A stretch of 64,000 nt of DNA from an uncultured Planctomycetota bacterium (GTDB taxonomy: Bacteria; Planctomycetota; Planctomycetia; Isosphaerales; Isosphaeraceae): assembly GCA_963845755.1 (NCBI GenBank), contig CAWJTV010000041.1, positions 672,001 through 736,000 of the forward strand, written 5' to 3'. Under the pieces are notes generated by a model. That model searched no databases. It had not been told where the DNA came from and worked only from the letters and a program-made list of their open reading frames with translations. The position numbers were made by a program, and so were the translations under genes. Numbering within the stretch: position 1 is the first letter of the stretch; each line of letters starts with the position of its first letter. This document shows positions 1 through 64,000 of the stretch, in pieces.

Positions 1-1255
1 GCCGATGCCCGCAAGAACGAGTTCCTGGCCATGCTGGGCCACGAGCTTCGTAATCCCCTGGCACCGATCCGCAACGCCGTGCGGATCATGAAACACCACG
101 GCATGGACAACCCCGACCTCAGTTGGGCGCCGCGACGTAGTCGACCACCAGTTGCACCAGCTCGGCCAGTTGGTCGACGACCTCCAGGAGATGTCCCGGG
201 TGGCCGGCGGCAAGATCCGGCTCAACCAGGAGCCGGTTGACGTGGCGTCCATCGTGATGCTCGCGGTCGAGACCAGCCGGCCGACCATCGACGTGCATCG
301 CCATCGCCTGTCGCTCGCCTTGCCTCCCGGCCCCGTTCTGGTCGACGCAGACCTGAACCGCATGGCGCAGGTCCTTTCCAACCTGCTGAACAATGCGGCC
401 AAGTACACCGAGGACGGCGGCCAGATCCGCCTGGGGGTCGCGGTCGACGGAGGCGATGTCGTCTTCCGCGTCCGCGATAACGGCGTGGGCATCCCGCCCG
501 AGATGCTGCCCCGGGTCTTCGATATGTTCGCCCAGGTCGGCCATTCGCTGGACCGCGCCCAGGGCGGGCTGGGTCTCGGCCTGAACCTGGTGCGGAGCCT
601 CACCGAGATGCATGGGGGCTCGGTACAGGCTCGGAGTGACGGAGCGGGTCGGGGGAGCGAGTTCCTCGTCCGGCTCCCCGTGCTGACCAGGGTTCAGATC
701 CAGGCCCGAGCCGATCTCGGCCCGCGGTCCGATCCACCCGGGCCGGTCCGCACCCGCCCGCGCACCCGTGCCCGACTGCACAACGCGATTCCGGACCGCG
801 CCCTCGATCTCGAAAATGGGGCGAGCGCGGACCTCCCTTCGCCCGCACCTTCGCGCCGCGTCCTCGTGGTTGACGACAATGCCACCGCCGCGCAGAGCAT
901 GGCCTTGATCCTCAAGCTCGAGGGATACGAGGTCCAGGTCGCATTCGACGGCGTCTCCGCGATCGATGCAGTCCGATCCTTTCATCCCGCCGCGGTCTTG
1001 ATGGACATTGGTCTGCCGGGCCTCGATGGACTCGAGGTGGCTCGACGGATCCGCCAGGACGACGAGCTGAGCTCCGGAATCGACCTCCTCGCCGCTCTCA
1101 CCGGCTTCGCCGAGGACGAAGCTCGCGACCGCTCCGAGCAGGCCGGTTTCGACCATCACCTCGTCAAGCCGGTCGACCCCGAAGCCATCCTGGCTCTGCT
1201 GGCTTCCCTCGAATGGACGCGGGCGGAACAGACCCAGACCGCCGCAGCACTCTAG
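1..1255 (+). CDS. Hybrid sensor histidine kinase/response regulator (5' truncated by the window; frameshift near 130)
   Basis: H-box [20 protein letters not shown]-box [16 protein letters not shown] and GGLGLGL G-boxes, C-terminal REC (VLVVDDN...[10 protein letters not shown]...KPV). Joins ORFs 31..240 and 152..1255. Confidence 0.92.
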
Positions 1256-1257
1256 CC

Positions 1258-1304
1258 GCAGGGTGGTTCGAACGAAACGGATCGCGTCGTTCGACCCACC
1301 CTAC
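1258..1304. repeat. GTAG-type REP-like inverted repeat between convergent genes
   Basis: Arms GCAGGGTGGTTCGAACGA (1258-1275) and TCGTTCGACCCACCCTAC (1287-1304), 2 mismatches. TCGACCCACCCTAC recurs at 56568-56581. Confidence 0.65.
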
Positions 1305-2657
1305 TCGGGATCGATGCCCGATGACCATTCGGCCCTCCGGCGCTCCATTCGCGCGACGATGTCGGGATGCTGGGCCGCGACGTTCGTCGTCTCCGACGGA
1401 TCGTCGCGGAGGTTGACGAGGAACTCGCCCTGGATCCGTTCGCCCGGTGCGCTTCGGGTCGTGTCGACCACGTCGTGGAGCAGCTTCCAGTTGCCCTCGC
1501 GCACGGCCCAGCTCGTATCGAACTGCCAGTGCAGGACGTCGTGAGGCGTCGGCGCCTCGGCCGAATGAATCACGCGGACCAGACTCTTGCCGTCGATCGG
1601 GAATGTCGGCGTCGCGACGCCGCACAGCTCGGCGATCGTCGGCAGCCAGTCGCAACCGTGGGCAACTTGATTGCGGACCTCATTCTGCGGCAGGTGCCCC
1701 GGCCAACTGACGATCGCCGGCACGCGGATGCCTCCTTCGAACAGGCTGTACTTGGCGCCACGATATCGGCCCGCGCTGCCGCCTCCGTAGTGGTGCGCGC
1801 TCCTCGGTCGAGTGGCCGTGGTCGGACTGGACGATCACGAGCGTGCTTTCGCGCAGGCCCAGTGCATCGACTTCGGCGATCAGCCGGCCGATCCGCTCGT
1901 CCATCGTCGAGAGGAACGCCGCGTACAGGTTGCGGGGGTATTTCAATTGGGCGTAATGCTCGAGCCACTTCGGGTCGCCCTGATAAGGATAATGCGGCTC
2001 GTTGATCGCGAAATAGAGGAAGAACGGGCGGTCCTTGTTCCGTCGCAAGAACGAGACGCCCTCTTCGACCATCAGGTCGCCGAAGAAGCGGCCGGGTGCC
2101 TGGACCTCGCGGCCGTCGCGGTTCAGGTCGTGTCGGTTGGGACCACTCCAGTAGTAAAAATGAGAATAATTGTCGATACAACCTCCCATGTGGCCGAACG
2201 AGCTGTCGAAGCCCTGTCCCAGAGGCATGGTCTCGGGCGAATAGCCGAGGTGCCACTTGCCGACGTGGCCGGTGGTGTAGCCCGCGGTCTTGAGCATCTC
2301 GGCGATCGTGATCTCCCGGCTCGGCATGCCGGGCTGGCCCGCCACCGGTGATGCGTTGGCCGGCATCCCCGCGCGCACGGGATGCCGCCCCGTGAGCAGG
2401 CCGGCCCGCGACGCCGAACAGATCGGCGCCGCGGCATAGAACTGAGTGAATCGCACGCCCCGACGTGCCAGGGCGTCGAGATGCGGCGTCGCCAGGTCCG
2501 TCGCCCCGGCGATGTGCAGGTCGACCGTCCCCTGGTCGTCCGTCACGATCACGATCACGTTGGGTCGAGCCAGGTCGGCGGCGGTCGCTTGCCATCCGAT
2601 GGCGACCGGACCACAAAGGCCGGCCAGGGTTAACAAGACTCGCAGGGCGTGAGACAT
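1301..2657 (-). CDS. Arylsulfatase-family sulfatase with signal peptide (frameshift near 1793)
   Basis: RPNVIVIVTDDQG, formylglycine motif CSASRAGLLTGR, GKWHLG, SDHG. GAKYSLFEGG and the C-terminal NLRDDPSETTN continue in the shifted frame. Confidence 0.93.
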
Positions 2658-2958
2658 TGCGGGGCCTCCTTCAACACGGGCGCAATGGGCGATCGAGCGT
2701 GCGGAGCTGTCTTTCGATATCACGATCCGCCCTCGTGAAGTCGTCGTCAAGACGAATGACAGACCGGGGGCGCGGATCTCCGCTCGCGTTGAACCTCGAT
2801 GCTCTCGATTGTGCGCTCGCATGTGGCACACAGTTGCCAAAGTCGCCCATACAATGTGAGATGGAGCCATCGGCCAGCCAGCGAGACCGAGAGGCTCCAG
2901 GGTCCAGTCCGACGGCTCCGGCGTGATCCGCAATGATGGGGCTGTCCTCGGGGGGAGA

Positions 2959-4179
2959 ATGCAGAACATCGTCATCGACAAACCCTATCATTTCGTCCCT
3001 CCCCATCGGGGTGGGTTCTGGCCGGCCGTGTTCCGCCCGGGGATCCGGCCGTATCTGTCCAAGGTCTGGGGAGTTACCGGAGTTGATTTCATCGGCGTCG
3101 AGCGCCTCCGCGCGGTGCTTCGCGAGCGAGCCAGCATCGTGATCGTTCCGAATCACTGCCGGCCGAACGATCCGATAGTTGTCACCCTGCTCGGGTTCGA
3201 GGCGGGCACTCCGAGCTACACCATGGCGAGCTGGCACCTCTTCATGGGCGATCGCCTCACGACCTGGATTCTCCGACGGATCGGGGGGTTCAGCGTCTAC
3301 CGCGAGGGCCTCGACCGCACGGCGCTCAAGGCGGCGATCGAGCTGCTGGTCGAGGCCAGACGGCCGCTGGTGATCTTCGCCGAAGGGCTCGTCACGCGGG
3401 CGAACGACCGGCTCGCGGCATTCCAGGAGGGCCCTGCCTTCATTGCTCGCTCGGCTGCGAAACAACGGGCGAAGACCGAGCCGGGAGCCCGCACCGTACT
3501 CGTCCCGGTCGCGCTCCGCTACCGCTTCCTCGGCCGGCTCGAGGAGAGCGCGAACCCGGTCATCGATCGCATCGAGGGCCGCCTGACCTGGGAGCCCCGG
3601 CGCGAGCTCCCGCTCATCGAGCGGCTCCAGCGCGTCGGCAATGCCATCCTCGGCCTCAAGGAACTCGAGCTCGTCGGGGAAGTCCGTCCCGGTGCGCTGA
3701 ACGATCGGTTGTCACGGCTCATCGATGACATCCTCATGCCGCTCGAAGCCGAATGGAAGATCAAGCGGCGGGAGACCGATGTGCCCGGACGCGTGCGCAG
3801 TCTCCGGGCCGCGATCCTTCCGGACATGGTCGAGGGCGGCATCACCGAGGCCGAGCGCGAACGGCGCTGGAGACAGCTCGCGCGGCTGTATCTGGCACAG
3901 CAGCTCTCGCTCTATCCGGCCGGCTACCTCGAAGGCAGCCCGAGCGTCGAGCGAGTGCTCGAGACCGTCGAGCGGCTGGAAGAGGACCTGACCGACGTTG
4001 CCACGGTACATCGTCCGCTGACCGTCACGGTCCACGTCGGGGAGCCGATCGACGTGACGGCCGGCGATCGGGCACCGGCTGCGTTGATGAAAGAAGTTCG
4101 GGCCCAGATCGAGACCATGCTCGGCATCGAGAACGAGACACCAACCGGGCCGTCGCGGCCCGAGCCGGAGGGACCATGA
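2959..4179 (+). CDS. PlsC-like lysophospholipid acyltransferase with C-terminal extension
   Basis: NHCRPND (HxxxxD), IGGFSVYR, IFAEG blocks. GGAG RBS before ATG 2959. Confidence 0.85.
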   Translation: MQNIVIDKPYHFVPPHRGGFWPAVFRPGIRPYLSKVWGVTGVDFIGVERLRAVLRERASIVIVPNHCRPNDPIVVTLLGFEAGTPSYTMASWHLFMGDRLTTWILRRIGGFSVYREGLDRTALKAAIELLVEARRPLVIFAEGLVTRANDRLAAFQEGPAFIARSAAKQRAKTEPGARTVLVPVALRYRFLGRLEESANPVIDRIEGRLTWEPRRELPLIERLQRVGNAILGLKELELVGEVRPGALNDRLSRLIDDILMPLEAEWKIKRRETDVPGRVRSLRAAILPDMVEGGITEAERERRWRQLARLYLAQQLSLYPAGYLEGSPSVERVLETVERLEEDLTDVATVHRPLTVTVHVGEPIDVTAGDRAPAALMKEVRAQIETMLGIENETPTGPSRPEPEGP

Positions 4180-4885
4180 GCGCCAATCCACCTCTCGAGT
4201 CGAGGGGACATCGCAGAGTGCGCGCGATCGCGCTCCGTATCGCGGCCATCGTGGTGGCCCTCGGCCTGTGGTTCTGGACCCAGTCGCTCATCGGCGCGCG
4301 GGGCTTCCCCGAAGGTGGCCTGGGCGATGGCCTGCACCAACTCACCGCAGGCGTCCATCACTGGCTCCAGGAGGTCCCCGCGCGCGCAATGCGCTCCTCG
4401 TGCTCAGCTCCCTGGTCATCGACCTGGTCGGGATCTTCCTGTTGACCCGAAGCATCTTCGGCCCGACGATTCGCCCGTTCCTCGGCTTGCTCATCGTCTT
4501 CGCACTCCGGCAAACGATGCAGGGACTCACCGCGCTGCCACCGCCCGAGGGAATGATCTGGAACTATCCCGGCGTGCCGTCTTTGCTGGTGACCTATGGC
4601 ACCGCCACCGACCTCTTCTTTTCCGGTCACACGGCGATTGCGGTCTGGGGCGGCCTCGAGATCGCCCGGCTGCGTTTTCGGGGTGCCGCGGCACTCGGCC
4701 TGCTGGTGGCGCTTTTCGAGGCGACCACGGTGATCATCCTCCGCGCGCACTACACGATGGACGTCTTCACCGGAATCGTGGTGGCGCTGCTGGTGAACGC
4801 CTACGCCGATCGTTGGGCGCGACCGATCGATCAGTGGTTCGATCGCCTCATTTCGCCCTCGGCGACAGGCAGCGCGACGAAATGA
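4176..4885 (+). CDS. Sphingomyelin-synthase-like/PAP2 membrane phosphotransferase (frameshift near 4388)
   Basis: ATGA overlap with the acyltransferase. Several TM segments, motifs DLFFSGHT and RAHYTMDV. Confidence 0.8.
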
Positions 4886-7333
4886 GGCACACCCACCTCC
4901 TTGCGAAACGGCGGCGGCTGCGTGGCGTCGTCGCTATTGCCCTGGACCTCCCGATAGCCCTTCGCGAGCGAGGTGTCGATCAGGTTGCTCGCGAAGTCGA
5001 GGAGCCCGATGTGCGGCGGCCGAGGTGCGAGGCTGAAGAGCATGGCTTGCTCCCGGGTGCGGACGTCGGTGAGTTGCGCCTGTTCGTAGAGGTGGGTGAG
5101 TGCCGCGGCGATGTTCTCGCCGAAGCTGCCGCGCGGTACCAGTTCATCCGGATCGGCCTGGATCAGGATGATGTGAGTCGCCCCCCAGAGGACCGCCGCT
5201 TCGATAGGGCTCCTGTGTGCGAAGCTGCCGTCGACGACCTCGGTGTTGCGTCCGGCGCTGGGGAAGTCGCGGAGGACCCGGGCCGGGAATACCGGGTAGA
5301 TTGAACCGGAGGCCATCAGCGCGTCGAGGAGGAGTTCCGGCCGGCCCGCCACCGCGACCCCGCGGGTGCTGAAATGAGGCGGCTCGCTCGTCCGTCCGGC
5401 CGACGCCCAGAAATACAGGTCCGACGGTAACTCCAGTCCCGGCTCGCCGAGTACCGAACCGGTCAGCACCAGGTCGCGCGTGAGGAGGCCGTCACCGATA
5501 ATCTGGCGACTCACCATCTGGAACGCCTCCGCCCGCTTCGTCGCGTCGCCGGCGAAGGGGACAGGCACCTCCGGCCGTCCTTCCGCCGCGCCGCTTCGCG
5601 GCCACTAGCTGGGAGAAGCGATCGAACAGAGTATCCTCGATTCCATAGCCCTCGGAGAGGGTCAACTCGTAGGCGAGGATGGTCCAGGCCTGGAGCACCG
5701 GGAGCACGACGATTCCCGCCATCGACGCGGCCCGCACCAGCCGGCGAAATCGCACCAGCACAGGCCGGCCCTCGGCACCTGAGGCCCGTAGAGCGAGTCC
5801 CGCCGCGCCGGTCGCCAGCAGGATCCAGCCCGCCGCCCTCTCCGCCGAAGGTCAGCCAGAGGTAGAGCCGATGGAGATCGGGTCGCGGACCCAGCGCTCG
5901 CCACGGGTCCCATGGCAGATGTGCGAGCAGCACCTCCGCCGCACCGGCGATGAGGCAGAGGATCCAGCGGCCGAGGTGGGTCCGTTCGTGCCCGGCCGAT
6001 TGGCGGCGGTGGCAGATCCAGGAGAAAACCAGGAACTGGAGCGACGCGAACCACATCGCCAGGTTCAACCGCACGGGGAGCGCCGGACGGATGATGTCGC
6101 GCTGGTCGAGGGAGCGCCAGGCTGTCGCCATCTCCTGGTAAAGCTCCGGCGAGCCCGACATCCCCATCGCGACCGGCAGGGCATTGATCGCGCCCCCCGA
6201 CGTGCCGACGACCAGCGAGATGTCGATCGAACTCTCGCCGGTCTGTTGCCGCAGCCGGGCGAGCTTCTCCTCGATCGCGCGGATCGCTCCGACCTGGTAC
6301 GAGCACTTCGCGCCGCCGCCGGAGAAGACCACGGCGAGTCGCAACGGCGCCGACTGCGATCGGGCGTAGTGGACCAGGAGGTCGCCCAGCTCTTCGAGAT
6401 CCAGCCGCATGAGCCGGTCCGGCGGTGGAGCCCCTGTCGTGGCGAGCCAGGCCCGCACCGTCGTGTCCCCGTCGCGCAGGAGGGGTCGGCAACGAACGAA
6501 GCCCCGGCCCCGGCTGGAACGGCGGCGCGGGCAGCAGCGTTCACCGCGTTCCTGAGTCGGTCGAGCTGCGGGATATCCGCGCGGGCGATCAGGGCGTCTC
6601 GCGGGATTCGCAGACCGGCGAGCGTCGGCAGGTCGACCTTTCGGAGACCTGCCATGCTGAGGTCGTCGAGAATCCCATTCCAGACGAATGCGACCGCGTC
6701 GTTCGCGTCGTCCCGACGGAGCGCACGAACGGAGTTGGTATGAGAATGGGTGTATCGGGTGCGACTCTCCGGGACGGGAATGCCGGCGGCAGCCAGAGCG
6801 ACCCGCGGCGCCAGCGCGCCGGATACGGAGAGCGGATCGACGAAGAGGAGCCGGCCCTCGCCGCGGACCAGCAGGCTCCGCAGGTCCTCGGCCGTGCGTA
6901 CCGGGGACTGCTCGCGGACGACCGCGACGCTCAAAGACGGCGACGGGTCCGGAGGCTCCTTCACCGAGGCCAGGTACTCCCAGCGGACGCCGCCACCGAC
7001 CTCGAGGGCCTTGCCCAGCAGGGCGGGGCTCACGATCGCCAGGTCAACCGCGCCCGTCTCGAGCCAGTGCCAGAGATCGGCGTATGTGCCACGGGCGACC
7101 GTGAACGGCTGCGAGATCCCCGCGTCCGCACGCAATCCGATCAATGCCCGCTCCACCGACCTCAGCCCCTCTTCTGCGTCCTGATATGCCAGGATCGCAA
7201 TCCTCAGATGGTCCGCCGGCCGTGCCTCGTCCGCCGCGACTCGGCCAGCGAGGGCGGCGAGCAAGATCCCGAGCGCCAGGGCTCCCGGCTTTCTCCCAAA
7301 GTCCAGGGGAGGGGTCGATTCGGAGATCGTCAT
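4831..7333 (-). CDS. PhnD/SsuA-type substrate-binding domain fused to a membrane-interrupted patatin-like phospholipase (3 frameshifts near 6465, 5833, 5588)
   Basis: N-terminal hydrophobic leader. FVDPLSVSGALAP and HSHTNSV binding-protein motifs. Patatin SGGGAK, GTSGG, then TM helices, ASGSIYPVFP and DGS in successive frames. Confidence 0.75.
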
Positions 7334-7491
7334 GGGTGATCAGGATCTCGGAAATGTGTAACGAGTGGCGATGTCCCGATGCGATCTGTTCGGCGCAATC
7401 GAAGAAGACTTCCGGATTCGAGATTCCAGAATCAAAATTCAAGTAAGATTAATGATCCCAAATCTGGAAACTGCACTCTCGAATCGCAAGG

Positions 7492-8836
7492 CTACTGGCT
7501 CTTCCTGCCGAAATGATGATCGGCGAAATTCATGTAGGCTTCCCAGTCATCGGAGGTGACGTCATGTTTACCCGGCCGTATGCGGTAGCCGATCGTGCTT
7601 TTGACCAGACTGTTGACGGTGGGCTTGGGCATCTCGGTGGCGGCCAGTCCGTCGGTTCCCAGCAGTCGGTAGACGGGATCGGCGGCTTTCGCCGACAGGA
7701 ACTCGCCCTTCGGGTCGGCCCAGAGGTCTTCCTCGGCCGAGCAGACCAGCACGGGCCTCGGGGCAATCAGGGCGATCAGCTCGTGCTGGTCGACGGGCAG
7801 GCGATCCTCATGACTGCTGAACTTGTGGAAGTTGGAGCAGAACCAATGAGGGAATGACGTATTCAGGTGCGCGACGGTCTCGCCGAAGATGCGGCGCGAG
7901 AGCGCCGCACCGCCGGCGCCCGAATTGTTCGAGATCACGATGGCGAACCGTGGGTCCTGCGCCCGGCCCAGAGCGCCGTCTTGCCGAGGCGCGAATGGCC
8001 CATAAGGACGACTCTCTTGGCGTCGATCTCGGGCAGGGTTTCGAGGTAGTCGAGCGCCCGGCTGAGGCCCCACGCCCAGGCCCCGATCGAGCCCCACTCG
8101 CCGGCCTTGGGCCGTTGCTGGCCCTGGCGGTAGAAGATCGGATGGACTCCGTTCTGGAACCCGTCATCGTAGTCGGGGTCGATGTCGCCGTAATACGCTG
8201 TCGCCAGGGCGTAGCCGCCATCGATGATCCGCTCGACCGGCCAGTTCGACGCCTCGGAGCCACGGGTTGCTTCGGTCGCCCGATGGTCCGTGATGCCCTT
8301 CTGCGGGTTGTTCCGCATCCACTGCTTCGACAACGTGATTCCCGGATCGGGCTGGACCGCGTGGTTGCCGCTGAAGTTCAGGCCCACGAAGGCCGGCGCT
8401 CGGTGCTCGGGACCCGCCGTCTTCGGGAGGTAGATCAGGAGGTCCATCCGGGGACCGTCCGGCTGGTCCGTGAACGCGATCGTTACCTCGCGGCGGATGG
8501 CCTTGCCGCCCAGTGCCGCTTTGTCCTCGGAACGGACCCGGTACGTCGGCTGGATCGGCCTGGACGGTTCCGGCACGGCGCCGTAAACCTCGGTCGTGAA
8601 GAGCCGCAGCAGCTCGGGCCGGCGCTCGTCGAGCCACATATCACGGCTTGTAACCAACCGTCCATCCGCCATGACGAGCGGGGCGGGCAGCCTGTACGTC
8701 CCGGCCTTGCCCTCGTCATAGTTGACGTCCGGCCGCTGGGCGACCGCGATCGGTCCGAGAAAGGTCAGCAAGGTCAAGGGCGCAAGAATGCGAGAGCGGA
8801 GGCCGCCGGACCTCGGTCACGCTGAGTGCGGATCAT
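7492..8836 (-). CDS. CE15-type (glucuronoyl/acetylxylan) esterase (frameshifts near 8780 and 7962)
   Basis: [13 protein letters not shown], nucleophile elbow [43 protein letters not shown]. Signal peptide from ATG 8836 with GGAG RBS. Confidence 0.88.
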
Positions 8837-8842
8837 GGCGAT

Positions 8843-10444
8843 TCAGTCTCCAGGTTTGGGGGATGCTGCATCGACGGTCGCCGCCGCAATGCGGCGGGCC
8901 ATCTGCCTCATCATCTCGCGCTGGGAAATGCCCATCCAGCAGTGGCCTTCTCCTCGGCCGTAGTGGATCGACCCTTCGTAAGCGGGCCGGGCGCACGACA
9001 GGAAGTTGTCCAGGCGGTGCACGGCGTTGTTGAGGAAGTAATCGTCGGCTTCGCCGACCCAGATGTGCAGTTTCCCCTTCAACTTGGGGCCAAGCTCGGC
9101 CCATCGCTCCTCCAGGATTCGTCGGAGATCATAAGCCTTCCAGTGTTCGGCGACCGTGTGGTCGATCCGACCGGTAGCGGGGTTCCAGAGAGGAACCGGT
9201 CGGCCGTCGGCCCCGCGCGGCCCGTAGGTCGCGTTCCAGGCACCCCACTGGCCGCCGGAAAGCGCCCACGAATCGCCCAGGCCCAGGACGTTTTCGATGC
9301 GGCACTCATGCCGCATCGTGAACCGAACTTCACCCGAGACATCGCGCACCGCCGGCCGCTCGAAGCCGTGCCGGTTGATGTAAGCGTTGTCGTCCCCGTA
9401 GATGTCGATCAGCTCGAAGCTGCGGAAATCCACGCTGTCGGGGCAAAAGGCCCAGGCGCCGTTGAAAAACGCGGGGTAGAAGACCTGCAAGGCCAGGGCG
9501 ACCCAGCCGCCGGTCGAGCCGCCGTCGAGCACGCGGGCTTCGCCCCGGCCGACGCCGCGGAACCGCGCCTCGACGTACGGGATCAGCTCGCCGGTGAGAG
9601 CCGCTCCATACGGCCCGTGGTTGGCCGAATCGACCTGGTAGGGATCGCCGAGCGGTCCGGCCCCGTCGAGGTGGACGAGGATCATCCGTGGAACGTCGTC
9701 GGCCATCCAGGCGCGGCGAAACCCCGAGCCGTCGGCCATCATGGCGTCAACGTCCGTGTACCGCGCGCCGTAACCGCCGATGTGGACGCGCAACGGATAT
9801 CGGCGACCGGGCTCATCGGCGAAGCCCCGTGGGAGGATCACACCGGCGCGCAGATCGATCGGCCGGCCGTGGAACGCGCTCAGGAGTCGCGAGCGGATCT
9901 TGACGTGCTTGACCAGGTCCGAATCAGGCGGGAGCGTCTCCGCGGGCACGGTTTGCGACAGTTCCAGTTCGACCGAGGCTCCGGACGCCGGGTCGAGTTG
10001 TACGGTACGCACCGGGCTGTACAGGTCCCCGGGTGCATTGGGGGTGTTGAGGTCGAGATTCGTGTGCAGCAGGGCCTGGACCTCATACATACCCGGACGG
10101 AGCTGGCCCAGCTCGTCCAGCGGGAAGATTGCCGAGTGAGCGTCCAGGAGCGCCGTTGCCCCTAGTTTCAGCCCGCCGACGTCGCAGCCGAGCACCGTGG
10201 GCGCGCCTCGTTCGGTTTCCCCGACGGCAAGCCTTGGCTCTGGCGAGCGCGTACCCTGCGGTGCCATCGCCACGAGCAAGCGGCTCGTGCGCGGCCAGTC
10301 CCGCAGTGACGTACCACCGGATCCGCCGCCGAGTCGCACCGCGAATCGCAGCGCGGCGGCCCGAGGCTGCGCCGGCTGGTCGGCGTTCGGAACCATCGGC
10401 AAGGAGCACCAGGCCAGAATGAGGACGCAGGCGGCAGGCCGCAT
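8843..10444 (-). CDS. Secreted alpha/beta-hydrolase (enterochelin esterase-like)
   Basis: Signal peptide, DSANHGPY, ELIPYVE, GGSTGGW nucleophile motif, GEGHCW. Confidence 0.8.
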   Translation of the reverse strand: MRPAACVLILAWCSLPMVPNADQPAQPRAAALRFAVRLGGGSGGTSLRDWPRTSRLLVAMAPQGTRSPEPRLAVGETERGAPTVLGCDVGGLKLGATALLDAHSAIFPLDELGQLRPGMYEVQALLHTNLDLNTPNAPGDLYSPVRTVQLDPASGASVELELSQTVPAETLPPDSDLVKHVKIRSRLLSAFHGRPIDLRAGVILPRGFADEPGRRYPLRVHIGGYGARYTDVDAMMADGSGFRRAWMADDVPRMILVHLDGAGPLGDPYQVDSANHGPYGAALTGELIPYVEARFRGVGRGEARVLDGGSTGGWVALALQVFYPAFFNGAWAFCPDSVDFRSFELIDIYGDDNAYINRHGFERPAVRDVSGEVRFTMRHECRIENVLGLGDSWALSGGQWGAWNATYGPRGADGRPVPLWNPATGRIDHTVAEHWKAYDLRRILEERWAELGPKLKGKLHIWVGEADDYFLNNAVHRLDNFLSCARPAYEGSIHYGRGEGHCWMGISQREMMRQMARRIAAATVDAASPKPGD

Positions 10445-10455
10445 CTTTACGAGTA

Positions 10456-10587
10456 GTCAGTGGTCAGTGGTCAGGGTTCAGACGGAAACCGCTACTGTTG
10501 TAAAGGACGGATGGGAGGTTCGCAAGAGAGTGAAACCTGAATCAATCCTCGGGCCGGAGAATTACTGACCACTGCCCACTGACCACT
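10456..10587. repeat. Inverted heptamer tandem repeats (GTCAGTG)n / (CACTGAC)n
   Basis: GTCAGTG x~3 at 10456-10475 and degenerate complementary units at 10565-10587. Confidence 0.7.
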
Positions 10588-11544
10588 GTGGGCGAAGTGA
10601 GTGCACCGATTGCGGCCGGTTTGTTTCGACTGATAGAGGGCGCGGTCCGCTTGGTCGACCAGGATCGCGGCGGTGGGGGTGTCGCGATCGGAGGTGGCGA
10701 CGCCCAGGCTGGCAGTGACCTTGCAGGAGTGGGGCCAAGGCCCTGCCGAGATGGCCGTTCGCACCCGCTCGGCCACGCCGAGGGCTTCCTCGGCGCCGGT
10801 AGCGGGCAGCAGCACGACGAATTCCTCGCCCCCGTAGCGGGCCACGACATCGTGGCCCCGGAGGATCGTACGTAACCTCGAGCCGACTTCGTGGAGGACC
10901 CGATCTCCGGCCAGATGGCCGAACTGATCGTTGTATTGCTTGAAGTGATCGATGTCGAGCATGATCAGCGAGAGGGGGGACGCCTGGCGGTCGGCCTGGG
11001 CGAAGAGCAGGTCCAGATCCTCACGGAACCGGCGACGGTTCTTCACGCCGGTCAACTCGTCGGTCGTGGCCAGCTCGGCCAGGCGTGCGTTCTGCCGGGC
11101 CAATTGATCGTGCACCGCAATGATCCGCTCGGCGATCTCGAGGCGGACGGCCAGCTCGTCGGGATCGGGAGGCTTGGTCAGGAAATCATCGGCGCCCGCC
11201 CGGAGACCCTTGAGCCGGTCCTCGCGCCGATCGAGCGAGGTGAGCAGGATGATGTAGATGTAGCGGTCGCTTCCGGTGGATCGGAGCCGCCGGCACAGCT
11301 CGAGGCCATCGAGCCGGGGCATCATCCAATCGGAGATCAACAGCGGGGCCTCGCCGCGAAGGATCATCTGCCAGGCCGCCTCGCCATCCTGTGCGACGAT
11401 GGGCTCGTGCCCCATCCGCTCGAGTGTGCGCCGGAGAAACAGGGCCGCCATCGGCTGGTCTTCGGCGATGAGAATCTTCAACGATCCTGCCTCCGGTATT
11501 GCTCCTCCGGACCCAGGCTCCTTCGGAGATTCAGAAACCCGCAT
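10492..11544 (-). CDS. Response-regulator diguanylate cyclase (REC-GGDEF)
   Basis: ILIAED, DWMMP, GADDFLTKP, DELTGVKNRR, DIDHFK, RGHD I-site (RxxD), ARYGGEEF. Confidence 0.95.
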   Translation of the reverse strand: MRVSESPKEPGSGGAIPEAGSLKILIAEDQPMAALFLRRTLERMGHEPIVAQDGEAAWQMILRGEAPLLISDWMMPRLDGLELCRRLRSTGSDRYIYIILLTSLDRREDRLKGLRAGADDFLTKPPDPDELAVRLEIAERIIAVHDQLARQNARLAELATTDELTGVKNRRRFREDLDLLFAQADRQASPLSLIMLDIDHFKQYNDQFGHLAGDRVLHEVGSRLRTILRGHDVVARYGGEEFVVLLPATGAEEALGVAERVRTAISAGPWPHSCKVTASLGVATSDRDTPTAAILVDQADRALYQSKQTGRNRCTHFAHSGQWAVVSNSPARGLIQVSLSCEPPIRPLQQ

Positions 11545-11611
11545 TCAAGATTCAAAATTTTACATTACATAATACTTATTAATATGGTATTAAGAATCAG
11601 GGATCGGGCCA

Positions 11612-14600
11612 TCACTGTAGCGTCAGGCCGACTGCGGGTTCGGCGACGGACTCCAGGACGTCCCGAACGAGCTTCCAGATGTCACCGATTCGCGCGGCCT
11701 CCGCCCTGGCCCTGTGGAGATTGCCCTGATGGGCCACATCCTCCAGCGCCTGACAGGCGGCGGCCAGGTCGTCCGCGCCGATGGTCCGGCTGATTCCCTT
11801 CAGCCCATGTACTGCGTCCGCCAGCTTGCGGCCGTCGCCGCGCTGCACGGCGTCCGCGATGTCGTCCAGGCATCGTGGGCTCGATTCCAGGAACGACCCG
11901 GCCAGCTCCCGGGCAAAAGCGTCGTCACCGTCGCAAACGTCGCTCAACCTGGTCAGGAGCTGATGTCGAAGGCTGGAGCCGAAGTCCTCATTGCGACCCG
12001 CGTCGCTGATCCCCCCCAGGTCGTGGAGCCCGAGCTCTCCAAGGGCCGCCGCGAGGTCGGCCTGGCGGATGGGCTTGGCCAGGTAGCCGTCGAAGCCGGC
12101 CGTCAGGCAACGTTCGCGGTCGCCTTGCATGGTATGGGCCGTCAGTGCCAGGACCGGCAACCGCCGTCCGGTCCCGGCCTCGCCGGCGCGAATGGCCCGG
12201 ACCGCGTCGAAGCCGTCCATCTCGGGCATCTGCAGGTCCATCAGCACGACATCGAAGCCGCCAGGCCGGCGCCAACCTTCGGCCTCCAGGGCCCGCAGTG
12301 CCTGCACACCATCCGACGCCACCATCACGGAGTGCCCCAGGCGTTCGAGCATACGAACGGCCACTTTCTGATTGACGGGATGATCCTCGACCAGGAGGAT
12401 TCGCAGCGCCCCGCCGGTCCAGCCCGAGTGGCTGGCATCCTCGGCCCGGTCCGGTGCGATCCGAGCCTGTTCCGGTCGGCTGCGGACCGTCAGGGCCTTC
12501 ATCAGCGCGTCGAACAGTTCCGATTGGCGCACCGGCTTGGTCAAGCAGGCCGCGATCCGCAGAGCCTGGCAGGCGGAGAGTTCCTCCGGCCGGCCTGCCG
12601 ACGTCAGCAGCAGCACATGGACTTCGGCGATCCGCGGATCGCTGCGGATTCGACGGGCCAGGTCGAGTCCGTCGATCTCCGGCATCATTCCGTCGAACCA
12701 GCGCGACGGCGAACGGGCGGCCCCGCCCGATGGCAGCCCATAGCGCCTCCAGCGCCGCGGTCGCACCGTCAACGGCGGTTGGGTTCGCGCCCCAGCCCGC
12801 CAGAATCTCCACCAGGATGAGGCGGTTGGTGGCATTGTCGTCCACGATCAGGATCCGCATCCCATCCATTTGGGGGAAATCTAACTCGGTGCGGCCGACC
12901 GCGACGGCATCCCGGGGCGCGGCTGCCAACAAGGTCGTGAACCAGAACGTGCTGCCTCGTCCCAACTGGCTGTCAACCCCAATCTCTCCACCCATCATCC
13001 GGACCAGCTTCGCCGAGATCGCCAGGCCCAGGCCTGTGCCGCCGAACCGCCGGGTCGTCGAACCGTCGGCCTGCTCGAACGGTGCGAAGATCGTATTCAG
13101 CTTGTCGGGGGGGATGCCGATCCCCGTGTCGGCGACTTCGAAACGCAGCGCGACTCCCTCGATTTGTCCTTCTTCCCGGGATACGCGCATCACCACCTCG
13201 CCGCCCTCGGTGAATTTGATCGCGTTGCCGACCAGGTTGACGACGACCTGGCGCATCCGGCCGACGTCCCCGACCACGGTTTCGGGGACGTCCGGCGCGA
13301 TGCGGCAGGCCAGCTCCAGGCCCTTGGCGTGCGCGCGCAGGGCGAGCGTTTGCAAGGTCTCGCTCACCGCCTCCCGCAACTCGAAGGGTGCCGGGTCCAG
13401 GCTGAGCTTGCCGGCCTCGATCTTGGAGAAGTCGAGGATATCGTTGATGACCGTCAGGAGTGAATCCGCCGAGCTCCTGACCAGGTTGAGGTACTCGCGC
13501 TGGCGGAGGGAAAGCTCGGTGTCGAGCGCCAGTTCGGTCATTCCGATGATGCCGTTCATCGGCGTGCGGATCTCGTGGCTCATGTTGGCGAGGAACTCAC
13601 TCTTGGCCCGGCTGGCGGCCTCGGCAACCAGCTTGGCCTTCTCGCGCTCCTCCTGGGCCTGCAAGCGCACGATCCCCGAGCGCCATGCTGTCCGCCACGA
13701 CGCCCAGCGCCTTGTGTGCGGCGTCCGAGAGCGGCCGGCGGGCGAACAGCTCCGTCACGCCGACCAGCCGGTCTTCGATGATCAATGGGTGGCCGGCGAA
13801 GGCGACCATCCCTTCCCGCCTCGCCCACTCGGGGTCACTGATGCGCGGGATCCTCCCCGACGTCGTTGGTCAGGTGGGGCCGGCGCTGCTGGGCGATCAA
13901 GCCGATGTGGAATTGACCGAGAGGCTTCCGCACCCGCGGTCCATCGAGGAGGTCGCAAGTCCCGGCACTGCCCCTCAACTCCAGCACGGCTTCGGCCTCG
14001 TCGAGTGTCCAGATGCGAGCGCATGCGGCATCGACATGCTGGACCATCGACTCCGCGCAATGCTGGAGGATGCCGCGGACATCGTCGCCGCGGGTCAAGG
14101 CGATCGCGATGTCCGCGGTCAGGGTGGTCAGTCGCGCCTGCTCGAGCAGCGCGGCCTCCGCCGCCTTCTGTTCGGTCAGATCGCGCAGGTAGGCGTTGAA
14201 GACCGGAGGGCCCGACTGCCCGATGACGCAGACCGCCAGCTCGATGGGAAACTCGCTGCCGTCGGCCCGCATGGCCGGGACCTCGATCCGTTTGCCAAGG
14301 AGTGTCACCGCACTCGTGTCCAGATAACGCTGCCAACCGCGATCGTGGGCCGTGCGCAGTGCGGGCGGCACGATCAACTCGTTCAAGGGCTTGCCGAGGA
14401 TCTCGTCGCGGCGGTAGCCGAAGATCCGCTCCGCCGCCGGGTTGAACTCGATGACGCGGCCCGCGTGGTCGGCCGTCACGATCCCATCGAGCGCCACCTC
14501 CACGATGCTCGCCTTGCGCGCCTCGCTCTCGCGAAGCTCGGCCGTCCGCGCCTCGACCTGGCGCTCGACCTGCCCGTGCAACGCCTCGAGGGCGGCCTGC

Positions 14601-15226
14601 CGATCCGCGACGGCTCGCAGCTCTTGCAGCGACTGGAAACAGCCGCGGATCAAGACGACGTCCTCGAAGGCCACCCAGACCGCGTGCTCGAGCCATCGCC
14701 ACGGGCTGATGATCCCGATGCCATAAACCGAGCGCGGCCAGAAGATGCCCCGCAGGAAATGATCCAGCGCCACGACGACCGAGGCGGTGATCAACACCTT
14801 GGGGTCGCGGTACATGGCCAGGAACGCGAGCGAGCCGAAGACGTGGAAGTGGGCCTCGATCCGTCCACCCATCAGATGGATCCACAGCACACTCATGAGC
14901 ATCTGGCCGATCGCCACCGCATGCCGCGTTGACGTCGCGCCGGGCCGCCAGCGAATCAAACCCAGCGGCAGGCTGACGATCAGACCACCCAGGATGATCG
15001 CCGCCCAGATGTGGACATGGATCGAATACGCCTCGCCGGCCCATGTGAAGGGCGAGACCCATACGGCGAACATCACCGCCCCGATCCACTCCACGAGCAG
15101 CAGCGTCGCGAAGAGGTAGTCGGCCCGGCAATAGCCGGCTACCAGATGCGCTGCGTACACCTCGCCAGCCCGCTCAACGATGCGTCCAGGCTGCTCCGGC
15201 TCGAAACTCTCCGGTTTGCTCATCAT
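11612..15226 (-). CDS. Membrane hybrid histidine kinase (TM sensor-PAS-GAF-HisKA-HATPase-REC-REC-Hpt; frameshifts near 13848, 13676, 12697)
   Basis: TM region with [20 protein letters not shown] ([11 protein letters not shown]), [23 protein letters not shown], two REC domains, Hpt HGLKG. Confidence 0.9.
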
Positions 15227-15845
15227 CGAGGTCCCTGGCTGGAAGTCCGCCGTGGCGTCGCGAGCGCGCAGCCGAAGACCGGGGACTTCCGGCTTCCGCC
15301 GCCCGTCCCGAGGATCCCGGCCAGCACGGCGTCACGGCCGTCATTGGCTCCCTGGTGGCCGCGCGCGGCGTGATTCCCCCGCTGAAGATCAGGTGGCCTC
15401 CGGCATCGTACAGCAAGACATGGCCGGACGTGGAAACTCCAAATCGCCGGGCTTCGACGCCCCCGCGGTCGCGCCAGATCTGCAGCCGAGGCATGGCGGC
15501 AAGATCGGCCTCCATCGCCGACTCGCCCCAACTCTCGCGGCCACCGCCGGGCTGGAGAAGCACCGCGTGGACCGAGACTCGATTGCCGTAATCGCTGGCG
15601 ATCGATGCCAGCTCCCTCACGCTGGATCGTGAGCACGGGCAGAGGGGATGCAGGAAGATCAGGAGAGTTGGCCTACGACCATCCTGGCGGATCGAACTCT
15701 CCGACGGCCATCGGGTCGGCGACGACGCGGCGATCCCCGGCCGAGCCGCATAGTCCCCCAACAGGATCATCCCCACGCCGACGAGCAATCCCCAGACCGT
15801 CAGGAGGCAGGCCGGATGGCATCGAAGCGTCGAGAGTCGATCCAT
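15223..15845 (-). CDS. RedB-like thioredoxin-fold membrane-anchored protein (frameshift near 15366)
   Basis: N-terminal TM, PTLLIFLHPLCPCSRSS, FGVSTSGH, FSGGIT-RGH, PVFGC. ATGA-coupled to the kinase. Confidence 0.75.
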
Positions 15846-16087
15846 TGATCGTCCTTCAAGTTGCGGATTCTCGGGCCCAGAATCGCGTTGAGCTGAGTCC
15901 CTCCAGATAAACCATAGGATAAGTTGCCCGAGATGGCCGCCGGATTCTCCAGCAGCCATCTCCTGATCGGCGCGGGGATTCTTCCGGATCACGCCGGCGG
16001 ACTTCTCCACGTCCACGGCGATACTCGATGCCTACGCCAGGGCGTTCTTGGCCGGCATCCGCTCCAGAACCGCGCACACCGGCGTTT

Positions 16088-16384
16088 TCAGAGACCGCCG
16101 AAGGCCGACTTGAAGAACTGCGAGAAGATGTTCGTTGAGCTGGACTTGGATTTCGCGGGCTTGTGCGTTGTGGAATGTGCGTGCTTGACTGCGTGGTGCT
16201 GCTTGGTGGCGGCAACGTGTTGGGCGCGGGTGTCGTGAGCGGCTTCTCGGGCCTCGAGGCGGGACACCCGGGCGGCGTGGACTTCCGCTGCCGCAACGGC
16301 GTGGGCGCCCGAGACGCTGAGTGCAAACCGGTCTTCCATCGACTCCAGCCGAGGTCGGGCGACGTGTCGCTTACGCATCGGCAC
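16088..16384 (-). CDS. Small planctomycete secreted-type protein (LEPR-xLL-like leader, His/Ala/Lys-rich)
   Basis: RKRHVARPRLESMEDRFALS leader. GAGGAG RBS. Confidence 0.65.
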   Translation of the reverse strand: MPMRKRHVARPRLESMEDRFALSVSGAHAVAAAEVHAARVSRLEAREAAHDTRAQHVAATKQHHAVKHAHSTTHKPAKSKSSSTNIFSQFFKSAFGGL

Positions 16385-16684
16385 AACTCCTCTCTTGATT
16401 CGAGTGGAGGGGTTCTACCCAAAAGCTGAGAATCCTGCCACTCGAAAATGGTCCCTTCCTGACATTCTTTATCGGCCGGCCTGCAAAGACGTCATGACCG
16501 ATCTCGGTGAGTGTTCCGCGCGATCGGGATCGGAAATGCCGGGCTAATCATCTTGGTAAGACGCACGGGTTCGGGTGGTCCTCCCGACTTGCCTTCTCAG
16601 CCGCGCACCGGGTCTGCTAGGCTTTGCGTCGTACCAGGGATGGATCGAACTGCAGCCATCGTGCAAGGAAGCGAGACACCTCCC

Positions 16685-17970
16685 ATGCGAATCTTCATCT
16701 CGGCGGGAGAGCCCAGCGGCGACCTGCATGCCGCAAACCTGATCCGATCGCTCCGCCGGCGGCTCCCGGACTGCGCAATTCGTCGGCTTCGGGGGTGCGA
16801 GAATGGCGGAGGCCGGCGCGGACCTGCTCTATCCGCTGGTGGACCTCGCGGTGATGTGGTTCTTGAACGTGCTGCTCAACCTGGTGACGTTCATCCGGCT
16901 GATCTTCACGGCTGATCAGTACTTCCGGGACGAACGACCGGACGCGGTGGTACTCATCGATTACCCGGGTCTGCATTGGTGGATCGCCCGTCGTGCCAGG
17001 GCGCGGGGTATCCCCGTCTTCTACTTCGTACCGCCACAGCTCTGGGCCTGGGCCGGTTGGCGTGTGAAGAAGGTCCGCAAGTACGTCGATCAGGTCCTGT
17101 GCAGTCTGCCGTTCGAGCCGGCCTGGTATCAGGCGCGGGGCGTCGACGGGGCAGTCTACGTCGGCCATCCCTATTTCGACGAGCTGGCCGATCGGCCCCT
17201 GTGTGAGGGCTTCTTGGCGGAGCAGCGCAGGCAGCCCGGAGACATCGTGGCCATTCTACCCGGCTCGCGCACTCAGGAGCTAATGCGCAACTTACCCGAC
17301 ATGCTCCGCGCTGCAAAGGAGTTGGCAAGCCGGCGCCCGGGCGTGCGGTTCGCGATTGCCTGCCTGCACGAGCGGCACAAGGTGCTTGCAGAACGGATCA
17401 TCGCCGAGTCGGGTATTAATCAAGGGTCTAATCCGGAATCCAGGATTCCGGATCCAAAGGTCGAGGTCCACGCCGGGCGCACGCCCGAACTCATCCGGCT
17501 GGCCCGCGTGGCCTGGGCGGTTTCCGGGTCTGTCGGGCTCGAGCTGATGGTTGAGGGCCTCCCGGCGGTCGTACTGTACAAGGTCAAGCAATTCGACCTA
17601 TGGGTGGCGCGGTGGTTCATCAAGGCGAAATACATCAGCCTGGTCAACCTCCTGGCCGACACCGAGGTGTTCCCCGAGTATCTCACGTGGCAAGACGCCT
17701 CGGGTGAGATGGCCCGCTGGGCCGAGGTCTGGCTTGGCGACGCGGAGGCATATGCCCGCGTGACCGGCGGCGCTGTCGGCTTTGCGGTCGCGGGTCGCCC
17801 AGCCCGGTGCCTCGGACCGAGCGGCCGACCACATCGTCGGATGGCTGGATCAGCATCGCAGGACGACCTCGGCAACGATTGCAGATCGCGCGACCGGCGG
17901 CTACCTCGGCCCTCACGACCTTGGCGCTCGACCGGAGCCAGCCGAAGGGCATGGGCCGCATCGCAGTTGA
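16685..17970 (+). CDS. lpxB: Lipid-A-disaccharide synthase (frameshifts near 16772 and 17768)
   Basis: MRIFISAGEPSGDLH, IDYPG, PPQLWAW, LPFE, VGHP, LPGSR, SLVNLL, PE. Confidence 0.93.
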
Positions 17971-18054
17971 TTCCATTCGGTATCGGGCCGATTTGCCCGC
18001 GAATTCGGCGGATGGGTAACGCATGGCCGTGCCGGTTGCGTTACAATCGGCCAA

Positions 18055-20869
18055 ATGAGGTTACATCCCCCTGAGCACAGACTGGTCCATCCATTGCCGA
18101 CGGCTCCCCAGTTCGTGGGGAGGGAGCCCGAGCTCGAGGTGCTGCGCACCGCGTGGCAATCCGCGGTCCGTGGGGTGCTCGCGCTGGTCGGGCTCGGCGG
18201 AGCCGGCAAGACGGCGATCGCGGCCCGCTTCCTGGACGAGTTGGCCCGGCCCGGTTACCTTGCGCGGCCCGAGGGCCTTTTTGTCTGGAGTTTCTATCAG
18301 GAACCGGATGCCGGCTATTTCTTGAACGAGGCCTATCGCTACTTCGCGCGGGGCGACCCGGCCGCGGCCCCGGCCAAGGGTGCCGGATTGCTGCACCTCT
18401 TGCGCGACGCTCTGATGGTCGGCGGTCCGCATCTGCTGGTGCTCGACGGGCTGGAGCGCGTTCAGCGACAGGAAGGCCAAAGTCCCGGCGTCTTCGGTCA
18501 GATCGAGGACCCCCTGCTCCGCGGGCTACTGACCCGGATTGCCGAGGGCATCGGCCCGACGACGGCCCTGGTCACAAGCCGGTTCCCCCTGACCGACCTG
18601 AAGCCTTTCGTCGGCCGGGGCTACCGGCACTGTGATGTCGAAGGGCTCAGTCGTCCCGCGGCGATGGCCTTGCTCCGCGGGCACGGCGTCCGGGGCGATG
18701 ATGCGACGCTCGCGAAGCTGGTCGAATCGTACGGGGCCCATGCTCTGACGCTCGATCATCTCGGCGGGCTGATCGGCCAGTTCCTGGAAGGCGATCCGCG
18801 GCGGGCTCCCGAGGCGCTTCAGCTCACGTCGCCCCAGCAAGACCGCCAGGCGCTCCGGCTCGCCCGCTTGCTCGACGCCTACCAGTCGCACTTGCCGCCG
18901 GCCGAGCTGGCCCTGATCGGCCGCCTCTGTCTGCTCCAGCGGAGCATCCCGCTCGACCAGGTCCTTCGGATGTTCGTCTGCACGCCGGCCGTCCATCTTC
19001 GTACGGCGCACGATCTCGATGTCTTCGTCAAGAATATCCCCATCCCCGAGTCCTTCCCGGAGGAATTTCGGTCCGAGCTGGCCGAATCGATCGGGGAGAC
19101 CATCGCCGAGGCCATTCAACAGGCGACGATCGCTGGTCCCGAGGATGTCTTCGTGCACGACATCTACCGGGCCGTGGAAAGGTTATTGGAGCGTCATAAG
19201 CTAACCATCGTAGACGACGTCGAGGAGTTGATCCGTCTCTACGGCGACGAGACGGTGGCGGACTTCACGACGGAGCAGCGTCCGCTCTCCTGGCAGGATC
19301 AGCGGCGACTCCATAGCTGCATCTTCATATACAACGAATACCGCAACCATCCGCTGTTTTCCGAGAAGAAGCCGCCCTCTGCGCTGGAATTCGCATTCCT
19401 GAAGGAAGGCTGGGGCGAGGCTTCGACTTCAGGTGCTTACCCCGATCTGACTCCGGCGGATGTGTCGCGGGCGGTATGGCGGCATAAGCTCATTTTGCAG
19501 CAGTTTGCGATCAAGCATCGGGCGACTTCGATTGGTCCGCGAGCAATGCCGGCTCTACCAGCAGAAATGGCAGGCGAGCGGCCCACTCGCGACGCTGGAC
19601 GCCGAGGGCGTGAGCGCGGCCCTTGCGGCCCTGGTAGGCCGGCATCTGGTCCTCCGCGAGGCCGACGGCTCCTTGAGCGTCCATCCCGCCGTGCGCGACT
19701 ACTTCGCCCGGTTGATGACCGCGACGGAGCGCGGGTTCTGGCATCACCTGATCGGCGACCAGCTCATCAGCCTGGTCCAGCGGCCGGGCCGGCGGTTGCC
19801 AACGGATCAGGCGTCGCTGGACCTCACCGAAGAAGCGATCACCCATGCCCTGGGAGCGGGCCAGCCCGATAAGGCATGGAACCTGTACGCGCACGTGCTC
19901 GGCGGTCATCGGCACCTCGCCTGGAAGCTGGGCGAGATGGCGCGCGGGCTGCGGATCCTCCGCGGCTTCGACGTCTGCCCGGACCGCTGGGCGCTCGGGT
20001 GGTATCTCCGGGCGTTCGGGGAGTTGGAAGCGGCGTATGCGCAAAACTCGTTCCCCTATTTCCGCGCGGATATCCGCCTGCTTCAGGGGCAGTTACCCCA
20101 CGTGGAAGCGGAGGGCGATCCCGCGCGGACGGCGATCGCCGAGTTCCTGATGGGCCGGACGGACAAAGTGCCGCCGAACCCTCTCGGCTGCGTGGTCTCC
20201 CGGGCGCAGATCCTGCTCTATCAGGGCCGCTCCGCCATGGCGTGGCTGGCGACCGAGCCCGAAGACGTCTACGAGATGATCGGCTGGGAAGACGACCGGA
20301 CGCGCTGCCAGTTGTACCGGGCCGAGGCGGCGTGCCGGATGGACGACATCGCGAGCGTAGTCCGCTCGTTCGAAGCGGCCGAGCGCTGGGTCTTGCATTC
20401 CGGCTCGGTCGAGCACCTTTGTCTTTATCATCTCGTCCGTGCCCGGATCGAGAAGAAGGCCGGTATCGCCCGCGCCGCCCAGCTTGCCGTCAACGAGGGA
20501 TTGCACCTGGCCCGTCTGGCGGGTTTGCGGCTGTATCTGGTCGAACTCTTGTGCGTGCAGACCGAGCTACTTTTGACCGGCGGGCAAGCGGCCGCGCTGC
20601 TGCTGGGCGGCACGCCGGCGGCCGACGCCGAGCGATCGGCCCTTGAAGCCTACGAGCTCTCCTCGGCCTCGGACTGTCGGTTCGCCTGGGGGACGGCGGA
20701 GGCCGGTCACTTGCTCGGGCGATCGCTTGCGGCCCGAGGCAAGCTCGCGGAGGCCCTGTCGGTACTCGAATCGGTCCGATTGCTCCGGCTCCGCATCGGC
20801 GACCACCGCGCGGAGCAGACCGAGGCGCTCATCCAGTCGATCGCCCGGCGCAACGAGCCGCAAGCGTGA
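18055..20869 (+). CDS. STAND/NB-ARC-like P-loop ATPase with C-terminal TPR-like helices (frameshift near 19525)
   Basis: FVGREPEL, Walker A GLGGAGKT, Walker B LLVLDGLE, LVTSR, GAHALTL, HPAVRDYF, helical C-terminus. Confidence 0.75.
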
Positions 20870-21327
20870 GGATGGGACGAGAGATGCCTGAACTCTGTCC
20901 GATCTGTGGAGTCGGCATCACCGGGAAGACTCCGGTGCTGTGTCCGGAGTGTGCTCACCTGTTGCGATGGGTCCGTGGTTACTTCGCCGGCTTCGTACGC
21001 GACCCGGGCCAAATCACCCCGGAGACGACGTTCATCGAGCTTGGCGTCAACAGCCTTGACTACATGAACTGGATCCTGGAAGCCAAGGAGAAGCTGGGTA
21101 TCGTCATCTCGAACGAGGATGCCGAGTCCATCCGGACGCTCGGGCAATTCTTGCGATACCTCCGCGCCCGAGGAGCCTCATGGCCGGCGGACTCAGAGAT
21201 CCGGCTGGAGCAGAACGGTGGCTTCTTCCGGAACTCCGTTTGGGTGAGGCTTGACCACAACAAGCCGCCATCCCAATCCGGCGAGCCGCTTCTTCCTCCA
21301 GTGTACAACGGATCCGGCGCGCGATGA
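20866..21327 (+). CDS. Zinc-ribbon + acyl-carrier-protein-like domain protein
   Basis: CPICG...CPEC followed by ITPETTFIELGVNSLDYM...LGIVISNEDAESIRT. GTGA overlap with the ATPase. Confidence 0.65.
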   Translation: MRMGREMPELCPICGVGITGKTPVLCPECAHLLRWVRGYFAGFVRDPGQITPETTFIELGVNSLDYMNWILEAKEKLGIVISNEDAESIRTLGQFLRYLRARGASWPADSEIRLEQNGGFFRNSVWVRLDHNKPPSQSGEPLLPPVYNGSGAR

Positions 21328-21377
21328 GTCCAACCCGAGCCTCTCGAAACCATCGAGGAGACTCCGAAGCCCCCGCA

Positions 21378-22415
21378 TCAGTCATCGCTGAGGACATCCC
21401 ACCGCTTCGCGAATCGGAGGACGCCCTCGGCCAGCTCCGCATTGGTCCCGGCCCAGAGATCATCGAAGAGGATCCACTGATGGTAGGGGTCCTTCCCGAA
21501 CCAGGTCCCGGTGTGGAGGCACATCTGAGCGATATGGTCGCTGGTGCAGATCAGCGACTTCGCGGGGTCGAAGTCGTTCTTTTGGTTTTCGATGTGTTTC
21601 CGGATCGCTTCGAGTTCTGTGGCGGCCTGCTCGACGGTCCCGAGCCAGTTCTCCGAGGAGCTCGACTCGAAAATCGAGAATGTTGGGAGGCGCCGCACTC
21701 GCTCGCTCGCCGCAAGCAGTCCGGCTTCGCCGGTGCAGTCCGATGGGAGCTGGGAGCGGAGCAGCTTCAGCTCGAACGGCCACTCCTTATTCGGCATGGC
21801 GATCCGCAAATAGTCACCCAGTTGCGGCAGCCGCACGCCATCGATCCGGCACGGCGGGTGGAACTCGGAGTCGGACAAGCTGGATGAATCGTAGGCGGCG
21901 AGGAAGGCCAGGAACGTCGTCCCGGAACTCGGGCCCGGAGGATCGATCGCCTTGATGTCGATGCCTGGCGCAAAGGGATCGTGTCCGCTCGACATGGGCA
22001 ACCGCCAGTCGTCGTGGAGCAGGTAGGCCCCCCGGCCGGGATGGACTTGAAGGTAATGGTCGTCGAAGAAATAGTAGGCCAGCTCGATCTCGTCGTCATC
22101 GGTGAGCACCTGGATGGCGTGGGGCTGGTAACGCAGATCGCCCTCGACGTAGAGATACTCGGACAGGTACTCCTCCAGCGTCTCGTCGTTCCTGGGAGGT
22201 CTGAGCGATTCGTTGCGGGCGGCCTCGAAGATCGAGGCGAAGCCGTAGACGTCGGAGCCGAGCGTGGATTGTACCCACGCTTCTGCATCCGGGACCTTCT
22301 TCGCCTCATTCCAGACGGTCTTGAACCACTCGAGCACCGAATCGCCCGGGAGCTTCCGGACGTGCTTGCCGGAAGGCCCTTCGTAGTGGCTGCGGTAGAC
22401 GAAGTACACGCTCAC
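21378..22415 (-). CDS. Hypothetical protein
   Basis: 345-aa ORF with protein-like composition (YFVYRSHYEGP, DDDEIELAYYFFDD, WILFDDLWA). AAGGA RBS. Confidence 0.75.
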   Translation of the reverse strand: MSVYFVYRSHYEGPSGKHVRKLPGDSVLEWFKTVWNEAKKVPDAEAWVQSTLGSDVYGFASIFEAARNESLRPPRNDETLEEYLSEYLYVEGDLRYQPHAIQVLTDDDEIELAYYFFDDHYLQVHPGRGAYLLHDDWRLPMSSGHDPFAPGIDIKAIDPPGPSSGTTFLAFLAAYDSSSLSDSEFHPPCRIDGVRLPQLGDYLRIAMPNKEWPFELKLLRSQLPSDCTGEAGLLAASERVRRLPTFSIFESSSSENWLGTVEQAATELEAIRKHIENQKNDFDPAKSLICTSDHIAQMCLHTGTWFGKDPYHQWILFDDLWAGTNAELAEGVLRFAKRWDVLSDD

Positions 22416-22498
22416 GGTCGGCGTCCTTACGCTCTGGAGAGGGATTATTCAACACGCCTCGATGATCACTACCGCCGAAGCGTTGCTGAGCCGACCGA

Positions 22499-22750
22499 TC
22501 AACTCGCCTTCTGCAACTGTGCGGCGAAGTCCAGCGGGTCGGCGATCCCGTAGATCTCGAGTGTCCCTCGCGCGGCAGCGAGGTGGTTCGGGAATACCTG
22601 CTGGTCTTCGGGTAGCAGGGGCAAAGAGACGATTGCCCCCGATTGCGGATGCTCGTACCAACGAGCCGCCGGCTCCTACTGGAGCACACGGCACGTGAAG
22701 CCCAGCGACTTCAAGACCTGGTCCAGCGCTCGGTAAGTCACCTTGTTCAT
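22499..22750 (-). pseudogene. HicA-like small protein interrupted by in-frame TAG (22676-22678)
   Basis: Manual translation MNKVTYRALDQVLKSLGFTCRVLQ*EPAARWYEHPQSGAIVSLPLLPEDQQVFPNHLAAARGTLEIYGIADPLDFAAQLQKAS. GGAGG RBS. Not in the ORF track. Confidence 0.65.
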
Positions 22751-22854
22751 CCTTTGACCTCCCATCACCCGCGTTCCAGTGCGGCCTGTTTCAAACTCCG
22801 CATCCGGGCCATGGCCTGTCGATTCACGGTTTGCCTAGAGCGCTTCACGGTTGT

Positions 22855-23007
22855 GTTGCATACACTCGACGCTCACTCCCGAGGAACCCCCCTGTATCCC
22901 CCTTCGTAAGGGGGGAAAGGAAGCGGGTCGCTTCGTCTCAATCCTCCCCCCTTACGAAGGAGGGATACAGGGGGGTGAATTCGCAGCGACCCAAGGGTGT
23001 ATGTAAC
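22855..23007. mobile_element. MITE/REP-like nested palindromic element
   Basis: Outer inverted repeat GTTGCATACAC (22855-22865) / GTGTATGTAAC (22997-23007). Inner ~31-bp inverted repeat 22886-22916 / 22945-22976 whose arms are themselves hairpins. Confidence 0.65.
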
Positions 23008-23195
23008 GTAATCGTTACGCGCTCCAGCCAGCCCGTGCCCCAATCAGTCCTCCTTGACAACCTCGGCACTACCTCGAGCTTCACTTTCATTCTACAACGA
23101 CCTGTCCTGAAAGGGAGTTCAAACGGTACAGTCATATGGTCCGTTTTCGACGTCTCGTCGAGACTGTTGCAGCAAGGCCGGGTGGATCGCGTCGA

Positions 23196-24605
23196 TCAAC
23201 CTGAGGGCTCGGCCTCCTCGCCGGATTCATCATCGGGCAGGTTGAGTTCCTTGATCCGACGATAGAGCCGCGGGCGGGAGATGCCCAGGATCTCGGCGGC
23301 GCGCGACTTGTTGCTCCGCGACTGGCGCAAGGCCGTCTCGATCAGGCGGCGCTCGACCTCGGTCAACAACTGATCGAGCGGCTTGATCGAACAGGGTGCG
23401 GCCGGAGGATTGTAGGCACCCCCCAGGCTGCCGCGAATCGTGGCGGGCAAGTCATCTGCGGCGATCGTTTGCGCCTTGACGAGTGGTCGTGCGAAGGCAT
23501 GGTCGATGACGCGGGCTAGCTCCGGGAGGTTCCCCGGCCAATCGTAGGCGAGCAGGACCGCGACGGCCTCGGGCGCGAAGCCGATGCGCTGGGGACCTCC
23601 GCGCTCGTTGGCCCGTTCGAGGAAGTGCTGCGCCAGGGCCGGCAATTCGTCACGCCGGTCGCGCAGGGGTGCAAGGCGGATCACCAGCGTCGTCAGGGCG
23701 AAGTAGAACTCTGGGTGCAATCGCTCGTCTCTCAAGGCCACGTCGGGCTCGAGGGCCGTGGTCGCCAGCAGCCGGACGCGCGCATCGAGTGCTTCGACCA
23801 GCCGTACCTGGAGGTCGCGGGGGAGGCTGAGAATCTCATCGATCAGCAAGGAGGAGCCTTCGCTCAGCGAGAGGCATGGCCGCCGCCCGATCCCCGCAGC
23901 CGCGTCGGCGATCTTGGCGCCGAACAACTCGCGCTCGAGGATCTCTGCCGGGAGTGCCTCGCAGTCGAAGGCGATCAACGGTCGCTGGCGGCTTGACCCG
24001 TGCTGATGGATGGTCCGCGCGACGTGTCGCTTTCCTGTCCCCGGCTCGCCGAGGATCAGCACCGGAACCGTCGAGCCCGCCGCCAGCCGGACCTGTTCCA
24101 TCAGCCGGCGGTGAGCCGGGCCGAACCCGATGAGGCCGTCCAGCCCGTACCGCTCCTGCAGGCGCCGACGGATCTCCAGGAGTTCGACATGAAGCTGGTG
24201 GCCTTCGGAATCGGGGACGCTCGGCCGGTCATCCACCGGGCGCACCGTCCCCAACAGACCAATGAGCTGGTCGTGCTCGTCGCGGAACGGCCAGAACTCG
24301 ACCCGACGCCAGAGCGGCTCGCCGGCGGCGTGGTAGATCAACGTCGGGCTTCCCGCGGGCTGACCGGCTATGGCCTCTGGCGGCGGATGGAAGCTCGCGG
24401 CCAGGTCGGTCGCGTCCCCCGCGCGAGTTGGCCCGTGGGCCTGGCAAGTCAGACCCACCACCGACTCGCTCGCATGGCCCGTCAGCTCCTCCCAGGCCCG
24501 ATTCACCCAGACCAGCTTCAGCGCCGGGTCGAGCCAGAAGATGGGTTCGCGCGCGCGCTGCCAGAGCGGATTCGGCTCGAATGCGACGGCGCGTGGAGTT
24601 GGCAT
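23196..24605 (-). CDS. PAS-AAA+-Fis HTH NtrC-like transcriptional regulator (GAFTGA absent)
   Basis: PAS (VNRAWEELTG), GEPGTGKR, ELFG, LIDEI, YDWPGNLPEL, NKSRAAEILGISRPRLYRR. Confidence 0.88.
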   Translation of the reverse strand: MPTPRAVAFEPNPLWQRAREPIFWLDPALKLVWVNRAWEELTGHASESVVGLTCQAHGPTRAGDATDLAASFHPPPEAIAGQPAGSPTLIYHAAGEPLWRRVEFWPFRDEHDQLIGLLGTVRPVDDRPSVPDSEGHQLHVELLEIRRRLQERYGLDGLIGFGPAHRRLMEQVRLAAGSTVPVLILGEPGTGKRHVARTIHQHGSSRQRPLIAFDCEALPAEILERELFGAKIADAAAGIGRRPCLSLSEGSSLLIDEILSLPRDLQVRLVEALDARVRLLATTALEPDVALRDERLHPEFYFALTTLVIRLAPLRDRRDELPALAQHFLERANERGGPQRIGFAPEAVAVLLAYDWPGNLPELARVIDHAFARPLVKAQTIAADDLPATIRGSLGGAYNPPAAPCSIKPLDQLLTEVERRLIETALRQSRSNKSRAAEILGISRPRLYRRIKELNLPDDESGEEAEPSG

Positions 24606-24623
24606 AAAGGCTATGATCTAATG

Positions 24624-24717
24624 AGTGGCAAGTGACAAGTGGCAAGCGGGTAAACGGGATCACATCTCCCTGGCGTTTTTGTCTTCACCTGCCACTTGTC
24701 GCTTGCCACTTGCCACT
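24624..24717. repeat. Inverted heptamer tandem repeats (AGTGGCA)n / (TGCCACT)n
   Basis: 3 units at 24624-24646 and 4 complementary units at 24690-24717, in a divergent intergenic region. Confidence 0.75.
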
Positions 24718-24769
24718 GAGAAGCGACTATCGCTTCGCTCCGGCACGAACGCAAGGAAAAAGCAAAGAC

Positions 24770-25920
24770 ATGGCCGAATCGCAGCCGCTTCCGGAACGAC
24801 CCGAGACATGGGCCATCGCCCTGGACGGAGGGACGACGAACACTCGGGCTCGCCTGTTACACGGGTCTCGGATCATCGCAACCGCACGGCGCGGTCTGGG
24901 CGTCCGAGACACGGTCCTGGGTGATTCCCACCAGCCGGCTGCGCCCGAGGCTGCCTTGAAAGTGGACCGGGATTCGAGCGCGGCAACGTCCGCTCCGCCG
25001 TACCGCGATCGCCTGGTCCGGGCGGTTCGCGAGGTCATCGAGGAGGTCAGCCGGCCCCGGATCGATCCGGCGGAGACTTCTTCCATGGGCGATCGACTGG
25101 AGCTCCTCGTCATGGCCGGCATGCTCTCTTCGGAAGTCGGACTCGTCGCCGTCCCTCATGTCGCGGCACCGGCTGGCCTCGACGACCTGGCCTTGGGCGT
25201 GGCCGTGGTGAGCCTCCCCGAGGTCGCCGCGATGCCGATCCATGTCGTGCCGGGGATCCGGACACCGGCGGCCGAGGGTCCCGACGGTTGGTTCGAGTCC
25301 GACGTGATGCGCGGCGAGGAATGCGAGACCCTGGGGGCTTACGCGGCCCTGGTCGCCGACGGACGGATCGGGCCCGGTCAGTGGCCGGTCTTCCTCTGGC
25401 CGGGCTCGCACACGAAACTGGTGGAAGTTGATACCTCGGGCCGAATTACCCGCAGCCATACTACGCTCGGTGGCGAGCTGCTCCAGGCGGTCGCGCGGAA
25501 CACGCTCCTGGCGGCCAGTTTGCCCGATCCGCTACCTGACGCACCCGACCCGGACGCGGTGGCCGCCGGCGGCCGGGCCGTCGAACGTCAAGGGCTGGGG
25601 CGAGCGGCGTTTCTGGTGCGGATCGCCGCTTTGAACCAGAGCCTTGACCTCGCCGTGCACGCGTCATTCTGGATCGGCGCGGCCGTCACCGCCGACATCC
25701 TGGCACTCGCACGACACCGCATCCTCATGCCCGGCCGGCCAGTCTGGGTAGGCGGGCGTCAGCCGTTGCGCACGCTCTACGCGACCGCCCTCTCTCGCCA
25801 TCACGGCGGACCCGTCGCCCCGCTGGACGATGCCCTGGCCGAGTCCGCCTCGGCACTCGGCGCTGCGCGATCGCCAACCGCCGTGCTCAACTCGATACTC
25901 CTCCGCATCCGGCCGAATGA
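24770..25920 (+). CDS. dgoK: 2-dehydro-3-deoxygalactonokinase (probable frameshift near 25866)
   Basis: ALDGGTTNTRA, AGMLSSEVGL, DVMRGEE, PGSHTK. End inferred after frame correction. Confidence 0.8.
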
Positions 25921-25958
25921 AGGGAGTGCACCACCGTGGCTCGGAGTTCGCCTGGGGC

Positions 25959-26762
25959 TCAGGATTGGCAGAATCGGCTCCAGGACCAGACCACCTGACC
26001 GATGATGATTGGGACTCCATCGCCATTGAACTCGACGGGGATCAGCGGATACTCGCGGCCCTCGTGGTTCGGCCGTAGGATGATGTGGCGGCCGTGGACG
26101 TCCAGCCAGCGTATCATCGGCGTTCCATCAGGGCACACCGCCACGATCTGTCCGTGCAGCTTGGCCGGCTGAGTGATGGAACGATCGATGGCCACGATCG
26201 AGCCGGCGGGCAGGATCGGATACATGGAATCATCAGTCAGGCGAGCCCCGATCGTCTCGGCGGGCTTGGGTAACCAGTGGCGATAGGCCAGCACGTGACC
26301 CTCGACCCGAGCGGCGTCCAGGACAGTCCGGGCGATGTCTGAGAGCGGATACAGAGGGACCGCCACGAACTCCGACGCGACATCGCCCGGCAGGTTCTCG
26401 GGGGCGACGATCACCACCTCGCTGGACGAGCGTTCCAGCTTCTCAAGGCCGCGCCGGATCAGCTCGATCGGGGTCAGTTCCGAGAGGAGACGATCGTCGT
26501 GCGGATGCCGGTATCGCGCACCTTCACCATTGAGCAACCAGGTGGGGTTGACGCCCGTCTGCTCGATGAAGCCGAGCAAGACCTCCGCGGGAACGGTGAC
26601 ACCTGTCTCATAGTTGTACCAGGTTCTCGCCGGAAGACCCAGACGACGGGCCAGCTCCGGTCCGCCGTGCTCTCCGAAAATCTCCTGGCGGATTTCTCTC
26701 AGTCAACGTGATAGAGACGCTTTGACGTTAACACGGACTTTCGGTGTCTTCTTGCGAGCCAC
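25959..26762 (-). pseudogene. HTH + S24 peptidase-like (CI/LexA-type) regulator with in-frame TGA at codon 20 (26703-26705)
   Basis: GTG 26762: VARKKTPKVRVNVKASLSR*LREIRQEIFGEHGGPELARRLGLPARTWYNYETG, in frame with ORF 25959..26579 (WLLNGEG, DSMYP, IIGQVVW). Confidence 0.75.
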
Positions 26763-27186
26763 AGTGCTCGATCCCGCACGCGGGAACCCCCCAAGAATCC
26801 GCTTACGTATTGAAGCACGATCATAGACGAGTCGATCGCGGTGGAACCGATGGGACCGACGTCACCTGGCCGAAGGAGTGCCTGAGCCCTAAGGACATCG
26901 AGTCCTATTTTAGCCGCACATCACCGCCATTTCCACTAGGAATGCGAGCAAGCGAGGAATAAGTCCCGCAGCGAGGCGGCTTCGCAGCTTCATGGATTCC
27001 GGATACAACTTCAACCCCCTACCCGGTTGATCCTATCCATTTTGTGTCGTTGCCACGATCGTCGGCTCAAGACGATGGACGCAACATCTTACTCTATAGT
27101 GAATTGGAAGATGTTGTCGTTGGGATTCCTAATGGGCAATAACCGTCACTATCGGGTCGGTTTGGCTCGGTGAACCGGGTTAGACC

Positions 27187-27206
27187 GCGTTGACAAAATT
27201 CAACGC
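27187..27206. promoter_or_regulatory. Palindrome overlapping a TTGACA hexamer (candidate operator)
   Basis: GCGTTGA-CAAAAT-TCAACGC. A second dyad CAACATCTT-N17-AAGATGTTG lies at 27082-27116. Confidence 0.4.
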
Positions 27207-27623
27207 TCTGTCCGGGTATTGGACGACCCGTTGCAGGCTTACCCAAACTTGGTCTCTCAACAATCCACGACTGGGCCTCGAACCACCATCACGAAGGACT
27301 GGTAGCAGCGGCAACTCGGCGTTCCGAGTCCGAATCTCGCGCAGAGTCCGGGGATGGTCTCCTCGGGCCACTTCCTCGGATGCCGGAACCACACTGGACC
27401 GCGATGTGGGCCAACTCGCCTGACGTCGAACTTCCAAGTTCCATCGGATTCGTTCCCCTCGGAGTTCGGCTTTCGATCTCCGCGGGCTGGCGGAGCTGAA
27501 CGATTCCGCCTCGCTCGTCTGTGAACGGCGAAGGAAGAGATCCCCCGGAGAACGAGGCCTGACTCCGAGTCTTCGTAGTGCCTGGCCCCTGTCGTTGGAG
27601 TGCCTTCCGTCCTCGCGGGATTC

Positions 27624-27923
27624 TCAAAAGAATCCCAGCTCATCGCGGGCGGCATCAGTCATCTTCTCGGGGGACCACGGCGGGGACATCACCAGGCGGA
27701 CATTGGCCTTGGCGATGCCCGGGACGGACTCCAGGGCTGTCGCGGCACTTCGGAGCATCTCCGGACCGGCCGGGCACGCGGGAGAGGTCAGGGTCATCTC
27801 GACCTCCACCTGATCCTCGTGAGTCTGGATCGAGTAGATCAGTCCCAGGTTGACCACATTGACATTCAACTCGGGATCCTTGACCTTGCGCAGGGCCTCG
27901 ATCAGGGTTTCTTGATCGATCAT
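27624..27923 (-). CDS. sufT: Metal-sulfur cluster assembly factor (DUF59/SufT)
   Basis: KDPELNVNVVNLGLIY, MTLTSPACP, PPWSPEKMT. Confidence 0.9.
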   Translation of the reverse strand: MIDQETLIEALRKVKDPELNVNVVNLGLIYSIQTHEDQVEVEMTLTSPACPAGPEMLRSAATALESVPGIAKANVRLVMSPPWSPEKMTDAARDELGFF

Positions 27924-28022
27924 TGCTTTGTCCTTGGTTCGCGAGCGGACTGAGGAGCCATCTCCGAGGGACTGGAGCCAGGCGACCCTCACGGATAACA
28001 TTGTTGAACAAAAGATCAAAAA

Positions 28023-28334
28023 CTATTGAAGAGCCACGTAGATATCATCGCCGCGCACCTCGGTGGCATGGACAGCCACGGGTTCGATGGCGGGCATGCA
28101 CAGGGGACGGCCGGTCCGCACGTCGAAGCGCGCTCCGTGGCGCGGGCATTGAATCTCGCAGCCCATCAGTTCGCCCTCGGCGAGCGGTCCGCCATCGTGC
28201 GTGCAGACGTCGTCGATCGCGTGAAAGCTGCCGTCGACGTTGAAGACCGCGATGGCGCGGCCGTTGACCTCGACGAGCTTCTTGCCGCCGGAGGGCAATT
28301 CCGAGCGAGTCGCGACCTTTACGAATTCTGGCAT
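28023..28334 (-). CDS. Rieske [2Fe-2S] ferredoxin
   Basis: CTHDGGPL and CPRHGARFD motifs. Confidence 0.92.
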   Translation of the reverse strand: MPEFVKVATRSELPSGGKKLVEVNGRAIAVFNVDGSFHAIDDVCTHDGGPLAEGELMGCEIQCPRHGARFDVRTGRPLCMPAIEPVAVHATEVRGDDIYVALQ

Positions 28335-28411
28335 AATAGGAAGAGTCCTTGCTTCGCGGTCAGTGAGAAGTGGCAAGACAAGATAAATGGTCACGTGCCA
28401 CTACGACGCAA

Positions 28412-28861
28412 CTAACCACGAGCCGCCGGGTTTTCCGCCCGGGTTATCGCGGCACGGGTCACATCACCCTTGACGCGACGAAGGACACCGGACAGCCCCC
28501 GGACTCGGAGCATACCCAGGATCTCCGTCAGGCCACATCGGTCGACCAGATCATTGGGCACGCGCAGGACGTCTTCCACGCTGGCCCCATCGAGCCCCTC
28601 CATCAGTAGCGACACGAACCCGCGCACGGTCGGGGCCTCGATCGGCGCGTCGGCGTGGAGCGAGACCCGCTGGCCGTCGATCTCGACGAACAGATAGACC
28701 GGAGACTGGCATTCCTCGACCCGATGGGCCGCGTCCTTGTGAGCGGCCAATCGATCCGGCAGCGGCGGCAGGCTCTTGGCGAAATCGAGCAAGAGGTCGA
28801 TACGATCCTGTCTGTCGGATTCGCTCAATTCGGTGACGATTTCATCCAACTTCTTGGTCAT
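28412..28861 (-). CDS. sufE: SufE-family sulfur acceptor
   Basis: RVEECQSPVY, EAPTVRGF, LRVRGL. Confidence 0.88.
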   Translation of the reverse strand: MTKKLDEIVTELSESDRQDRIDLLLDFAKSLPPLPDRLAAHKDAAHRVEECQSPVYLFVEIDGQRVSLHADAPIEAPTVRGFVSLLMEGLDGASVEDVLRVPNDLVDRCGLTEILGMLRVRGLSGVLRRVKGDVTRAAITRAENPAARG

Positions 28862-29014
28862 TCGTGGCGCTTGCCTCTTTAGTGATTTGGTCGTGAGTCC
28901 TTGATCATCTCGTGGCTCGACCCGAAGGGGCTCGGAGTGGAGTCGTCCAGGTCCCGGGGCTGAAGCCAGTCCGAGGACACGCGGCGCACATCCAAGACTG
29001 ATGACCGGTGACGA

Positions 29015-29869
29015 CTAGGCGCCCTTGGCGATCGGGGCCCGTACCAGGTTGCCCCACTCGGTCCAGGATCCATCATAGTTCCGGACATGAGGATAGCCCA
29101 GCAGGTAGGTCAGGACGAACCAGGTCAAGCTGGATCGCTCACCGATGCGGCAGTAGGCGACAACATTGTCGCCGGGCTTCAGGCCCACTTCCTGTTCGTA
29201 GATTCCGCGGAGTTCCGCGGCGGACTTGAATGTGCCATCCTCGTTGACCGCGCGGCTCCAGGGGACGTTCTTGGCGCCGGGGATATGGCCGCCGCGGAGC
29301 GCGCCTTCCTGGGGATAATCTTCCATGTGCAGCTTTTCGCCGGTGAATTCCTTGGGGCTGCGGACGTCGATCATGGGGAGCCCGGCCTTGCAGTGGGCCA
29401 GGACCTCGTCGCGGAAGGTCCGGATGCGCTCCTCCTGGCTCCCTCCGACGGTGTAGGAAGCTCGCGGGTAGTTCGGCACCTCGGTGGTGGTGGGCCGCTT
29501 CTGGTCGAGCCAGAGCTTGCGGCCGCCGTTGAGGACCCGGCAGTCGGCGTGTCCGAAGAGTTTGAATGCCCAGAAGGCATAGCACGCCCACCAGTTCGAC
29601 TTGTCACCGTAGAACACGACGGTGGTGTCGCTGGCGATGCCGGCCCTGGAGCACAGGGCGGTGAACTTCTCGGCGTTGATGTAGTCGCGGAGCAACTGGT
29701 CCTGGAGGTCCCCCTGCCAGTCGATCCGGACGGCGCCGGGGATGTGGGACAGGTCGTAGAGCAATATGTCTTCGTCGCTCTCGACGATGCGGACTTTCGG
29801 ATCCTTCAGGTGGTCTTCGACCCAATCGGCCGAGACCAGCACTTCCGGGTGAACGTAGGCTTCTCCCAT
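29015..29869 (-). CDS. Tandem-domain thiosulfate sulfurtransferase (rhodanese, SseA/CysA-type)
   Basis: [15 protein letters not shown] twice, active site [18 protein letters not shown]. Own ATG at 29869. Confidence 0.93.
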
Positions 29870-29919
29870 GGGGTAGACTCCGTGTTGACACGATCGAGTG
29901 AATGCGATTCCAACAGGTT

Positions 29920-31249
29920 TCAGGCCAGCTTCGCCGCGACGGCCTGACGGAGCGTTTCGCGGACCGGCTCGACGGTGATTCGGTCGTAGACGTCGGCGAA
30001 GAAGCCCTCGACGATCAGCCGGACGGCGGTCTCGTGGGGGATGCCGCGGGCGGCGGCGTAGAAGATCATGTCTTCGTCCACGCGGCCGGCGGTGGCGCCG
30101 TGGGTACAGCGGACGTCGTTGGCCTCGATCTCCAGGCCGGGGATCGAGTCGGCCCGGGCGGACTCGGAGAGGACGAGGTTGTCGTTCTTCTGATAGGCGT
30201 CGGTGCGCTGCGCGTCCTTCTCGACACGGATCATCCCCTTCCAGACGACCCGCGACCGGTCCTTGAGCCCCCCCTTGTAGAGCAGGTCGCTGGTGGTGTG
30301 GTGAGAGACATGATCCTGGCGCGTGAAGTAGGCCAGATGCTGGCGACCGGTGGTGAACATCACGCCGTTGACCTGGGCGTCGGCCCCCGGGCCGGCGAGC
30401 ACGACTTCCTGGTTGACCTTGGCCAACCGCGAGCCCAGTCCGCCGACGGTCCACTGGAGCGCGGCATCGCGTCCGACGATCGCCCGTTCCCGGCTGAAGT
30501 GCCAGGTCGCGTCGTCCCAGTTCTGGATGTTGACCACCCGGAGCCGGGCCCCTTGCCAGGAAGACCTCGAGTGCCCCGGCGTGGAATGCCGGCGTCTGAC
30601 CGCCGCCTCGGCCGGCCGACTCTCGGACCAGGGTCGCCTCCGCGCCGTCCTCGAGCACGATCAGGGTGTGACTCAGATCGACGCTCCCCCCCTGCCCCAT
30701 CCCGACCAGGCTGAACAACGGGGCCTCGAGCTTCACTCCCTTGGGCACGTAAAGCAGCGACCCACTCGTCCAGAAAGCCGAGTGCAGAGCGGCGAAGATG
30801 TCGTCGCCTGGGGTGACAGCCTGCGTCAACAGGTACCGATCGAGGATCTCCGGATGATCCTTGACCGCGCGGTCGAGGTCGACGAAGATCGCCCCGCCTA
30901 AATGTGAGGCATCGGGCTCACGAACCAGGGCGCCGTTGATATGAGCAATCCCGGTGGCGTAATGCGAGCTCAACGTCCGCCAGAGCTCGTCGAACGATGC
31001 GCGGGCCTCGGCGCTCGGTTCCTCGGCGGCCGGGGGTGCGAACGCGTCGAGCTTCAGGCCGCGGATATCCGTCCGCCGCCATTCCTCCTCGCGCGCGCTC
31101 GGCCACGGGAACGCCTGGAAGCGCGCGAAGGCGTCCTGGCGACGCTCGACCAGCCACGCGGGCTCGTCGCGCCCCTTCATGAAGCGGTGGAAGGCGTCCT
31201 CGGTGAAGCCGCCGGTGGTGGGAGTGATTGTCCCCGATGCACTACTCAT
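29920..31249 (-). CDS. sufD: Fe-S cluster assembly protein SufD (frameshift near 30551)
   Basis: [53 protein letters not shown]. Confidence 0.92.
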
Positions 31250-31469
31250 GGTGATGGAACTCTTCAAAGACCGAGTCAGACTCTTGGGCCACTCCGGATC
31301 GGTGCCCGCTTTCCGCCTCGCGGATGTCATATTCCCGGAAAGCCTCGTCGGCAATCTGGGCGAGAGTCTCCTCATCCAGACGAGGCCATTCCATTTCGGC
31401 TGTGTGCCACAGCGGCTCGCAGTCAGGTTGTTGATACGAATCTTGACCTTCAGCGGGATCGGTCATCAT
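31242..31469 (-). CDS. Small acidic hypothetical protein (possible orphan antitoxin-like)
   Basis: 75-aa ORF overlapping both neighbours, [18 protein letters not shown]. Confidence 0.5.
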
Positions 31470-31900
31470 GGATTCACCTTCTGGATCGGTTGCTCTAACC
31501 TGGCCGTCTTGATGACCTCGATCAGAAGATTGAAACTGAATGCGACTGCACCGCCCAGGATTGTCGCCAGGATTAATTTCCCGATCTCGAAGCGATTCGA
31601 GCGTAGCTTGTCGAACTCCTTCGTAGTGCTTTTCAACGCCTCGTCGATGCGAGCGAGCCGGTCGTTAGGATCCGATTTATCGAGCCGGTCCTTGAAGTGC
31701 TTCAGGGCCTCTTCGATACGGGCGACCTGAGTATCCAGTTGATGAATCTGACTCTTCACTCCATCCGAGTTCTTCTCGAGTTCGTCTAGGTCGCCTCGGA
31801 TCGCCTCAAGGGCCTTGATTGTCGCGTCCGCACGGACTTGCAAGATCTCGACGGCCTTCTCGAGTTCAATTATCGCGTTCGACTTCGGCGGCAACCTCAA
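31466..31900 (-). CDS. Coiled-coil protein with C-terminal TM helix
   Basis: Heptad-rich (ARIEEALK / ARIDEALK duplication), hydrophobic LILATILGGAVAFSFNLLI. Confidence 0.65.
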   Translation of the reverse strand: MRLPPKSNAIIELEKAVEILQVRADATIKALEAIRGDLDELEKNSDGVKSQIHQLDTQVARIEEALKHFKDRLDKSDPNDRLARIDEALKSTTKEFDKLRSNRFEIGKLILATILGGAVAFSFNLLIEVIKTARLEQPIQKVNP

Positions 31901-32304
31901 TCCCCTTCGAGAGTTTCTACCAGTTCATGGACACGATCCATCTGTTTATGCGAGAGATCTTGAAGGAACTCGCTCCAAGCTTGGAGTAAACGTGTTTTCA
32001 TGAGGTTCTGGTTTCTCAGCTCTAACGGCTGAAAGGTTTCCTCCTTGGTTTCGGAGAACGGATCGGTCAATCTCAGACGGACCATTCGTCTGGGGCCGGA
32101 AGGGCCGGGTACCTCGACTTGGGACCACTCCGCCTGGACGAAACGAGCGCCGCGGGCCCCGACGATTTCGCCAAGGGTCTTCTCGGCACCGGAAATCTCG
32201 GAATCGGAGATTTCTGCGAGGGTTTCCGAGGCGGTTGATACTCGATCGTAAAGATGAGGTTCTTCTCTAGGATCGATTTGGATCTTGTTCTCCATGGGAA
32301 ACAC
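31897..32304 (-). CDS. Hypothetical protein
   Basis: 135-aa ORF, GGAGG RBS near MENK start, 4-nt overlap with the next gene. Confidence 0.6.
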   Translation of the reverse strand: MFPMENKIQIDPREEPHLYDRVSTASETLAEISDSEISGAEKTLGEIVGARGARFVQAEWSQVEVPGPSGPRRMVRLRLTDPFSETKEETFQPLELRNQNLMKTRLLQAWSEFLQDLSHKQMDRVHELVETLEGD

Positions 32305-32405
32305 CTCCGAGTCGTACGCTTATCGTTCGAGGGGCTCACAAAGTTCTCGTCGGGATGGCAGCCGAAAACCTGGTGGTTCGTGAACGCCTCCCGACAAGGG
32401 CCGCC

Positions 32406-33822
32406 TCACCCCACCGAGCCTTCCATCTGGAGCTGGATGAGCTTGTTCATCTCGACGGCGTATTCCATGGGCAGCTCCCTGACCAGGGGCTCGATGAACC
32501 CGCTGACGATCAAGGTCGAGGCCTCGGCCTCGGAAAGACCGCGGCTCCTGAGGTAGAAGAGCTGCTCCTCGCCGATCTTGGAGACGCTGGCCTCGTGGCC
32601 GACCTTGACGTCGTCCTCGTCGATCTCGATATAAGGATACGTGTCGGACCGACTCCGGTCGTCGAGGATCAAGGCATCGCAGACGACGTTGGACTTGGAG
32701 CCCTTGGCGCCGTCGGCGATCTTGAGGAGGCCGCGGTAGCTGGCCCGACCGCCGTTCTTGCTGATGCTCTTGGAGATAATCCGCGAGCTGGTGTAGGGCG
32801 CGCCGTGGACGACCTTGCCGCCGGCGTCCTGATGCTGTCCCTTGCCGGCGAACGCGATCGAGAGGATCTCGCCCCGCGCCCCCTTGCCCAGCATGTAGAC
32901 CGCGGGGTACTTCATGGTCAGCTTGCTGCCCAGATTGCCGTTGACCCATTCCATCAACGCATCCTCGTAGGCCACGGCCCGTTTGGTCACGAGGTTGTAG
33001 ATATTATTCGCCCAGTTCTGGATCGTGGTGTACCGGCAACGGCCATGCTTCTTGACGACGATCTCGACCACGGCCGAGTGCAGGCTCTCGCTGGTGTAGA
33101 TAGGCGCCGTGCAGCCCTCGACGTAATGGACCTGCGCCCCCTCCTCGACGATGATCAGCGTCCGCTCGAACTGGCCCATGTTCTCGGCGTTGATCCGGAA
33201 ATACGCCTGGAGGGGGATATCCACCTTGACGCCGGCCGGGATGTAGACGAACGACCCACCGCTCCAGACCGCCGAGTTGAGCGCGGCGAACTTGTTGTCC
33301 TGCATCGGGATGATCGTGCCGAAGTACTGCTTCACCAGGTCGGGGTGCTCGCGCACCGCCGTGTCGGTATCGACGAAGAGCACCCCCTTCTTCTGCAGGT
33401 CTTCGCGCAGACTGATGATAGACGACTTCCGACTCATACTGGGCGCCGACTCCGGCGAGGAACTTGCGCTCGGCCTCGGGGATGCCCAGCTTCTCGAACG
33501 TGTTCTTGATCTCGGCCGGGACGTCGTCCCAACTCTTCCCCTGGCGGTCGGCGGCCTTCATGTAATAGTGGATGTCGTCGAAGTTCAAGGGCGACAGGTC
33601 CCCTCCCCACTGGGGGGTCGGCTTCTGCCGGAAGACCTCCAGTGCCTTGAGGCGGTAGTCGCGCATCCACTGGGGCTCGTTCTTCATCTCCGAGATCTCG
33701 CAGACGATCTCGCGCGTCAGTCCCTTGCCGCTCTTGAACGCGTAGTTCTCTTCGGAGTCATGGAACCCGTACTTGTAGTCGTCCTTGATCCCCGCAACCT
33801 GGAGGTTCAAATCGGTCGCCAT
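32406..33822 (-). CDS. sufB: Fe-S cluster assembly protein SufB (frameshift near 33417)
   Basis: [65 protein letters not shown]. Confidence 0.96.
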
Positions 33823-33887
33823 CGTGGATCATCCTTCCTTTGCCTGGGTCTCATTGTGCGGTGACGGTGTCGTGTTGGTCTGGACGT

Positions 33888-34730
33888 TCAACGGGCGGCC
33901 GGGAGCGGCTGGTTTTTCTGCGGCTGCGCGGCCTCCAACTCATCCTCATCCTTGGCCGCCTCGGGGTGTTTCTCGCGGACCCAGTCGTAGCCCTGATCTT
34001 CGAGCCGCTTGACCAGCTCGGAGCCGCCGTCCTCGACGATCCGGCCACCGAAGAGGATATGGACGAACTGGGGCTTGATGTAGTTGAGGATCCGCTCGTA
34101 GTGGGTGATGACCAGCACGCCGGTGCCGTGCCGCGCCGCGACCCGATTGACTCCCTCGGAGACGATGCGGACCGCGTCGATATCCAGGCCGCTGTCGGTC
34201 TCGTCGAGGATGGCGAAGGCCGGGCGGAGCATGGCCATCTGGAGGATCTCGGCCCGTTTCTTCTCGCCGCCGGAGAATCCTTCGTTGAGGTAACGCCGGG
34301 CGAATTCCTGGTCGACGCCCAGCTCGTCCATCTGTTCGCGCATCTCCTTGCGGAAGTCGCGCATGGGGATCAGGTCCTCGCCCTCTTTGCGATGGGGGTT
34401 GCGGACGTTCGTCACGGCATGACGGAGGAAATTGGCCACCGATACGCCAGGGATCGAGGTCGGATACTGGAAGGCCAGGAACAGCCCAGCCTTGGCCCGC
34501 TCATCAGCCTCCATGGCCAGGAGGTCCTGGCCGTCGAGTGTGATTGAGCCCTCGGTCACCTCGTAGCGAGGGTGCCCTGCCAGGGCATAGCTCAAGGTGC
34601 TCTTCCCCGAGCCATTGGGCCCCATCAGGGCGTGCACTTCTCCCTGCCGGAGGGTGAGATCGACTCCGCGAAGGATCTCCTTGCCGTCGATCGCCACATG
34701 CAGGTTCTGGATGGAAAGGACCTTGCTCAT
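33888..34730 (-). CDS. sufC: Fe-S cluster assembly ATPase SufC
   Basis: GPNGSGKST, FLAFQYP, NEGFSGGEKKR, LDETDSGLDID, ITHY. Confidence 0.96.
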   Translation of the reverse strand: MSKVLSIQNLHVAIDGKEILRGVDLTLRQGEVHALMGPNGSGKSTLSYALAGHPRYEVTEGSITLDGQDLLAMEADERAKAGLFLAFQYPTSIPGVSVANFLRHAVTNVRNPHRKEGEDLIPMRDFRKEMREQMDELGVDQEFARRYLNEGFSGGEKKRAEILQMAMLRPAFAILDETDSGLDIDAVRIVSEGVNRVAARHGTGVLVITHYERILNYIKPQFVHILFGGRIVEDGGSELVKRLEDQGYDWVREKHPEAAKDEDELEAAQPQKNQPLPAAR

Positions 34731-34749
34731 CAACGCCTCTCGTCGTTCG

Positions 34750-35409
34750 TCATTGGTCATTGGTCATGGTTGGCTCGGGAGTCGGAGAGGGGACCGGCTT
34801 GACCTGGAAGTCGCAGAAGCGATCGCCGTCGAGCCGGCACTGACTGAGTCGCAACCCCCGCCCCAGCACCTTTTCGAACATCTTGCGTTCCAGGGCACAG
34901 ATGGCGCGGTCGGCCTCGGCGAGCTCGTAGTACGGGCAGGAATGCTGGCGGAGGATCGGGAACGCCCCGCCTTCCCGGGCCACCTCGACCTCGACACCAC
35001 GGTCGTGCAGCAGGTTGGTGAGCTGGACCAGCCGGCCTTCCCACTCCTGACCGCTCACCTGGCACCGATACACCTCGGCCAGCCGCTCGGTGATCCGCGT
35101 GAATAGGAGCCGCCTCAGCTTGCGGTCGGCCACCGTGCTCATCATCTCTTCCCAGAGGACAAAGGCAAGCTCCGCGTAATTCTGGCCCAGCCTCTTCTGC
35201 GCCTCGACGCTCGCCCGGTAGGTATGCCGGGGACGCCCGCGCCCGCCGTGCTCGATCCGACGCTCGACCAGTCCGGAGCCGAGTAGCCGCGCCAGCCGGT
35301 TGCGGATCGCCGTCCCGGTCACGCCCAGGTCCGTGCCCATCTCCGCCACCGTCATCGGCCCCCGACGACGGATCAAATCCAGCAACTCGCGATCCGACGA
35401 CTCGGTCAT
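34750..35409 (-). CDS. SufR-like HTH transcriptional regulator with C-terminal Cys cluster
   Basis: HTH LGVTGTAIRNRLARL, GRGRP, CPY...C..E...C....DRFC. First gene of the suf operon. Confidence 0.85.
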   Translation of the reverse strand: MTESSDRELLDLIRRRGPMTVAEMGTDLGVTGTAIRNRLARLLGSGLVERRIEHGGRGRPRHTYRASVEAQKRLGQNYAELAFVLWEEMMSTVADRKLRRLLFTRITERLAEVYRCQVSGQEWEGRLVQLTNLLHDRGVEVEVAREGGAFPILRQHSCPYYELAEADRAICALERKMFEKVLGRGLRLSQCRLDGDRFCDFQVKPVPSPTPEPTMTNDQ

Positions 35410-35524
35410 CGAAGCTACTCCGTCGCGGTAAAGCCTTTGGCTCGCCTCACTCGAACCTCTCGATCCCAGGAATTGTAAGGGTTCCCCATCCGGTCGTCCA
35501 TGAGACGGAGCCCGCTTTTTCGCC

Positions 35525-35550
35525 TTTTTCGCAAGATTAATTGCGAAAAA
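35525..35550. promoter_or_regulatory. Perfect inverted repeat upstream of the suf operon (candidate SufR operator)
   Basis: TTTTTCGCAA-GATTAA-TTGCGAAAAA, about 115 bp upstream of the regulator ATG. Confidence 0.6.
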
Positions 35551-35806
35551 ACAAAGGGGTGTCTCCGAACTCATCGCTACAGAAAGGGTTGAGGCGAATT
35601 CTTCCCAGGGCCATCGAACAGGTGAGTCGTTCATGCTTGGCCCGGCAGCAGGAATTCCCCCAGACACGATCGGGTCGTCGTCGCCGAGGACTGCGCCAGG
35701 GGAATTCTGCCGATCGCGACGAACTTGCTGACTGGAGTGGTGAGTGCTCTCCAGCCGGTCGGACGGGTTCTGCCGATTTGTGGAGGATTCATCGGACAGG
35801 CGGCTT

Positions 35807-35871
35807 GCGCGGGCGGTTGGCTTCGTTTTGCGGCCTTCGGGATGCTCTCGCGCGGGCGGTTGGCTTCGTTT
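35807..35871. repeat. 22-bp direct repeat x2
   Basis: GCGCGGGCGGTTGGCTTCGTTT at 35807-35828 and 35850-35871. Confidence 0.75.
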
Positions 35872-36419
35872 CGCGATTTCGGGTTCCTGCAATGCGTGGG
35901 TTCCTGGTTCGTTCGTCAGAACGCGATGATATCAAGTCCGGATTGATGGATCATCCAATCAAGCTGTCAGGCTCAGTTGCATTACCATGGGGGAGGGAAA
36001 TCAACTTGAGGGCGAAGGCGCTGTTTTCAACTGGGGCACCGATCCCGGCGATTTGTGCTCGCGAGCAACCTCTCGGAACTCGAGGAAGAAGGAGCCTCAT
36101 TCTTTAGGATGCCGCAACTTTCAGAAAACGAAAACGCATTTTGGCCGAAATGGGTGAGATCATTGACCTAAATCCTTACGTGGCAGGGAGAAAAAATTTT
36201 TGAAGATTTCGGAGTGCCGGTGGATTAGGGCCTGGTTCAAACCAGTAACACTCGGCGGCTCAAAGTTCCTGGTAGCCTGGCCCGAAATCTTGATTCCGGC
36301 AGTAGTTACGGACGGGATAGCAGGCCGTGCATCCCCAAAAGCGCTACCTTGGCTCCGTACGAATTGAACCAGGCCTGGATTAATCTCTACCGCACGCGGT
36401 CAGAAATGAGACATTCCAT

Positions 36420-36479
36420 ACCAACCCGAAGTGTAAACGAGGCAACGGTTTGACGCCCTCGCTCACGCTTCGGGTTAGT
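36420..36479. repeat. REP-like inverted repeat
   Basis: AACCCGAAGTGTAAACGAGG ... CCTCGCTCACGCTTCGGGTT imperfect dyad, downstream of the gene ending at 36519. Confidence 0.7.
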
Positions 36480-36518
36480 GTCCCCAGAGGCCACGTGCAG
36501 GATAACTTCGCTATCCGA

Positions 36519-37551
36519 TCAGACCGTGCCAGTCCCGCTCGGAAGGCCGGCCGAGGTCGTCCCCACGGGGGTCGTGCCCAAGGCGGTTCCGGTCGTCGTT
36601 CCGGTTCCGGTCGTCGTTCCGGTTCCGGTCGTCGTTCCGAGTCCGGTCGTCCCCGTCCCGCTGGTCGCGAGTCCGGTCGTCCCCGACCCAATCGATCCAA
36701 GGCCAGTGGAGAGCCCCGTCGTGAACGGACTGATCGGAGCGAACGGGCCCAGAGGTGTGATCGCGAAGGCTGTCTGAAAAGTGTTGAAATTCGAGTTGAA
36801 TTGCCCCAAGAGGCTGTTGAAGGTGGCTAAATTGGTCGTGGCAGGGTTGGGGAGGCTCAAGTTGAGGGGTTGGATCGCAGTGTTCAGGGCCGAAACTCCG
36901 CTGGTTGTCGGCGTTGACGGCTGGTAGTTGGCGATCGCATTGAAGACCGAGAGGAACGTACCCTGGAGATTGTTATTCGCCGTCTGGAGCTCGCTGACGC
37001 CCATGCCTTGGAATGCGGTCTCCGCAGCCTCGAAGTTCGCCCGGACTTCGGTGATCGCCGGCTCGAACGCCGGCATGGCCAGCACGGATCGCTGTCGCCT
37101 CGTCGCGAGTTGCTTGTTGAAGTTCCGCGTGAGCCGATTCAGCTGATCATCGAAGTTCGCGAGGAGCCCGTTGTATTCCTGGTCGACTGCGATGGACGCA
37201 TCGTCCAGGCTGTTCGCATCTTTGTCGACGTTCAAGATGGCACCCGTGTTGACCCGGGCCACGGTTTGGCTGAGTGTCGCCTGGTAATTCGCGATGTCCG
37301 CTTCGATTCGGGTTTCGATGTTGCTCTGAAGGTGGTTGAGCTTCGACGTGAACCGGTTGTTGAGATGGTCGATGACCGCCTGGAACCGGGCATTCGATCC
37401 TGGGCCGTGCGCGGATGGCGCGCGCCACCTCGGCGGCATGCGTCGCATGGGTACCGACTGGCGAAGTGGCCGAGAGGAGGATCCGATCATCGAGCAACTC
37501 GACGGCAAGTTCGGCTTTCCTCTTCCTCTGCAAGTTTTGTCTGCGAAACAT
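36519..37551 (-). CDS. Secreted/surface protein with LEPR-xLL-like leader, helical Asn/Gln-rich core and Thr/Gly-repeat tail (frameshift near 37410)
   Basis: MFRRQNLQRKRKAELAVELLDDRILLS leader. GTTTGT tandem repeats (18-bp units at about 36588-36650). Confidence 0.7.
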
Positions 37552-37880
37552 GATGAATCTCTTGGGTGATCCTGGAGGACCGGTGGTACGGCACCGGCGA
37601 TCCTCCGTCTGCCCGGAGACCCGTACCAACATCCAGCCAGCAGTTCGAAAGACCAAACGGCTGCCCGCACGCTCGTCGCGCGATCGCAACAGCGCGGGCA
37701 TCCGGCCTGTCCGTTGTCTCGTGCAGGCATGACGCCTGCATCTCATCCACCTACCCCCCGAACGATCGGGCTTCGTGAGGCGAAGGGAGGAACTACCGAG
37801 GCGGTAGGCGGTAACACGGGGTGGTGCGCGTCGGCCCCGCGGCGCGGGGCTCGAAAATCCGCGTTCTCATTACACTTTCT

Positions 37881-37896
37881 TGCACAATGGATGCCA
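37881..37896 (-). promoter_or_regulatory. Candidate sigma-54 -24/-12 promoter
   Basis: Minus-strand TGGCATCCATTGTGCA (GG-N10-GC) with an AT-rich tract at about 37910-37980 upstream. Confidence 0.45.
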
Positions 37897-38219
37897 GGCC
37901 ATGGGGTGAACAGAAATCTCGTTGAGACATTATTTTTTAATTTATCGATTCAAAATACTATTAATGAAACTGTATGTCTATGTCGCAGGGAGGGGTGACT
38001 TCGTTTCGCGAGGCTCGGCGTTCCATTCGAGAGCCACCGTTGGTGGGACGTTCACCGGCAGCCGGCGAGCCATCGATAGGGTGGGGGGATCGGCAAGACG
38101 GTAGAATGAGTTCAAGGTCAGGATTCTGGGTCCCTTGTTTCGCCGGCCCGAGTTCAGGGAAGGGAGCGGAAACGAGAGGATCCCCGCGCAAGACAACCGT
38201 TGCGAGGGCAAGAGCACAC

Positions 38220-39656
38220 ATGGTCAACCCCGATGTCTACGACAATCCCCTGATCGGCCGATACGCCAGTCCGCCGATGACCCATCTGTGGTCGCCTCAG
38301 GCGAAGTTCTCGACATGGCGGCGGCTCTGGGTCGCGCTGGCCGAGGCCCAGCGCGACCTCGGGTTGACGATCACCGAGGAACAGATCGCGGCTCTGAGAT
38401 CCCAGGTCGATACCATCGACTTCGAGGCAGCCGAGGGGTACGAGCGGCGCTTCCGGCACGATGTCATGGCGCACATCCACGCCCTGGGCGATGCCGCGCC
38501 CGCGGCGCGACCGATCATCCATCTGGGGGCGACGAGCTGTTACGTCACCGATAATGCCGACCTGATCCTGATGCGCGCGGCCCTCCAACTCATCCGCGAA
38601 AAGACGGTTGCTGCGATCGACGCCCTGGCCCGATTCGCCGAGAGTCACAAAAGCTTGCCTTGCCTGGGTTACACCCACTTCCAACCCGCGCAACTGGTGA
38701 CGGTCGGCAAGCGCGCGACGCTCTGGTGCTACGAGTTGATCCTCGACCTGTCGGAAATCGAGCGGCGGATCGCGGAATTGAAGTTCCTGGGCGTCAAGGG
38801 GACAACGGGCACTCAGGCGAGTTTCCTGGAGCTTTTCGACGGAGACGACGCCAGGGTTGACGCCCTGGATCAGCAGGTGGCCGCGGCGTTCGGCTTCGAG
38901 CGGACCTATCCGGTCTCCGGCCAGACGTACTCGCGCGAAGTTCGACGCGCAGGTGCTGGCCGCGCTGGCGGGGATCGCCGAGAGCGCCCACCGGTTCGGC
39001 ACCGACTTGAGGCTGCTGGCCCACGAGCGCGAGGTCGAGGAACCATTCGAGGCTCAGCAGATCGGCTCCTCGGCCATGGCTTACAAGCGCAACCCCATGC
39101 GAGCGGAGCGGATGTGCGCGCTCAGCCGATTCGCGATGGCCTTGCCGGCGGCCGCCGGTCACACGGCGGCGACCCAGTGGCTGGAACGCACGCTCGACGA
39201 TAGTGCGGTCCGCCGCCTGACCGTGCCCCAGGCCTTCCTGGCCATCGACGCGGTCCTGAACCTGTATCTCAACGTCGTGCCGGGCCTGGTCGTCCATCCC
39301 GCGGTGATTTCGCGCCACGTCGCCGAGCAACTCCCGTTCATGGCGACCGAGAACCTGCTCATGGCGGCGGTGCAGGCTGGCGGCGATCGCCAGGATTTGC
39401 ACGAGAGGATCCGCGTTCATGCCCTGGCGGCCGCGGACCGATTGAAGGAGGGGGCCGCCGACAATGACCTGCTCAACAGGATCCGCAACGACCCGACTTT
39501 CCCGCCGCTCGATTTCGAGGGAGTTCTCGACCCGCGCCGCTATATCGGCCGATCGGTCCGCCAGGTCGAGGAGTTCCTCGGCGCGAGGTCGAGCCGATCC
39601 GCCGGCGCTATCCCGACCGGCCTGTCGAGGACCCGAATTCCCTGGTGCGCGTCTGA
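38220..39656 (+). CDS. purB: Adenylosuccinate lyase (frameshifts near 38940 and 39581)
   Basis: [48 protein letters not shown]. Confidence 0.95.
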
Positions 39657-39662
39657 CCCTCT

Positions 39663-39717
39663 TGAAGGATGAAGGATGAAGGTTGAGTCAGAAAAGACGG
39701 GTCGAATTCATCCTTCA
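39663..39717. repeat. Inverted heptamer repeats (TGAAGGA)n / TTCATCCTTCA between convergent purB and rpsU
   Basis: 3 units at 39663-39683 and a complementary arm at 39707-39717. Confidence 0.65.
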
Positions 39718-39730
39718 GCCTTGCCGAATA

Positions 39731-39925
39731 TCAGACCCGTGAGGGTTGGTGCTGGCGGGCCTTGCGCAGGCGCTTGAGCTCCTCTCGGCGTCGCCGCTCG
39801 CTGGGCTTCTCGTAGTAGGCTTTGCGACGCATTTCCTTGCGAAGACCGCTTCGCTCGCATAGTTTGCGGAAGCGGCGGACCGCCTCCTGGATCGATTCGC
39901 CGGCACGCACCCGTAACTTCACCAC
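39731..39925 (-). CDS. rpsU: 30S ribosomal protein S21
   Basis: [39 protein letters not shown]. Confidence 0.95.
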
Positions 39926-40434
39926 AGGCCAAATCTCCCATTTCTTCTGGATGTTGGGAACGGTCACGTTCGCGAGGCGGATCGTCTCGATGAGGATCGA
40001 TCGATCGGCCGCCGCGCCAATCCGAAATCCGGCCCGCCTCGTCCGGATCCGTCGCGAGGGACACGGCTACACCGGACCGCCACCGTTTGTTCGGGCTCGC
40101 TTCGCCAGGGGGGGCGGCCATCCCCATCTGCGCTGGAGAGGAATCCGTCCCGAGGTGACAAGCCGATCGATCCGTTTTCAAACCCGCAAGCGGTGAGAAT
40201 TCCTCATGATACCAATCGGCGCGCGCCACGCCAAGAGGACAAAATTCCTCGGTAGTCGTCGGAAAATGGAGGGAGTCGCTGAGGAATGGGTCTTGATCAA
40301 TCATCATCCTTTCCGTAGCGGCCACTTCAAAGGTGGCGTCGTTCGGTGGCGAGCGGTCAATAAAGACAAAAACTGAGACTGTCGCAAGAGAACCGGATTC
40401 TCTTCAGAGGGAATCTCGGTGGGCACATGGGATC

Positions 40435-40548
40435 CTCGTTCCCACGCTCCCGCGTGGGAACGTCCGCTCGAGAGGCTCCGCGTCGCCGGGTCCCACAGGC
40501 CGCGGAGCGGCCAGAAGAGCCGTTCCCACGCCGGAGCGTGGGAACGAG
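40435..40548. repeat. REP doublet (REPIN/BIME-like)
   Basis: CTCGTTCCCACGCTCCCGCGTGGGAACG ... CGTTCCCACGCCGGAGCGTGGGAACGAG in inverted arrangement, with an inner GCTCCGCG/CGCGGAGC dyad. Confidence 0.75.
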
Positions 40549-40700
40549 ATCACCCGGTGTCCTCGCTACCGTGTCCAAAAAACTTGTGGATTTGCTAACT
40601 GCTAGCCACTCTCAATTCATGGAACGACAAAGGCCGGCCCGAACCGCGAGGATGCGGTTGGCCGGCCTCTTGAGGGCGGGGATCTCGATGTCTCTTCGCC

Positions 40701-41934
40701 TCAGGCGAGGAGCTCGTCGGCCTTGGGGAGGAGCCTGGCGAAGTCGAGCTTATTGGGACAGGCCTGGCGGGCGGCCTCGAGGTCGGCGCCGGTCCAGTTT
40801 TGCGCGGCGGGGTCCATCTGGGAATAGAGCCGGCGCGCCTCGGAGCGGTAGCCGTGGTGCTCGTGGTAGGTGAGGAACCGCGTCAGGTTGCCCAGCTCGG
40901 CCGTCGTGCCGGCGGCCTGGCTGCATCGGCCGTCGCAGGAGGCGCACATCGTCGGGCCCGCGGCGATGCAGGCGTCGCGCAGCCGGTCGATCTGAGCGGT
41001 CGTCATCGGCTTGAAGGTCCGCGCGGCGTCGGCATTCTCGCGGACCTGGTCGGTGTTTCGCATCGAGACGCAGCACGATGCGAAACGCTCGTCGGTCCAG
41101 ATCGCGTGGAGCAGAGCCTGGTAGGGGGTCAGCTTCTTCTCCTTGAGTTCCGGGAGCCTTCGGGCGATCTCCTGGAGATTCACGTTGCCCGCGACTTGTT
41201 TCATCGAGATCAGACCGATGCCGGCCTTGTGGCAAGCATCGAGCGCACGATTCATCGCGTCTTCCTGGGCACTCCAGGGATTGTTCTGGAGCATGATCGC
41301 GTTGACAAACCCGCCTTTCACGGCTTCCTCGAGGATCTCCGGCCGGCGGGGATGATGGGTCGAGAACCCGACGAACTTGGCCTTGCCCGACTTCTTGATC
41401 GCCTCGGCGGTCTCCTTGAATTCCCGGCTGCTCGGCCACTTGACCTCGGTCGTGATGTCGTGGTCGCCCACGGCGTGGAGGAAGATGAGGTCGAGGTAGT
41501 CGGTTTGGAGCTGCGCGAGCCGCTGGTCGAGATTCTTGAGAAGCTCCCGGGGCGAGGCCACGGCGTGATACTTGGTGACGAGGAACAGATCCTTGCGGGC
41601 TTCCGGCATCGTCTTGAGCCAGCGCGCGATCATCGGCTCGGAGCCGTAACTCTGGGCCGTGTCGAAGTAGCGGACGCCGTTGCTCCAGGAATAGCGGAGC
41701 AATCGCTCGCCGCCCGAGCTCCTCCAGGTACCCTGGGTGAGAATCGTCACGTCCACGCCGGTTCTGCCCAGTTTGCGCCGGGCAGCACGGCGGATCCGGT
41801 CGGCTTGGGGACGTCTTGCGCGCGGCGGACGCCGTCTCTGTCAGAGTTGCGGCGACGGCCAGCGCGCCGGCGCCAGCCTCCAGGAATCCGCGGCGGTTGA
41901 TCGGTCGGTACTGGTCCGGACCGTAGTCCTGCAT
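40701..41934 (-). CDS. Tat-exported aldo/keto reductase with C-terminal Cys cluster (frameshifts near 41822 and 41780)
   Basis: NRRGFL Tat motif, FDTAQSY, LVTK, LQTDYLDL, GFSTH, CASCDGRC, CPNKL. Confidence 0.88.
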
Positions 41935-42112
41935 GAGACTTCTCCTCGCTGTCTGGTGACAGGGCGATGCGACGTTCCCGGGCTGGTTGGTTCCTTCGAA
42001 CACAACGAACCATTTAAGCTTACCTAACCTAATCGACCTGGGCCCCGCTGTCGAGACGCGTCAGGGCGCCTTACGGCGGTCGAATTGTCGCATGAGTGCG
42101 AGGCGGCGGTCA

Positions 42113-42517
42113 TCAACGGATGGTCGCGTGGACTACCAGGAAGAGTAGTACGGCGGCCACGAACGCGAGTGCGACGATGACCAGGATTCCCTGGAGCAGG
42201 AAGAGGCTCCGAAGCTTGGTGAATCCCTGGATCAGATAGGCCTGGTCGGCCACGTCGGTCATTGCGACGCTCTTGAACGCCTTGGCGGCCTGGAGCGACC
42301 ACGTGGCGATCGCGATGTGAAGGATCAGGTTGGGGAGCTGGCCGAAGTTGCGCTGCGGAAGCAGGAGGCTGATGATATCGCCCACCGCGGCGATGACATT
42401 CAACCAACCCACGACCGCCAGCCAGAAGGACAGCGATTTGATTTGAGTCTCGGCGGCGGCTGTGAAGGGAATCCGGCTCAACCCGCCCGGATCGGTGGTG
42501 TCTGGAATCTCCGACAT
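42113..42517 (-). CDS. DUF5362-like membrane protein
   Basis: 3 TM segments, VAMTDVADQAYLIQGFTKL. Confidence 0.65.
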   Translation of the reverse strand: MSEIPDTTDPGGLSRIPFTAAAETQIKSLSFWLAVVGWLNVIAAVGDIISLLLPQRNFGQLPNLILHIAIATWSLQAAKAFKSVAMTDVADQAYLIQGFTKLRSLFLLQGILVIVALAFVAAVLLFLVVHATIR

Positions 42518-42530
42518 GTTGTCCTCGCTT

Positions 42531-43070
42531 TCAGGATCCGGCCGAGATCTTGGCCACCAGGGTGATTCCAGCGGTGATTGCCACCAGCGCCGCGGTCACG
42601 CCGAGCAGGACGCTGACCTTCAAATACGTTTTGAGCTGCGTGATCCCGGCCGTGATGTAGTCTTGATCGGCGACATCGGTGCGGGCAACGCGGTCGAAGT
42701 CGTCGGCCGCTTGATAGAGCACGAAACCCAGCACGGTCCCCACTGCGGCCAGGATCAGTGCGAAGGCCCCCAGAGCATAGAAGCTGACCTGATTCTCTGA
42801 AATCAGGCGACGCACCTTGTCCATCGGAATGTGTTCGGTGCGGTCACCGACGGTCACCGCAATCGTAGCCGCGCTGGAGGCGGGGGTCGGGGCCGAGTTC
42901 AATACGGCCCCGATGTAAATGATTCCCACCAGCAAGAGGAACACCGTCATCAGTCCGCCGACAACCTTGATGGCGCCGATGAAGCGCATCCAGCGCGCCA
43001 TGCTCAGGATCATCAATTCGTCACGCACCCGGAAGGGAATCCGCGACAGCGAGTTCTCGTTCAAGATCAA
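42531..43070 (-). CDS. DUF5362-like membrane protein (paralog of neighbour)
   Basis: MARWMRFIG, VARTDVADQDYITAGITQL. Confidence 0.65.
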   Translation of the reverse strand: MILNENSLSRIPFRVRDELMILSMARWMRFIGAIKVVGGLMTVFLLLVGIIYIGAVLNSAPTPASSAATIAVTVGDRTEHIPMDKVRRLISENQVSFYALGAFALILAAVGTVLGFVLYQAADDFDRVARTDVADQDYITAGITQLKTYLKVSVLLGVTAALVAITAGITLVAKISAGS

Positions 43071-43383
43071 CCCTCCACATCATTCCCGGCCGGCCCGACT
43101 GCGCCGGAATCATGGCTCGACCGCCACATTCGGATTTGTCAGTGACACAATACCCCCTCGAGAGGGCGCCTGCAAGGAGCCACAACCTTGCTCGGCACCG
43201 TGGCCGCGGTCACGTTCCGGGGGTATCCTGTTAAGGATAGATCAATTGGGAAGCCCATTTCCTTTCAAGGCGGGAACACCATGGTCGTGTCGGTTGTGAG
43301 AGATTAATGACCGGATGTGCCCATGAAGAATCCGCCATTGGCGCGCGGTTCGCAACCCTGGACGTCCTTGAGGTTGAAGACCG

Positions 43384-46300
43384 ATGAGGATTTCATTCAA
43401 GAGCCTGCGCCGGCTGGGTCTTGGCCTGCTGATCGCGCTCACTCTGATTCTGGTCGTCCTGTGGCTCTGGGTGATCCCGGCGGTCATCAAGGCCGGGATC
43501 CGAGAGCACTATGACGGGGACTTTGCATTCAAGGGATGGTGGATCGGCCGCTCCTCAGCCGGAGTGACCGGTCTGACGTTGCATGAAGGTCCCTCGCCCA
43601 ACTCGCCGGTCTGGGCCCGCGTCGAACGGGTCACGACCGACCTCACCCTGGGTGGGCTGTTGCGTGGCCGGTTCACCCCGCGGCGGATTGTCTTTCGTCA
43701 GCCGTCCATCCAGTTTCGGATCGACGCCAAGGGGAATCCGCTCACGAACCTTCCGATCCGCCGCGACGGGGGTGGCGCATTCCCCGAATTGATCGTCGCG
43801 GACGGTGCGCTCTCGCTTGGACAGTCGGACCGGCCGGAAATGCACGTTGCGCACCTCAACGGCGGCATGACTCCCGACCCGGCCGGGCCGTCATTCCAGG
43901 TGAAGGCCGACGATCCGAGTTGGGGAAATCCGGCCCTGCGCGGTCACTTCAGCCGCGACTTCGCCGCGTTCGAATTCCGGTTGACGGCCGACGACCTCGT
44001 GGCCGACCCGGATAGGTACGCCCGCATCCCCTTCGTGGATGAGAACGTCTGGAACTATTGCGATCCCGCGGGACCGGTCGGAGTCGTGCTGGAAATGGTG
44101 CAGCCCCCCGCGGGATCGGGTCCGCTGGAAGTCCGGACGACCGTGACCTTCGAGCAGACGCGTGTCACCCTGCCCAGTCTCGGCCTGGTCGGCGAACAGG
44201 CGACCGGCCGGGTGACGATCCGGGACAATGTCGTCGGGTTGGATGACGTACAAGGCCGGATCGCCGGTGGCCGGGTGACATTCAATGGTACTCTGGATTT
44301 CGCCCACGAGCCCATCCGTTATCGACTGGCCCTGGCCCTTGATGGAGTTGACCTGTCCGCGTTGCCGGCATCGTGGCGGAGCGATCGCGCGGGAATCCAC
44401 GGCCAGTTCACCGGTTCAGCCGACCTGCGGATTGCCCTGATGCCGCAAGGGCTCGACCTGACGGGCTCGTCGAGCTCGGGCCGAATCGACAGGGCCGACG
44501 TCCGGGGAATTCCGCTCCAGGGGCTGGACCTGAACCTCCGGGCCGAGGGACTGCAACCGCTCGACCCATCCGCCCGGGTGCGAAGCGAGTTGTTCCTCCC
44601 GCAGTGGGTGGCCGCGGAGTTTCGGGTTCGCGACGTCGAGCTGGAGCGGGCGCTGGCGCAGGTCGAATCGTCGTCGACCCGCGCCAATCGCGACGTCCCG
44701 GTCTCCGGCCGTCTGGCCCTGGAGGCGACCGCGAGGCTGCCACTGGGGGCTCTGGAGGAGATGAAGGCTTATACCGTCCGGGGCGCGGCGGACCTGGCGG
44801 GTGCGTCGATCGGCGGCCTGGACCTCGGACGGTTGAAAGCGCGGTTCGATATGAAGGAGGGCGTGCTGGAGGTCGCCGACCTGCGTGGCCGGCTGGTCGA
44901 TCGGGGATCCCCGGGAGCGACCGATCCTCCCGAGGCCGATGGGCCCCTGCCCCCAGGCGGTTTCCGCGGCCGGGTTCGGGCGGATCTGTCGGGCGATCGG
45001 AAGATCCATGTGGACTTCGACGTCGCGGAGCTGCCCATCCGTGAACTCCTCGCGCCAGTTTCCTCCCGCGACCTGCCGCTCTCCGGCCGGGTCACGCTCC
45101 AGGCTTCCGCCGACGTGCGCGGGCCTGCACTGTCCGATCCTCGGGCCTGGACCGGCTCCGGACGCGCCCGCGTTCCCGAAGTCACTTACCAGAAGACGAC
45201 ACTTCGCGACGTCTCGACCACGTTCTCGATCGGGCACGGCCGGCTCGCGCTCTCGGACGTGAAGGCGCGGCTGGGCGATGATCCACTCCAGGGACGGTGC
45301 GGGATCGATCTGGCGGAGCCCTGGGCTTTTGAAGGGGAGCTGAATACAGGTGATCTTCCGTTGCGCGACCTGGTCGCTTTGGTCCCTCACGTCCCGGAGA
45401 ATTTCCCCGTCTCGGGCACAATCGCGGGCCGCGGGACGGCCCGGGGCACGATCCGGCCATGGCGGATTGAGAGCTCGGGCGAGGCGCGGATCCTCCACGC
45501 TCAGGGAGGCCGGTTCTCCATCGGCGATGTGCCGATCCGTTGGACGACTTCGGACGAGAACATCCTCCTTTCGGCGCAGGAGATCCAGCGCGATGGCGGC
45601 CGGATCGCGGCCGAGGCGCGGGTACCGGTCCGCGGCGACTTGCCCATCGAGGGGACGATCCACTTGAAGCACGTTGACGCGGCCGAGCTTACAGCCGAGT
45701 TCCCGGCGTCGTGGAAGATGACCGGCCGGGCCGACGGTCAAGGCCGGTTCCGGCTGCGGCCCGGCGCGGGCGGCCACGGCCCGGATGTGGAGGGAGAAGC
45801 CCAACTCTCGGCCGACGAACTGACTGTCCGCGGCATGCCCGCCGACGCAGTGGGGATCTCGCTGACCATGCGCGACGGCGTCCCCAGATTTGACTTTCAG
45901 GCCGAGGGACTCGGCGGCTCCATTCATGTGTCGGGCGACGCGCATCTCGCCAAGGACCCGAAGGACGACGAGGTGCACGCCGAGGTGAAGGCCATCGCCG
46001 TGCAGCTTTTCGACATCTGGGATGCGCTGGGCACCAGCAGCGGCATCACGGCGCTGCGGGGTCGAGGAAACCTCAAAGGTCAGTTGCGGGCCCATACAAA
46101 CTTCAAGGACATCCGGGCGAACGGCGAGGTCGACCTGGACGAGCTGGTCTGGGGCTATGACTACCGGCTGGGACGGCTTCACGCCCAATTGAGTAGGGCC
46201 CCTGATGGATGGCGGATCGGTCCGCTCGGCGGCGAACTTTGGGGCAGTCCGGTCAAGGGCGAAGGGATCTGGGCGGAGCATCCCGAAGGGGGACGGTCGC

Positions 46301-47256
46301 GATTCGGCTTCGACCTTCGTCTCGATCGGATCGCGCTGTTGCGCGGCCTGGCCTTCTGGCCCGAGGGCGATCGGCGGTTCGGGGGGTTCGGCTCGTTGCG
46401 GGTCACCGGCAAGTCGTACGATGCCTTCCGGGGTACCGCCGAATTTCGCGTCGATCGGGGGCTGGTCAACGGACTGGAATTGACCGAACTCCGTGCGCCG
46501 GCCGATTGGTCGTTCACCACCCAGGGATCCCGGCGAGGAACCCTCCGGATTCAGAAGGCGGCCGGGAAGCTCGCCGGGGGCCGTGTCGGCGGCGACGCCC
46601 AGATCGCGCTGGGCGACCGGCGTGACTTCCGCGCCAAGCTGTTCGTCGACGACGTCGACCTCCGCGTGATGAGCCGGGACGAGGTGGCGAACCGGTCGGT
46701 CCCGGGGCGGATCTCCGGGTTCGCGACCGTTTACGGGACCGACCCGCTCCAGCCGGCCAGCTACCGCGGTGAGCTGGATTTCGACCTGGTCCAGGCCTCG
46801 CTGGTCGACATCCCGCTCCTGGACGAGCTGGACCGCTCGCTCGGCTCGGCCCAGGGCGGGGTGTTCGACGAAGGGGACCTGCATGGCCTCATCGCCGACC
46901 AGCGGCTCCGCATCGATCGCCTGACCCTCATCGGCCCCTTGGCCCAGGTCCACGCCACCGGCTGGCTCGATTTCGACGGCCGGCTCAACCTGGAGGTCGT
47001 CGTCAATACCAACCGAGGGATCCCCGCGGCCGGCCAGGCGTTCCTCGCGCAGGCCCCCAACGTCGCCGAGACCGTCGAGCGCCGGGCGGCGGCGATTGAC
47101 CAGGTCGCTGATTTCCTCTCCTCGCGATTGTTGATGTTCCGGATCACGGGGACCCTCCGCGATCCCGTCGCCAGCGTTGACCGCTCGATCAACGCCCGCG
47201 CCGCCATCGGTTTTTTCCTCAGGGCCATGAGACTGTCGATGCAGTCGCGGAGATGA
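43384..47256 (+). CDS. AsmA-like (repeating beta-groove) envelope protein
   Basis: N-terminal TM, 1290 aa of Gly-rich beta strands, C-terminal ATGWLDFDGRLNL / FRITGTLRDP. Confidence 0.8.
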   Translation: MRISFKSLRRLGLGLLIALTLILVVLWLWVIPAVIKAGIREHYDGDFAFKGWWIGRSSAGVTGLTLHEGPSPNSPVWARVERVTTDLTLGGLLRGRFTPRRIVFRQPSIQFRIDAKGNPLTNLPIRRDGGGAFPELIVADGALSLGQSDRPEMHVAHLNGGMTPDPAGPSFQVKADDPSWGNPALRGHFSRDFAAFEFRLTADDLVADPDRYARIPFVDENVWNYCDPAGPVGVVLEMVQPPAGSGPLEVRTTVTFEQTRVTLPSLGLVGEQATGRVTIRDNVVGLDDVQGRIAGGRVTFNGTLDFAHEPIRYRLALALDGVDLSALPASWRSDRAGIHGQFTGSADLRIALMPQGLDLTGSSSSGRIDRADVRGIPLQGLDLNLRAEGLQPLDPSARVRSELFLPQWVAAEFRVRDVELERALAQVESSSTRANRDVPVSGRLALEATARLPLGALEEMKAYTVRGAADLAGASIGGLDLGRLKARFDMKEGVLEVADLRGRLVDRGSPGATDPPEADGPLPPGGFRGRVRADLSGDRKIHVDFDVAELPIRELLAPVSSRDLPLSGRVTLQASADVRGPALSDPRAWTGSGRARVPEVTYQKTTLRDVSTTFSIGHGRLALSDVKARLGDDPLQGRCGIDLAEPWAFEGELNTGDLPLRDLVALVPHVPENFPVSGTIAGRGTARGTIRPWRIESSGEARILHAQGGRFSIGDVPIRWTTSDENILLSAQEIQRDGGRIAAEARVPVRGDLPIEGTIHLKHVDAAELTAEFPASWKMTGRADGQGRFRLRPGAGGHGPDVEGEAQLSADELTVRGMPADAVGISLTMRDGVPRFDFQAEGLGGSIHVSGDAHLAKDPKDDEVHAEVKAIAVQLFDIWDALGTSSGITALRGRGNLKGQLRAHTNFKDIRANGEVDLDELVWGYDYRLGRLHAQLSRAPDGWRIGPLGGELWGSPVKGEGIWAEHPEGGRSRFGFDLRLDRIALLRGLAFWPEGDRRFGGFGSLRVTGKSYDAFRGTAEFRVDRGLVNGLELTELRAPADWSFTTQGSRRGTLRIQKAAGKLAGGRVGGDAQIALGDRRDFRAKLFVDDVDLRVMSRDEVANRSVPGRISGFATVYGTDPLQPASYRGELDFDLVQASLVDIPLLDELDRSLGSAQGGVFDEGDLHGLIADQRLRIDRLTLIGPLAQVHATGWLDFDGRLNLEVVVNTNRGIPAAGQAFLAQAPNVAETVERRAAAIDQVADFLSSRLLMFRITGTLRDPVASVDRSINARAAIGFFLRAMRLSMQSRR

Positions 47257-47359
47257 GCAGGTCGCGCCGAAAGATTTTTCGAAAAGAATCAGGTCCGTGG
47301 ACGTCACTCGCTGCATAGTAGTGAGGACTGCATCGAAGATCACGGCGGGGCGCACGACC

Positions 47360-49008
47360 ATGGGAAAGGGACAATCCGGCGGCTCATTGCGGCAATTGCG
47401 AGCCCTGTTCGCGGCCGGCACGGCGACGGGGCTGTCCGACAGCGAGCTCCTCGAGCGGTACAGGGCCAAACGGGCCGAGTCGGCCGAGGCCGCGGCAGGG
47501 GCGGAAATCGCCTTCGCGGCCCTGATGGATCGCCACGGAGCGATGGTCTGGGGGGTCTGCCGGCGCGTGCTCGGCGATACGCACGAGGCGGAGGACGCCT
47601 TCCAGGCTACCTTCCTCGTCCTCGTGCGTAAGGCCGGATCGGTGCGGGTGGATGGGTCCCTCGGCCGATGGCTCTATGGGGTCGCCCACCGCGTCGCGCT
47701 TCGGGCGCGGTCCGAATCTCGGCGCCGAGGGTCCGGGATCGGCCGCGTTCCGCCCACGTCGTCCGATGATCCCGCAGGCGACGCGGAACTCGGAGAGCTC
47801 CGCAACGTCGTCGGTGAGGAACTGGACCGGCTACCGGCGAAGTACCGATGCCCGGTCGAGCTCTGCCACCTCCAGGGGATGACTTATGACCAGGCGGCCC
47901 GGCAGCTCGACTGGCCGGTGGCGACCGTCAAGAGCCGACTGACCAAGGGCCGGCTCAGGTTACGGGCGAGGCTGGCACATCGCGGCCTCGCGCCCGGTAC
48001 TGTCGTTGCCGGAATGGCTTCGGTACTCACCCGAGAAGCCCGGGCGGCCGTTCCCCAGCAACTCGTTCGATCCACGGCTCGTGTGGCAACGGCGTGCGCC
48101 CCCGGCGCGTTAACGGCGGCGGTCTTTGATCTTACCGAAGGAGTCCTGAAGATGATGATGTGGGAGAAGCTCAGGCTGGTCGCGGTCGGCACCCTCGTCG
48201 CCGTCGGCCTGACGGCCCAGGCCCTGTCGCAGCAGGCGCCGAAGGATGAGATTCGCGCAGCGCGGCCGCCCCAGGTCGTGGTGCAACCCGCCGAGAAACC
48301 GAACGACAAGCCGGCGGGCGATCGCCGATGGGTACGGAGCCTGTCGAGCGGAGCCCTCATCGAGATTGTCGGGGTTTCCTCCTTTCCCTCCGGACCCGAT
48401 ACCTGGTGGCGTCCCGACGGGACGCCGTTACCGAAAGCGCCCTGTGACCCGGTCGAGCCGAGGATCTCGGGGGAGAACGCCGTCCGTGTTTTGGTTGTGG
48501 TGCGCGAGGCGCGCATTCCCGAGGGCGCCGACCATCAGTGGTCGATCACCGAGGCTCGGGGCGCAGCCTGGGGGCCCGCTCTGCGAGACGGCAAACCTTT
48601 ACCCGATCTGACCGAGATGACGGCCCTGCTCCCGACCGATGCAAGCACGTGCACGGTCCATTTCAAAGTCGCGGCCGGTCCCTGGAAGACGATCCAGAAA
48701 TGGGGGAAGGGGGCGGGCGTATCGGCGGAATCGACGCGAGTTTCATCTTCGGTGACACAATCGCAACCAAGAAGGGGACGACCTTATCGGTCACTCATGA
48801 CATCCTGGAAAAATCCTTGCGGCTCGTCGCGATCGACAGCCAGGGCGAGGAAGTCCCGGGGAAGACCCGGTCGGCCACCTCGGTGAAGGACTTCAGGCAG
48901 ATCGTCGTCGAGTTCGACCAGACCCCCGAGCAGATCAAGGAATTCCGGATCCAGACCCGGACCTATGAAGAGGTTGAGATTCCACGGATCGCTCTCAAAC
49001 GCAAATAA
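47360..49008 (+). CDS. ECF RNA polymerase sigma factor with TM and C-terminal extension (frameshift near 48713)
   Basis: SDSELLERY, HGAMVWGVCRRVL, AEDAFQATFLVL, LPAKYR, TVKSRL, then hydrophobic KLRLVAVGTLVAVGL. Confidence 0.9.
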
Positions 49009-49376
49009 ACCGCCCGGAAGCGAGGAATGCCATCTCGAGCACCTCACGGTTGCATTGCACACGGGAGGTAGGGTGCTTTGTGAGCACGGATCCCCACGTC
49101 AGGCCCGCGTTGGTACTCCCGGCGCGGCCCGGCCGCAACGGATCAAGACCGATTCACCAAGAAATCCGGATGAGCCAATCCCTTCACGACACAGGCGCAG
49201 AGATCACCCGGACGCTCCATGTTATCGCCGAGCGGTCAGGTGTCCGGCCCGACGAGATCGCAAGCGATTCAGCAGGCATCGCATCGCCCTCTCGAACGGA
49301 TGCGACGAAGCCGTTATGATTGAGAGGCGTGGAAGGTGGGACGAACCGACGTCGGAACCTTGAGAGCGCGCGATCG

Positions 49377-50744
49377 ATGCCGATTCAGTTTCAATGTGCC
49401 TGCGGCAAGAAGTTGCAAGCCGATGACGCGCTCGCGGGCCGGATGACGCGATGTCCGCAATGCCAGGCCGTTCTCAAGATCCCCAGGCCGGAAGTCGATC
49501 GGGAGTCCGCCGCGGACGTGATTCCGCCGGCGCCGGCTCCCGAGCCGGGAGCCGGCGTGGGTCCCCCGGCGTTGTACGATCCCGAGCCGCCGGCCCGGCA
49601 GCCGATCTCACTCACGATGACGGCCGTCCCGCCGATCGATGATCCCACGTCGAACACGGCAGCTTCCGGGCCGGCTCTGCCGGCCTCGGGATCGTTCCGC
49701 GAGTATGCGTACCTGCTTCTTGGGCTGGCGCTGATCCCGCTATTCTTTTCGCTGCTCGGCGAGGACGACTCCCAGACGACGATCGTGCAACGCATTGATG
49801 CGACGCTCAAAGAGGCGACGCCGGAACAGCGCCAGCGCGTCCAGCCGATCCTCACGAAGGAGGACGGTGTGAGCCTGGACGATCTGCTCCGGGCGATGCC
49901 CGAGGGGAAGCTCCTGGGCGCCCACCTGCCCCGCGACTCGGCGATGCACTGGATGTATGCCGCGGTCACCGCCGCCGGCTTCCTGATCCTGACCCTCGCG
50001 TTCTTCTCCGTCGAGCGGGCCAACCCGCTCCACCTGCTGGGCATCGGCCTGTTCACGGGCACCGTGGGCATCGTCTTCCTGATCCTGGTCCAATTCTGCT
50101 CGCAGTTCCGCGTCGGCCGGATCTATGGCCGAGGCTGGGTGGCCCTGATCATGCTGATCCTGATGTTCATCGGATGGTCGTACCACTCGGCGCTCGATCC
50201 GAAAAGCAATCTGGTCTGGAGCGCGATCGGGTTCACCTTCGGGGTCGGCCTTTGCGAGGAGCTGACCAAGGCGATTCCGCTGTTCTTCTACCTCCAGCGC
50301 GACGCGGCCATGGGCTGGCGCGGGGCGTGCCTCTGGGGACTGGCTTCCGGCGTCGGCTTCGGGGTCTCCGAGGGGATCATGTACTCGGGCGACCACTACA
50401 ACGGGATCAGCGGCGGCGAGATCTACATCGTCCGATTCGTCTCGTGCGTGGCCCTGCATGCGATGTGGGCCGCATCGGTCGGGATCGCGATCGCGCGGCA
50501 CATCGATGAGTATGAGAGCGTGTCCGACAAGGGCCAGTTCGCCCTGTTCATGCTGCGCATGCTGGCGGTGCCGATGGTGCTCCACGGACTGTATGACACG
50601 CTGCTCAAGAAGGACATGAACGTGTGGGCCCTGGTTGTCGCGGTCATCTCGTTCGGCTGGCTGGCGATGCAGATCGAGATGGCTCGGGCCACGCAGCCGG
50701 GTGCGGGAGTCGTCGGAAAACGGAAGCGGCGGCTGGCCTATTGA
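49377..50744 (+). CDS. PrsW-family intramembrane protease with N-terminal zinc ribbon
   Basis: CACG...CPQC, Pro-rich linker, GLCEELTK, GFGVSEG, LHAMW, LHGLYD. Confidence 0.88.
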   Translation: MPIQFQCACGKKLQADDALAGRMTRCPQCQAVLKIPRPEVDRESAADVIPPAPAPEPGAGVGPPALYDPEPPARQPISLTMTAVPPIDDPTSNTAASGPALPASGSFREYAYLLLGLALIPLFFSLLGEDDSQTTIVQRIDATLKEATPEQRQRVQPILTKEDGVSLDDLLRAMPEGKLLGAHLPRDSAMHWMYAAVTAAGFLILTLAFFSVERANPLHLLGIGLFTGTVGIVFLILVQFCSQFRVGRIYGRGWVALIMLILMFIGWSYHSALDPKSNLVWSAIGFTFGVGLCEELTKAIPLFFYLQRDAAMGWRGACLWGLASGVGFGVSEGIMYSGDHYNGISGGEIYIVRFVSCVALHAMWAASVGIAIARHIDEYESVSDKGQFALFMLRMLAVPMVLHGLYDTLLKKDMNVWALVVAVISFGWLAMQIEMARATQPGAGVVGKRKRRLAY

Positions 50745-50804
50745 GGTCGAGGAATCCATCCCGCACGGCTCGTCGAGATTCTCTTCCAGGGAGCCATCCA
50801 GGTC

Positions 50805-51380
50805 ATGTCACTCGATATCCTCATCATCTACGGGTCAGTCCGCCGCGATCGCCAGGGGATCCGCGGCGCGGTTCATCCTCGAGACCTGCCGGGCGCGGGG
50901 CCATCACGCGACGCTGGTCGACCCCGTCGAGGAGCGTCTTCCGCTCCTGGACCGGATGTACAAGGAATACGCGGCCGGTGCGGCTCCCGAGGCACTCGAG
51001 CGCCTGGCAGGCCGGATCAAGGCCGCCGACGCCTTCATCATCGTCTCGGGCGAGTACAACCACAGCATCCCGCCGGCGCTCTCGAACCTCCTCGACCACT
51101 TCCTGGAAGAGTACTTCTGGCGGCCCTCCGCGATCGTCTGCTATTCGGCCGGCGCATTCGGCGGCGTGAGGGCGGCGATGCAGTTGCGGGCGATGCTCTG
51201 CGAGCTGGGGACCCCGAGCATTCCCTCCTTGCTCCCGGTCCCGCGCGTGCAAGACGCCTTCGACGACGAGGGCCGTCCTCTCGACGAATCCTACCCTAAG
51301 CGCGCCGGCCGGTTCCTGGACGAGCTGGAATGGTATGCCAATGCCCTGAAGGCCGCGCGCAGGCCGGCGTGCCGTATTGA
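50805..51380 (+). CDS. NADPH-dependent FMN reductase (frameshifts near 50865 and 51360)
   Basis: GSVRRDRQG, EYNHSIPPALSNLLD, GGVRA. Corrected C-terminus GVPY*. Confidence 0.88.
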
Positions 51381-51705
51381 GAGGATTTACGAGGTGGCTC
51401 CGCCGCGGCGTGTCGCCGGACGCCGGCTCGCAGGGGGACGGATTCCGTCGCCGACTCGGCCTCGGCACCCGCGATCGCTTTGACGCAGGGGGTGCCGACC
51501 GACCAGGATGATCCAACCGCCCGCTCGCGGCGGCTCCGGCGGCACGATAGAATCGACGTTCGGCATGAGGGGAGCGCGTGGATGACCTGGCCTCGCCGGT
51601 CTGTCCAGTCCCGCCTCGGGAAGAATCCATGGCGTCTGGTCTCTTGTCGCCACCAACCGACTCCGGTGCGGATCGGAACCTCGATTCGAATCGAAAGGGA
51701 ATACC

Positions 51706-53444
51706 GTGTTGCAGACGAGACGGAAACCCATTCGACGAAGGGACTCGGCCCTGGTCGTCCTCGTGGTCCTGGTCCTGAACCTGACCGCCTGGCTCGCCGC
51801 TCCCGCGTTCGGGTCCGACCCCTGGGTCGTCTACAAGGGCTCGGACGGGCCGGGCAAGGGGAAGCAGGTCGTCCTGGTCAGCGGCGACGAGGAGTATCGC
51901 TCCGAGGAGGCCCTGCCGCAACTGGCCAAGATCCTCGCCACGCGACACGGATTCACGTGCACGGTGCTCTTCGCCATCGGCAAGGACGGAACGATCGACC
52001 CGAACCAGGGCGACAACATCCCCGGCCTCGAGGCACTTCGCTCGGCCGACCTGATGATTATTGCCACAAGGTTCCGCGACCTGCCCGACGACCAGATGAA
52101 GGACATGGTCGCCTACATCGAATCGGGCCGCCCGATCATCGGCATGCGGACCGCGACCCACGCCTTCAACCTCAAGAGCAAGACCTATGCGGATTACTCG
52201 TGGAACAGCAAGGCGTGGGTCGGCGGGTTTGGCCGTCAGGTGCTGGGTGAGACGTGGGTGAATCATCACGGGCACCACGGCAAGGAGAGCACGCGCGGGA
52301 TGATCGCGCCCGGAGCGAAGGATCATCCAATCCTCCGCGGGATCCAGGACGGCGACATCTGGGGGCCGACCGACGTCTATGAAGCCCATCCGCCCGCCGA
52401 CTGCAAGCCGCTGGTCCTCGGCCAGGTGCTCAAGGGGATGAAGCCGGCCGACGAGCCGGTCGCGGGCAAGAAGAACGATCCGATGATGCCCGTCGCCTGG
52501 GTGAAGACCTACACGGGTAAGTCCGGGAAATCCGCGCACATCTTCACCACCACCATGGGGGCCGCGACCGACCTCGAGAGCGAGGGCACGCGCCGGCTGC
52601 TGGTCAACGCCATCTACTGGGCCGTCGGGCTCGAGGACAAGATCCCCGCGCGGACCGACGTGACTCTCGTCGGCGAGTATCACCCCCTGCCCTTCGGCTT
52701 CAACGGGGCCAAGAAGGGTGTCAAGCCCGAGCATCACCTCGTTCCGAGTGCCGCCCCGCAGGCGGCCGACAGTTCCAGCGCGACGTCCGACCTGGTGTTG
52801 CCGAAAGCTTTCCTGAACGGGACCGGGCCGGGCTGGAAGGCGCTCGGTCAGGACGACTTCGCGCGGGTCAACTGCGACCCCGAGACCTGGACGTGGAGGG
52901 ACGGCGTGATCCACTGCACGGGACACCCGGTCGGCGTGCTCCGCACCAGCAAGCCGGTGACCAACTTCGAGCTGGTCGCCGAGTGGAAACACCTCGAATC
53001 GGGCGGGAATTCGGGGATCTTCGTGTGGGCTCCGGAGAAGGCGCATCGAGGGCATCAAGCCGAACTCGTTGCCGCGCGGCGGTATCGAGGTGCAGATCCT
53101 CGACCACGGCTACAAGGACCGCTACGAGAAACGCTCCGGCAAGAAGGCGACCTGGTTCACGACCAACGGCGATGTCTTCGCAGTGGGAACGTCGAAGATG
53201 GCCCCGTTCCCGCCCGTGTCACCCGACGGCAGCCGCAGCTTCCCCCGGAAGAACCTGAGCAAGGGCATCGGCGAGTGGAACCACTATTATGTACGCGGCA
53301 TCAACGGCGAGGTCCGGCTCTGGGTCAACGGCGAGGAAGTCTCGGGCGGCAGCGGCTGCGAGCCGCGCACGGGGTATCTCTGCCTCGAGTCCGAGGGCGC
53401 CGCCGGTCGAGTTCCGGAACATCCGGATCCGCGAGCTGCCGTAG
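51706..53444 (+). CDS. ThuA-like domain + DUF1080 (3-keto-disaccharide hydrolase) fusion (frameshifts near 53045 and 53401)
   Basis: [21 protein letters not shown], then [40 protein letters not shown]. Confidence 0.82.
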
Positions 53445-53452
53445 GCCATCAC

Positions 53453-53543
53453 GATTCCCGATTCCGGATTCGAGATTCCGGTATCCGGATCCCGGATCCG
53501 GATCCCAGAACGGTGATAATCCGGAATCTCGAATCCGGAATCC
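53453..53543. repeat. Inverted degenerate heptamer repeats (GATTCCG)n / (CGGAATC)n
   Basis: Tandem GATTCC/GATCC units followed by complementary units. Related tracts at about 7410-7487, 17430-17459 and 54846-54909. Confidence 0.7.
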
Positions 53544-53560
53544 GCCCGAGGAGCGATCTG

Positions 53561-54627
53561 ATGTCGATGCCTTCCGATGACCTGGGTCGAACGCCGGTGG
53601 GTCTGGATCCCGTCCCTGGGCGGCCGGACGCCGCCAGGCAGTTGCCGCCATTGCCCGATCACGACCTGGCGCTGAACCTGGTGCGGACCACGGAAGCGGC
53701 CGCGCTGGGCGCGGCGCGATGGGTGGGCCGGGGTGACAAGAACGCGGCCGACCAGGGGGCCGTCAACGCCATGCGGTTGTTCTTCAACGCCGTGCCCATG
53801 GACGGCGTGGTCGTCATCGGCGAGGGAGAGAAGGACGAGGCGCCGAATGCTCTTCAACGGCGAGCGGATCGGCACGGGCAGCCCGCCGGAGGTGGACGTC
53901 GCCGTCGACCCGATCGACGGCACGCGCCTGGTGGCCCAGGGCCAGGCGAATGCCCTGTCGGTCGTCGCCGTCTCGGAGCGCGGCTCGATGTTCGATCCCG
54001 GTCCGTGCGTGTACATGGAGAAGATCGTCACCGGCCGCGAGGCCGCGACGGCGATCGACATCACGGCCCCGATCGAGACGAACATCAAGAACGTGGCCAA
54101 GGCCAAGCGGATGTCGGTCAGCGACGTGACCATGATGATCCTCGACCGGCCCCGACACGAGGAGGTTGTGGACCGCGTTCGGAAGATGGGGGCGCGCGTC
54201 TATCTCCTGACCGACGGCGACGTCGCCGGTGCCATCACGGCCGCCCGCCGCGGCACGGGCGTGGATCTGCTCTACGGGATCGGCGGCACGCCCGAGGGGG
54301 TCGTCGCCGCCGCCGCGGTCAAGTGCCTCGGCGGAGTCATCCAGGGCCGGCTCTATCCCCGCGACGACGACGAGCGCACAGGCCGCCATCGCGGCCGGCT
54401 ACGACCTCGACCGCGTCCTGACCGAGGACGACCTGGTCAAGGGAGACGACATCTTCTTCGCCTGCACGGGGATCACCGACGGGGCCCTGGTCCAGGGTGT
54501 CCGGTTCTTCACCGATGGGGCCACCACCGAGTCGATCGTGATGCGCGGCAGCACGGGGACCATCCGCGTCATCCGCGGCGAGCACCGCGTCGGAAAGCTC
54601 AAGCAGATCTATGGCGAGGAGCCGTGA
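53561..54627 (+). CDS. glpX: Class II fructose-1,6-bisphosphatase (frameshifts near 53848 and 54378)
   Basis: [59 protein letters not shown]. Confidence 0.95.
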
Positions 54628-54673
54628 GCCGCACCTCCTCGACAGCCGGACGTCCCTAGACAAGACTGATGAC

Positions 54674-54847
54674 ATGAAAACGCCCCGCAGACCGCCGTTG
54701 CAAAGATTCCTGCACTTCAGCCTGCGCTCGCTCCTCGTCATGATCCTCGCGGCCGGCCTTGGCGTGGGATGGCCTGTCCGTGGCGCACGGATTCAAATCT
54801 TCCTCCGCAGGATCTCTGCGTCTTCGGCGCATCTGAGAGATCCTTGA
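54674..54847 (+). pseudogene. Truncated fragment of a planctomycete FSLRxLL-leader membrane protein
   Basis: RFLHFSLRSLLVMILAAGLGVGWPVRGARIQ, then an early stop next to a heptamer repeat tract. Confidence 0.4.
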
Positions 54848-54945
54848 TTCCGAATTCCCGAATCCCGATTCCGAATTCCCGAATCCTTCTTCATCCGGAA
54901 TCTTGAATATTGAACCTCGGCTGGGTCGCGGCGTCGCTTCTGGCC

Positions 54946-56223
54946 TCACCAGATCGTCATGGAATCCAGGAAGAGTTGCTTCAGCTCCGCTTCACTCGCG
55001 GGCCGGGGTGAGAGCTTGGTCACGCGGTGTTGCACGATCGTGCCGGCGACCAGAGCATCGGCATCCTCGGCGCGTACCCCACGGCCTTCAGCCCATTGGG
55101 CATACCGGTTTGCCGCATGATGGCGATGATCGCGCCGGCCAGGATCTCGCCCGCGTCTTCCGGGCGCACTCCGGCAACGTCCGCCCCCAATAGCCGGGCG
55201 GCCTCCAGGTGCCGATCGGGATCGGCCTGCGCGGTGAAGCGGAAGACCGCGGGGGAATTCAGGATCACCGACATCCCATGCGGAATCAGCGGCCGACGGG
55301 TGCGGTACCCTGCCGGGATAAAGTCCCGGACCATCCCCGAGACCGGGTAGGACATGCCGTGGGGCAGGTGCACGCCCGCGTTGCCGAATCCGATGCCCGC
55401 GAAGGTCGCCGCCAGGAGCATCGCGCCGCGTGCCTCGTCATCCGACGGATCCGTCGTCGTCCGGACCAGATACGCGCGCGACCATCTCGATCGCCCGCCT
55501 GGCCCAGATGTCGCTGATCGGGTTGGACCCCTGATATGCCGGCCGATGGGCGGGGCTCTCCGGGGCGGGCCGCTGGGAAAACGGCAAGGCGGTCAGAGAT
55601 TCGACGGCATGGCTCAGGACGTCCAGTCCCGCGCACGCGGCGACCTGCGGGGGCACGCCGCGGGTATTGTTCGGATCGACCACTCCCAGCACCGGCCGCA
55701 GGGCACGGTGAGCGATGCCCGTCTTGGCGTGCAGCGGGGTATAATCGAAGATGGCCACGCCGGTCGTCTCGCTTCCCGTCCCCCCCGTGGTGGGGACCGC
55801 GATGAGCGGTTTCAGTGCCCCCGGGACGGGCCTCCCCTTCCCCACCGGGGGATTGACATAGTCCAGCAGCTCCGCAGGATGGGTCGCGTACAGGTCGGCG
55901 GCCTTGGCCGTATCGATGCTGGAGCCGCCGCCGACGGCCACATAGCCGTCGAAACCGCCTTCGACCGCGAAGGCGATCGCTTCCTGAAACGAGCGGTCAG
56001 TGGGCTCGACCTCAACCCGATCGAACAGTACCGCATCGATCCCCGCCTCCCGCAGCGCATCGAGCACCAGCGAGACGGGCTCGGTTCCGGCCAGGTTCGG
56101 GTCGGTCACGACCATGACCCGCCGCGCCCCCCACCGACCCACGTCGTGCCCGATCTCGCGGGTAACGCCGGGGCCGTATTTGATGCTGGAGGTGTCCATC
56201 GTAAAGGCGGATTCCCTGCGCAT
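54946..56223 (-). CDS. Hydroxyacid-oxoacid transhydrogenase (iron-containing ADH family; frameshifts near 55474 and 55071)
   Basis: SSIKYGPGVTRE, VGGGSSIDTAK, PTTGGTGSETT, DVLSHAVES, RPAYQGSNP, GNAGVHLPHGMSY, PHG. Confidence 0.9.
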
Positions 56224-56697
56224 CGGCGAGACCTCCAATGAGTGGGCTCCGTTCGGGGCGTGGAAGGCCCGACGGGCACATCTCCTCGGCTTCGAAACCC
56301 GTTGCGAATCGACCCAGGATCACCATACCCCGAACGACGGTCCGATGCCATGGGCGTCCTACCACCGGAGCGACCGCTCGTCAATCGCCTCCCGGATTGC
56401 CGCCTGAAGAAGTCTTCGTCGGTTGAAGCCGACATATCTCGAGCTAAACACCAGCGACTCGCGCTGCGCGCAGCCGTCGGCATCGTGCCGGACCTTCCGT
56501 TCGGGGATCCGACGCGGATGCGAGTTTCCCGGCGAATCCGGTGAGCCTCACCTCGATGAATCGAAACTCGACCCACCCTACGACTACGCCCGTCCGGCGA
56601 CCTTGCCGTAGACCCTTCGAGTCGCTTCGTAGCACGGGTTGTATTCGACTTCCAGCGCACCCGCTGTCTGCAAAGGTGGAGTCGCGCTGATCTCCGA

Positions 56698-58197
56698 TCA
56701 ACGTGGCGTCGGGACCGCTTCGATATGGCCCTGCGAGGTCGGAGTCGCGGGCGAGCTCAGGCCATCCATCAGGAGCATCCCACCGATCTCGACCTCCGCC
56801 TTTCGGAGTTCCAGCAGCGATTCGATGTAATCCTCGCTGAGATCGAAATACATGCGCCGGGCCTCCAGCACGCGGGGCCACTCCGTCCGACGCTGGTGGT
56901 AGCTGGCCACGCGCATCTCGTAGGCCCGTCTCGCCATGGGAAGGCTCTCGGCGCGGAAGTCTCCGACCGACTGCGCGGCGTTTTGATAGCGAGTAAAGAC
57001 CTCGGCCAGCCGCTGGCGCAGTAATAGCCGGATCCGTTCATACTCGGCATGATCGCGCGACAGGTCGGACATCGCCTCGCGGATCGTCCCTTGGTTCCGG
57101 TTGAAGAGGGGCAGCGTGAAGCCGATCTGCACGCCCGCGGTCTGGACGCCGAACTCGTAGTTGTAACCGGTCACGCCTTGCACGAGGATATTCGGGATAG
57201 GCTCGACCCGTTCGCGTCGCACCATGATCTGATCGCGACGGATCTCCGACAGGGCCGCCTGGATCTCGGGGCTGCGGTGGAGCAGATCGGCCAGAGTCCC
57301 GTCGAAATCGAGCGGGCCGATCTCGGCCTCCAGCGGCCGAGGATCCAGCGCCGTCGGCCTCAACTCCGGCGCGCCGGCCACGGAGACCAGTTCTTCCCAG
57401 TCGCCCCGGTAGCGGTTCTCCGCATTGCGCACGGCCACGCCCTCGCGACGCTCGCGGACCCGCGCCTCGAGGAGATCCGGCTGGTTAGCCTGGCCGGCGT
57501 TCACCATTTCCCGCGTGGTCCGGACCAGGTCCTCGTCCAGTCGGAACATCTCGCGGTGGATCCCGATGATCCGCTGTGCGGCGAGGACTTCGAAGAACTG
57601 GATGCGGACGTTGTTGAGGACGCGCATCTCCTGCCCGATGGCCTGCCACCGCGCCGCATTGGCCTCCTCGGCAAACTTGGCGCGGCTGAGGCGGAGCTTG
57701 CCCGCGGTCACGATCTGCCACTGGATGAACGGGCCGATATTGTCGCCCGGCGAGGGTTTCCCCTTGACGGCGAATCCGTTGGCGGTGGGCCGGCTCTCCG
57801 TGAACGATCCGATCTGATCCTGCGTGTATCCGATGACCGGATTCGGATAGAGGCCCGCCTGCAACGACCGGTTCATCGTGGCTTCGAACTGGGCCATGGC
57901 CTGCTTCAAGGTCGGATTCCGCTGCATCGCGATCTGCTCGAAATCGGCCAGGCTCATCGCCGGCACGACCGCCGCGGGAGCGGGTGTGGAAGCGGAGGCT
58001 GCGGGGTGAGCATTCATCGCCGGCGATCGCGAGGGCATCGGCGAGCCCGGCATGGGTTGGCTCATCATGCCGGCCGGCATCCCCGATCGAGCCGCTTCAG
58101 CGTGCCCACCCATCTCCTGCCCGCGGGCCGTGGTCGACATGATGGCTGGTATCAGCCATGGCCAGAGGATTCGAAGGCAACATCTCAACCTGAGCAT
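56698..58197 (-). CDS. TolC/CzcC-family outer membrane protein with Met-rich N-terminus
   Basis: Signal peptide, NPTL, AGLYPNP, GKLRL, SPEI, LPLFNRNQG. Confidence 0.88.
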   Translation of the reverse strand: MLRLRCCLRILWPWLIPAIMSTTARGQEMGGHAEAARSGMPAGMMSQPMPGSPMPSRSPAMNAHPAASASTPAPAAVVPAMSLADFEQIAMQRNPTLKQAMAQFEATMNRSLQAGLYPNPVIGYTQDQIGSFTESRPTANGFAVKGKPSPGDNIGPFIQWQIVTAGKLRLSRAKFAEEANAARWQAIGQEMRVLNNVRIQFFEVLAAQRIIGIHREMFRLDEDLVRTTREMVNAGQANQPDLLEARVRERREGVAVRNAENRYRGDWEELVSVAGAPELRPTALDPRPLEAEIGPLDFDGTLADLLHRSPEIQAALSEIRRDQIMVRRERVEPIPNILVQGVTGYNYEFGVQTAGVQIGFTLPLFNRNQGTIREAMSDLSRDHAEYERIRLLLRQRLAEVFTRYQNAAQSVGDFRAESLPMARRAYEMRVASYHQRRTEWPRVLEARRMYFDLSEDYIESLLELRKAEVEIGGMLLMDGLSSPATPTSQGHIEAVPTPR

Positions 58198-58336
58198 GGT
58201 CGGCTCCTGGACCGGCTCGCTTCCTCCACGCCGGCAGACCTCCGATGTTATCGACCGCGCGGCAATCTCCCCTTTTTCCTTTTTTGCGGGAATTGCCCGG
58301 CCTCCGATCTCGACCGATTTCGCCGATTTGTCGATT

Positions 58337-59707
58337 TCAATCGCGATCCTTGCCCATCTTCTTCCGGAGAGGAATAGGCCCGAAAATGCTCGACCCCGGC
58401 GGCAGAGGCTCGTTGCCGGACATGACCTTGTCGTAGAGGTTCGGAGGCAGGACGCGGACGACCGTCGTGAGGCCCTTGACGTGCGACCAGTCCCGGCGCA
58501 TTCCGCGCGACTCGCGTTTGGCCAGGGGCCCGGTGTCATCCTCGGGGACCGACATGCCCATCTCCATGGACATGCCGCCCTCCATGTTCTGGGGGAAGCC
58601 CGGCACGGCCGCGCGGGGATCGTCCAGCGGCACGCGCATCATCGGGCCCGCCATCGAGATCATGTGGTTCATCGTATGATGGAACATGTGGCAGTGCATG
58701 ATCCAGTCGCCGGGGTTGTTCGCGATGAACTCGACGTCGCGCGCCTGGGCCACGCCGATCAGCACGTTATTGCCCGGGATCCAGCCCGATTCCGGGATGC
58801 GGCCCCCCTCGGTCCCCGTGACCCACCAGGTGTGGCCGTGCAGGTGGATCGGGTGATGATTGGCCGTGCTGAAGTTCACCAGCCGGAGCCGGACCCGGTG
58901 TCCCAGTTTGACCACGATCGGCGTGGTCAGCGGTGCGCAGCGGCCGTTGAATGTCAGGAAGTTGAATTCCATCCCCTGGCTGTTGGGGATCGTGGTATTG
59001 GGCAAGATCTGGAATTCCTGCGTGATCAGGCCGAAGTCCTGGTCGACGACCGGCTCGTAGGTCTCCTTGGGATGAATGATGAACAGGCCGACCATGCCCA
59101 TCGCTTCCTGCATGGCGACATGAGCATGGTAGAAGAACGTGCCGTGCTGGTGGAGTGTGAACTCGTAGACGAATGCCTCGCCGGGTGGGATGAAGTCCTG
59201 TACCAGGCCGGGCACGCCGTCCTGGCTGACGGGGATCTCCAGGCTGTGCCAGTGAATCGAGGTGAACTCGGGAAGCCGGTTCTCGACGATGATCCGCACC
59301 CGGTCCCCCTGGTTCACCTCAATCATCGGGCCGGGCATCGTGCCGTTGAAGCCCCAGACGTCCACCTCGAGGTGCGGGAGGAACTCTCGCTTCACGGGCA
59401 TCGCGATGAGATGGAACTCCTTGGCGCCGTCGCGGAACGTCCAGGGGAGCTTGGCCAGGTCGGGTACGTCAACCGACACGGGCGGCAGCCCCGGCTTTCG
59501 CAGGCCGGGGACGAGCTTGCCCCGGTCGGTCGGGCTGCCGACCGGCCCGCCCGGGCCGGGGCGTTCCCGAGGATAATCCGTGTGAGGATTCGGCGCCTGA
59601 GGCGGTTCGGCGGCACGCGCCGGACTGTCGGCTCCGACGGCCCTCAAGCCGGCCGCGACTACCGGACCGGTCCCCAGGAACTCACGACGCGTGCTCGGTT
59701 GGTCCAC
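58337..59707 (-). CDS. Tat-exported two-domain multicopper oxidase
   Basis: TRREFL, HWH, YHAH, HPIHLHGH, HCHMFHH. Met-rich C-terminal region. Confidence 0.9.
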   Translation of the reverse strand: MDQPSTRREFLGTGPVVAAGLRAVGADSPARAAEPPQAPNPHTDYPRERPGPGGPVGSPTDRGKLVPGLRKPGLPPVSVDVPDLAKLPWTFRDGAKEFHLIAMPVKREFLPHLEVDVWGFNGTMPGPMIEVNQGDRVRIIVENRLPEFTSIHWHSLEIPVSQDGVPGLVQDFIPPGEAFVYEFTLHQHGTFFYHAHVAMQEAMGMVGLFIIHPKETYEPVVDQDFGLITQEFQILPNTTIPNSQGMEFNFLTFNGRCAPLTTPIVVKLGHRVRLRLVNFSTANHHPIHLHGHTWWVTGTEGGRIPESGWIPGNNVLIGVAQARDVEFIANNPGDWIMHCHMFHHTMNHMISMAGPMMRVPLDDPRAAVPGFPQNMEGGMSMEMGMSVPEDDTGPLAKRESRGMRRDWSHVKGLTTVVRVLPPNLYDKVMSGNEPLPPGSSIFGPIPLRKKMGKDRD

Positions 59708-59941
59708 GATCGGGCCTCCAGGATTGACTCGGATGCGTTCGAGATCATTGGCCCCATTCCGGAGACCACGACAATTATTCCACACGAGCATGCCGCGGGC
59801 GTGGGATCGTCCATTGGCCCGAGATGCCCCGTCGCCCATCCGCGGATCTCCGACGGAATCCCCAGTGAACTGACCGGAATGCCTGCCATCACCAAGATTA
59901 TCCGATATCCCTGGTATCGGATTCCTGGTGATCCGCACTGG

Positions 59942-60652
59942 ATGCTTGCTCTCCAACGAACGATGAGGGTCACGATGCTGCTGAAAACCGAGTGGGTCGA
60001 GCGGTTTATTGGGGCCTGCGCTAAGGTGCGATTGGCGCGTCGACGGGCCCTGACCGGCGGGCATTTGATCTACTCGACCATTCCCGAGGGGCGATGCTGG
60101 GTGGTGACGACCGGCTACGTCAAGCTGATCGAGCCCCGTGCCGACGGCAATCGCTTCGTCCGGCTGATCCTGGGCCGCGGCGGTCTCTTCGGGGATCGGC
60201 CGTTCGGGGCGGGCGCGTTCCGCGGGTTCGCCTCGCCCCAGCACGAACAGGCCGTCGCCCACGGTCCCGCGGTGGTGCTCGAACTGGATCGCGAGGACCT
60301 CGAGGCTGCGGCGAACGCCCAGGCCGAGGTCGCCACCCTGCTGCTCGAATCGGTGACCACCCGCGCGCAGTTTCTCGAGCGCCGGCTGCTCTGGCAATTC
60401 ACCACACCGATCCGGTCCCGGCTGGCTGCCGCACTTCGGGACCTGATCTGCTACGAGGGCGGGCGCTGCCGGCACGGCCACACGATCGACGTCCGACTGA
60501 GCCACCAGGACCTGGCGGAACTCGTCGGCGCGGCACGCCCGGTGGTTAGCGCCGAACTGGTCCAGATGCGGCGCGAGGGATTGGTCGAGTACACGCGATG
60601 CTACTTCTGCGTGGACGACCTTGCCGGTCTGGACCGCGTCGCCGCCGGGTAG
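59942..60652 (+). CDS. Crp/Fnr-family transcriptional regulator
   Basis: GYVKL, GLFGD, RLAAAL, LSHQDLAELVGAARPVVS HTH. Divergent from the oxidase. Exact start uncertain. Confidence 0.85.
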   Translation: MLALQRTMRVTMLLKTEWVERFIGACAKVRLARRRALTGGHLIYSTIPEGRCWVVTTGYVKLIEPRADGNRFVRLILGRGGLFGDRPFGAGAFRGFASPQHEQAVAHGPAVVLELDREDLEAAANAQAEVATLLLESVTTRAQFLERRLLWQFTTPIRSRLAAALRDLICYEGGRCRHGHTIDVRLSHQDLAELVGAARPVVSAELVQMRREGLVEYTRCYFCVDDLAGLDRVAAG

Positions 60653-60786
60653 GGAGCGCCCGCTGGATACGGGGACTGGACGCCGTGGAGGAACTGCCAC
60701 TCCATTCGGGTTATTGGTTACAGACGGAGTCAACTGGGCTGACGAGTCGTTCACGCTCGGAAGGGATGGTTTTCCGGGCCACCGCC

Positions 60787-63700
60787 TCATGCATTCGTCG
60801 CTCGATTGATGGCGGCCTCGACCTCGTTCCAGAGGGCGAGCCATTCCTCTCGTTCCTCGACGGACAACCATTTCATCGCGCCCGGGATGCGCAGCCCTGC
60901 CAGGTCCGGATCGGCCAGCCAACGAGTTAACCTGAGCCCGACCACAATGCGGTCCCACTCGCGGCTGCTTTCCATCTTCCTGGACCAGGCGGCAAGATCG
61001 CGTTTCAGCCACGCGAGCGCCTGCATCCGCCAGCGCGCTTGCTCCTCCTGGGTGAGACTGCCCGCATCTTCGCCTTGGCCGCGGCCGGCCAGGGAGGCCG
61101 CGCGGGCGGCGTCATAGCGGGTTCCGGCTACGACATCATTGGCAATTTGAGGGTCTACGGCGAAGGCATCGGCGTAGAGGCGGGACAAGGCGTGAGTACG
61201 ATTCGTGTACTGGCAGGCCCCGAGCAGGGCGAGCTGCTCGTCGTGGTCCCGGGGTTGGTACTTCCCGGCCAGGAAGGCCGGCAGGCCCGGCAGAATCATG
61301 CGCTCGGCCTCGCGACGGAGCACGTGCCGGAGCCAGGCGTCCTGGGTTGTCACTGTCTGTGGCCTCCAGTCGTAATACAGGACGGCCCTCGCGAGCGACT
61401 TACGAGCTTCCGCGCTCTGGCCACTCCGATGCAGGGCCATCGCGAGAACGAGTCCGGGGCCTGGACCACCCACCTGGGATGCATCTCCGCGCATGGTGGA
61501 GATCGCCCGATCGAAACGTCCTTGTCGGTATTCCGCAAGACCCTTGACGAACGGGAATAAGGGTTCCACGCGTGGGTAATCTGAGGGTTGAACACCCACA
61601 GCGAGCTCAGCGAGCTCGGCGGCCTGGCGCAGCTCGCCTTCCGGCGCGGGCCCGAGCAAACATGCCAGAGCGGTCCTCTGCGCGACGATCGGGTCGGTAC
61701 TCGCGCCGAACTTCGCGAGCAAGGCCTGCCGGGCGCGGCGGTATTCGTCTTCCTGGCCGAGGAAGAGGCAGAACTCGGCGTACCCGTACCAGACGTCGTG
61801 CCGGGACGGCTTGACCTCGAGAGTCGTCTGCCAGGCGACCCTCGCCTCGTCGCCCCGACCCAGCCGCGTCAGGAGGCTTCGCAGCACGTGTTGCCTTAAC
61901 GGGTTTTCCGGGGCGAGGGCGGCGGCCTTTCGTTCCGGGATGAGCGCCTCGAGGAGCTGGCCCTTCTCGGCCAGATAATGGCCGAGCACGGCGTAGAGAA
62001 TTGAAGCATTGGGGCTGGAGCCGATGGCCACCTGGAGCCGATCGATAGCTTCGTCTTGGCGGCCCAGGTCCCCGAGGGCCTGGGCGAGGCCCATATAGCT
62101 GAAGACGCCCGTCGGCTCGAGGTTCACGGCCTCCAGGAACGGGCCAATGGCCTCCTTCTTCCGCCCGGCCATCGACAGCGCCTGAGCAAGCTTCTCGTAG
62201 CCGAGGGGCATCCGCGGACGAATGGACACCGACGCTTGATAGTAGCGGATCGCCTCCTTCACCCGACCCTCTCGCATCAGCACGTCGCCGAGTGTCAGAT
62301 TGGCCCAGTAATCACCGGGATGCGCCTGCTGGATTCGATTCAGAAAGGGGAGCCGCTCCTTACTGCCGGGGTTTAATTGCTTGTCGAGCGCCAGGAAGAG
62401 CGGCACGGACTGGTCGGCAACCGGGGTGGTCCTGATCAGCTCGACGAGCGCCTTTTCGTGCGCCCGGACGACGGGATCGCGGGCACGATCGCGCCAGCCC
62501 GTCGGATCCCGGTCCGCCTTCCGCGCGACTGCCAGCACCCAATCCTTGTGGCGCGGGTCTTTGGTAAGAGCGGACCAGTGATCCAGCGCAGCCACCAGCG
62601 CGTTGGGGATGTTCGAGGCCCGAACCCGCGCCGCGACCACGTCCGGGGCGTCATCGACTTGCCCGATCCCGGTCTCGCGAAAAGTCTTCTCATACTGTTC
62701 GGAGGTTCGCGCGACCAGGTGTCCCAGGACCGCGCGGGCCACATCCAGGCGGATCTCCTCCAGCCGGTCCACCAACTCCAGGTCGCGGTCGCCCTGGTCG
62801 AGGAGGCGGACCAATTCGGCCGATCCACGGTTGCCCAACCGGCCCTTGGCCCGCTCCATCGCGGCGCGTGCCTCGGGCCATGAAGACTTCTCCAGAAACC
62901 GGGCCATGTCCCGGAGGTCTTCCCCCGCCTCCCGCTCCTTGGCGATCCGCTCGGTTTCAGCCTTTCGTGCGACCGCCGCCCGATCGGAGATCAGCCACAG
63001 TGCGCCGCCGAGCAGGGCAACCGTGAAGAGCGTGCCGACTGCAACCGACGCCGTAAGCACCGGCCGCCTGCGGACCCGCCGCGCCAGCCATGCCAAGCGG
63101 CCATCCGGCCGCGCCGCGATCGCCTCCCCGCCAAGGAAGCGGCGAAGGTCCGCCGCCAGCGCCGCCGCGCCGGCGTAGCGGAGATGCGGCTCCTTGTGCA
63201 GGCATTTGAGGCAGATGGTTTCCAGGTCACGGGGCACCTTACTGTTGAGCCGCGACGGAAGCACCGGATCCTGCGAGATCACCTGTCGGACGGTCTCCGC
63301 CGCCGTCTGCGCCCGGAACGGCGGTCGGCCTGTCAGCAGTTCGTAAAGGATCGCACCCAACGCATAAATATCGACGGCGGGTCCGCACGTAAACGGTCTG
63401 GCTTCGGCTTGCTCGGGGGCCATGTAGCTCGGCGTCCCGACCGTCGTACCGGTCAAGGTGAGGCCCGCCTCACCATCCAGCCGTCGGGCCAGCCCGAAGT
63501 CGCTGATCTTGGGTGTGCCGTCGGCGGTGAGGAGGATGTTCGCCGGCTTCAGGTCGCGATGCACGATCCCGCTCTGGTGGGCCGCCTCGACGGCCTGGGC
63601 CAAAGTCGCCACCAACGTGGCAGCCTGGCGCGACGGCTGGGGCGTGCCCGCCAGTTTCTGGGCCAGGTTGCCCCCCTCGACGAACTCCATGGTGAAGTAG

Positions 63701-63996
63701 GGCTGGCCGTCGTGCTCGCCCATGTCGTGGACCTGAACGATATTCGGATGCCGCAATCCGGCCACCGCCTTGGCTTCCCGCAAGAAGCGTGCTCGAGACT
63801 CCGGACTGGCGTGCGCACCAGTAAGCAGCATCTTGAGGGCGACGGAGCGGTTGAGGCGCACGTGCCGGGCCCTGTAGACGATGCCCATGCCGCCGTGGCC
63901 CAGCACCTCCTGAGCTTCATGACCTGGGATCTGGGGAAGATCGGCTGAGGGCTGCATCGACGATGGGTTGCCGAATGGCGAGTTCGACTCCGACAC
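60787..63996 (-). CDS. Ser/Thr protein kinase with TM and TPR repeats
   Basis: LGHGGMGIVY, VALK, HRDLKPANIL, DFGLA, GTPSYMAPE, DIYALG, TPR-like repeats. Confidence 0.95.
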   Translation of the reverse strand: MSESNSPFGNPSSMQPSADLPQIPGHEAQEVLGHGGMGIVYRARHVRLNRSVALKMLLTGAHASPESRARFLREAKAVAGLRHPNIVQVHDMGEHDGQPYFTMEFVEGGNLAQKLAGTPQPSRQAATLVATLAQAVEAAHQSGIVHRDLKPANILLTADGTPKISDFGLARRLDGEAGLTLTGTTVGTPSYMAPEQAEARPFTCGPAVDIYALGAILYELLTGRPPFRAQTAAETVRQVISQDPVLPSRLNSKVPRDLETICLKCLHKEPHLRYAGAAALAADLRRFLGGEAIAARPDGRLAWLARRVRRRPVLTASVAVGTLFTVALLGGALWLISDRAAVARKAETERIAKEREAGEDLRDMARFLEKSSWPEARAAMERAKGRLGNRGSAELVRLLDQGDRDLELVDRLEEIRLDVARAVLGHLVARTSEQYEKTFRETGIGQVDDAPDVVAARVRASNIPNALVAALDHWSALTKDPRHKDWVLAVARKADRDPTGWRDRARDPVVRAHEKALVELIRTTPVADQSVPLFLALDKQLNPGSKERLPFLNRIQQAHPGDYWANLTLGDVLMREGRVKEAIRYYQASVSIRPRMPLGYEKLAQALSMAGRKKEAIGPFLEAVNLEPTGVFSYMGLAQALGDLGRQDEAIDRLQVAIGSSPNASILYAVLGHYLAEKGQLLEALIPERKAAALAPENPLRQHVLRSLLTRLGRGDEARVAWQTTLEVKPSRHDVWYGYAEFCLFLGQEDEYRRARQALLAKFGASTDPIVAQRTALACLLGPAPEGELRQAAELAELAVGVQPSDYPRVEPLFPFVKGLAEYRQGRFDRAISTMRGDASQVGGPGPGLVLAMALHRSGQSAEARKSLARAVLYYDWRPQTVTTQDAWLRHVLRREAERMILPGLPAFLAGKYQPRDHDEQLALLGACQYTNRTHALSRLYADAFAVDPQIANDVVAGTRYDAARAASLAGRGQGEDAGSLTQEEQARWRMQALAWLKRDLAAWSRKMESSREWDRIVVGLRLTRWLADPDLAGLRIPGAMKWLSVEEREEWLALWNEVEAAINRATNA

Positions 63997-64000
63997 CGGG

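Follow-up and report, generated by a model that had tools for sequence, protein, structure and literature searches.

The broken genes of an Isosphaeraceae (Planctomycetota) assembly, here called G000 and rated 88% complete, are sequencing artefacts, with errors piled up at GCGC. These errors almost certainly stem from a DNA modification at this motif. The mark is very probably N4-methylcytosine (m4C), and we lean towards a candidate beta-class amino-methyltransferase as the enzyme that makes it.

Frameshifts in the window

The window, a 64,000-nt stretch of G000, contains 584 GCGC sites. A preliminary description had claimed about 30 indel sites within it, and of the 29 positions that it named, 28 were independently supported as genuine indels or frameshifts. 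The evidence comprised alignments with the relatives G001, G008 and G012, in which an indel had to lie within 12 nt, and a frameshift caller; frameshift counts leave out G027, G355 and G414, as the codon model is unsuited to the GC content of these genomes. The error sites are as follows (coordinates, strand, description, evidence).

124..55480, unstranded: span with some 30 consensus errors of one or two bases, the majority at GCGC (alignments, caller)
126..132, +: 1-nt insertion at GGCGCC, frameshift (G001, G012 alignments; caller at 129)
1793..1800, -: 1-nt insertion adjoining GCGCGC (G001 alignment; caller at 1795)
4380..4389, +: 1-nt deletion in a GCGCGC run (G001, G008 alignments; caller at 4386)
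5586..5592, -: 1-nt insertion at GCGC (G001, G008 alignments; caller)
7958..7964, -: 1-nt deletion 3' of TGCGC (G001, G012 alignments; caller)
12690..12705, -: 1-nt insertion, GTCGAC read as GTCGAAC (second motif); GCGC 4 nt away
16770..16777, +: 1-nt insertion (T) ahead of GCGC (G001, G012 alignments)
17766..17775, +: 1-nt insertion at GGCGC (G001, G012 alignments; caller at 17793)
19521..19527, +: 1-nt insertion splitting GCGC (G001, G008 alignments; caller)
30545..30558, -: two bases deleted, GCGC in the sister genome; SufD-like/rhodanese fusion, ORF 29015-31375
33404..33418, -: 1-nt insertion 9 nt from GCGC, sufB split (three relatives; caller)
38932..38950, +: 1-nt insertion turning GTCGAC into GTTCGAC, GCGC on both sides (three relatives; caller)
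39579..39586, +: 1-nt deletion at GCGCG (three relatives)
41774..41826, -: two 1-nt deletions at GCGC, 41778 and 41821 (three relatives)
48703..48720, +: G-run frameshift, not GCGC, ordinary homopolymer error (caller at 48720)
50860..50872, +: 2-nt deletion at GGCGCG (G001 alignment; Logan contig)
53040..53046, +: 1-nt insertion (A) 3' of GGCGC (G001; Logan contigs from two runs; caller)
53396..53404, +: 1-nt insertion at GGCGC (G001; Logan contig)
53838..53848, +: 1-nt insertion 4-5 nt 3' of GGCGCC (G001; Logan contigs from two runs; caller)
54373..54379, +: 1-nt insertion at AGCGC (G001 alignment; caller)
55068..55076, -: 1-nt deletion at GGCGCG (three relatives; Logan contig; caller)
55471..55480, -: 1-nt insertion 5' of GCGCGCG (three relatives)

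An alignment indel backs 26 of the 29 named sites, and two more, 13676 and 48713, are backed by the frameshift caller alone. Site 8780 is ambiguous, with compensating gaps in the G001 alignment, and 13848 found no support in the relatives' alignments or from the caller. GCGC lies within 7 nt of 24 of the 29 sites, compared with 14.1% of window positions (binomial p 2e-16). The base inserted at 19525 splits a GCGC, and at 5833 and 30551 the motif is present at that spot in the sister genome. Site 33417 is 9 nt from GCGC and 48713 is a G-run away from it. The sites at 12697 and 38940 also coincide with a second error motif that had been overlooked, GTYRAC, where GTCGAC gains an A or a T. The earlier statement that nearly all frameshifts sit at GCGC is true of the hand-picked list but too high as a general rate, which is about 65-72%; unbiased estimates of the share of GCGC among frameshifts or indels are 55/77 and 211/293.

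Housekeeping genes are hit, as had been described: the shift at about 30551 joins a SufD-like gene to one for a rhodanese, and another at about 33415 breaks sufB in two. The broken genes of the window are artefacts, not real pseudogenes. Their frame is intact in relatives and in Logan contigs, the latter carrying frame-restoring letters at 50861, 53045, 53400, 53846 and 55068. These contigs were assembled from runs of public soil metagenomes (sequencing platform unrecorded, depth 2-9) and represent relatives at a likeness of at least 88%; like the aligned genomes, they are kin rather than a demonstrated same strain. The word shares of the runs are small (0.05-0.19), making them a source of contigs and not evidence of habitat.

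Errors at GCGC across the genome and its relatives

Three objective tests, based on the sister species, the whole genome and repeat copies, agree in showing enrichment of errors at GCGC. Compared with the sister species, 49 of 77 frameshifts in G000 lie at GCGC over a background of 10.6%, as do 45 of 91 in G001 (background about 10%), and the sites hit differ between the sister genomes, each having its own set. Genome-wide, 1842 of 3823 frameshifts in G000 are at GCGC against a background of 16.7%, and 47 of 49 contigs show the bias at p<0.05. Among near-identical repeat copies, an indel is found in 246 of 2998 GCGC site-copies (8.2%) compared with 5 of 1609 for CGCG (0.3%), while twelve other 4-mer controls range from 0.06 to 0.69%. 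Substitutions affect 7.7% of GCGC sites in these copies and are most numerous at the two inner bases (C>T 18, C>G 23, G>A 22, G>C 19). The partial penetrance noted previously is borne out, with an indel at about 8% of GCGC sites.

Of seven other Isosphaeraceae assemblies rich in frameshifts, six share this bias (G001, G003, G008, G009, G010 and G011), with 31 of 79 in G008. No GCGC bias was present among the frameshifts of G012 (3/24), or in a small sample of nine long-read loci from other phyla (4/13, background 23.5%).

The proposal that a genome-wide GCGC modification leads to motif-specific consensus errors is thus supported by all three tests. The frameshifts would be consensus errors from long-read assembly of native DNA, and the error pattern indicates that the platform was most likely nanopore. 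We suggest that GCGC, a palindrome, is methylated throughout the genome of this organism, with m4C on its last C as the most likely form, and that the base-caller misreads about one in seven of these sites, placing an indel or substitution within a few bases. Modification-induced nanopore errors at methylated motifs are likewise known to persist into assembly (PMC11610603); the accessible part of that report emphasises substitutions of the C>T and G>A types, whereas in G000 indels are as frequent as substitutions and thousands of genes are broken.

It is extremely improbable that no modification is involved and that the pattern reflects real pseudogenes, or slips of the base-caller or polisher on GC dinucleotide repeats. 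GCGC is a two-unit tandem repeat, and about 30% of indels fall outside it, but CGCG and four other two-unit repeats carry indels at only 0.06-0.31%, compared with 8.2%. Furthermore, the hit sites change from one sister genome to the next, the frame is restored in contigs of other runs, and the small sample of long-read loci from other phyla (4/13) is unbiased.

Chemistry of the mark

The error pattern is our own observation; the chemistry of methylation is taken from the literature. In the available parts of the published SMRT data, m4C at GCGC is reported for Planctomyces limnophilus, where 17% was detected and the enzyme is listed as 'Multiple candidates' (Blow et al. 2016, PMC4752239, S4 table), and for two marine Planctomycetaceae MAGs at 74% and 62% (Hiraoka et al. 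2022, PMC8919816). Every hot-spring Planctomycetota genome is likewise recorded as having the motif (Hiraoka et al. 2026, bioRxiv 10.64898/2026.06.24.734251). The modification is therefore not new. As far as the accessible text of these three reports goes, no enzyme is assigned to it, and the accessible text of PMC13340088 holds no passage on GCGC. Motif, phylum and genome-wide extent of this published mark are as we infer for G000; it was seen there by SMRT kinetics, whereas in G000 it is seen solely as consensus errors, and in Isosphaeraceae. To this the present analysis adds a candidate enzyme and its class-wide distribution.

SMRT calls of m5C are often weak. The low detection rate in P. 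limnophilus (17%) and the peak of repeat-copy substitutions at the central C and G would both suit m5C at GCGC, made by a C5 methylase of HhaI/HinP1I or H. pylori type and mislabelled as m4C; we nevertheless consider this very improbable. A search for methyltransferase and dnd genes, as the preliminary description had advised, found a C5 locus, the beta-class candidate and a dnd cluster. The HhaI-type system that it had suggested is unsupported, because the lone C5 methylase locus of the G000 assembly adjoins a SacI-family nuclease and the motif is hardly rarer than expected (O/E 0.93, compared with 0.05 for CAGCTG, for which a PvuII-like methylase is present). C5 methylases are patchy (11/21 genomes), and none was found in G003 or G008, which are both incomplete and both have GCGC errors. 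The PF11463 (HinP1I) profile matched 0/21 genomes, and no control genome matched either. According to the available text, hot-spring DNA analysed by LC-MS has almost no m5C although all Planctomycetota there carry GCGC (10.64898/2026.06.24.734251). HhaI, HinP1I and M.Hpy99III share the GCGC target, as C5 methylases marking the inner C. The H. pylori enzyme M.Hpy99III, which available accounts describe as conserved and mostly orphan, is a parallel to the present case; however, no such conserved gene was found among G000 and its relatives, and G000 hardly avoids the site.

Phosphorothioation of GCGC by the dnd cluster, or an unusual bulky base at this site, is more improbable still. G000 does contain dndA/B/C/D/E-like genes (C15:211000-222700; dndC scores above the cut-off at G000:C15:214408-215706, and the other genes were named by visual inspection), and its error rate is high and indel-rich. 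However, dndC does not track GCGC errors across relatives, which tells against the phosphorothioate option raised earlier: it occurs in 4/21 genomes, is present in the unbiased G012, and was not found in G003, G008, G010 or G011, all incomplete and all with GCGC errors. The usual phosphorothioate words are GAAC/GTTC, GGCC and GATC, and error rates at these words in G000 equal background. The gene cluster is common to Dnd systems and G000, but distribution and target words mismatch the GCGC errors.

A candidate methyltransferase

With m4C as the preferred chemistry, our candidate is a single-copy orphan beta-class amino-methyltransferase encoded at G000:C11:714964-715860, outside the window. 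Its distribution is observed directly, and its putative link to GCGC comes by elimination only. The gene is present in 19/21 relatives and in 140/151 Planctomycetia, and also in some Phycisphaerae, and its best full-length matches show 56-92% identity. Among Planctomycetia, genera g282 and g307 are without it. The protein scores 174 bits with PF01555, and the beta-class motifs DPP(F/Y)...DP(F/M)xGS are intact, with motif IV preceding the SAM-binding motif I; D39, P40, P41, D232, P233, G236 and S237 are invariant in 18/18 sequences. Foldseek matches its Rossmann-like methylase fold to CcrM (E 3e-20), while its score against the CcrM equivalog NF050803 is far below the cut-off (120 bits vs 830). 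CcrM (PDB 6PBD) and M.BceJIV (PDB 8URK, 9C3U) have the same fold and motif order at about 27-28% identity, and are likewise orphans conserved class-wide. They are m6A enzymes, whereas m4C is the product proposed for the candidate; the DPPF motif of the candidate and the fact that its nearest solved relatives are adenine methylases count against this role.

In the available text of Blow et al. 2016 (PMC4752239), a conserved orphan has orthologues in more than half of a taxon and no cognate nuclease. The candidate is found in over half of its class (140/151), and no fixed nuclease neighbour was seen in the 54 of 83 neighbouring ORFs that were scanned, which included Uma2 once, DUF4058 twice and 8 ORFs without a Pfam match, although a nuclease might be encoded at a distance. 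With its near-universal presence in Planctomycetia, the candidate would resemble the housekeeping methylases of the Dam/CcrM kind more than one half of a restriction-modification pair.

No orthologue was found in G008 (60% complete) despite its GCGC-biased errors, and in G012, which has no GCGC bias, the gene is present with one stop inside. None of the 10 genomes listed for an anammox family gave an orthologue-level match, and GCGC is absent from the Kuenenia methylome. Orthologues outside Planctomycetia were considered as anammox genes and rejected as such: the named homologues of one are from Phycisphaerae, and two of the genomes that carry these orthologues are without hydrazine synthase. 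In the protein tree, 9 of 34 inner branches are starred, a support too weak to judge vertical descent, and searches of plasmids, phages and the Atlas returned only distant generic methylases. As a marker of the enzyme, GCGC depletion gives a mixed picture and does not track the gene overall, with between 7 and 54 kb of coding sequence available from each genome. Family f5 fits, with O/E of 1.07 and 1.23 without the gene and 0.64-0.83 with it, a pattern of absence that is probably one loss event, whereas family f3 does not fit (0.61-0.64 without, 0.28-1.25 with).

The candidate may match the essential Planctopirus limnophila gene Plim_3573; no named P. limnophila orthologue was among its best 120 matches. 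It is rather unlikely, though not negligibly so, that the artefact and the GCGC methylation are as proposed but due to another enzyme, namely a ParB-fused methylase, one of COG1743 type or a gene missing from the assembly, with the beta-class enzyme methylating something else, e.g. TTAA, or being silent. The ParB-fused methylase (G000:C27:61722-63341) is in 10/12 family relatives, including G008, which is without the candidate. However, it was not found in G001, where the errors are present, and 8 genomes from other families did not yield it either; overall it is confined to its own family (11/21 genomes), yet GCGC m4C is reported outside Isosphaeraceae in the available parts of PMC4752239 and PMC8919816. 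Plim_3431 (COG1743) is a second methylase-like gene of the P. limnophila essential set, from a COG present in all Planctomycetia sampled there; its counterpart could not be placed in G000, and DUF1156 methylases are in only 8/21 genomes. Both marine GCGC-positive MAGs share a gene annotated nearest to M.Mru1279VI, specific for TTAA, in the accessible text of PMC8919816, but TTAA is absent from the five P. limnophilus motifs given in that of PMC4752239.

Implications

The coding DNA of G000 contains at least 3823 frameshifts, and its GCGC bias recurs in several Isosphaeraceae assemblies with completeness ratings of 60-87%. With such a load and bias, gene catalogues, completeness scores and 'pseudogene' findings are partly artefact, and the artefacts in such genomes are correctable in a motif-aware way. 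GCGC m4C has been seen in planctomycetes since 2016 with no enzyme named in the accessible text of the reports cited above; a near-universal candidate and the genetically tractable P. limnophila turn this loose end into a cloning or depletion question. Should the gene prove to be both essential and the GCGC methylase, a whole class would share a housekeeping methylase working with m4C and not m6A. More tentatively, Planctomycetia and part of Phycisphaerae might possess a vertically inherited, possibly essential orphan m4C methyltransferase acting on GCGC throughout the genome, a CcrM-like epigenetic system in organisms that divide without FtsZ, readable from the errors of long-read MAGs.

Frameshift indels are tied to GCGC

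The indels read by eye in the window are real: 28 of the 29 listed positions have independent support (13848 has none), and GCGC lies within 7 nt of 24 of the 29, compared with 14.1% of positions across the window (p = 2e-16). At 19525 the inserted base splits a GCGC, and the sister genome has GCGC at both 5833 and 30551; position 33417 is 9 nt from the nearest GCGC, and 48713 is a G-run outside the GCGC set. Frame-restoring letters were present at five listed sites in Logan contigs of other public runs, which are shallow and come from relatives.

We aligned 969,777 bases of the sister species (G001) against the source assembly (G000), with 454,163 aligned, counted isolated 1-2-nt indels (n = 293) and used a codon model to decide which genome is in error. 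The model assigned 77 indels to G000 and 91 to G001, leaving 125 unassigned (82 non-coding, 29 ambiguous, 10 strand switches, 4 neither). GCGC was the top 4-mer near indels in both genomes and lay within 8 nt of 49/77 indels in G000 (background 10.6%, p = 6e-29) and 45/91 in G001 (background 9.9%, p = 1e-21), or 55/77 and 48/91 when the corrected sequence was also considered. Since the two genomes are affected at different sites, these are not pseudogenes in common. The listed frameshifts are, as the preliminary description held, not biological.

A Viterbi frameshift caller was applied to the whole of G000. On two test contigs it recovered 22/25 G000 indels within 15 nt, and 0/33 G001 indels drew a call within 74 nt. 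Genome-wide it made 4210 calls, and 3823 of them had 90 nt or more of frame to either side; of these, 1842 (48%) had a GCGC no more than 12 nt away, against 16.7% at flanking control positions, bearing out the expected enrichment. The enrichment peaks sharply at the frame switch point, and the excess reaches p < 0.05 on 47/49 contigs.

Repeat copies gave per-site rates (54 families, 267 copies, 387 kb counted; copies more than 1.5% from consensus left out). GCGC windows, 10% of bases, held 211/293 indels and 280/756 substitutions. An indel fell within 3 nt of 246/2998 GCGC site-copies (8.2%) and a substitution at 231 of the 2998 (7.7%), figures in which overlapping sites may count one event twice. 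The corresponding rate was 5/1609 (0.31%) for CGCG apart from GCGC and 0.06-0.69% for twelve other 4-mer controls, a comparison that excludes plain slippage on dinucleotide repeats. All ten flanking contexts of GCGC were affected (4-22%), and the motif is therefore GCGC itself. The indels are real assembly features with a strong and specific link to GCGC, seen throughout the genome and across the family; the earlier wording that nearly all of them lie there was too strong, the share being about 65-72%.

Spread across relatives and source of the data

The bias recurs in G001 (127/319) and in other Isosphaeraceae: G003 (14/41), G008 (31/79), G009 (5/10), G010 (17/70) and G011 (13/24). No bias was seen in G012 (3/24 calls), nor in a small control of nine long-read Chloroflexota and Actinomycetota loci (4/13, background 23.5%). 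Genomes G017, G392, G344, G375, G358 and G436 gave 0-5 frameshift calls each. All of these genomes but G001 were sampled at 44-120 kb.

The G000 assembly comprises 14.27 Mb in 49 contigs and is 87.9% complete; the window corresponds to G000:C41:672001-736000. Its source is an Isosphaeraceae planctomycete, because the nearest relatives of the window's SufB fall there (91-92% identity), as do close homologues of another of its genes, named from Aquisphaera and Paludisphaera. The combination of long contigs and 1-nt frameshifts in their thousands suggests unpolished nanopore data. One contig start (G000:C30:1-8000) is dense in GCGC, at about 20 per kb where the genome-wide figure is 8, has four CAGCTG sites, and is possibly foreign or mis-binned DNA. 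Short intergenic repeats, dispersed and in part palindromic, lie at window positions 53450-53545 and 54790-54935 and recur in many copies in both G000 and G001.

Other error motifs

Once GCGC is removed, GTYRAC appears as a second error motif, with two sites in the window:
12690-12705, GTYRAC error site
38932-38950, GTYRAC error site
The errors are an extra A after GTYR, and about one site in four shows a Y/R transition. GTYRAAC or its reverse occurs at 215/3823 calls against a background of 1.1%, and 200 of these calls are +1 insertions; among 332 site-copies in repeats, 80 substitutions and 11 insertions were counted outside GCGC. G001 shows these errors too (16/319), with 0-1 in each of six other family members; GTCGAC is rarer than expected in G000 (O/E 0.50). 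They look like a candidate genus-level system, which we take to be of the HincII type with m6A. Weaker excesses were seen at TTCGAA(A) (18 calls, 20-fold) and, in small counts, at the AGCT-containing hexamers CAGCTG, AAGCTT and GAGCTC, possibly further methylated sites. GAAC, GGCC and GATC showed no error excess in G000.

A candidate GCGC methylase

Several modification genes of G000 bear on the source of the mark:
G000:C15:211000-223800, dnd phosphorothioation cluster, with dndC confirmed and dndA/B/D/E plus an HNH gene recognised by eye
L069:1375-2382 = G000:C11:1112768-1113826, M.PvuII-like cytosine-N4 methylase (E = 2e-126)
L071:982-2607 = G000:C27:61722-63341, ParB-fused methylase (ParB-like domain read by eye)
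G000:C11:714964-715860, orphan beta-class amino-methyltransferase (299 aa, intact), the candidate

An HhaI-type C5 methylase, one maker put forward earlier, fits poorly: the sole C5 gene of G000 is frameshifted and adjoins a SacI-family nuclease, and C5 genes are patchy (11/21 genomes). Phosphorothioation is likewise a poor fit; the cluster exists, but dndC occurs in 4/21 genomes and does not follow the GCGC errors. The four PF01555 genes of G000 are the PvuII-like one, a sporadic one, the ParB-fused one (10/12 Isosphaeraceae relatives, 0/8 genomes of other families) and the candidate. CAGCTG is nearly absent from G000 (O/E 0.05), which, with the M.PvuII-like gene, suggests an active system.

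Candidate orthologues were found in 19/21 relatives and 140/151 Planctomycetia, mostly single-copy, and phylum-wide samples gave 33/301 genomes at E 1e-50; the named homologues of one hit outside Planctomycetia are Phycisphaerae. Orthologues score below 1e-75, whereas the best match among ten listed anammox-family genomes was E = 4e-46. The motifs of the protein follow the beta-class order, its catalytic and SAM-binding residues are invariant, and its predicted model (mean pLDDT 74) matches CcrM and M.BceJIV; its scores fall far short of the cut-offs for CcrM and YhdJ. In nine Isosphaeraceae loci the gene has a sigma-54 activator upstream, and the 54/83 neighbours scanned included no fixed nuclease.

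In locus L196 and other genomes of family f4 the conserved methylase is part of long open frames (about 590-640 aa), and its match is often split in two, which suggests an insertion or added domain. The genera of G355, G386 and G414 (L275-L282, L272-L274) are without it and have a PvuII-like methylase in common; ACGT is almost absent in G355 and G414 (O/E 0.01-0.14), possibly reflecting a replacement system.

Published evidence and assignment

According to the literature, planctomycetes carry m4C at GCGC. Blow et al. 2016 (PMC4752239) give for Planctomyces limnophilus the motif 'GcgC' as m4C, 17% detected, with 'Multiple candidates'. They also list Plim_2104 and Plim_3573, orphan type II methylases whose specificity they give as unknown; we take the capital letters of 'GcgC' to mark the final C. 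In two marine Planctomycetaceae MAGs GCGC m4C reached 74% and 62%, and the account of these MAGs gives no matching REBASE methylase and assigns no gene (Hiraoka et al. 2022, PMC8919816). A Hiraoka 2026 preprint (bioRxiv 10.64898/2026.06.24.734251) reports GCGC in all its Planctomycetota genomes and almost no m5C by LC-MS in its communities; Table 3 of the Kuenenia methylome (PMC5854607) has nine motifs, GCGC not among them.

A transposon screen of P. limnophila (PMC10632474) places Plim_3573 (COG2189) in the essential set with an insertion index of 0.0054, against 0.127 for Plim_2104. The value 0.0054 equals 5/920, which fits the usual gene length of the candidate's family, and Plim_3573 is a putative orthologue. 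Against the candidate, G008 has GCGC errors with no orthologue found (60% complete), G012 has the gene without the bias, and GCGC depletion follows the gene inconsistently. For the gene that both marine MAGs carry, the annotation gives a TTAA methylase as the nearest enzyme (PMC8919816), and the essential set of P. limnophila has another methylase-like gene, Plim_3431 (COG1743; PMC10632474). The closest relatives of the candidate with solved structures are adenine methylases; cytosine-N4 enzymes such as M.PvuII belong to the beta class as well, so class does not decide the base. On balance the conserved orphan beta-class methylase probably makes GCGC m4C; that it does so and is also essential and CcrM-like overall is a more doubtful proposition, with the odds somewhat against it.

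Nanopore errors caused by DNA modifications are established (PMC11610603), and the finding is an artefact of this known kind over an already reported mark. In one large catalogue of nanopore MAGs coding density served as the error screen, and the genomes it describes as flagged were mainly low-coverage and low-GC (PMC12313526). Outside REBASE and most subscription journals, we found no paper assigning a planctomycete GCGC enzyme and no description of a GCGC error bias. What the result offers is a caution about planctomycete genomes built from long reads, and a named enzyme open to a cheap test.

Follow-up and report, generated by a model that had tools for sequence, protein, structure and literature searches.

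The window examined here, a stretch of 64,000 nucleotides from the genome of an uncultured Isosphaeraceae bacterium (the source genome, G000), carries a suf gene cluster on the - strand, in the order sufR-C-B-(cargo)-D-rhodanese-sufE-Rieske-sufT, with a conserved palindromic operator in front of it. An earlier note on this DNA had described a co-oriented series running from a sufR-like gene to sufT with neither sufS nor sufU in between; the gene calls agree, and both the order and the absence of sufS and sufU from the cluster are confirmed. The layout is a family trait of Isosphaeraceae and comprises the following features.

35526..35549: palindromic operator TTTTCGCAA-N6-TTGCGAAAA, probable SufR box (at least 14 of 18 consensus positions in 19/21 family upstream regions)
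35472..35500, - strand: promoter-like TGGACG-N17-TACAAT (consensus scan; kept in the family alignment)
34750..35409, - strand: SufR-like HTH regulator; CX12C motif plus two more Cys (HTH matches)
33888..34730, - strand: sufC ATPase (TIGR01978, 354 bits, above cut-off)
32406..33822, - strand: sufB scaffold, interrupted near 33415 by a frameshift that is probably an assembly error (TIGR01980, 550 bits, above cut-off; relatives)
31242..32295, - strand: three low-GC cargo ORFs in the variable sufB-sufD slot (GC 53-57%)
29920..31249, - strand: sufD, interrupted near 30545 by frameshifts that are probably assembly errors (PF19295 and PF01458; relatives)
29015..29869, - strand: SseA-type tandem rhodanese of 284 aa whose active-site Cys240 lies in CRIGERS (PDB 1UAR, 4.5e-125; 3HZU, 3.4e-113)
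28412..28861, - strand: SufE of the rhodanese-linked subfamily (E-C-Q-S-P loop) with Cys51 and Arg119 (PF02657, 100 bits)
28023..28334, - strand: Rieske [2Fe-2S] ferredoxin, class-wide (PF00355)
27624..27923, - strand: sufT (DUF59), likely start 27923 (PF01883)

Operon organization and control

The operator is probably bound by SufR. A search for it gave one match in the window and none in 100 shuffles, and it is the sole strong site in the genome, scoring 41 against 21.7 for the next best. This second site (C9) sits among unrelated genes, and a SufR regulon extending beyond the suf operon was rejected. The regulator itself reaches 63 bits against TIGR02702, under the cut-off of 179. A SufR-co-regulated sufS elsewhere in the genome, which the earlier note had named as evidence against its own proposal, was not encountered: none of the desulfurases of the source genome has a SufR box upstream. 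The stretch from sufD to sufT showed no terminator-like site, and two RNA contigs of relatives join across sufD-rhodanese and rhodanese-sufE, which falls short of demonstrating a single transcript. Sequencing runs covered less than 10% of the stretch, so no habitat is claimed.

The SufB, SufC and SufD scaffold set is present, and is intact in relatives. In sufB there is one extra base near 33415 relative to relatives (5/5 alignments), while in sufD two bases are missing near 30545 in three of five alignments, the other two giving one 2-base gap. Soil contigs likewise lack the extra sufB base and several further genes of the source assembly are split in the same manner; thus, both frameshifts are probably assembly errors. 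The 786-aa ORF joining SufD to the rhodanese was discarded as a real fusion, being a frameshift artefact of genes that are separate in relatives. The C-terminal piece of SufD scores 210 bits against TIGR01981, whose cut-off is 222. SufB, aligned to 5AWF, keeps the equivalents of E. coli Y224/R226/N228, C254, C405, E477 and E481, with C254, C405 and the 224-228 strand invariant in 38 sequences; these residues are conserved globally and do not discriminate between the readings discussed below. A complex prediction of SufB with SufE scored 0.00, on a SufB fragment only, and carries no weight either way. The cargo ORFs (GC 53-57% vs 61-68% for the suf genes) match no protein family above cut-off; the slot that they occupy holds different genes in other genomes, and they are not part of the system.

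The Rieske gene, proposed in the earlier note as the electron carrier of an alternative route, is also found in rhodanese-free operons and is absent from 9/27 mapped family operons; it is therefore a dispensable companion outside such a route. SufT scores 101 bits against TIGR02945, under the cut-off. It is fused to the same type of SufE in P0005 and P0006, the only two fusions accepted as real; the apparent SufE-Rieske and rhodanese-SufE fusions P0001, P0003, P0004 and P0010 were rejected, as they are single sequences whose middles look out-of-frame.

The rhodanese-SufE pair and its distribution

The two-domain rhodanese bears the YCRIGERSS motif and aligns without gaps to 3HZU over the gating loop of M. 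tuberculosis SseA (Mtb 185-201). Among 47 homologues C240, R241, E244, R245, S246 and Y185 are invariant, and E33, K90 and H181 are conserved in at least 90%; the TST-type CRXGX[R/T] site is satisfied, since CRIGER is invariant in the same set. SufE is the only one in the source genome and lies far under the NCBIfam SufE/CsdE cut-offs. Its model has a pLDDT of 95, the closest structures being 1WLO and E. coli SufE 1MZG, and C51 and R119 are invariant in 46 sequences. Adjoining the rhodanese, it fits the E-C-[QM]-[ST]-P type, and in the SufE tree it groups with rhodanese-linked SufEs, apart from the SufS-linked G-C-Q-S ones.

The rhodanese directly follows sufD in 71/71 family genomes having both, and sufE comes next in 69 of the 71. 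The sufD-rhodanese-sufE order, whose conservation the earlier note proposed to survey, is thus kept, and the pair belongs to a family-wide SUF operon. The note's wording that the pair stands in place of sufS does not hold: most mapped outgroup operons also lack sufS at that site, an unlinked sufS is kept by 39/71 family genomes, and in two unrelated lineages (L077 and L093) the rhodanese follows sufD in the same operon as sufS-sufU. The pair is therefore an insert and no positional replacement of sufS. Within the class sufS does occur in the operon, lying within about 2 kb of sufD in G110 and G173, and G014 has a sufD-sufT operon without the pair and a SufS-SufE fusion.

Outside the family, sufE adjoins the rhodanese in 59/80 loci from several phyla, which shows that the SseA-SufE pair is not unique to mycobacteria. 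It stands beside sufB or sufD in only 3/80 genome loci, one of which probably comes from a family member that is labelled otherwise, and in 0/60 SufE-bearing metagenome loci. Outside the lineages named here the pair is thus mostly stand-alone, and so has a SUF-independent job. An apparent alphaproteobacterial case (L078) was set aside as not independent, its SufB, rhodanese and SufE being near-identical to those of a family genome, G016.

SufS absence and the source of sulfur

The source genome, 87.9% complete, has no TIGR01979 (SufS) match above cut-off, the best reaching 222.7 bits vs 475. SufS was not found in 32/71 family genomes, with a bimodal separation (E<1e-100 vs E>=1e-53), and is missing from assemblies in 2-7 contigs that are 95-99% complete (G060, G098, G099, G087). 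Among 124 SufD-bearing genomes of the class, SufS is absent in 19/46 with the rhodanese and 0/78 without it, so that its absence is seen only where the rhodanese is present; few independent lineages underlie this contrast, which kinship inflates (its p value, 3.6e-10, is overstated), and the majority of the assemblies are incomplete. Of the 19, G182 and G185 belong to other families and have a stand-alone rhodanese-sufE pair. G053, scored SufS-less, carries a broken SufS-like encapsulin cargo desulfurase; a 40% match in G077 was rejected, as it looks by inspection like a TIGR01976-type protein; G001 and G008 have U-like genes, but not near a sufS. All SufS(U) proteins of the family fall into a single clade (support 99), and a tree of 25 rows requires at least 4 changes in SufS presence, which fits repeated loss of SufS.

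PF01592 (SufU/IscU) was matched neither in the source genome nor in five near-complete SufS-less genomes (5/5), so no other scaffold was found; the ISC and MIS systems, which combine an IscU/MisU scaffold with IscS, do not describe these genomes. The genome check for sufS, iscS and csdA called for by the earlier note gave a divided answer, as no sufS was found, but other desulfurases are encoded elsewhere, namely three class I (IscS/NifS/DndA-like) enzymes, one TIGR01977 and one TIGR01976 protein. Every SufS-less genome classified has a class II-like TIGR01977 desulfurase together with class I enzymes, and these could charge SufE or SufB with no help from the rhodanese.

A rhodanese and SufE inside the suf cluster of many genomes without SufS suggest a second way of feeding sulfur into SUF in Isosphaeraceae. 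The reading that we favour, with a confidence just short of even, is that rhodanese, SufE and the SufB cysteine would form a sulfur-entry arm recruited into the family SUF operon. It builds on the gene order, conservation, catalytic residues and distribution observed here; the chaining of the steps in the source organism and the nature of the donor are inferred. A widespread module of SseA-type rhodanese and SufE would have been placed after sufD of the family-standard operon; sulfane sulfur would be taken up on Cys240 of the rhodanese, passed to Cys51 of its dedicated SufE and delivered to the C254-equivalent of SufB. For E. coli, the step from SufE to SufB has been shown. The group II desulfurase pair SufS-SufU would thereby become dispensable, with several losses. 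The rhodanese would most likely be charged from cysteine-derived sulfur, through low-molecular-weight persulfides or a class I desulfurase whose gene lies elsewhere, thiosulfate being a possible side donor. A stronger form, where the rhodanese is the obligatory SufE loader replacing the group II desulfurase and can also use inorganic sulfane sulfur, for instance thiosulfate or polysulfide, is unlikely; if true, rhodaneses would take part in de novo Fe-S assembly in vivo, as has long been suspected, the SseA-SufE pairs that stand alone in many phyla would be explained as a second sulfur inlet to SUF, and the annotated Deinococcus 'SufSE' would be a three-protein relay.

It is unlikely that SufE serves SufBCD after direct loading by a TIGR01977 (class II-like) or class I desulfurase, with the rhodanese as an accessory that strips, buffers or repairs the SufE persulfide under oxidative stress. 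Rhodanese chemistry is reversible, G000, G060, G098, G099, G182 and, below cut-off, G185 encode TIGR01977 proteins that bear an RxGxHCA motif, and the L077 and L093 operons join rhodanese and sufS-sufU, all of which would suit this arrangement; however, TIGR01977/1976-range matches are spread over the class, even in genomes without SUF, yet SufS loss is seen only with the rhodanese, SufE clusters with rhodanese-linked and not SufS-linked SufEs, and the operator is on no desulfurase. Quite unlikely is that the pair, as a co-regulated module for oxidative stress or thiol homeostasis, entered the operon once and has no part in assembly, SufBCD receiving sulfur directly from a class I desulfurase or from sulfide and the link to SufS loss being a lineage coincidence. 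One insertion event would explain 71/71, unrelated cargo is tolerated between sufB and sufD, and the pair is mostly stand-alone across phyla; against this, the pair is retained while cargo changes from genome to genome, SufE-SufT fusions are known, SufS-less SUF genomes of two other families have an unlinked pair, and work on E. coli saw no direct SufS-to-SufBCD transfer.

The literal route of the earlier note, in which the sulfur would physiologically come mainly from thiosulfate (or some other inorganic sulfane donor) and clusters would be built without a PLP desulfurase, is decidedly unlikely. It draws on the TST-type CRXGXR motif, on a sulfate/thiosulfate-binding protein present in 5/5 genomes and on reviews reporting that rhodanese plus thiosulfate rebuilds Fe-S proteins in vitro, but the YeeE/TsuA (PF04143) transporter turned up in none of five genomes, no desulfurase-free genome occurred among those checked, all having class I enzymes, and the M. 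tuberculosis homologue is reported as substoichiometric with thiosulfate, its authors doubting that this is the real substrate (PMC12375888). Thus, thiosulfate is doubtful as the physiological donor. That SufS is missing merely from incomplete or error-prone assemblies is hardly credible, and for the whole family already unlikely: G000 is 88% complete with many frameshifts, and the Limnocylindria genome G221 lacks SufS although a close, larger genome has it (G221 was dropped as a SufS-less case, since G224-G226 carry sufS-sufU), but tblastn of G000 gave no SufS piece above 36% identity, entire genera lack SufS (g16 5/5, g60 3/3), and in the class sample it is absent in 17/41 family genomes (40 at >=95% completeness plus G000) vs 0/21 and 0/42 in two other families.

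Comparison with known systems

Reviews describe SUF as requiring SufS together with either SufE or SufU; the proposal that rhodaneses donate sulfur to Fe-S clusters is decades old and has mostly in vitro grounds. A literature search, with most subscription papers outside its reach, found no description of a suf operon containing a rhodanese-SufE pair, nor of a link between the pair and SufS loss. A 2022 phylogenomic survey reportedly defined SMS and MIS, and it or its supplements may already list SufS-less SUF genomes. In Isosphaeraceae the sole scaffold found is SufBCD, the sole carrier a SufE partnered by a rhodanese, and many genomes have no SufS, which opens the rhodanese-donor question to plain genetics.

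The locus shares with SMS (SmsBC; PMC13066941) a SufB/C-type scaffold without a dedicated desulfurase. However, the SMS minimal system consists of an SmsB homodimer with no SufD and no sulfur carrier; here SufB and SufD are distinct, a persulfide carrier is present, other desulfurases occur in the genomes, and the NF052511 (SmsB) score is 223 vs 650. With E. coli SUF (SufS-SufE-SufBC2D; 10.64898/2026.05.18.725997) it has in common the C254 site, 220s strand and acidic C-terminal helix of SufBCD and the SufE fold with C51 and R119. Conversely, the operon here lacks sufA and is under SufR-like control, no group II SufS is found in operon or genome, and SufE is of the E-C-Q-S-P type with an adjoining rhodanese.

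The desulfurase-to-rhodanese relays IscS-RhdA and ABA3-STR18 and the CD-Rhd fusion provide a precedent for a cysteine-charged rhodanese, none being shown, in the accessible text, to have SufE or a SUF scaffold as its end point (PMC8931425, PMC8614886). A second case, and a tractable one, seems to be Deinococcus radiodurans: it has SufBCD and SufE without SufU, its listed 'SufS' is a COG1104 protein, and DR_0215 (the COG1104 desulfurase) and DR_0216 (sufE) are followed by a thiosulfate sulfurtransferase, DR_0217 (PMC6300522, PMC8533742). No TIGR01979 match at E<=1e-60 was found there; DR_0217 is only putatively SseA-type, and, differently from the operon here, locus tags put DR_0215-DR_0217 far from sufB (DR_2106).

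M. tuberculosis SseA/Rv3284 shares with the pair here the rhodanese subfamily (3HZU), the gating loop, the CRIGERS site and the rhodanese-sufE gene order. SseA (Rv3283) binds the SufE-like Rv3284 1:1 at about 3 uM, with 4-fold activation (PMC12375888); such binding is known only for the M. tuberculosis homologues and would hold here by homology. In the accessible part of that paper, the authors argue against an Fe-S role of Rv3284 and cast the pair as a system for redox control or detoxification that only mycobacteria have, Fe-S assembly being left to SufS-SufU. The pair described here, instead, lies inside a suf operon, often in genomes without SufS or SufU, and may thus offer a physiological role for SseA-SufE.

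The operon and its surroundings

The gene order reported in the earlier note, from a sufR-like gene to sufT, is present as claimed, and lies on the minus strand; the region contains the following features.

27624-35409, minus strand: operon, read from 35409, encoding a SufR-like regulator, SufC, SufB, three cargo ORFs, SufD, rhodanese, SufE, Rieske ferredoxin and SufT
31242-32295: slot between sufB and sufD
35526-35549: palindrome, probable SufR box (the operator)
25959-26579, minus strand: peptidase S24-like gene
37974-39672, plus strand: adenylosuccinate lyase-like gene (by eye), broken across frames

The rhodanese is a tandem protein of 284 aa with a CRIGERS site. A promoter-like site lies 5' of the operon, and the palindrome is kept in 19 of 21 upstream regions from the family Isosphaeraceae and is the sole strong site in the whole genome of this planctomycete (G000). 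Compared with relatives, sufB carries one additional base and sufD lacks two; these frameshifts are probably assembly errors, since the extra sufB base is not present in soil contigs and further genes of the assembly are broken in like manner. An apparent SufD-rhodanese fusion was rejected for this reason. The broken adenylosuccinate lyase-like gene is another sign of indel errors in the assembly, and the peptidase S24-like gene, which has counterparts after sufT in many operons of the family (40-90% identity), may have its N-terminus cut off by a frameshift in the window.

The three cargo ORFs between SufB and SufD are low in GC, and differing genes occupy this slot across the 17 loci inspected. 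It is a cargo hotspot whose content varies by genome (loci L017-L175) and includes toxin-antitoxin-like, HEPN-like and Uma2-like ORFs (by eye); relatives of the window cargo genes c1 and c2 were found again in a few genomes.

Distribution of the rhodanese-SufE pair and of SufS

Conservation of the sufD-rhodanese-sufE order, a check proposed in the earlier note, was surveyed in 74 Isosphaeraceae genomes of 85% completeness or more, among them G000; the family assignment comes from the names under which identical or close proteins are listed in the sources. Rhodanese orthologue and sufD are each found in 71 of the 74, both being missed in the same three genomes; the rhodanese lies within 504 bases after sufD in 71/71 and sufE comes next in 69/71, the two exceptions being one locus at a contig edge and one genome with sufE on a different contig. 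SufS, the group II cysteine desulfurase (TIGR01979), was detected in 40/74 genomes with cleanly separated E-values, and among the 71 with sufD and rhodanese it is present in 39 and absent from 32. One of these 32 (G053) has a broken SufS-like encapsulin cargo enzyme, a frameshifted family 2A cargo cysteine desulfurase (L169:3053-5173). All nine mapped SufS loci of the family are unlinked to the operon (seven sufS-sufU, two SufS-SufE fusions) and a single clade unites the seven SufS(U) proteins; on a poorly resolved tree of 25 rows SufS presence changes at least four times, a pattern that fits repeated loss, with the direction of change left unproven.

The SufS-SufE fusion is patchy (12 family genomes), with frames of about 600-660 aa open in most (e.g. 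L050:5005-6663 and L055:4909-6588); it groups with Rhodothermales and Spirochaetia SufS, apart from the family SufS-SufU, and was possibly acquired sideways. Of the 27 family operons mapped, 9 have no Rieske gene, and four of these are SufS-less. Two genomes (G001, G008; L057-L061) contain repeated stand-alone IscU/SufU-like genes beside glycosyltransferase/TPR-like genes, with no desulfurase near.

The class sample, Planctomycetia, comprised 171 genomes (170 at ≥95% completeness plus G000), 124 with SufD and 46 of these with the rhodanese orthologue. With scoring limited to at most 10 SufS candidates in each genome, SufS was missing from 19 of the 46 SufD genomes with the rhodanese vs 0 of the 78 without it (Fisher p = 3.6e-10, overstated because related genomes are not independent); this contrast really weighs no more than a handful of events. 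Two of these 19 genomes come from other families, each with a stand-alone rhodanese-sufE pair; in these two and in three near-complete family genomes, a full desulfurase search detected neither SufS nor a U-type scaffold. Among 13 mapped outgroup operons, 11 read sufR-C-B-D-Rieske-sufT without sufS; in G110 and G173 sufS lies close to sufD. Thus, gene order indicates that the operon receiving the pair usually had no sufS to begin with, and the earlier idea that it stands in place of SufS is not borne out. SufD matches number 0/38 in family f5 and 0/4 in family f15, and IscU-type matches occur in all three f5 genomes checked; the class is therefore a mixture of SUF and ISC/MIS users.

Beyond the class, at least 595 genome loci have a relative of the rhodanese; the 80 best of these include 59 with sufE nearby and three with the rhodanese directly after sufD, one of them probably an Isosphaeraceae member labelled otherwise and the remaining two Anaerolineales and Phycisphaeraceae operons that also have sufS-sufU. 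Of 80 metagenome loci fetched by SufE motif, 60 encode such a SufE; the rhodanese accompanies it in 34 and sufB or sufD in none of the 60, many contigs being short. As a module, then, the pair is widespread and also exists outside SUF. Two natural SufE-SufT fusions (P0005, P0006) connect this SufE type to Fe-S maturation; in these and in G049 (L175:7704-8510) the two are joined in frame within the suf operon. In Thermomicrobium and Spirochaetia loci (L120, L154) a SufU-like gene takes the place of sufE after this rhodanese, and in an Anaerolineales operon (L077) sufS-sufU comes next. Rhodaneses of Verrucomicrobiota (L082, L083, L086, L090, L143) precede a SufE-like gene that is very divergent (27-31% identity) and has another Cys loop.

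Candidate sulfur donors and the proposed route

A genome-wide search of G000, which is 87.9% complete, was a check proposed in the earlier note; it found no SufS over the cut-off, no SufS fragment above 36% identity and no SufU/IscU. A single SufE copy is present, together with three class I desulfurases, one adjoining an iscA-like gene, one TIGR01976 protein and a TIGR01977 protein adjoining thiF/moaD-like genes. The latter has threonine synthase-, MoaD- and ThiF-like genes upstream of it (by eye; contig C39, 152011-156000), a setting that points to a sulfur-carrier role outside SUF. The refuting case named in the earlier note, a SufR-co-regulated sufS elsewhere, did not turn up: the operator is absent from all desulfurase genes of G000.

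The closest structures to the rhodanese are PDB 1UAR, a Thermus protein, and M. tuberculosis SseA (3HZU), whose described catalytic and loop-locking residues are retained. The window SufE has the SufE fold with invariant C51 and R119, and groups with rhodanese-linked SufEs, apart from SufS-linked ones; SufB retains the residues docking SufE in E. coli, which are conserved globally.

The homologous M. tuberculosis pair binds 1:1 at ~3 uM, SufE raising activity fourfold (PMC12375888), sulfur moves from SufE C51 to SufB C254 in E. coli (preprint 10.64898/2026.05.18.725997), and rhodaneses can be charged by desulfurases (PMC8931425, PMC8614886). Joining these by analogy, sulfur from a cysteine-derived donor would pass to rhodanese C240, from there to SufE C51 and finally to SufB, a route that we tentatively prefer at just under an even chance. 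The version of the earlier note keeps the same chain with thiosulfate as main donor; the chain itself stands in the preferred reading, but this donor is less favoured and improbable as the main one, as thiosulfate turnover by the M. tuberculosis homologue is substoichiometric (PMC12375888). Another of the desulfurases could load SufE directly, which we consider unlikely, and it is quite improbable that the pair is a mere passenger in the operon.

Relation to known Fe-S systems

A SUF system without SufS may likewise occur in Deinococcus radiodurans. COG1104 is the class I desulfurase family. The control genome gave matches for SufBD and SufE and none for SufS (TIGR01979) or SufU; its 'SufS' is listed as DR_0215 in COG1104 and its SufE as DR_0216 (review supplement, PMC6300522), and DR0217 is listed as a thiosulfate sulfurtransferase (PMC8533742).

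No published description of a rhodanese-SufE arrangement in a suf operon was found in the literature covered, which is thin on subscription papers. The rhodanese-SufE SUF operon is a real, conserved and new form of SUF, and yields a clear prediction open to test. It is not of the SMS or the ISC/MIS kind; it differs from SUF in lacking the SufS by which that system is recognized, but it would work alike and retains the SUF scaffold and carrier.
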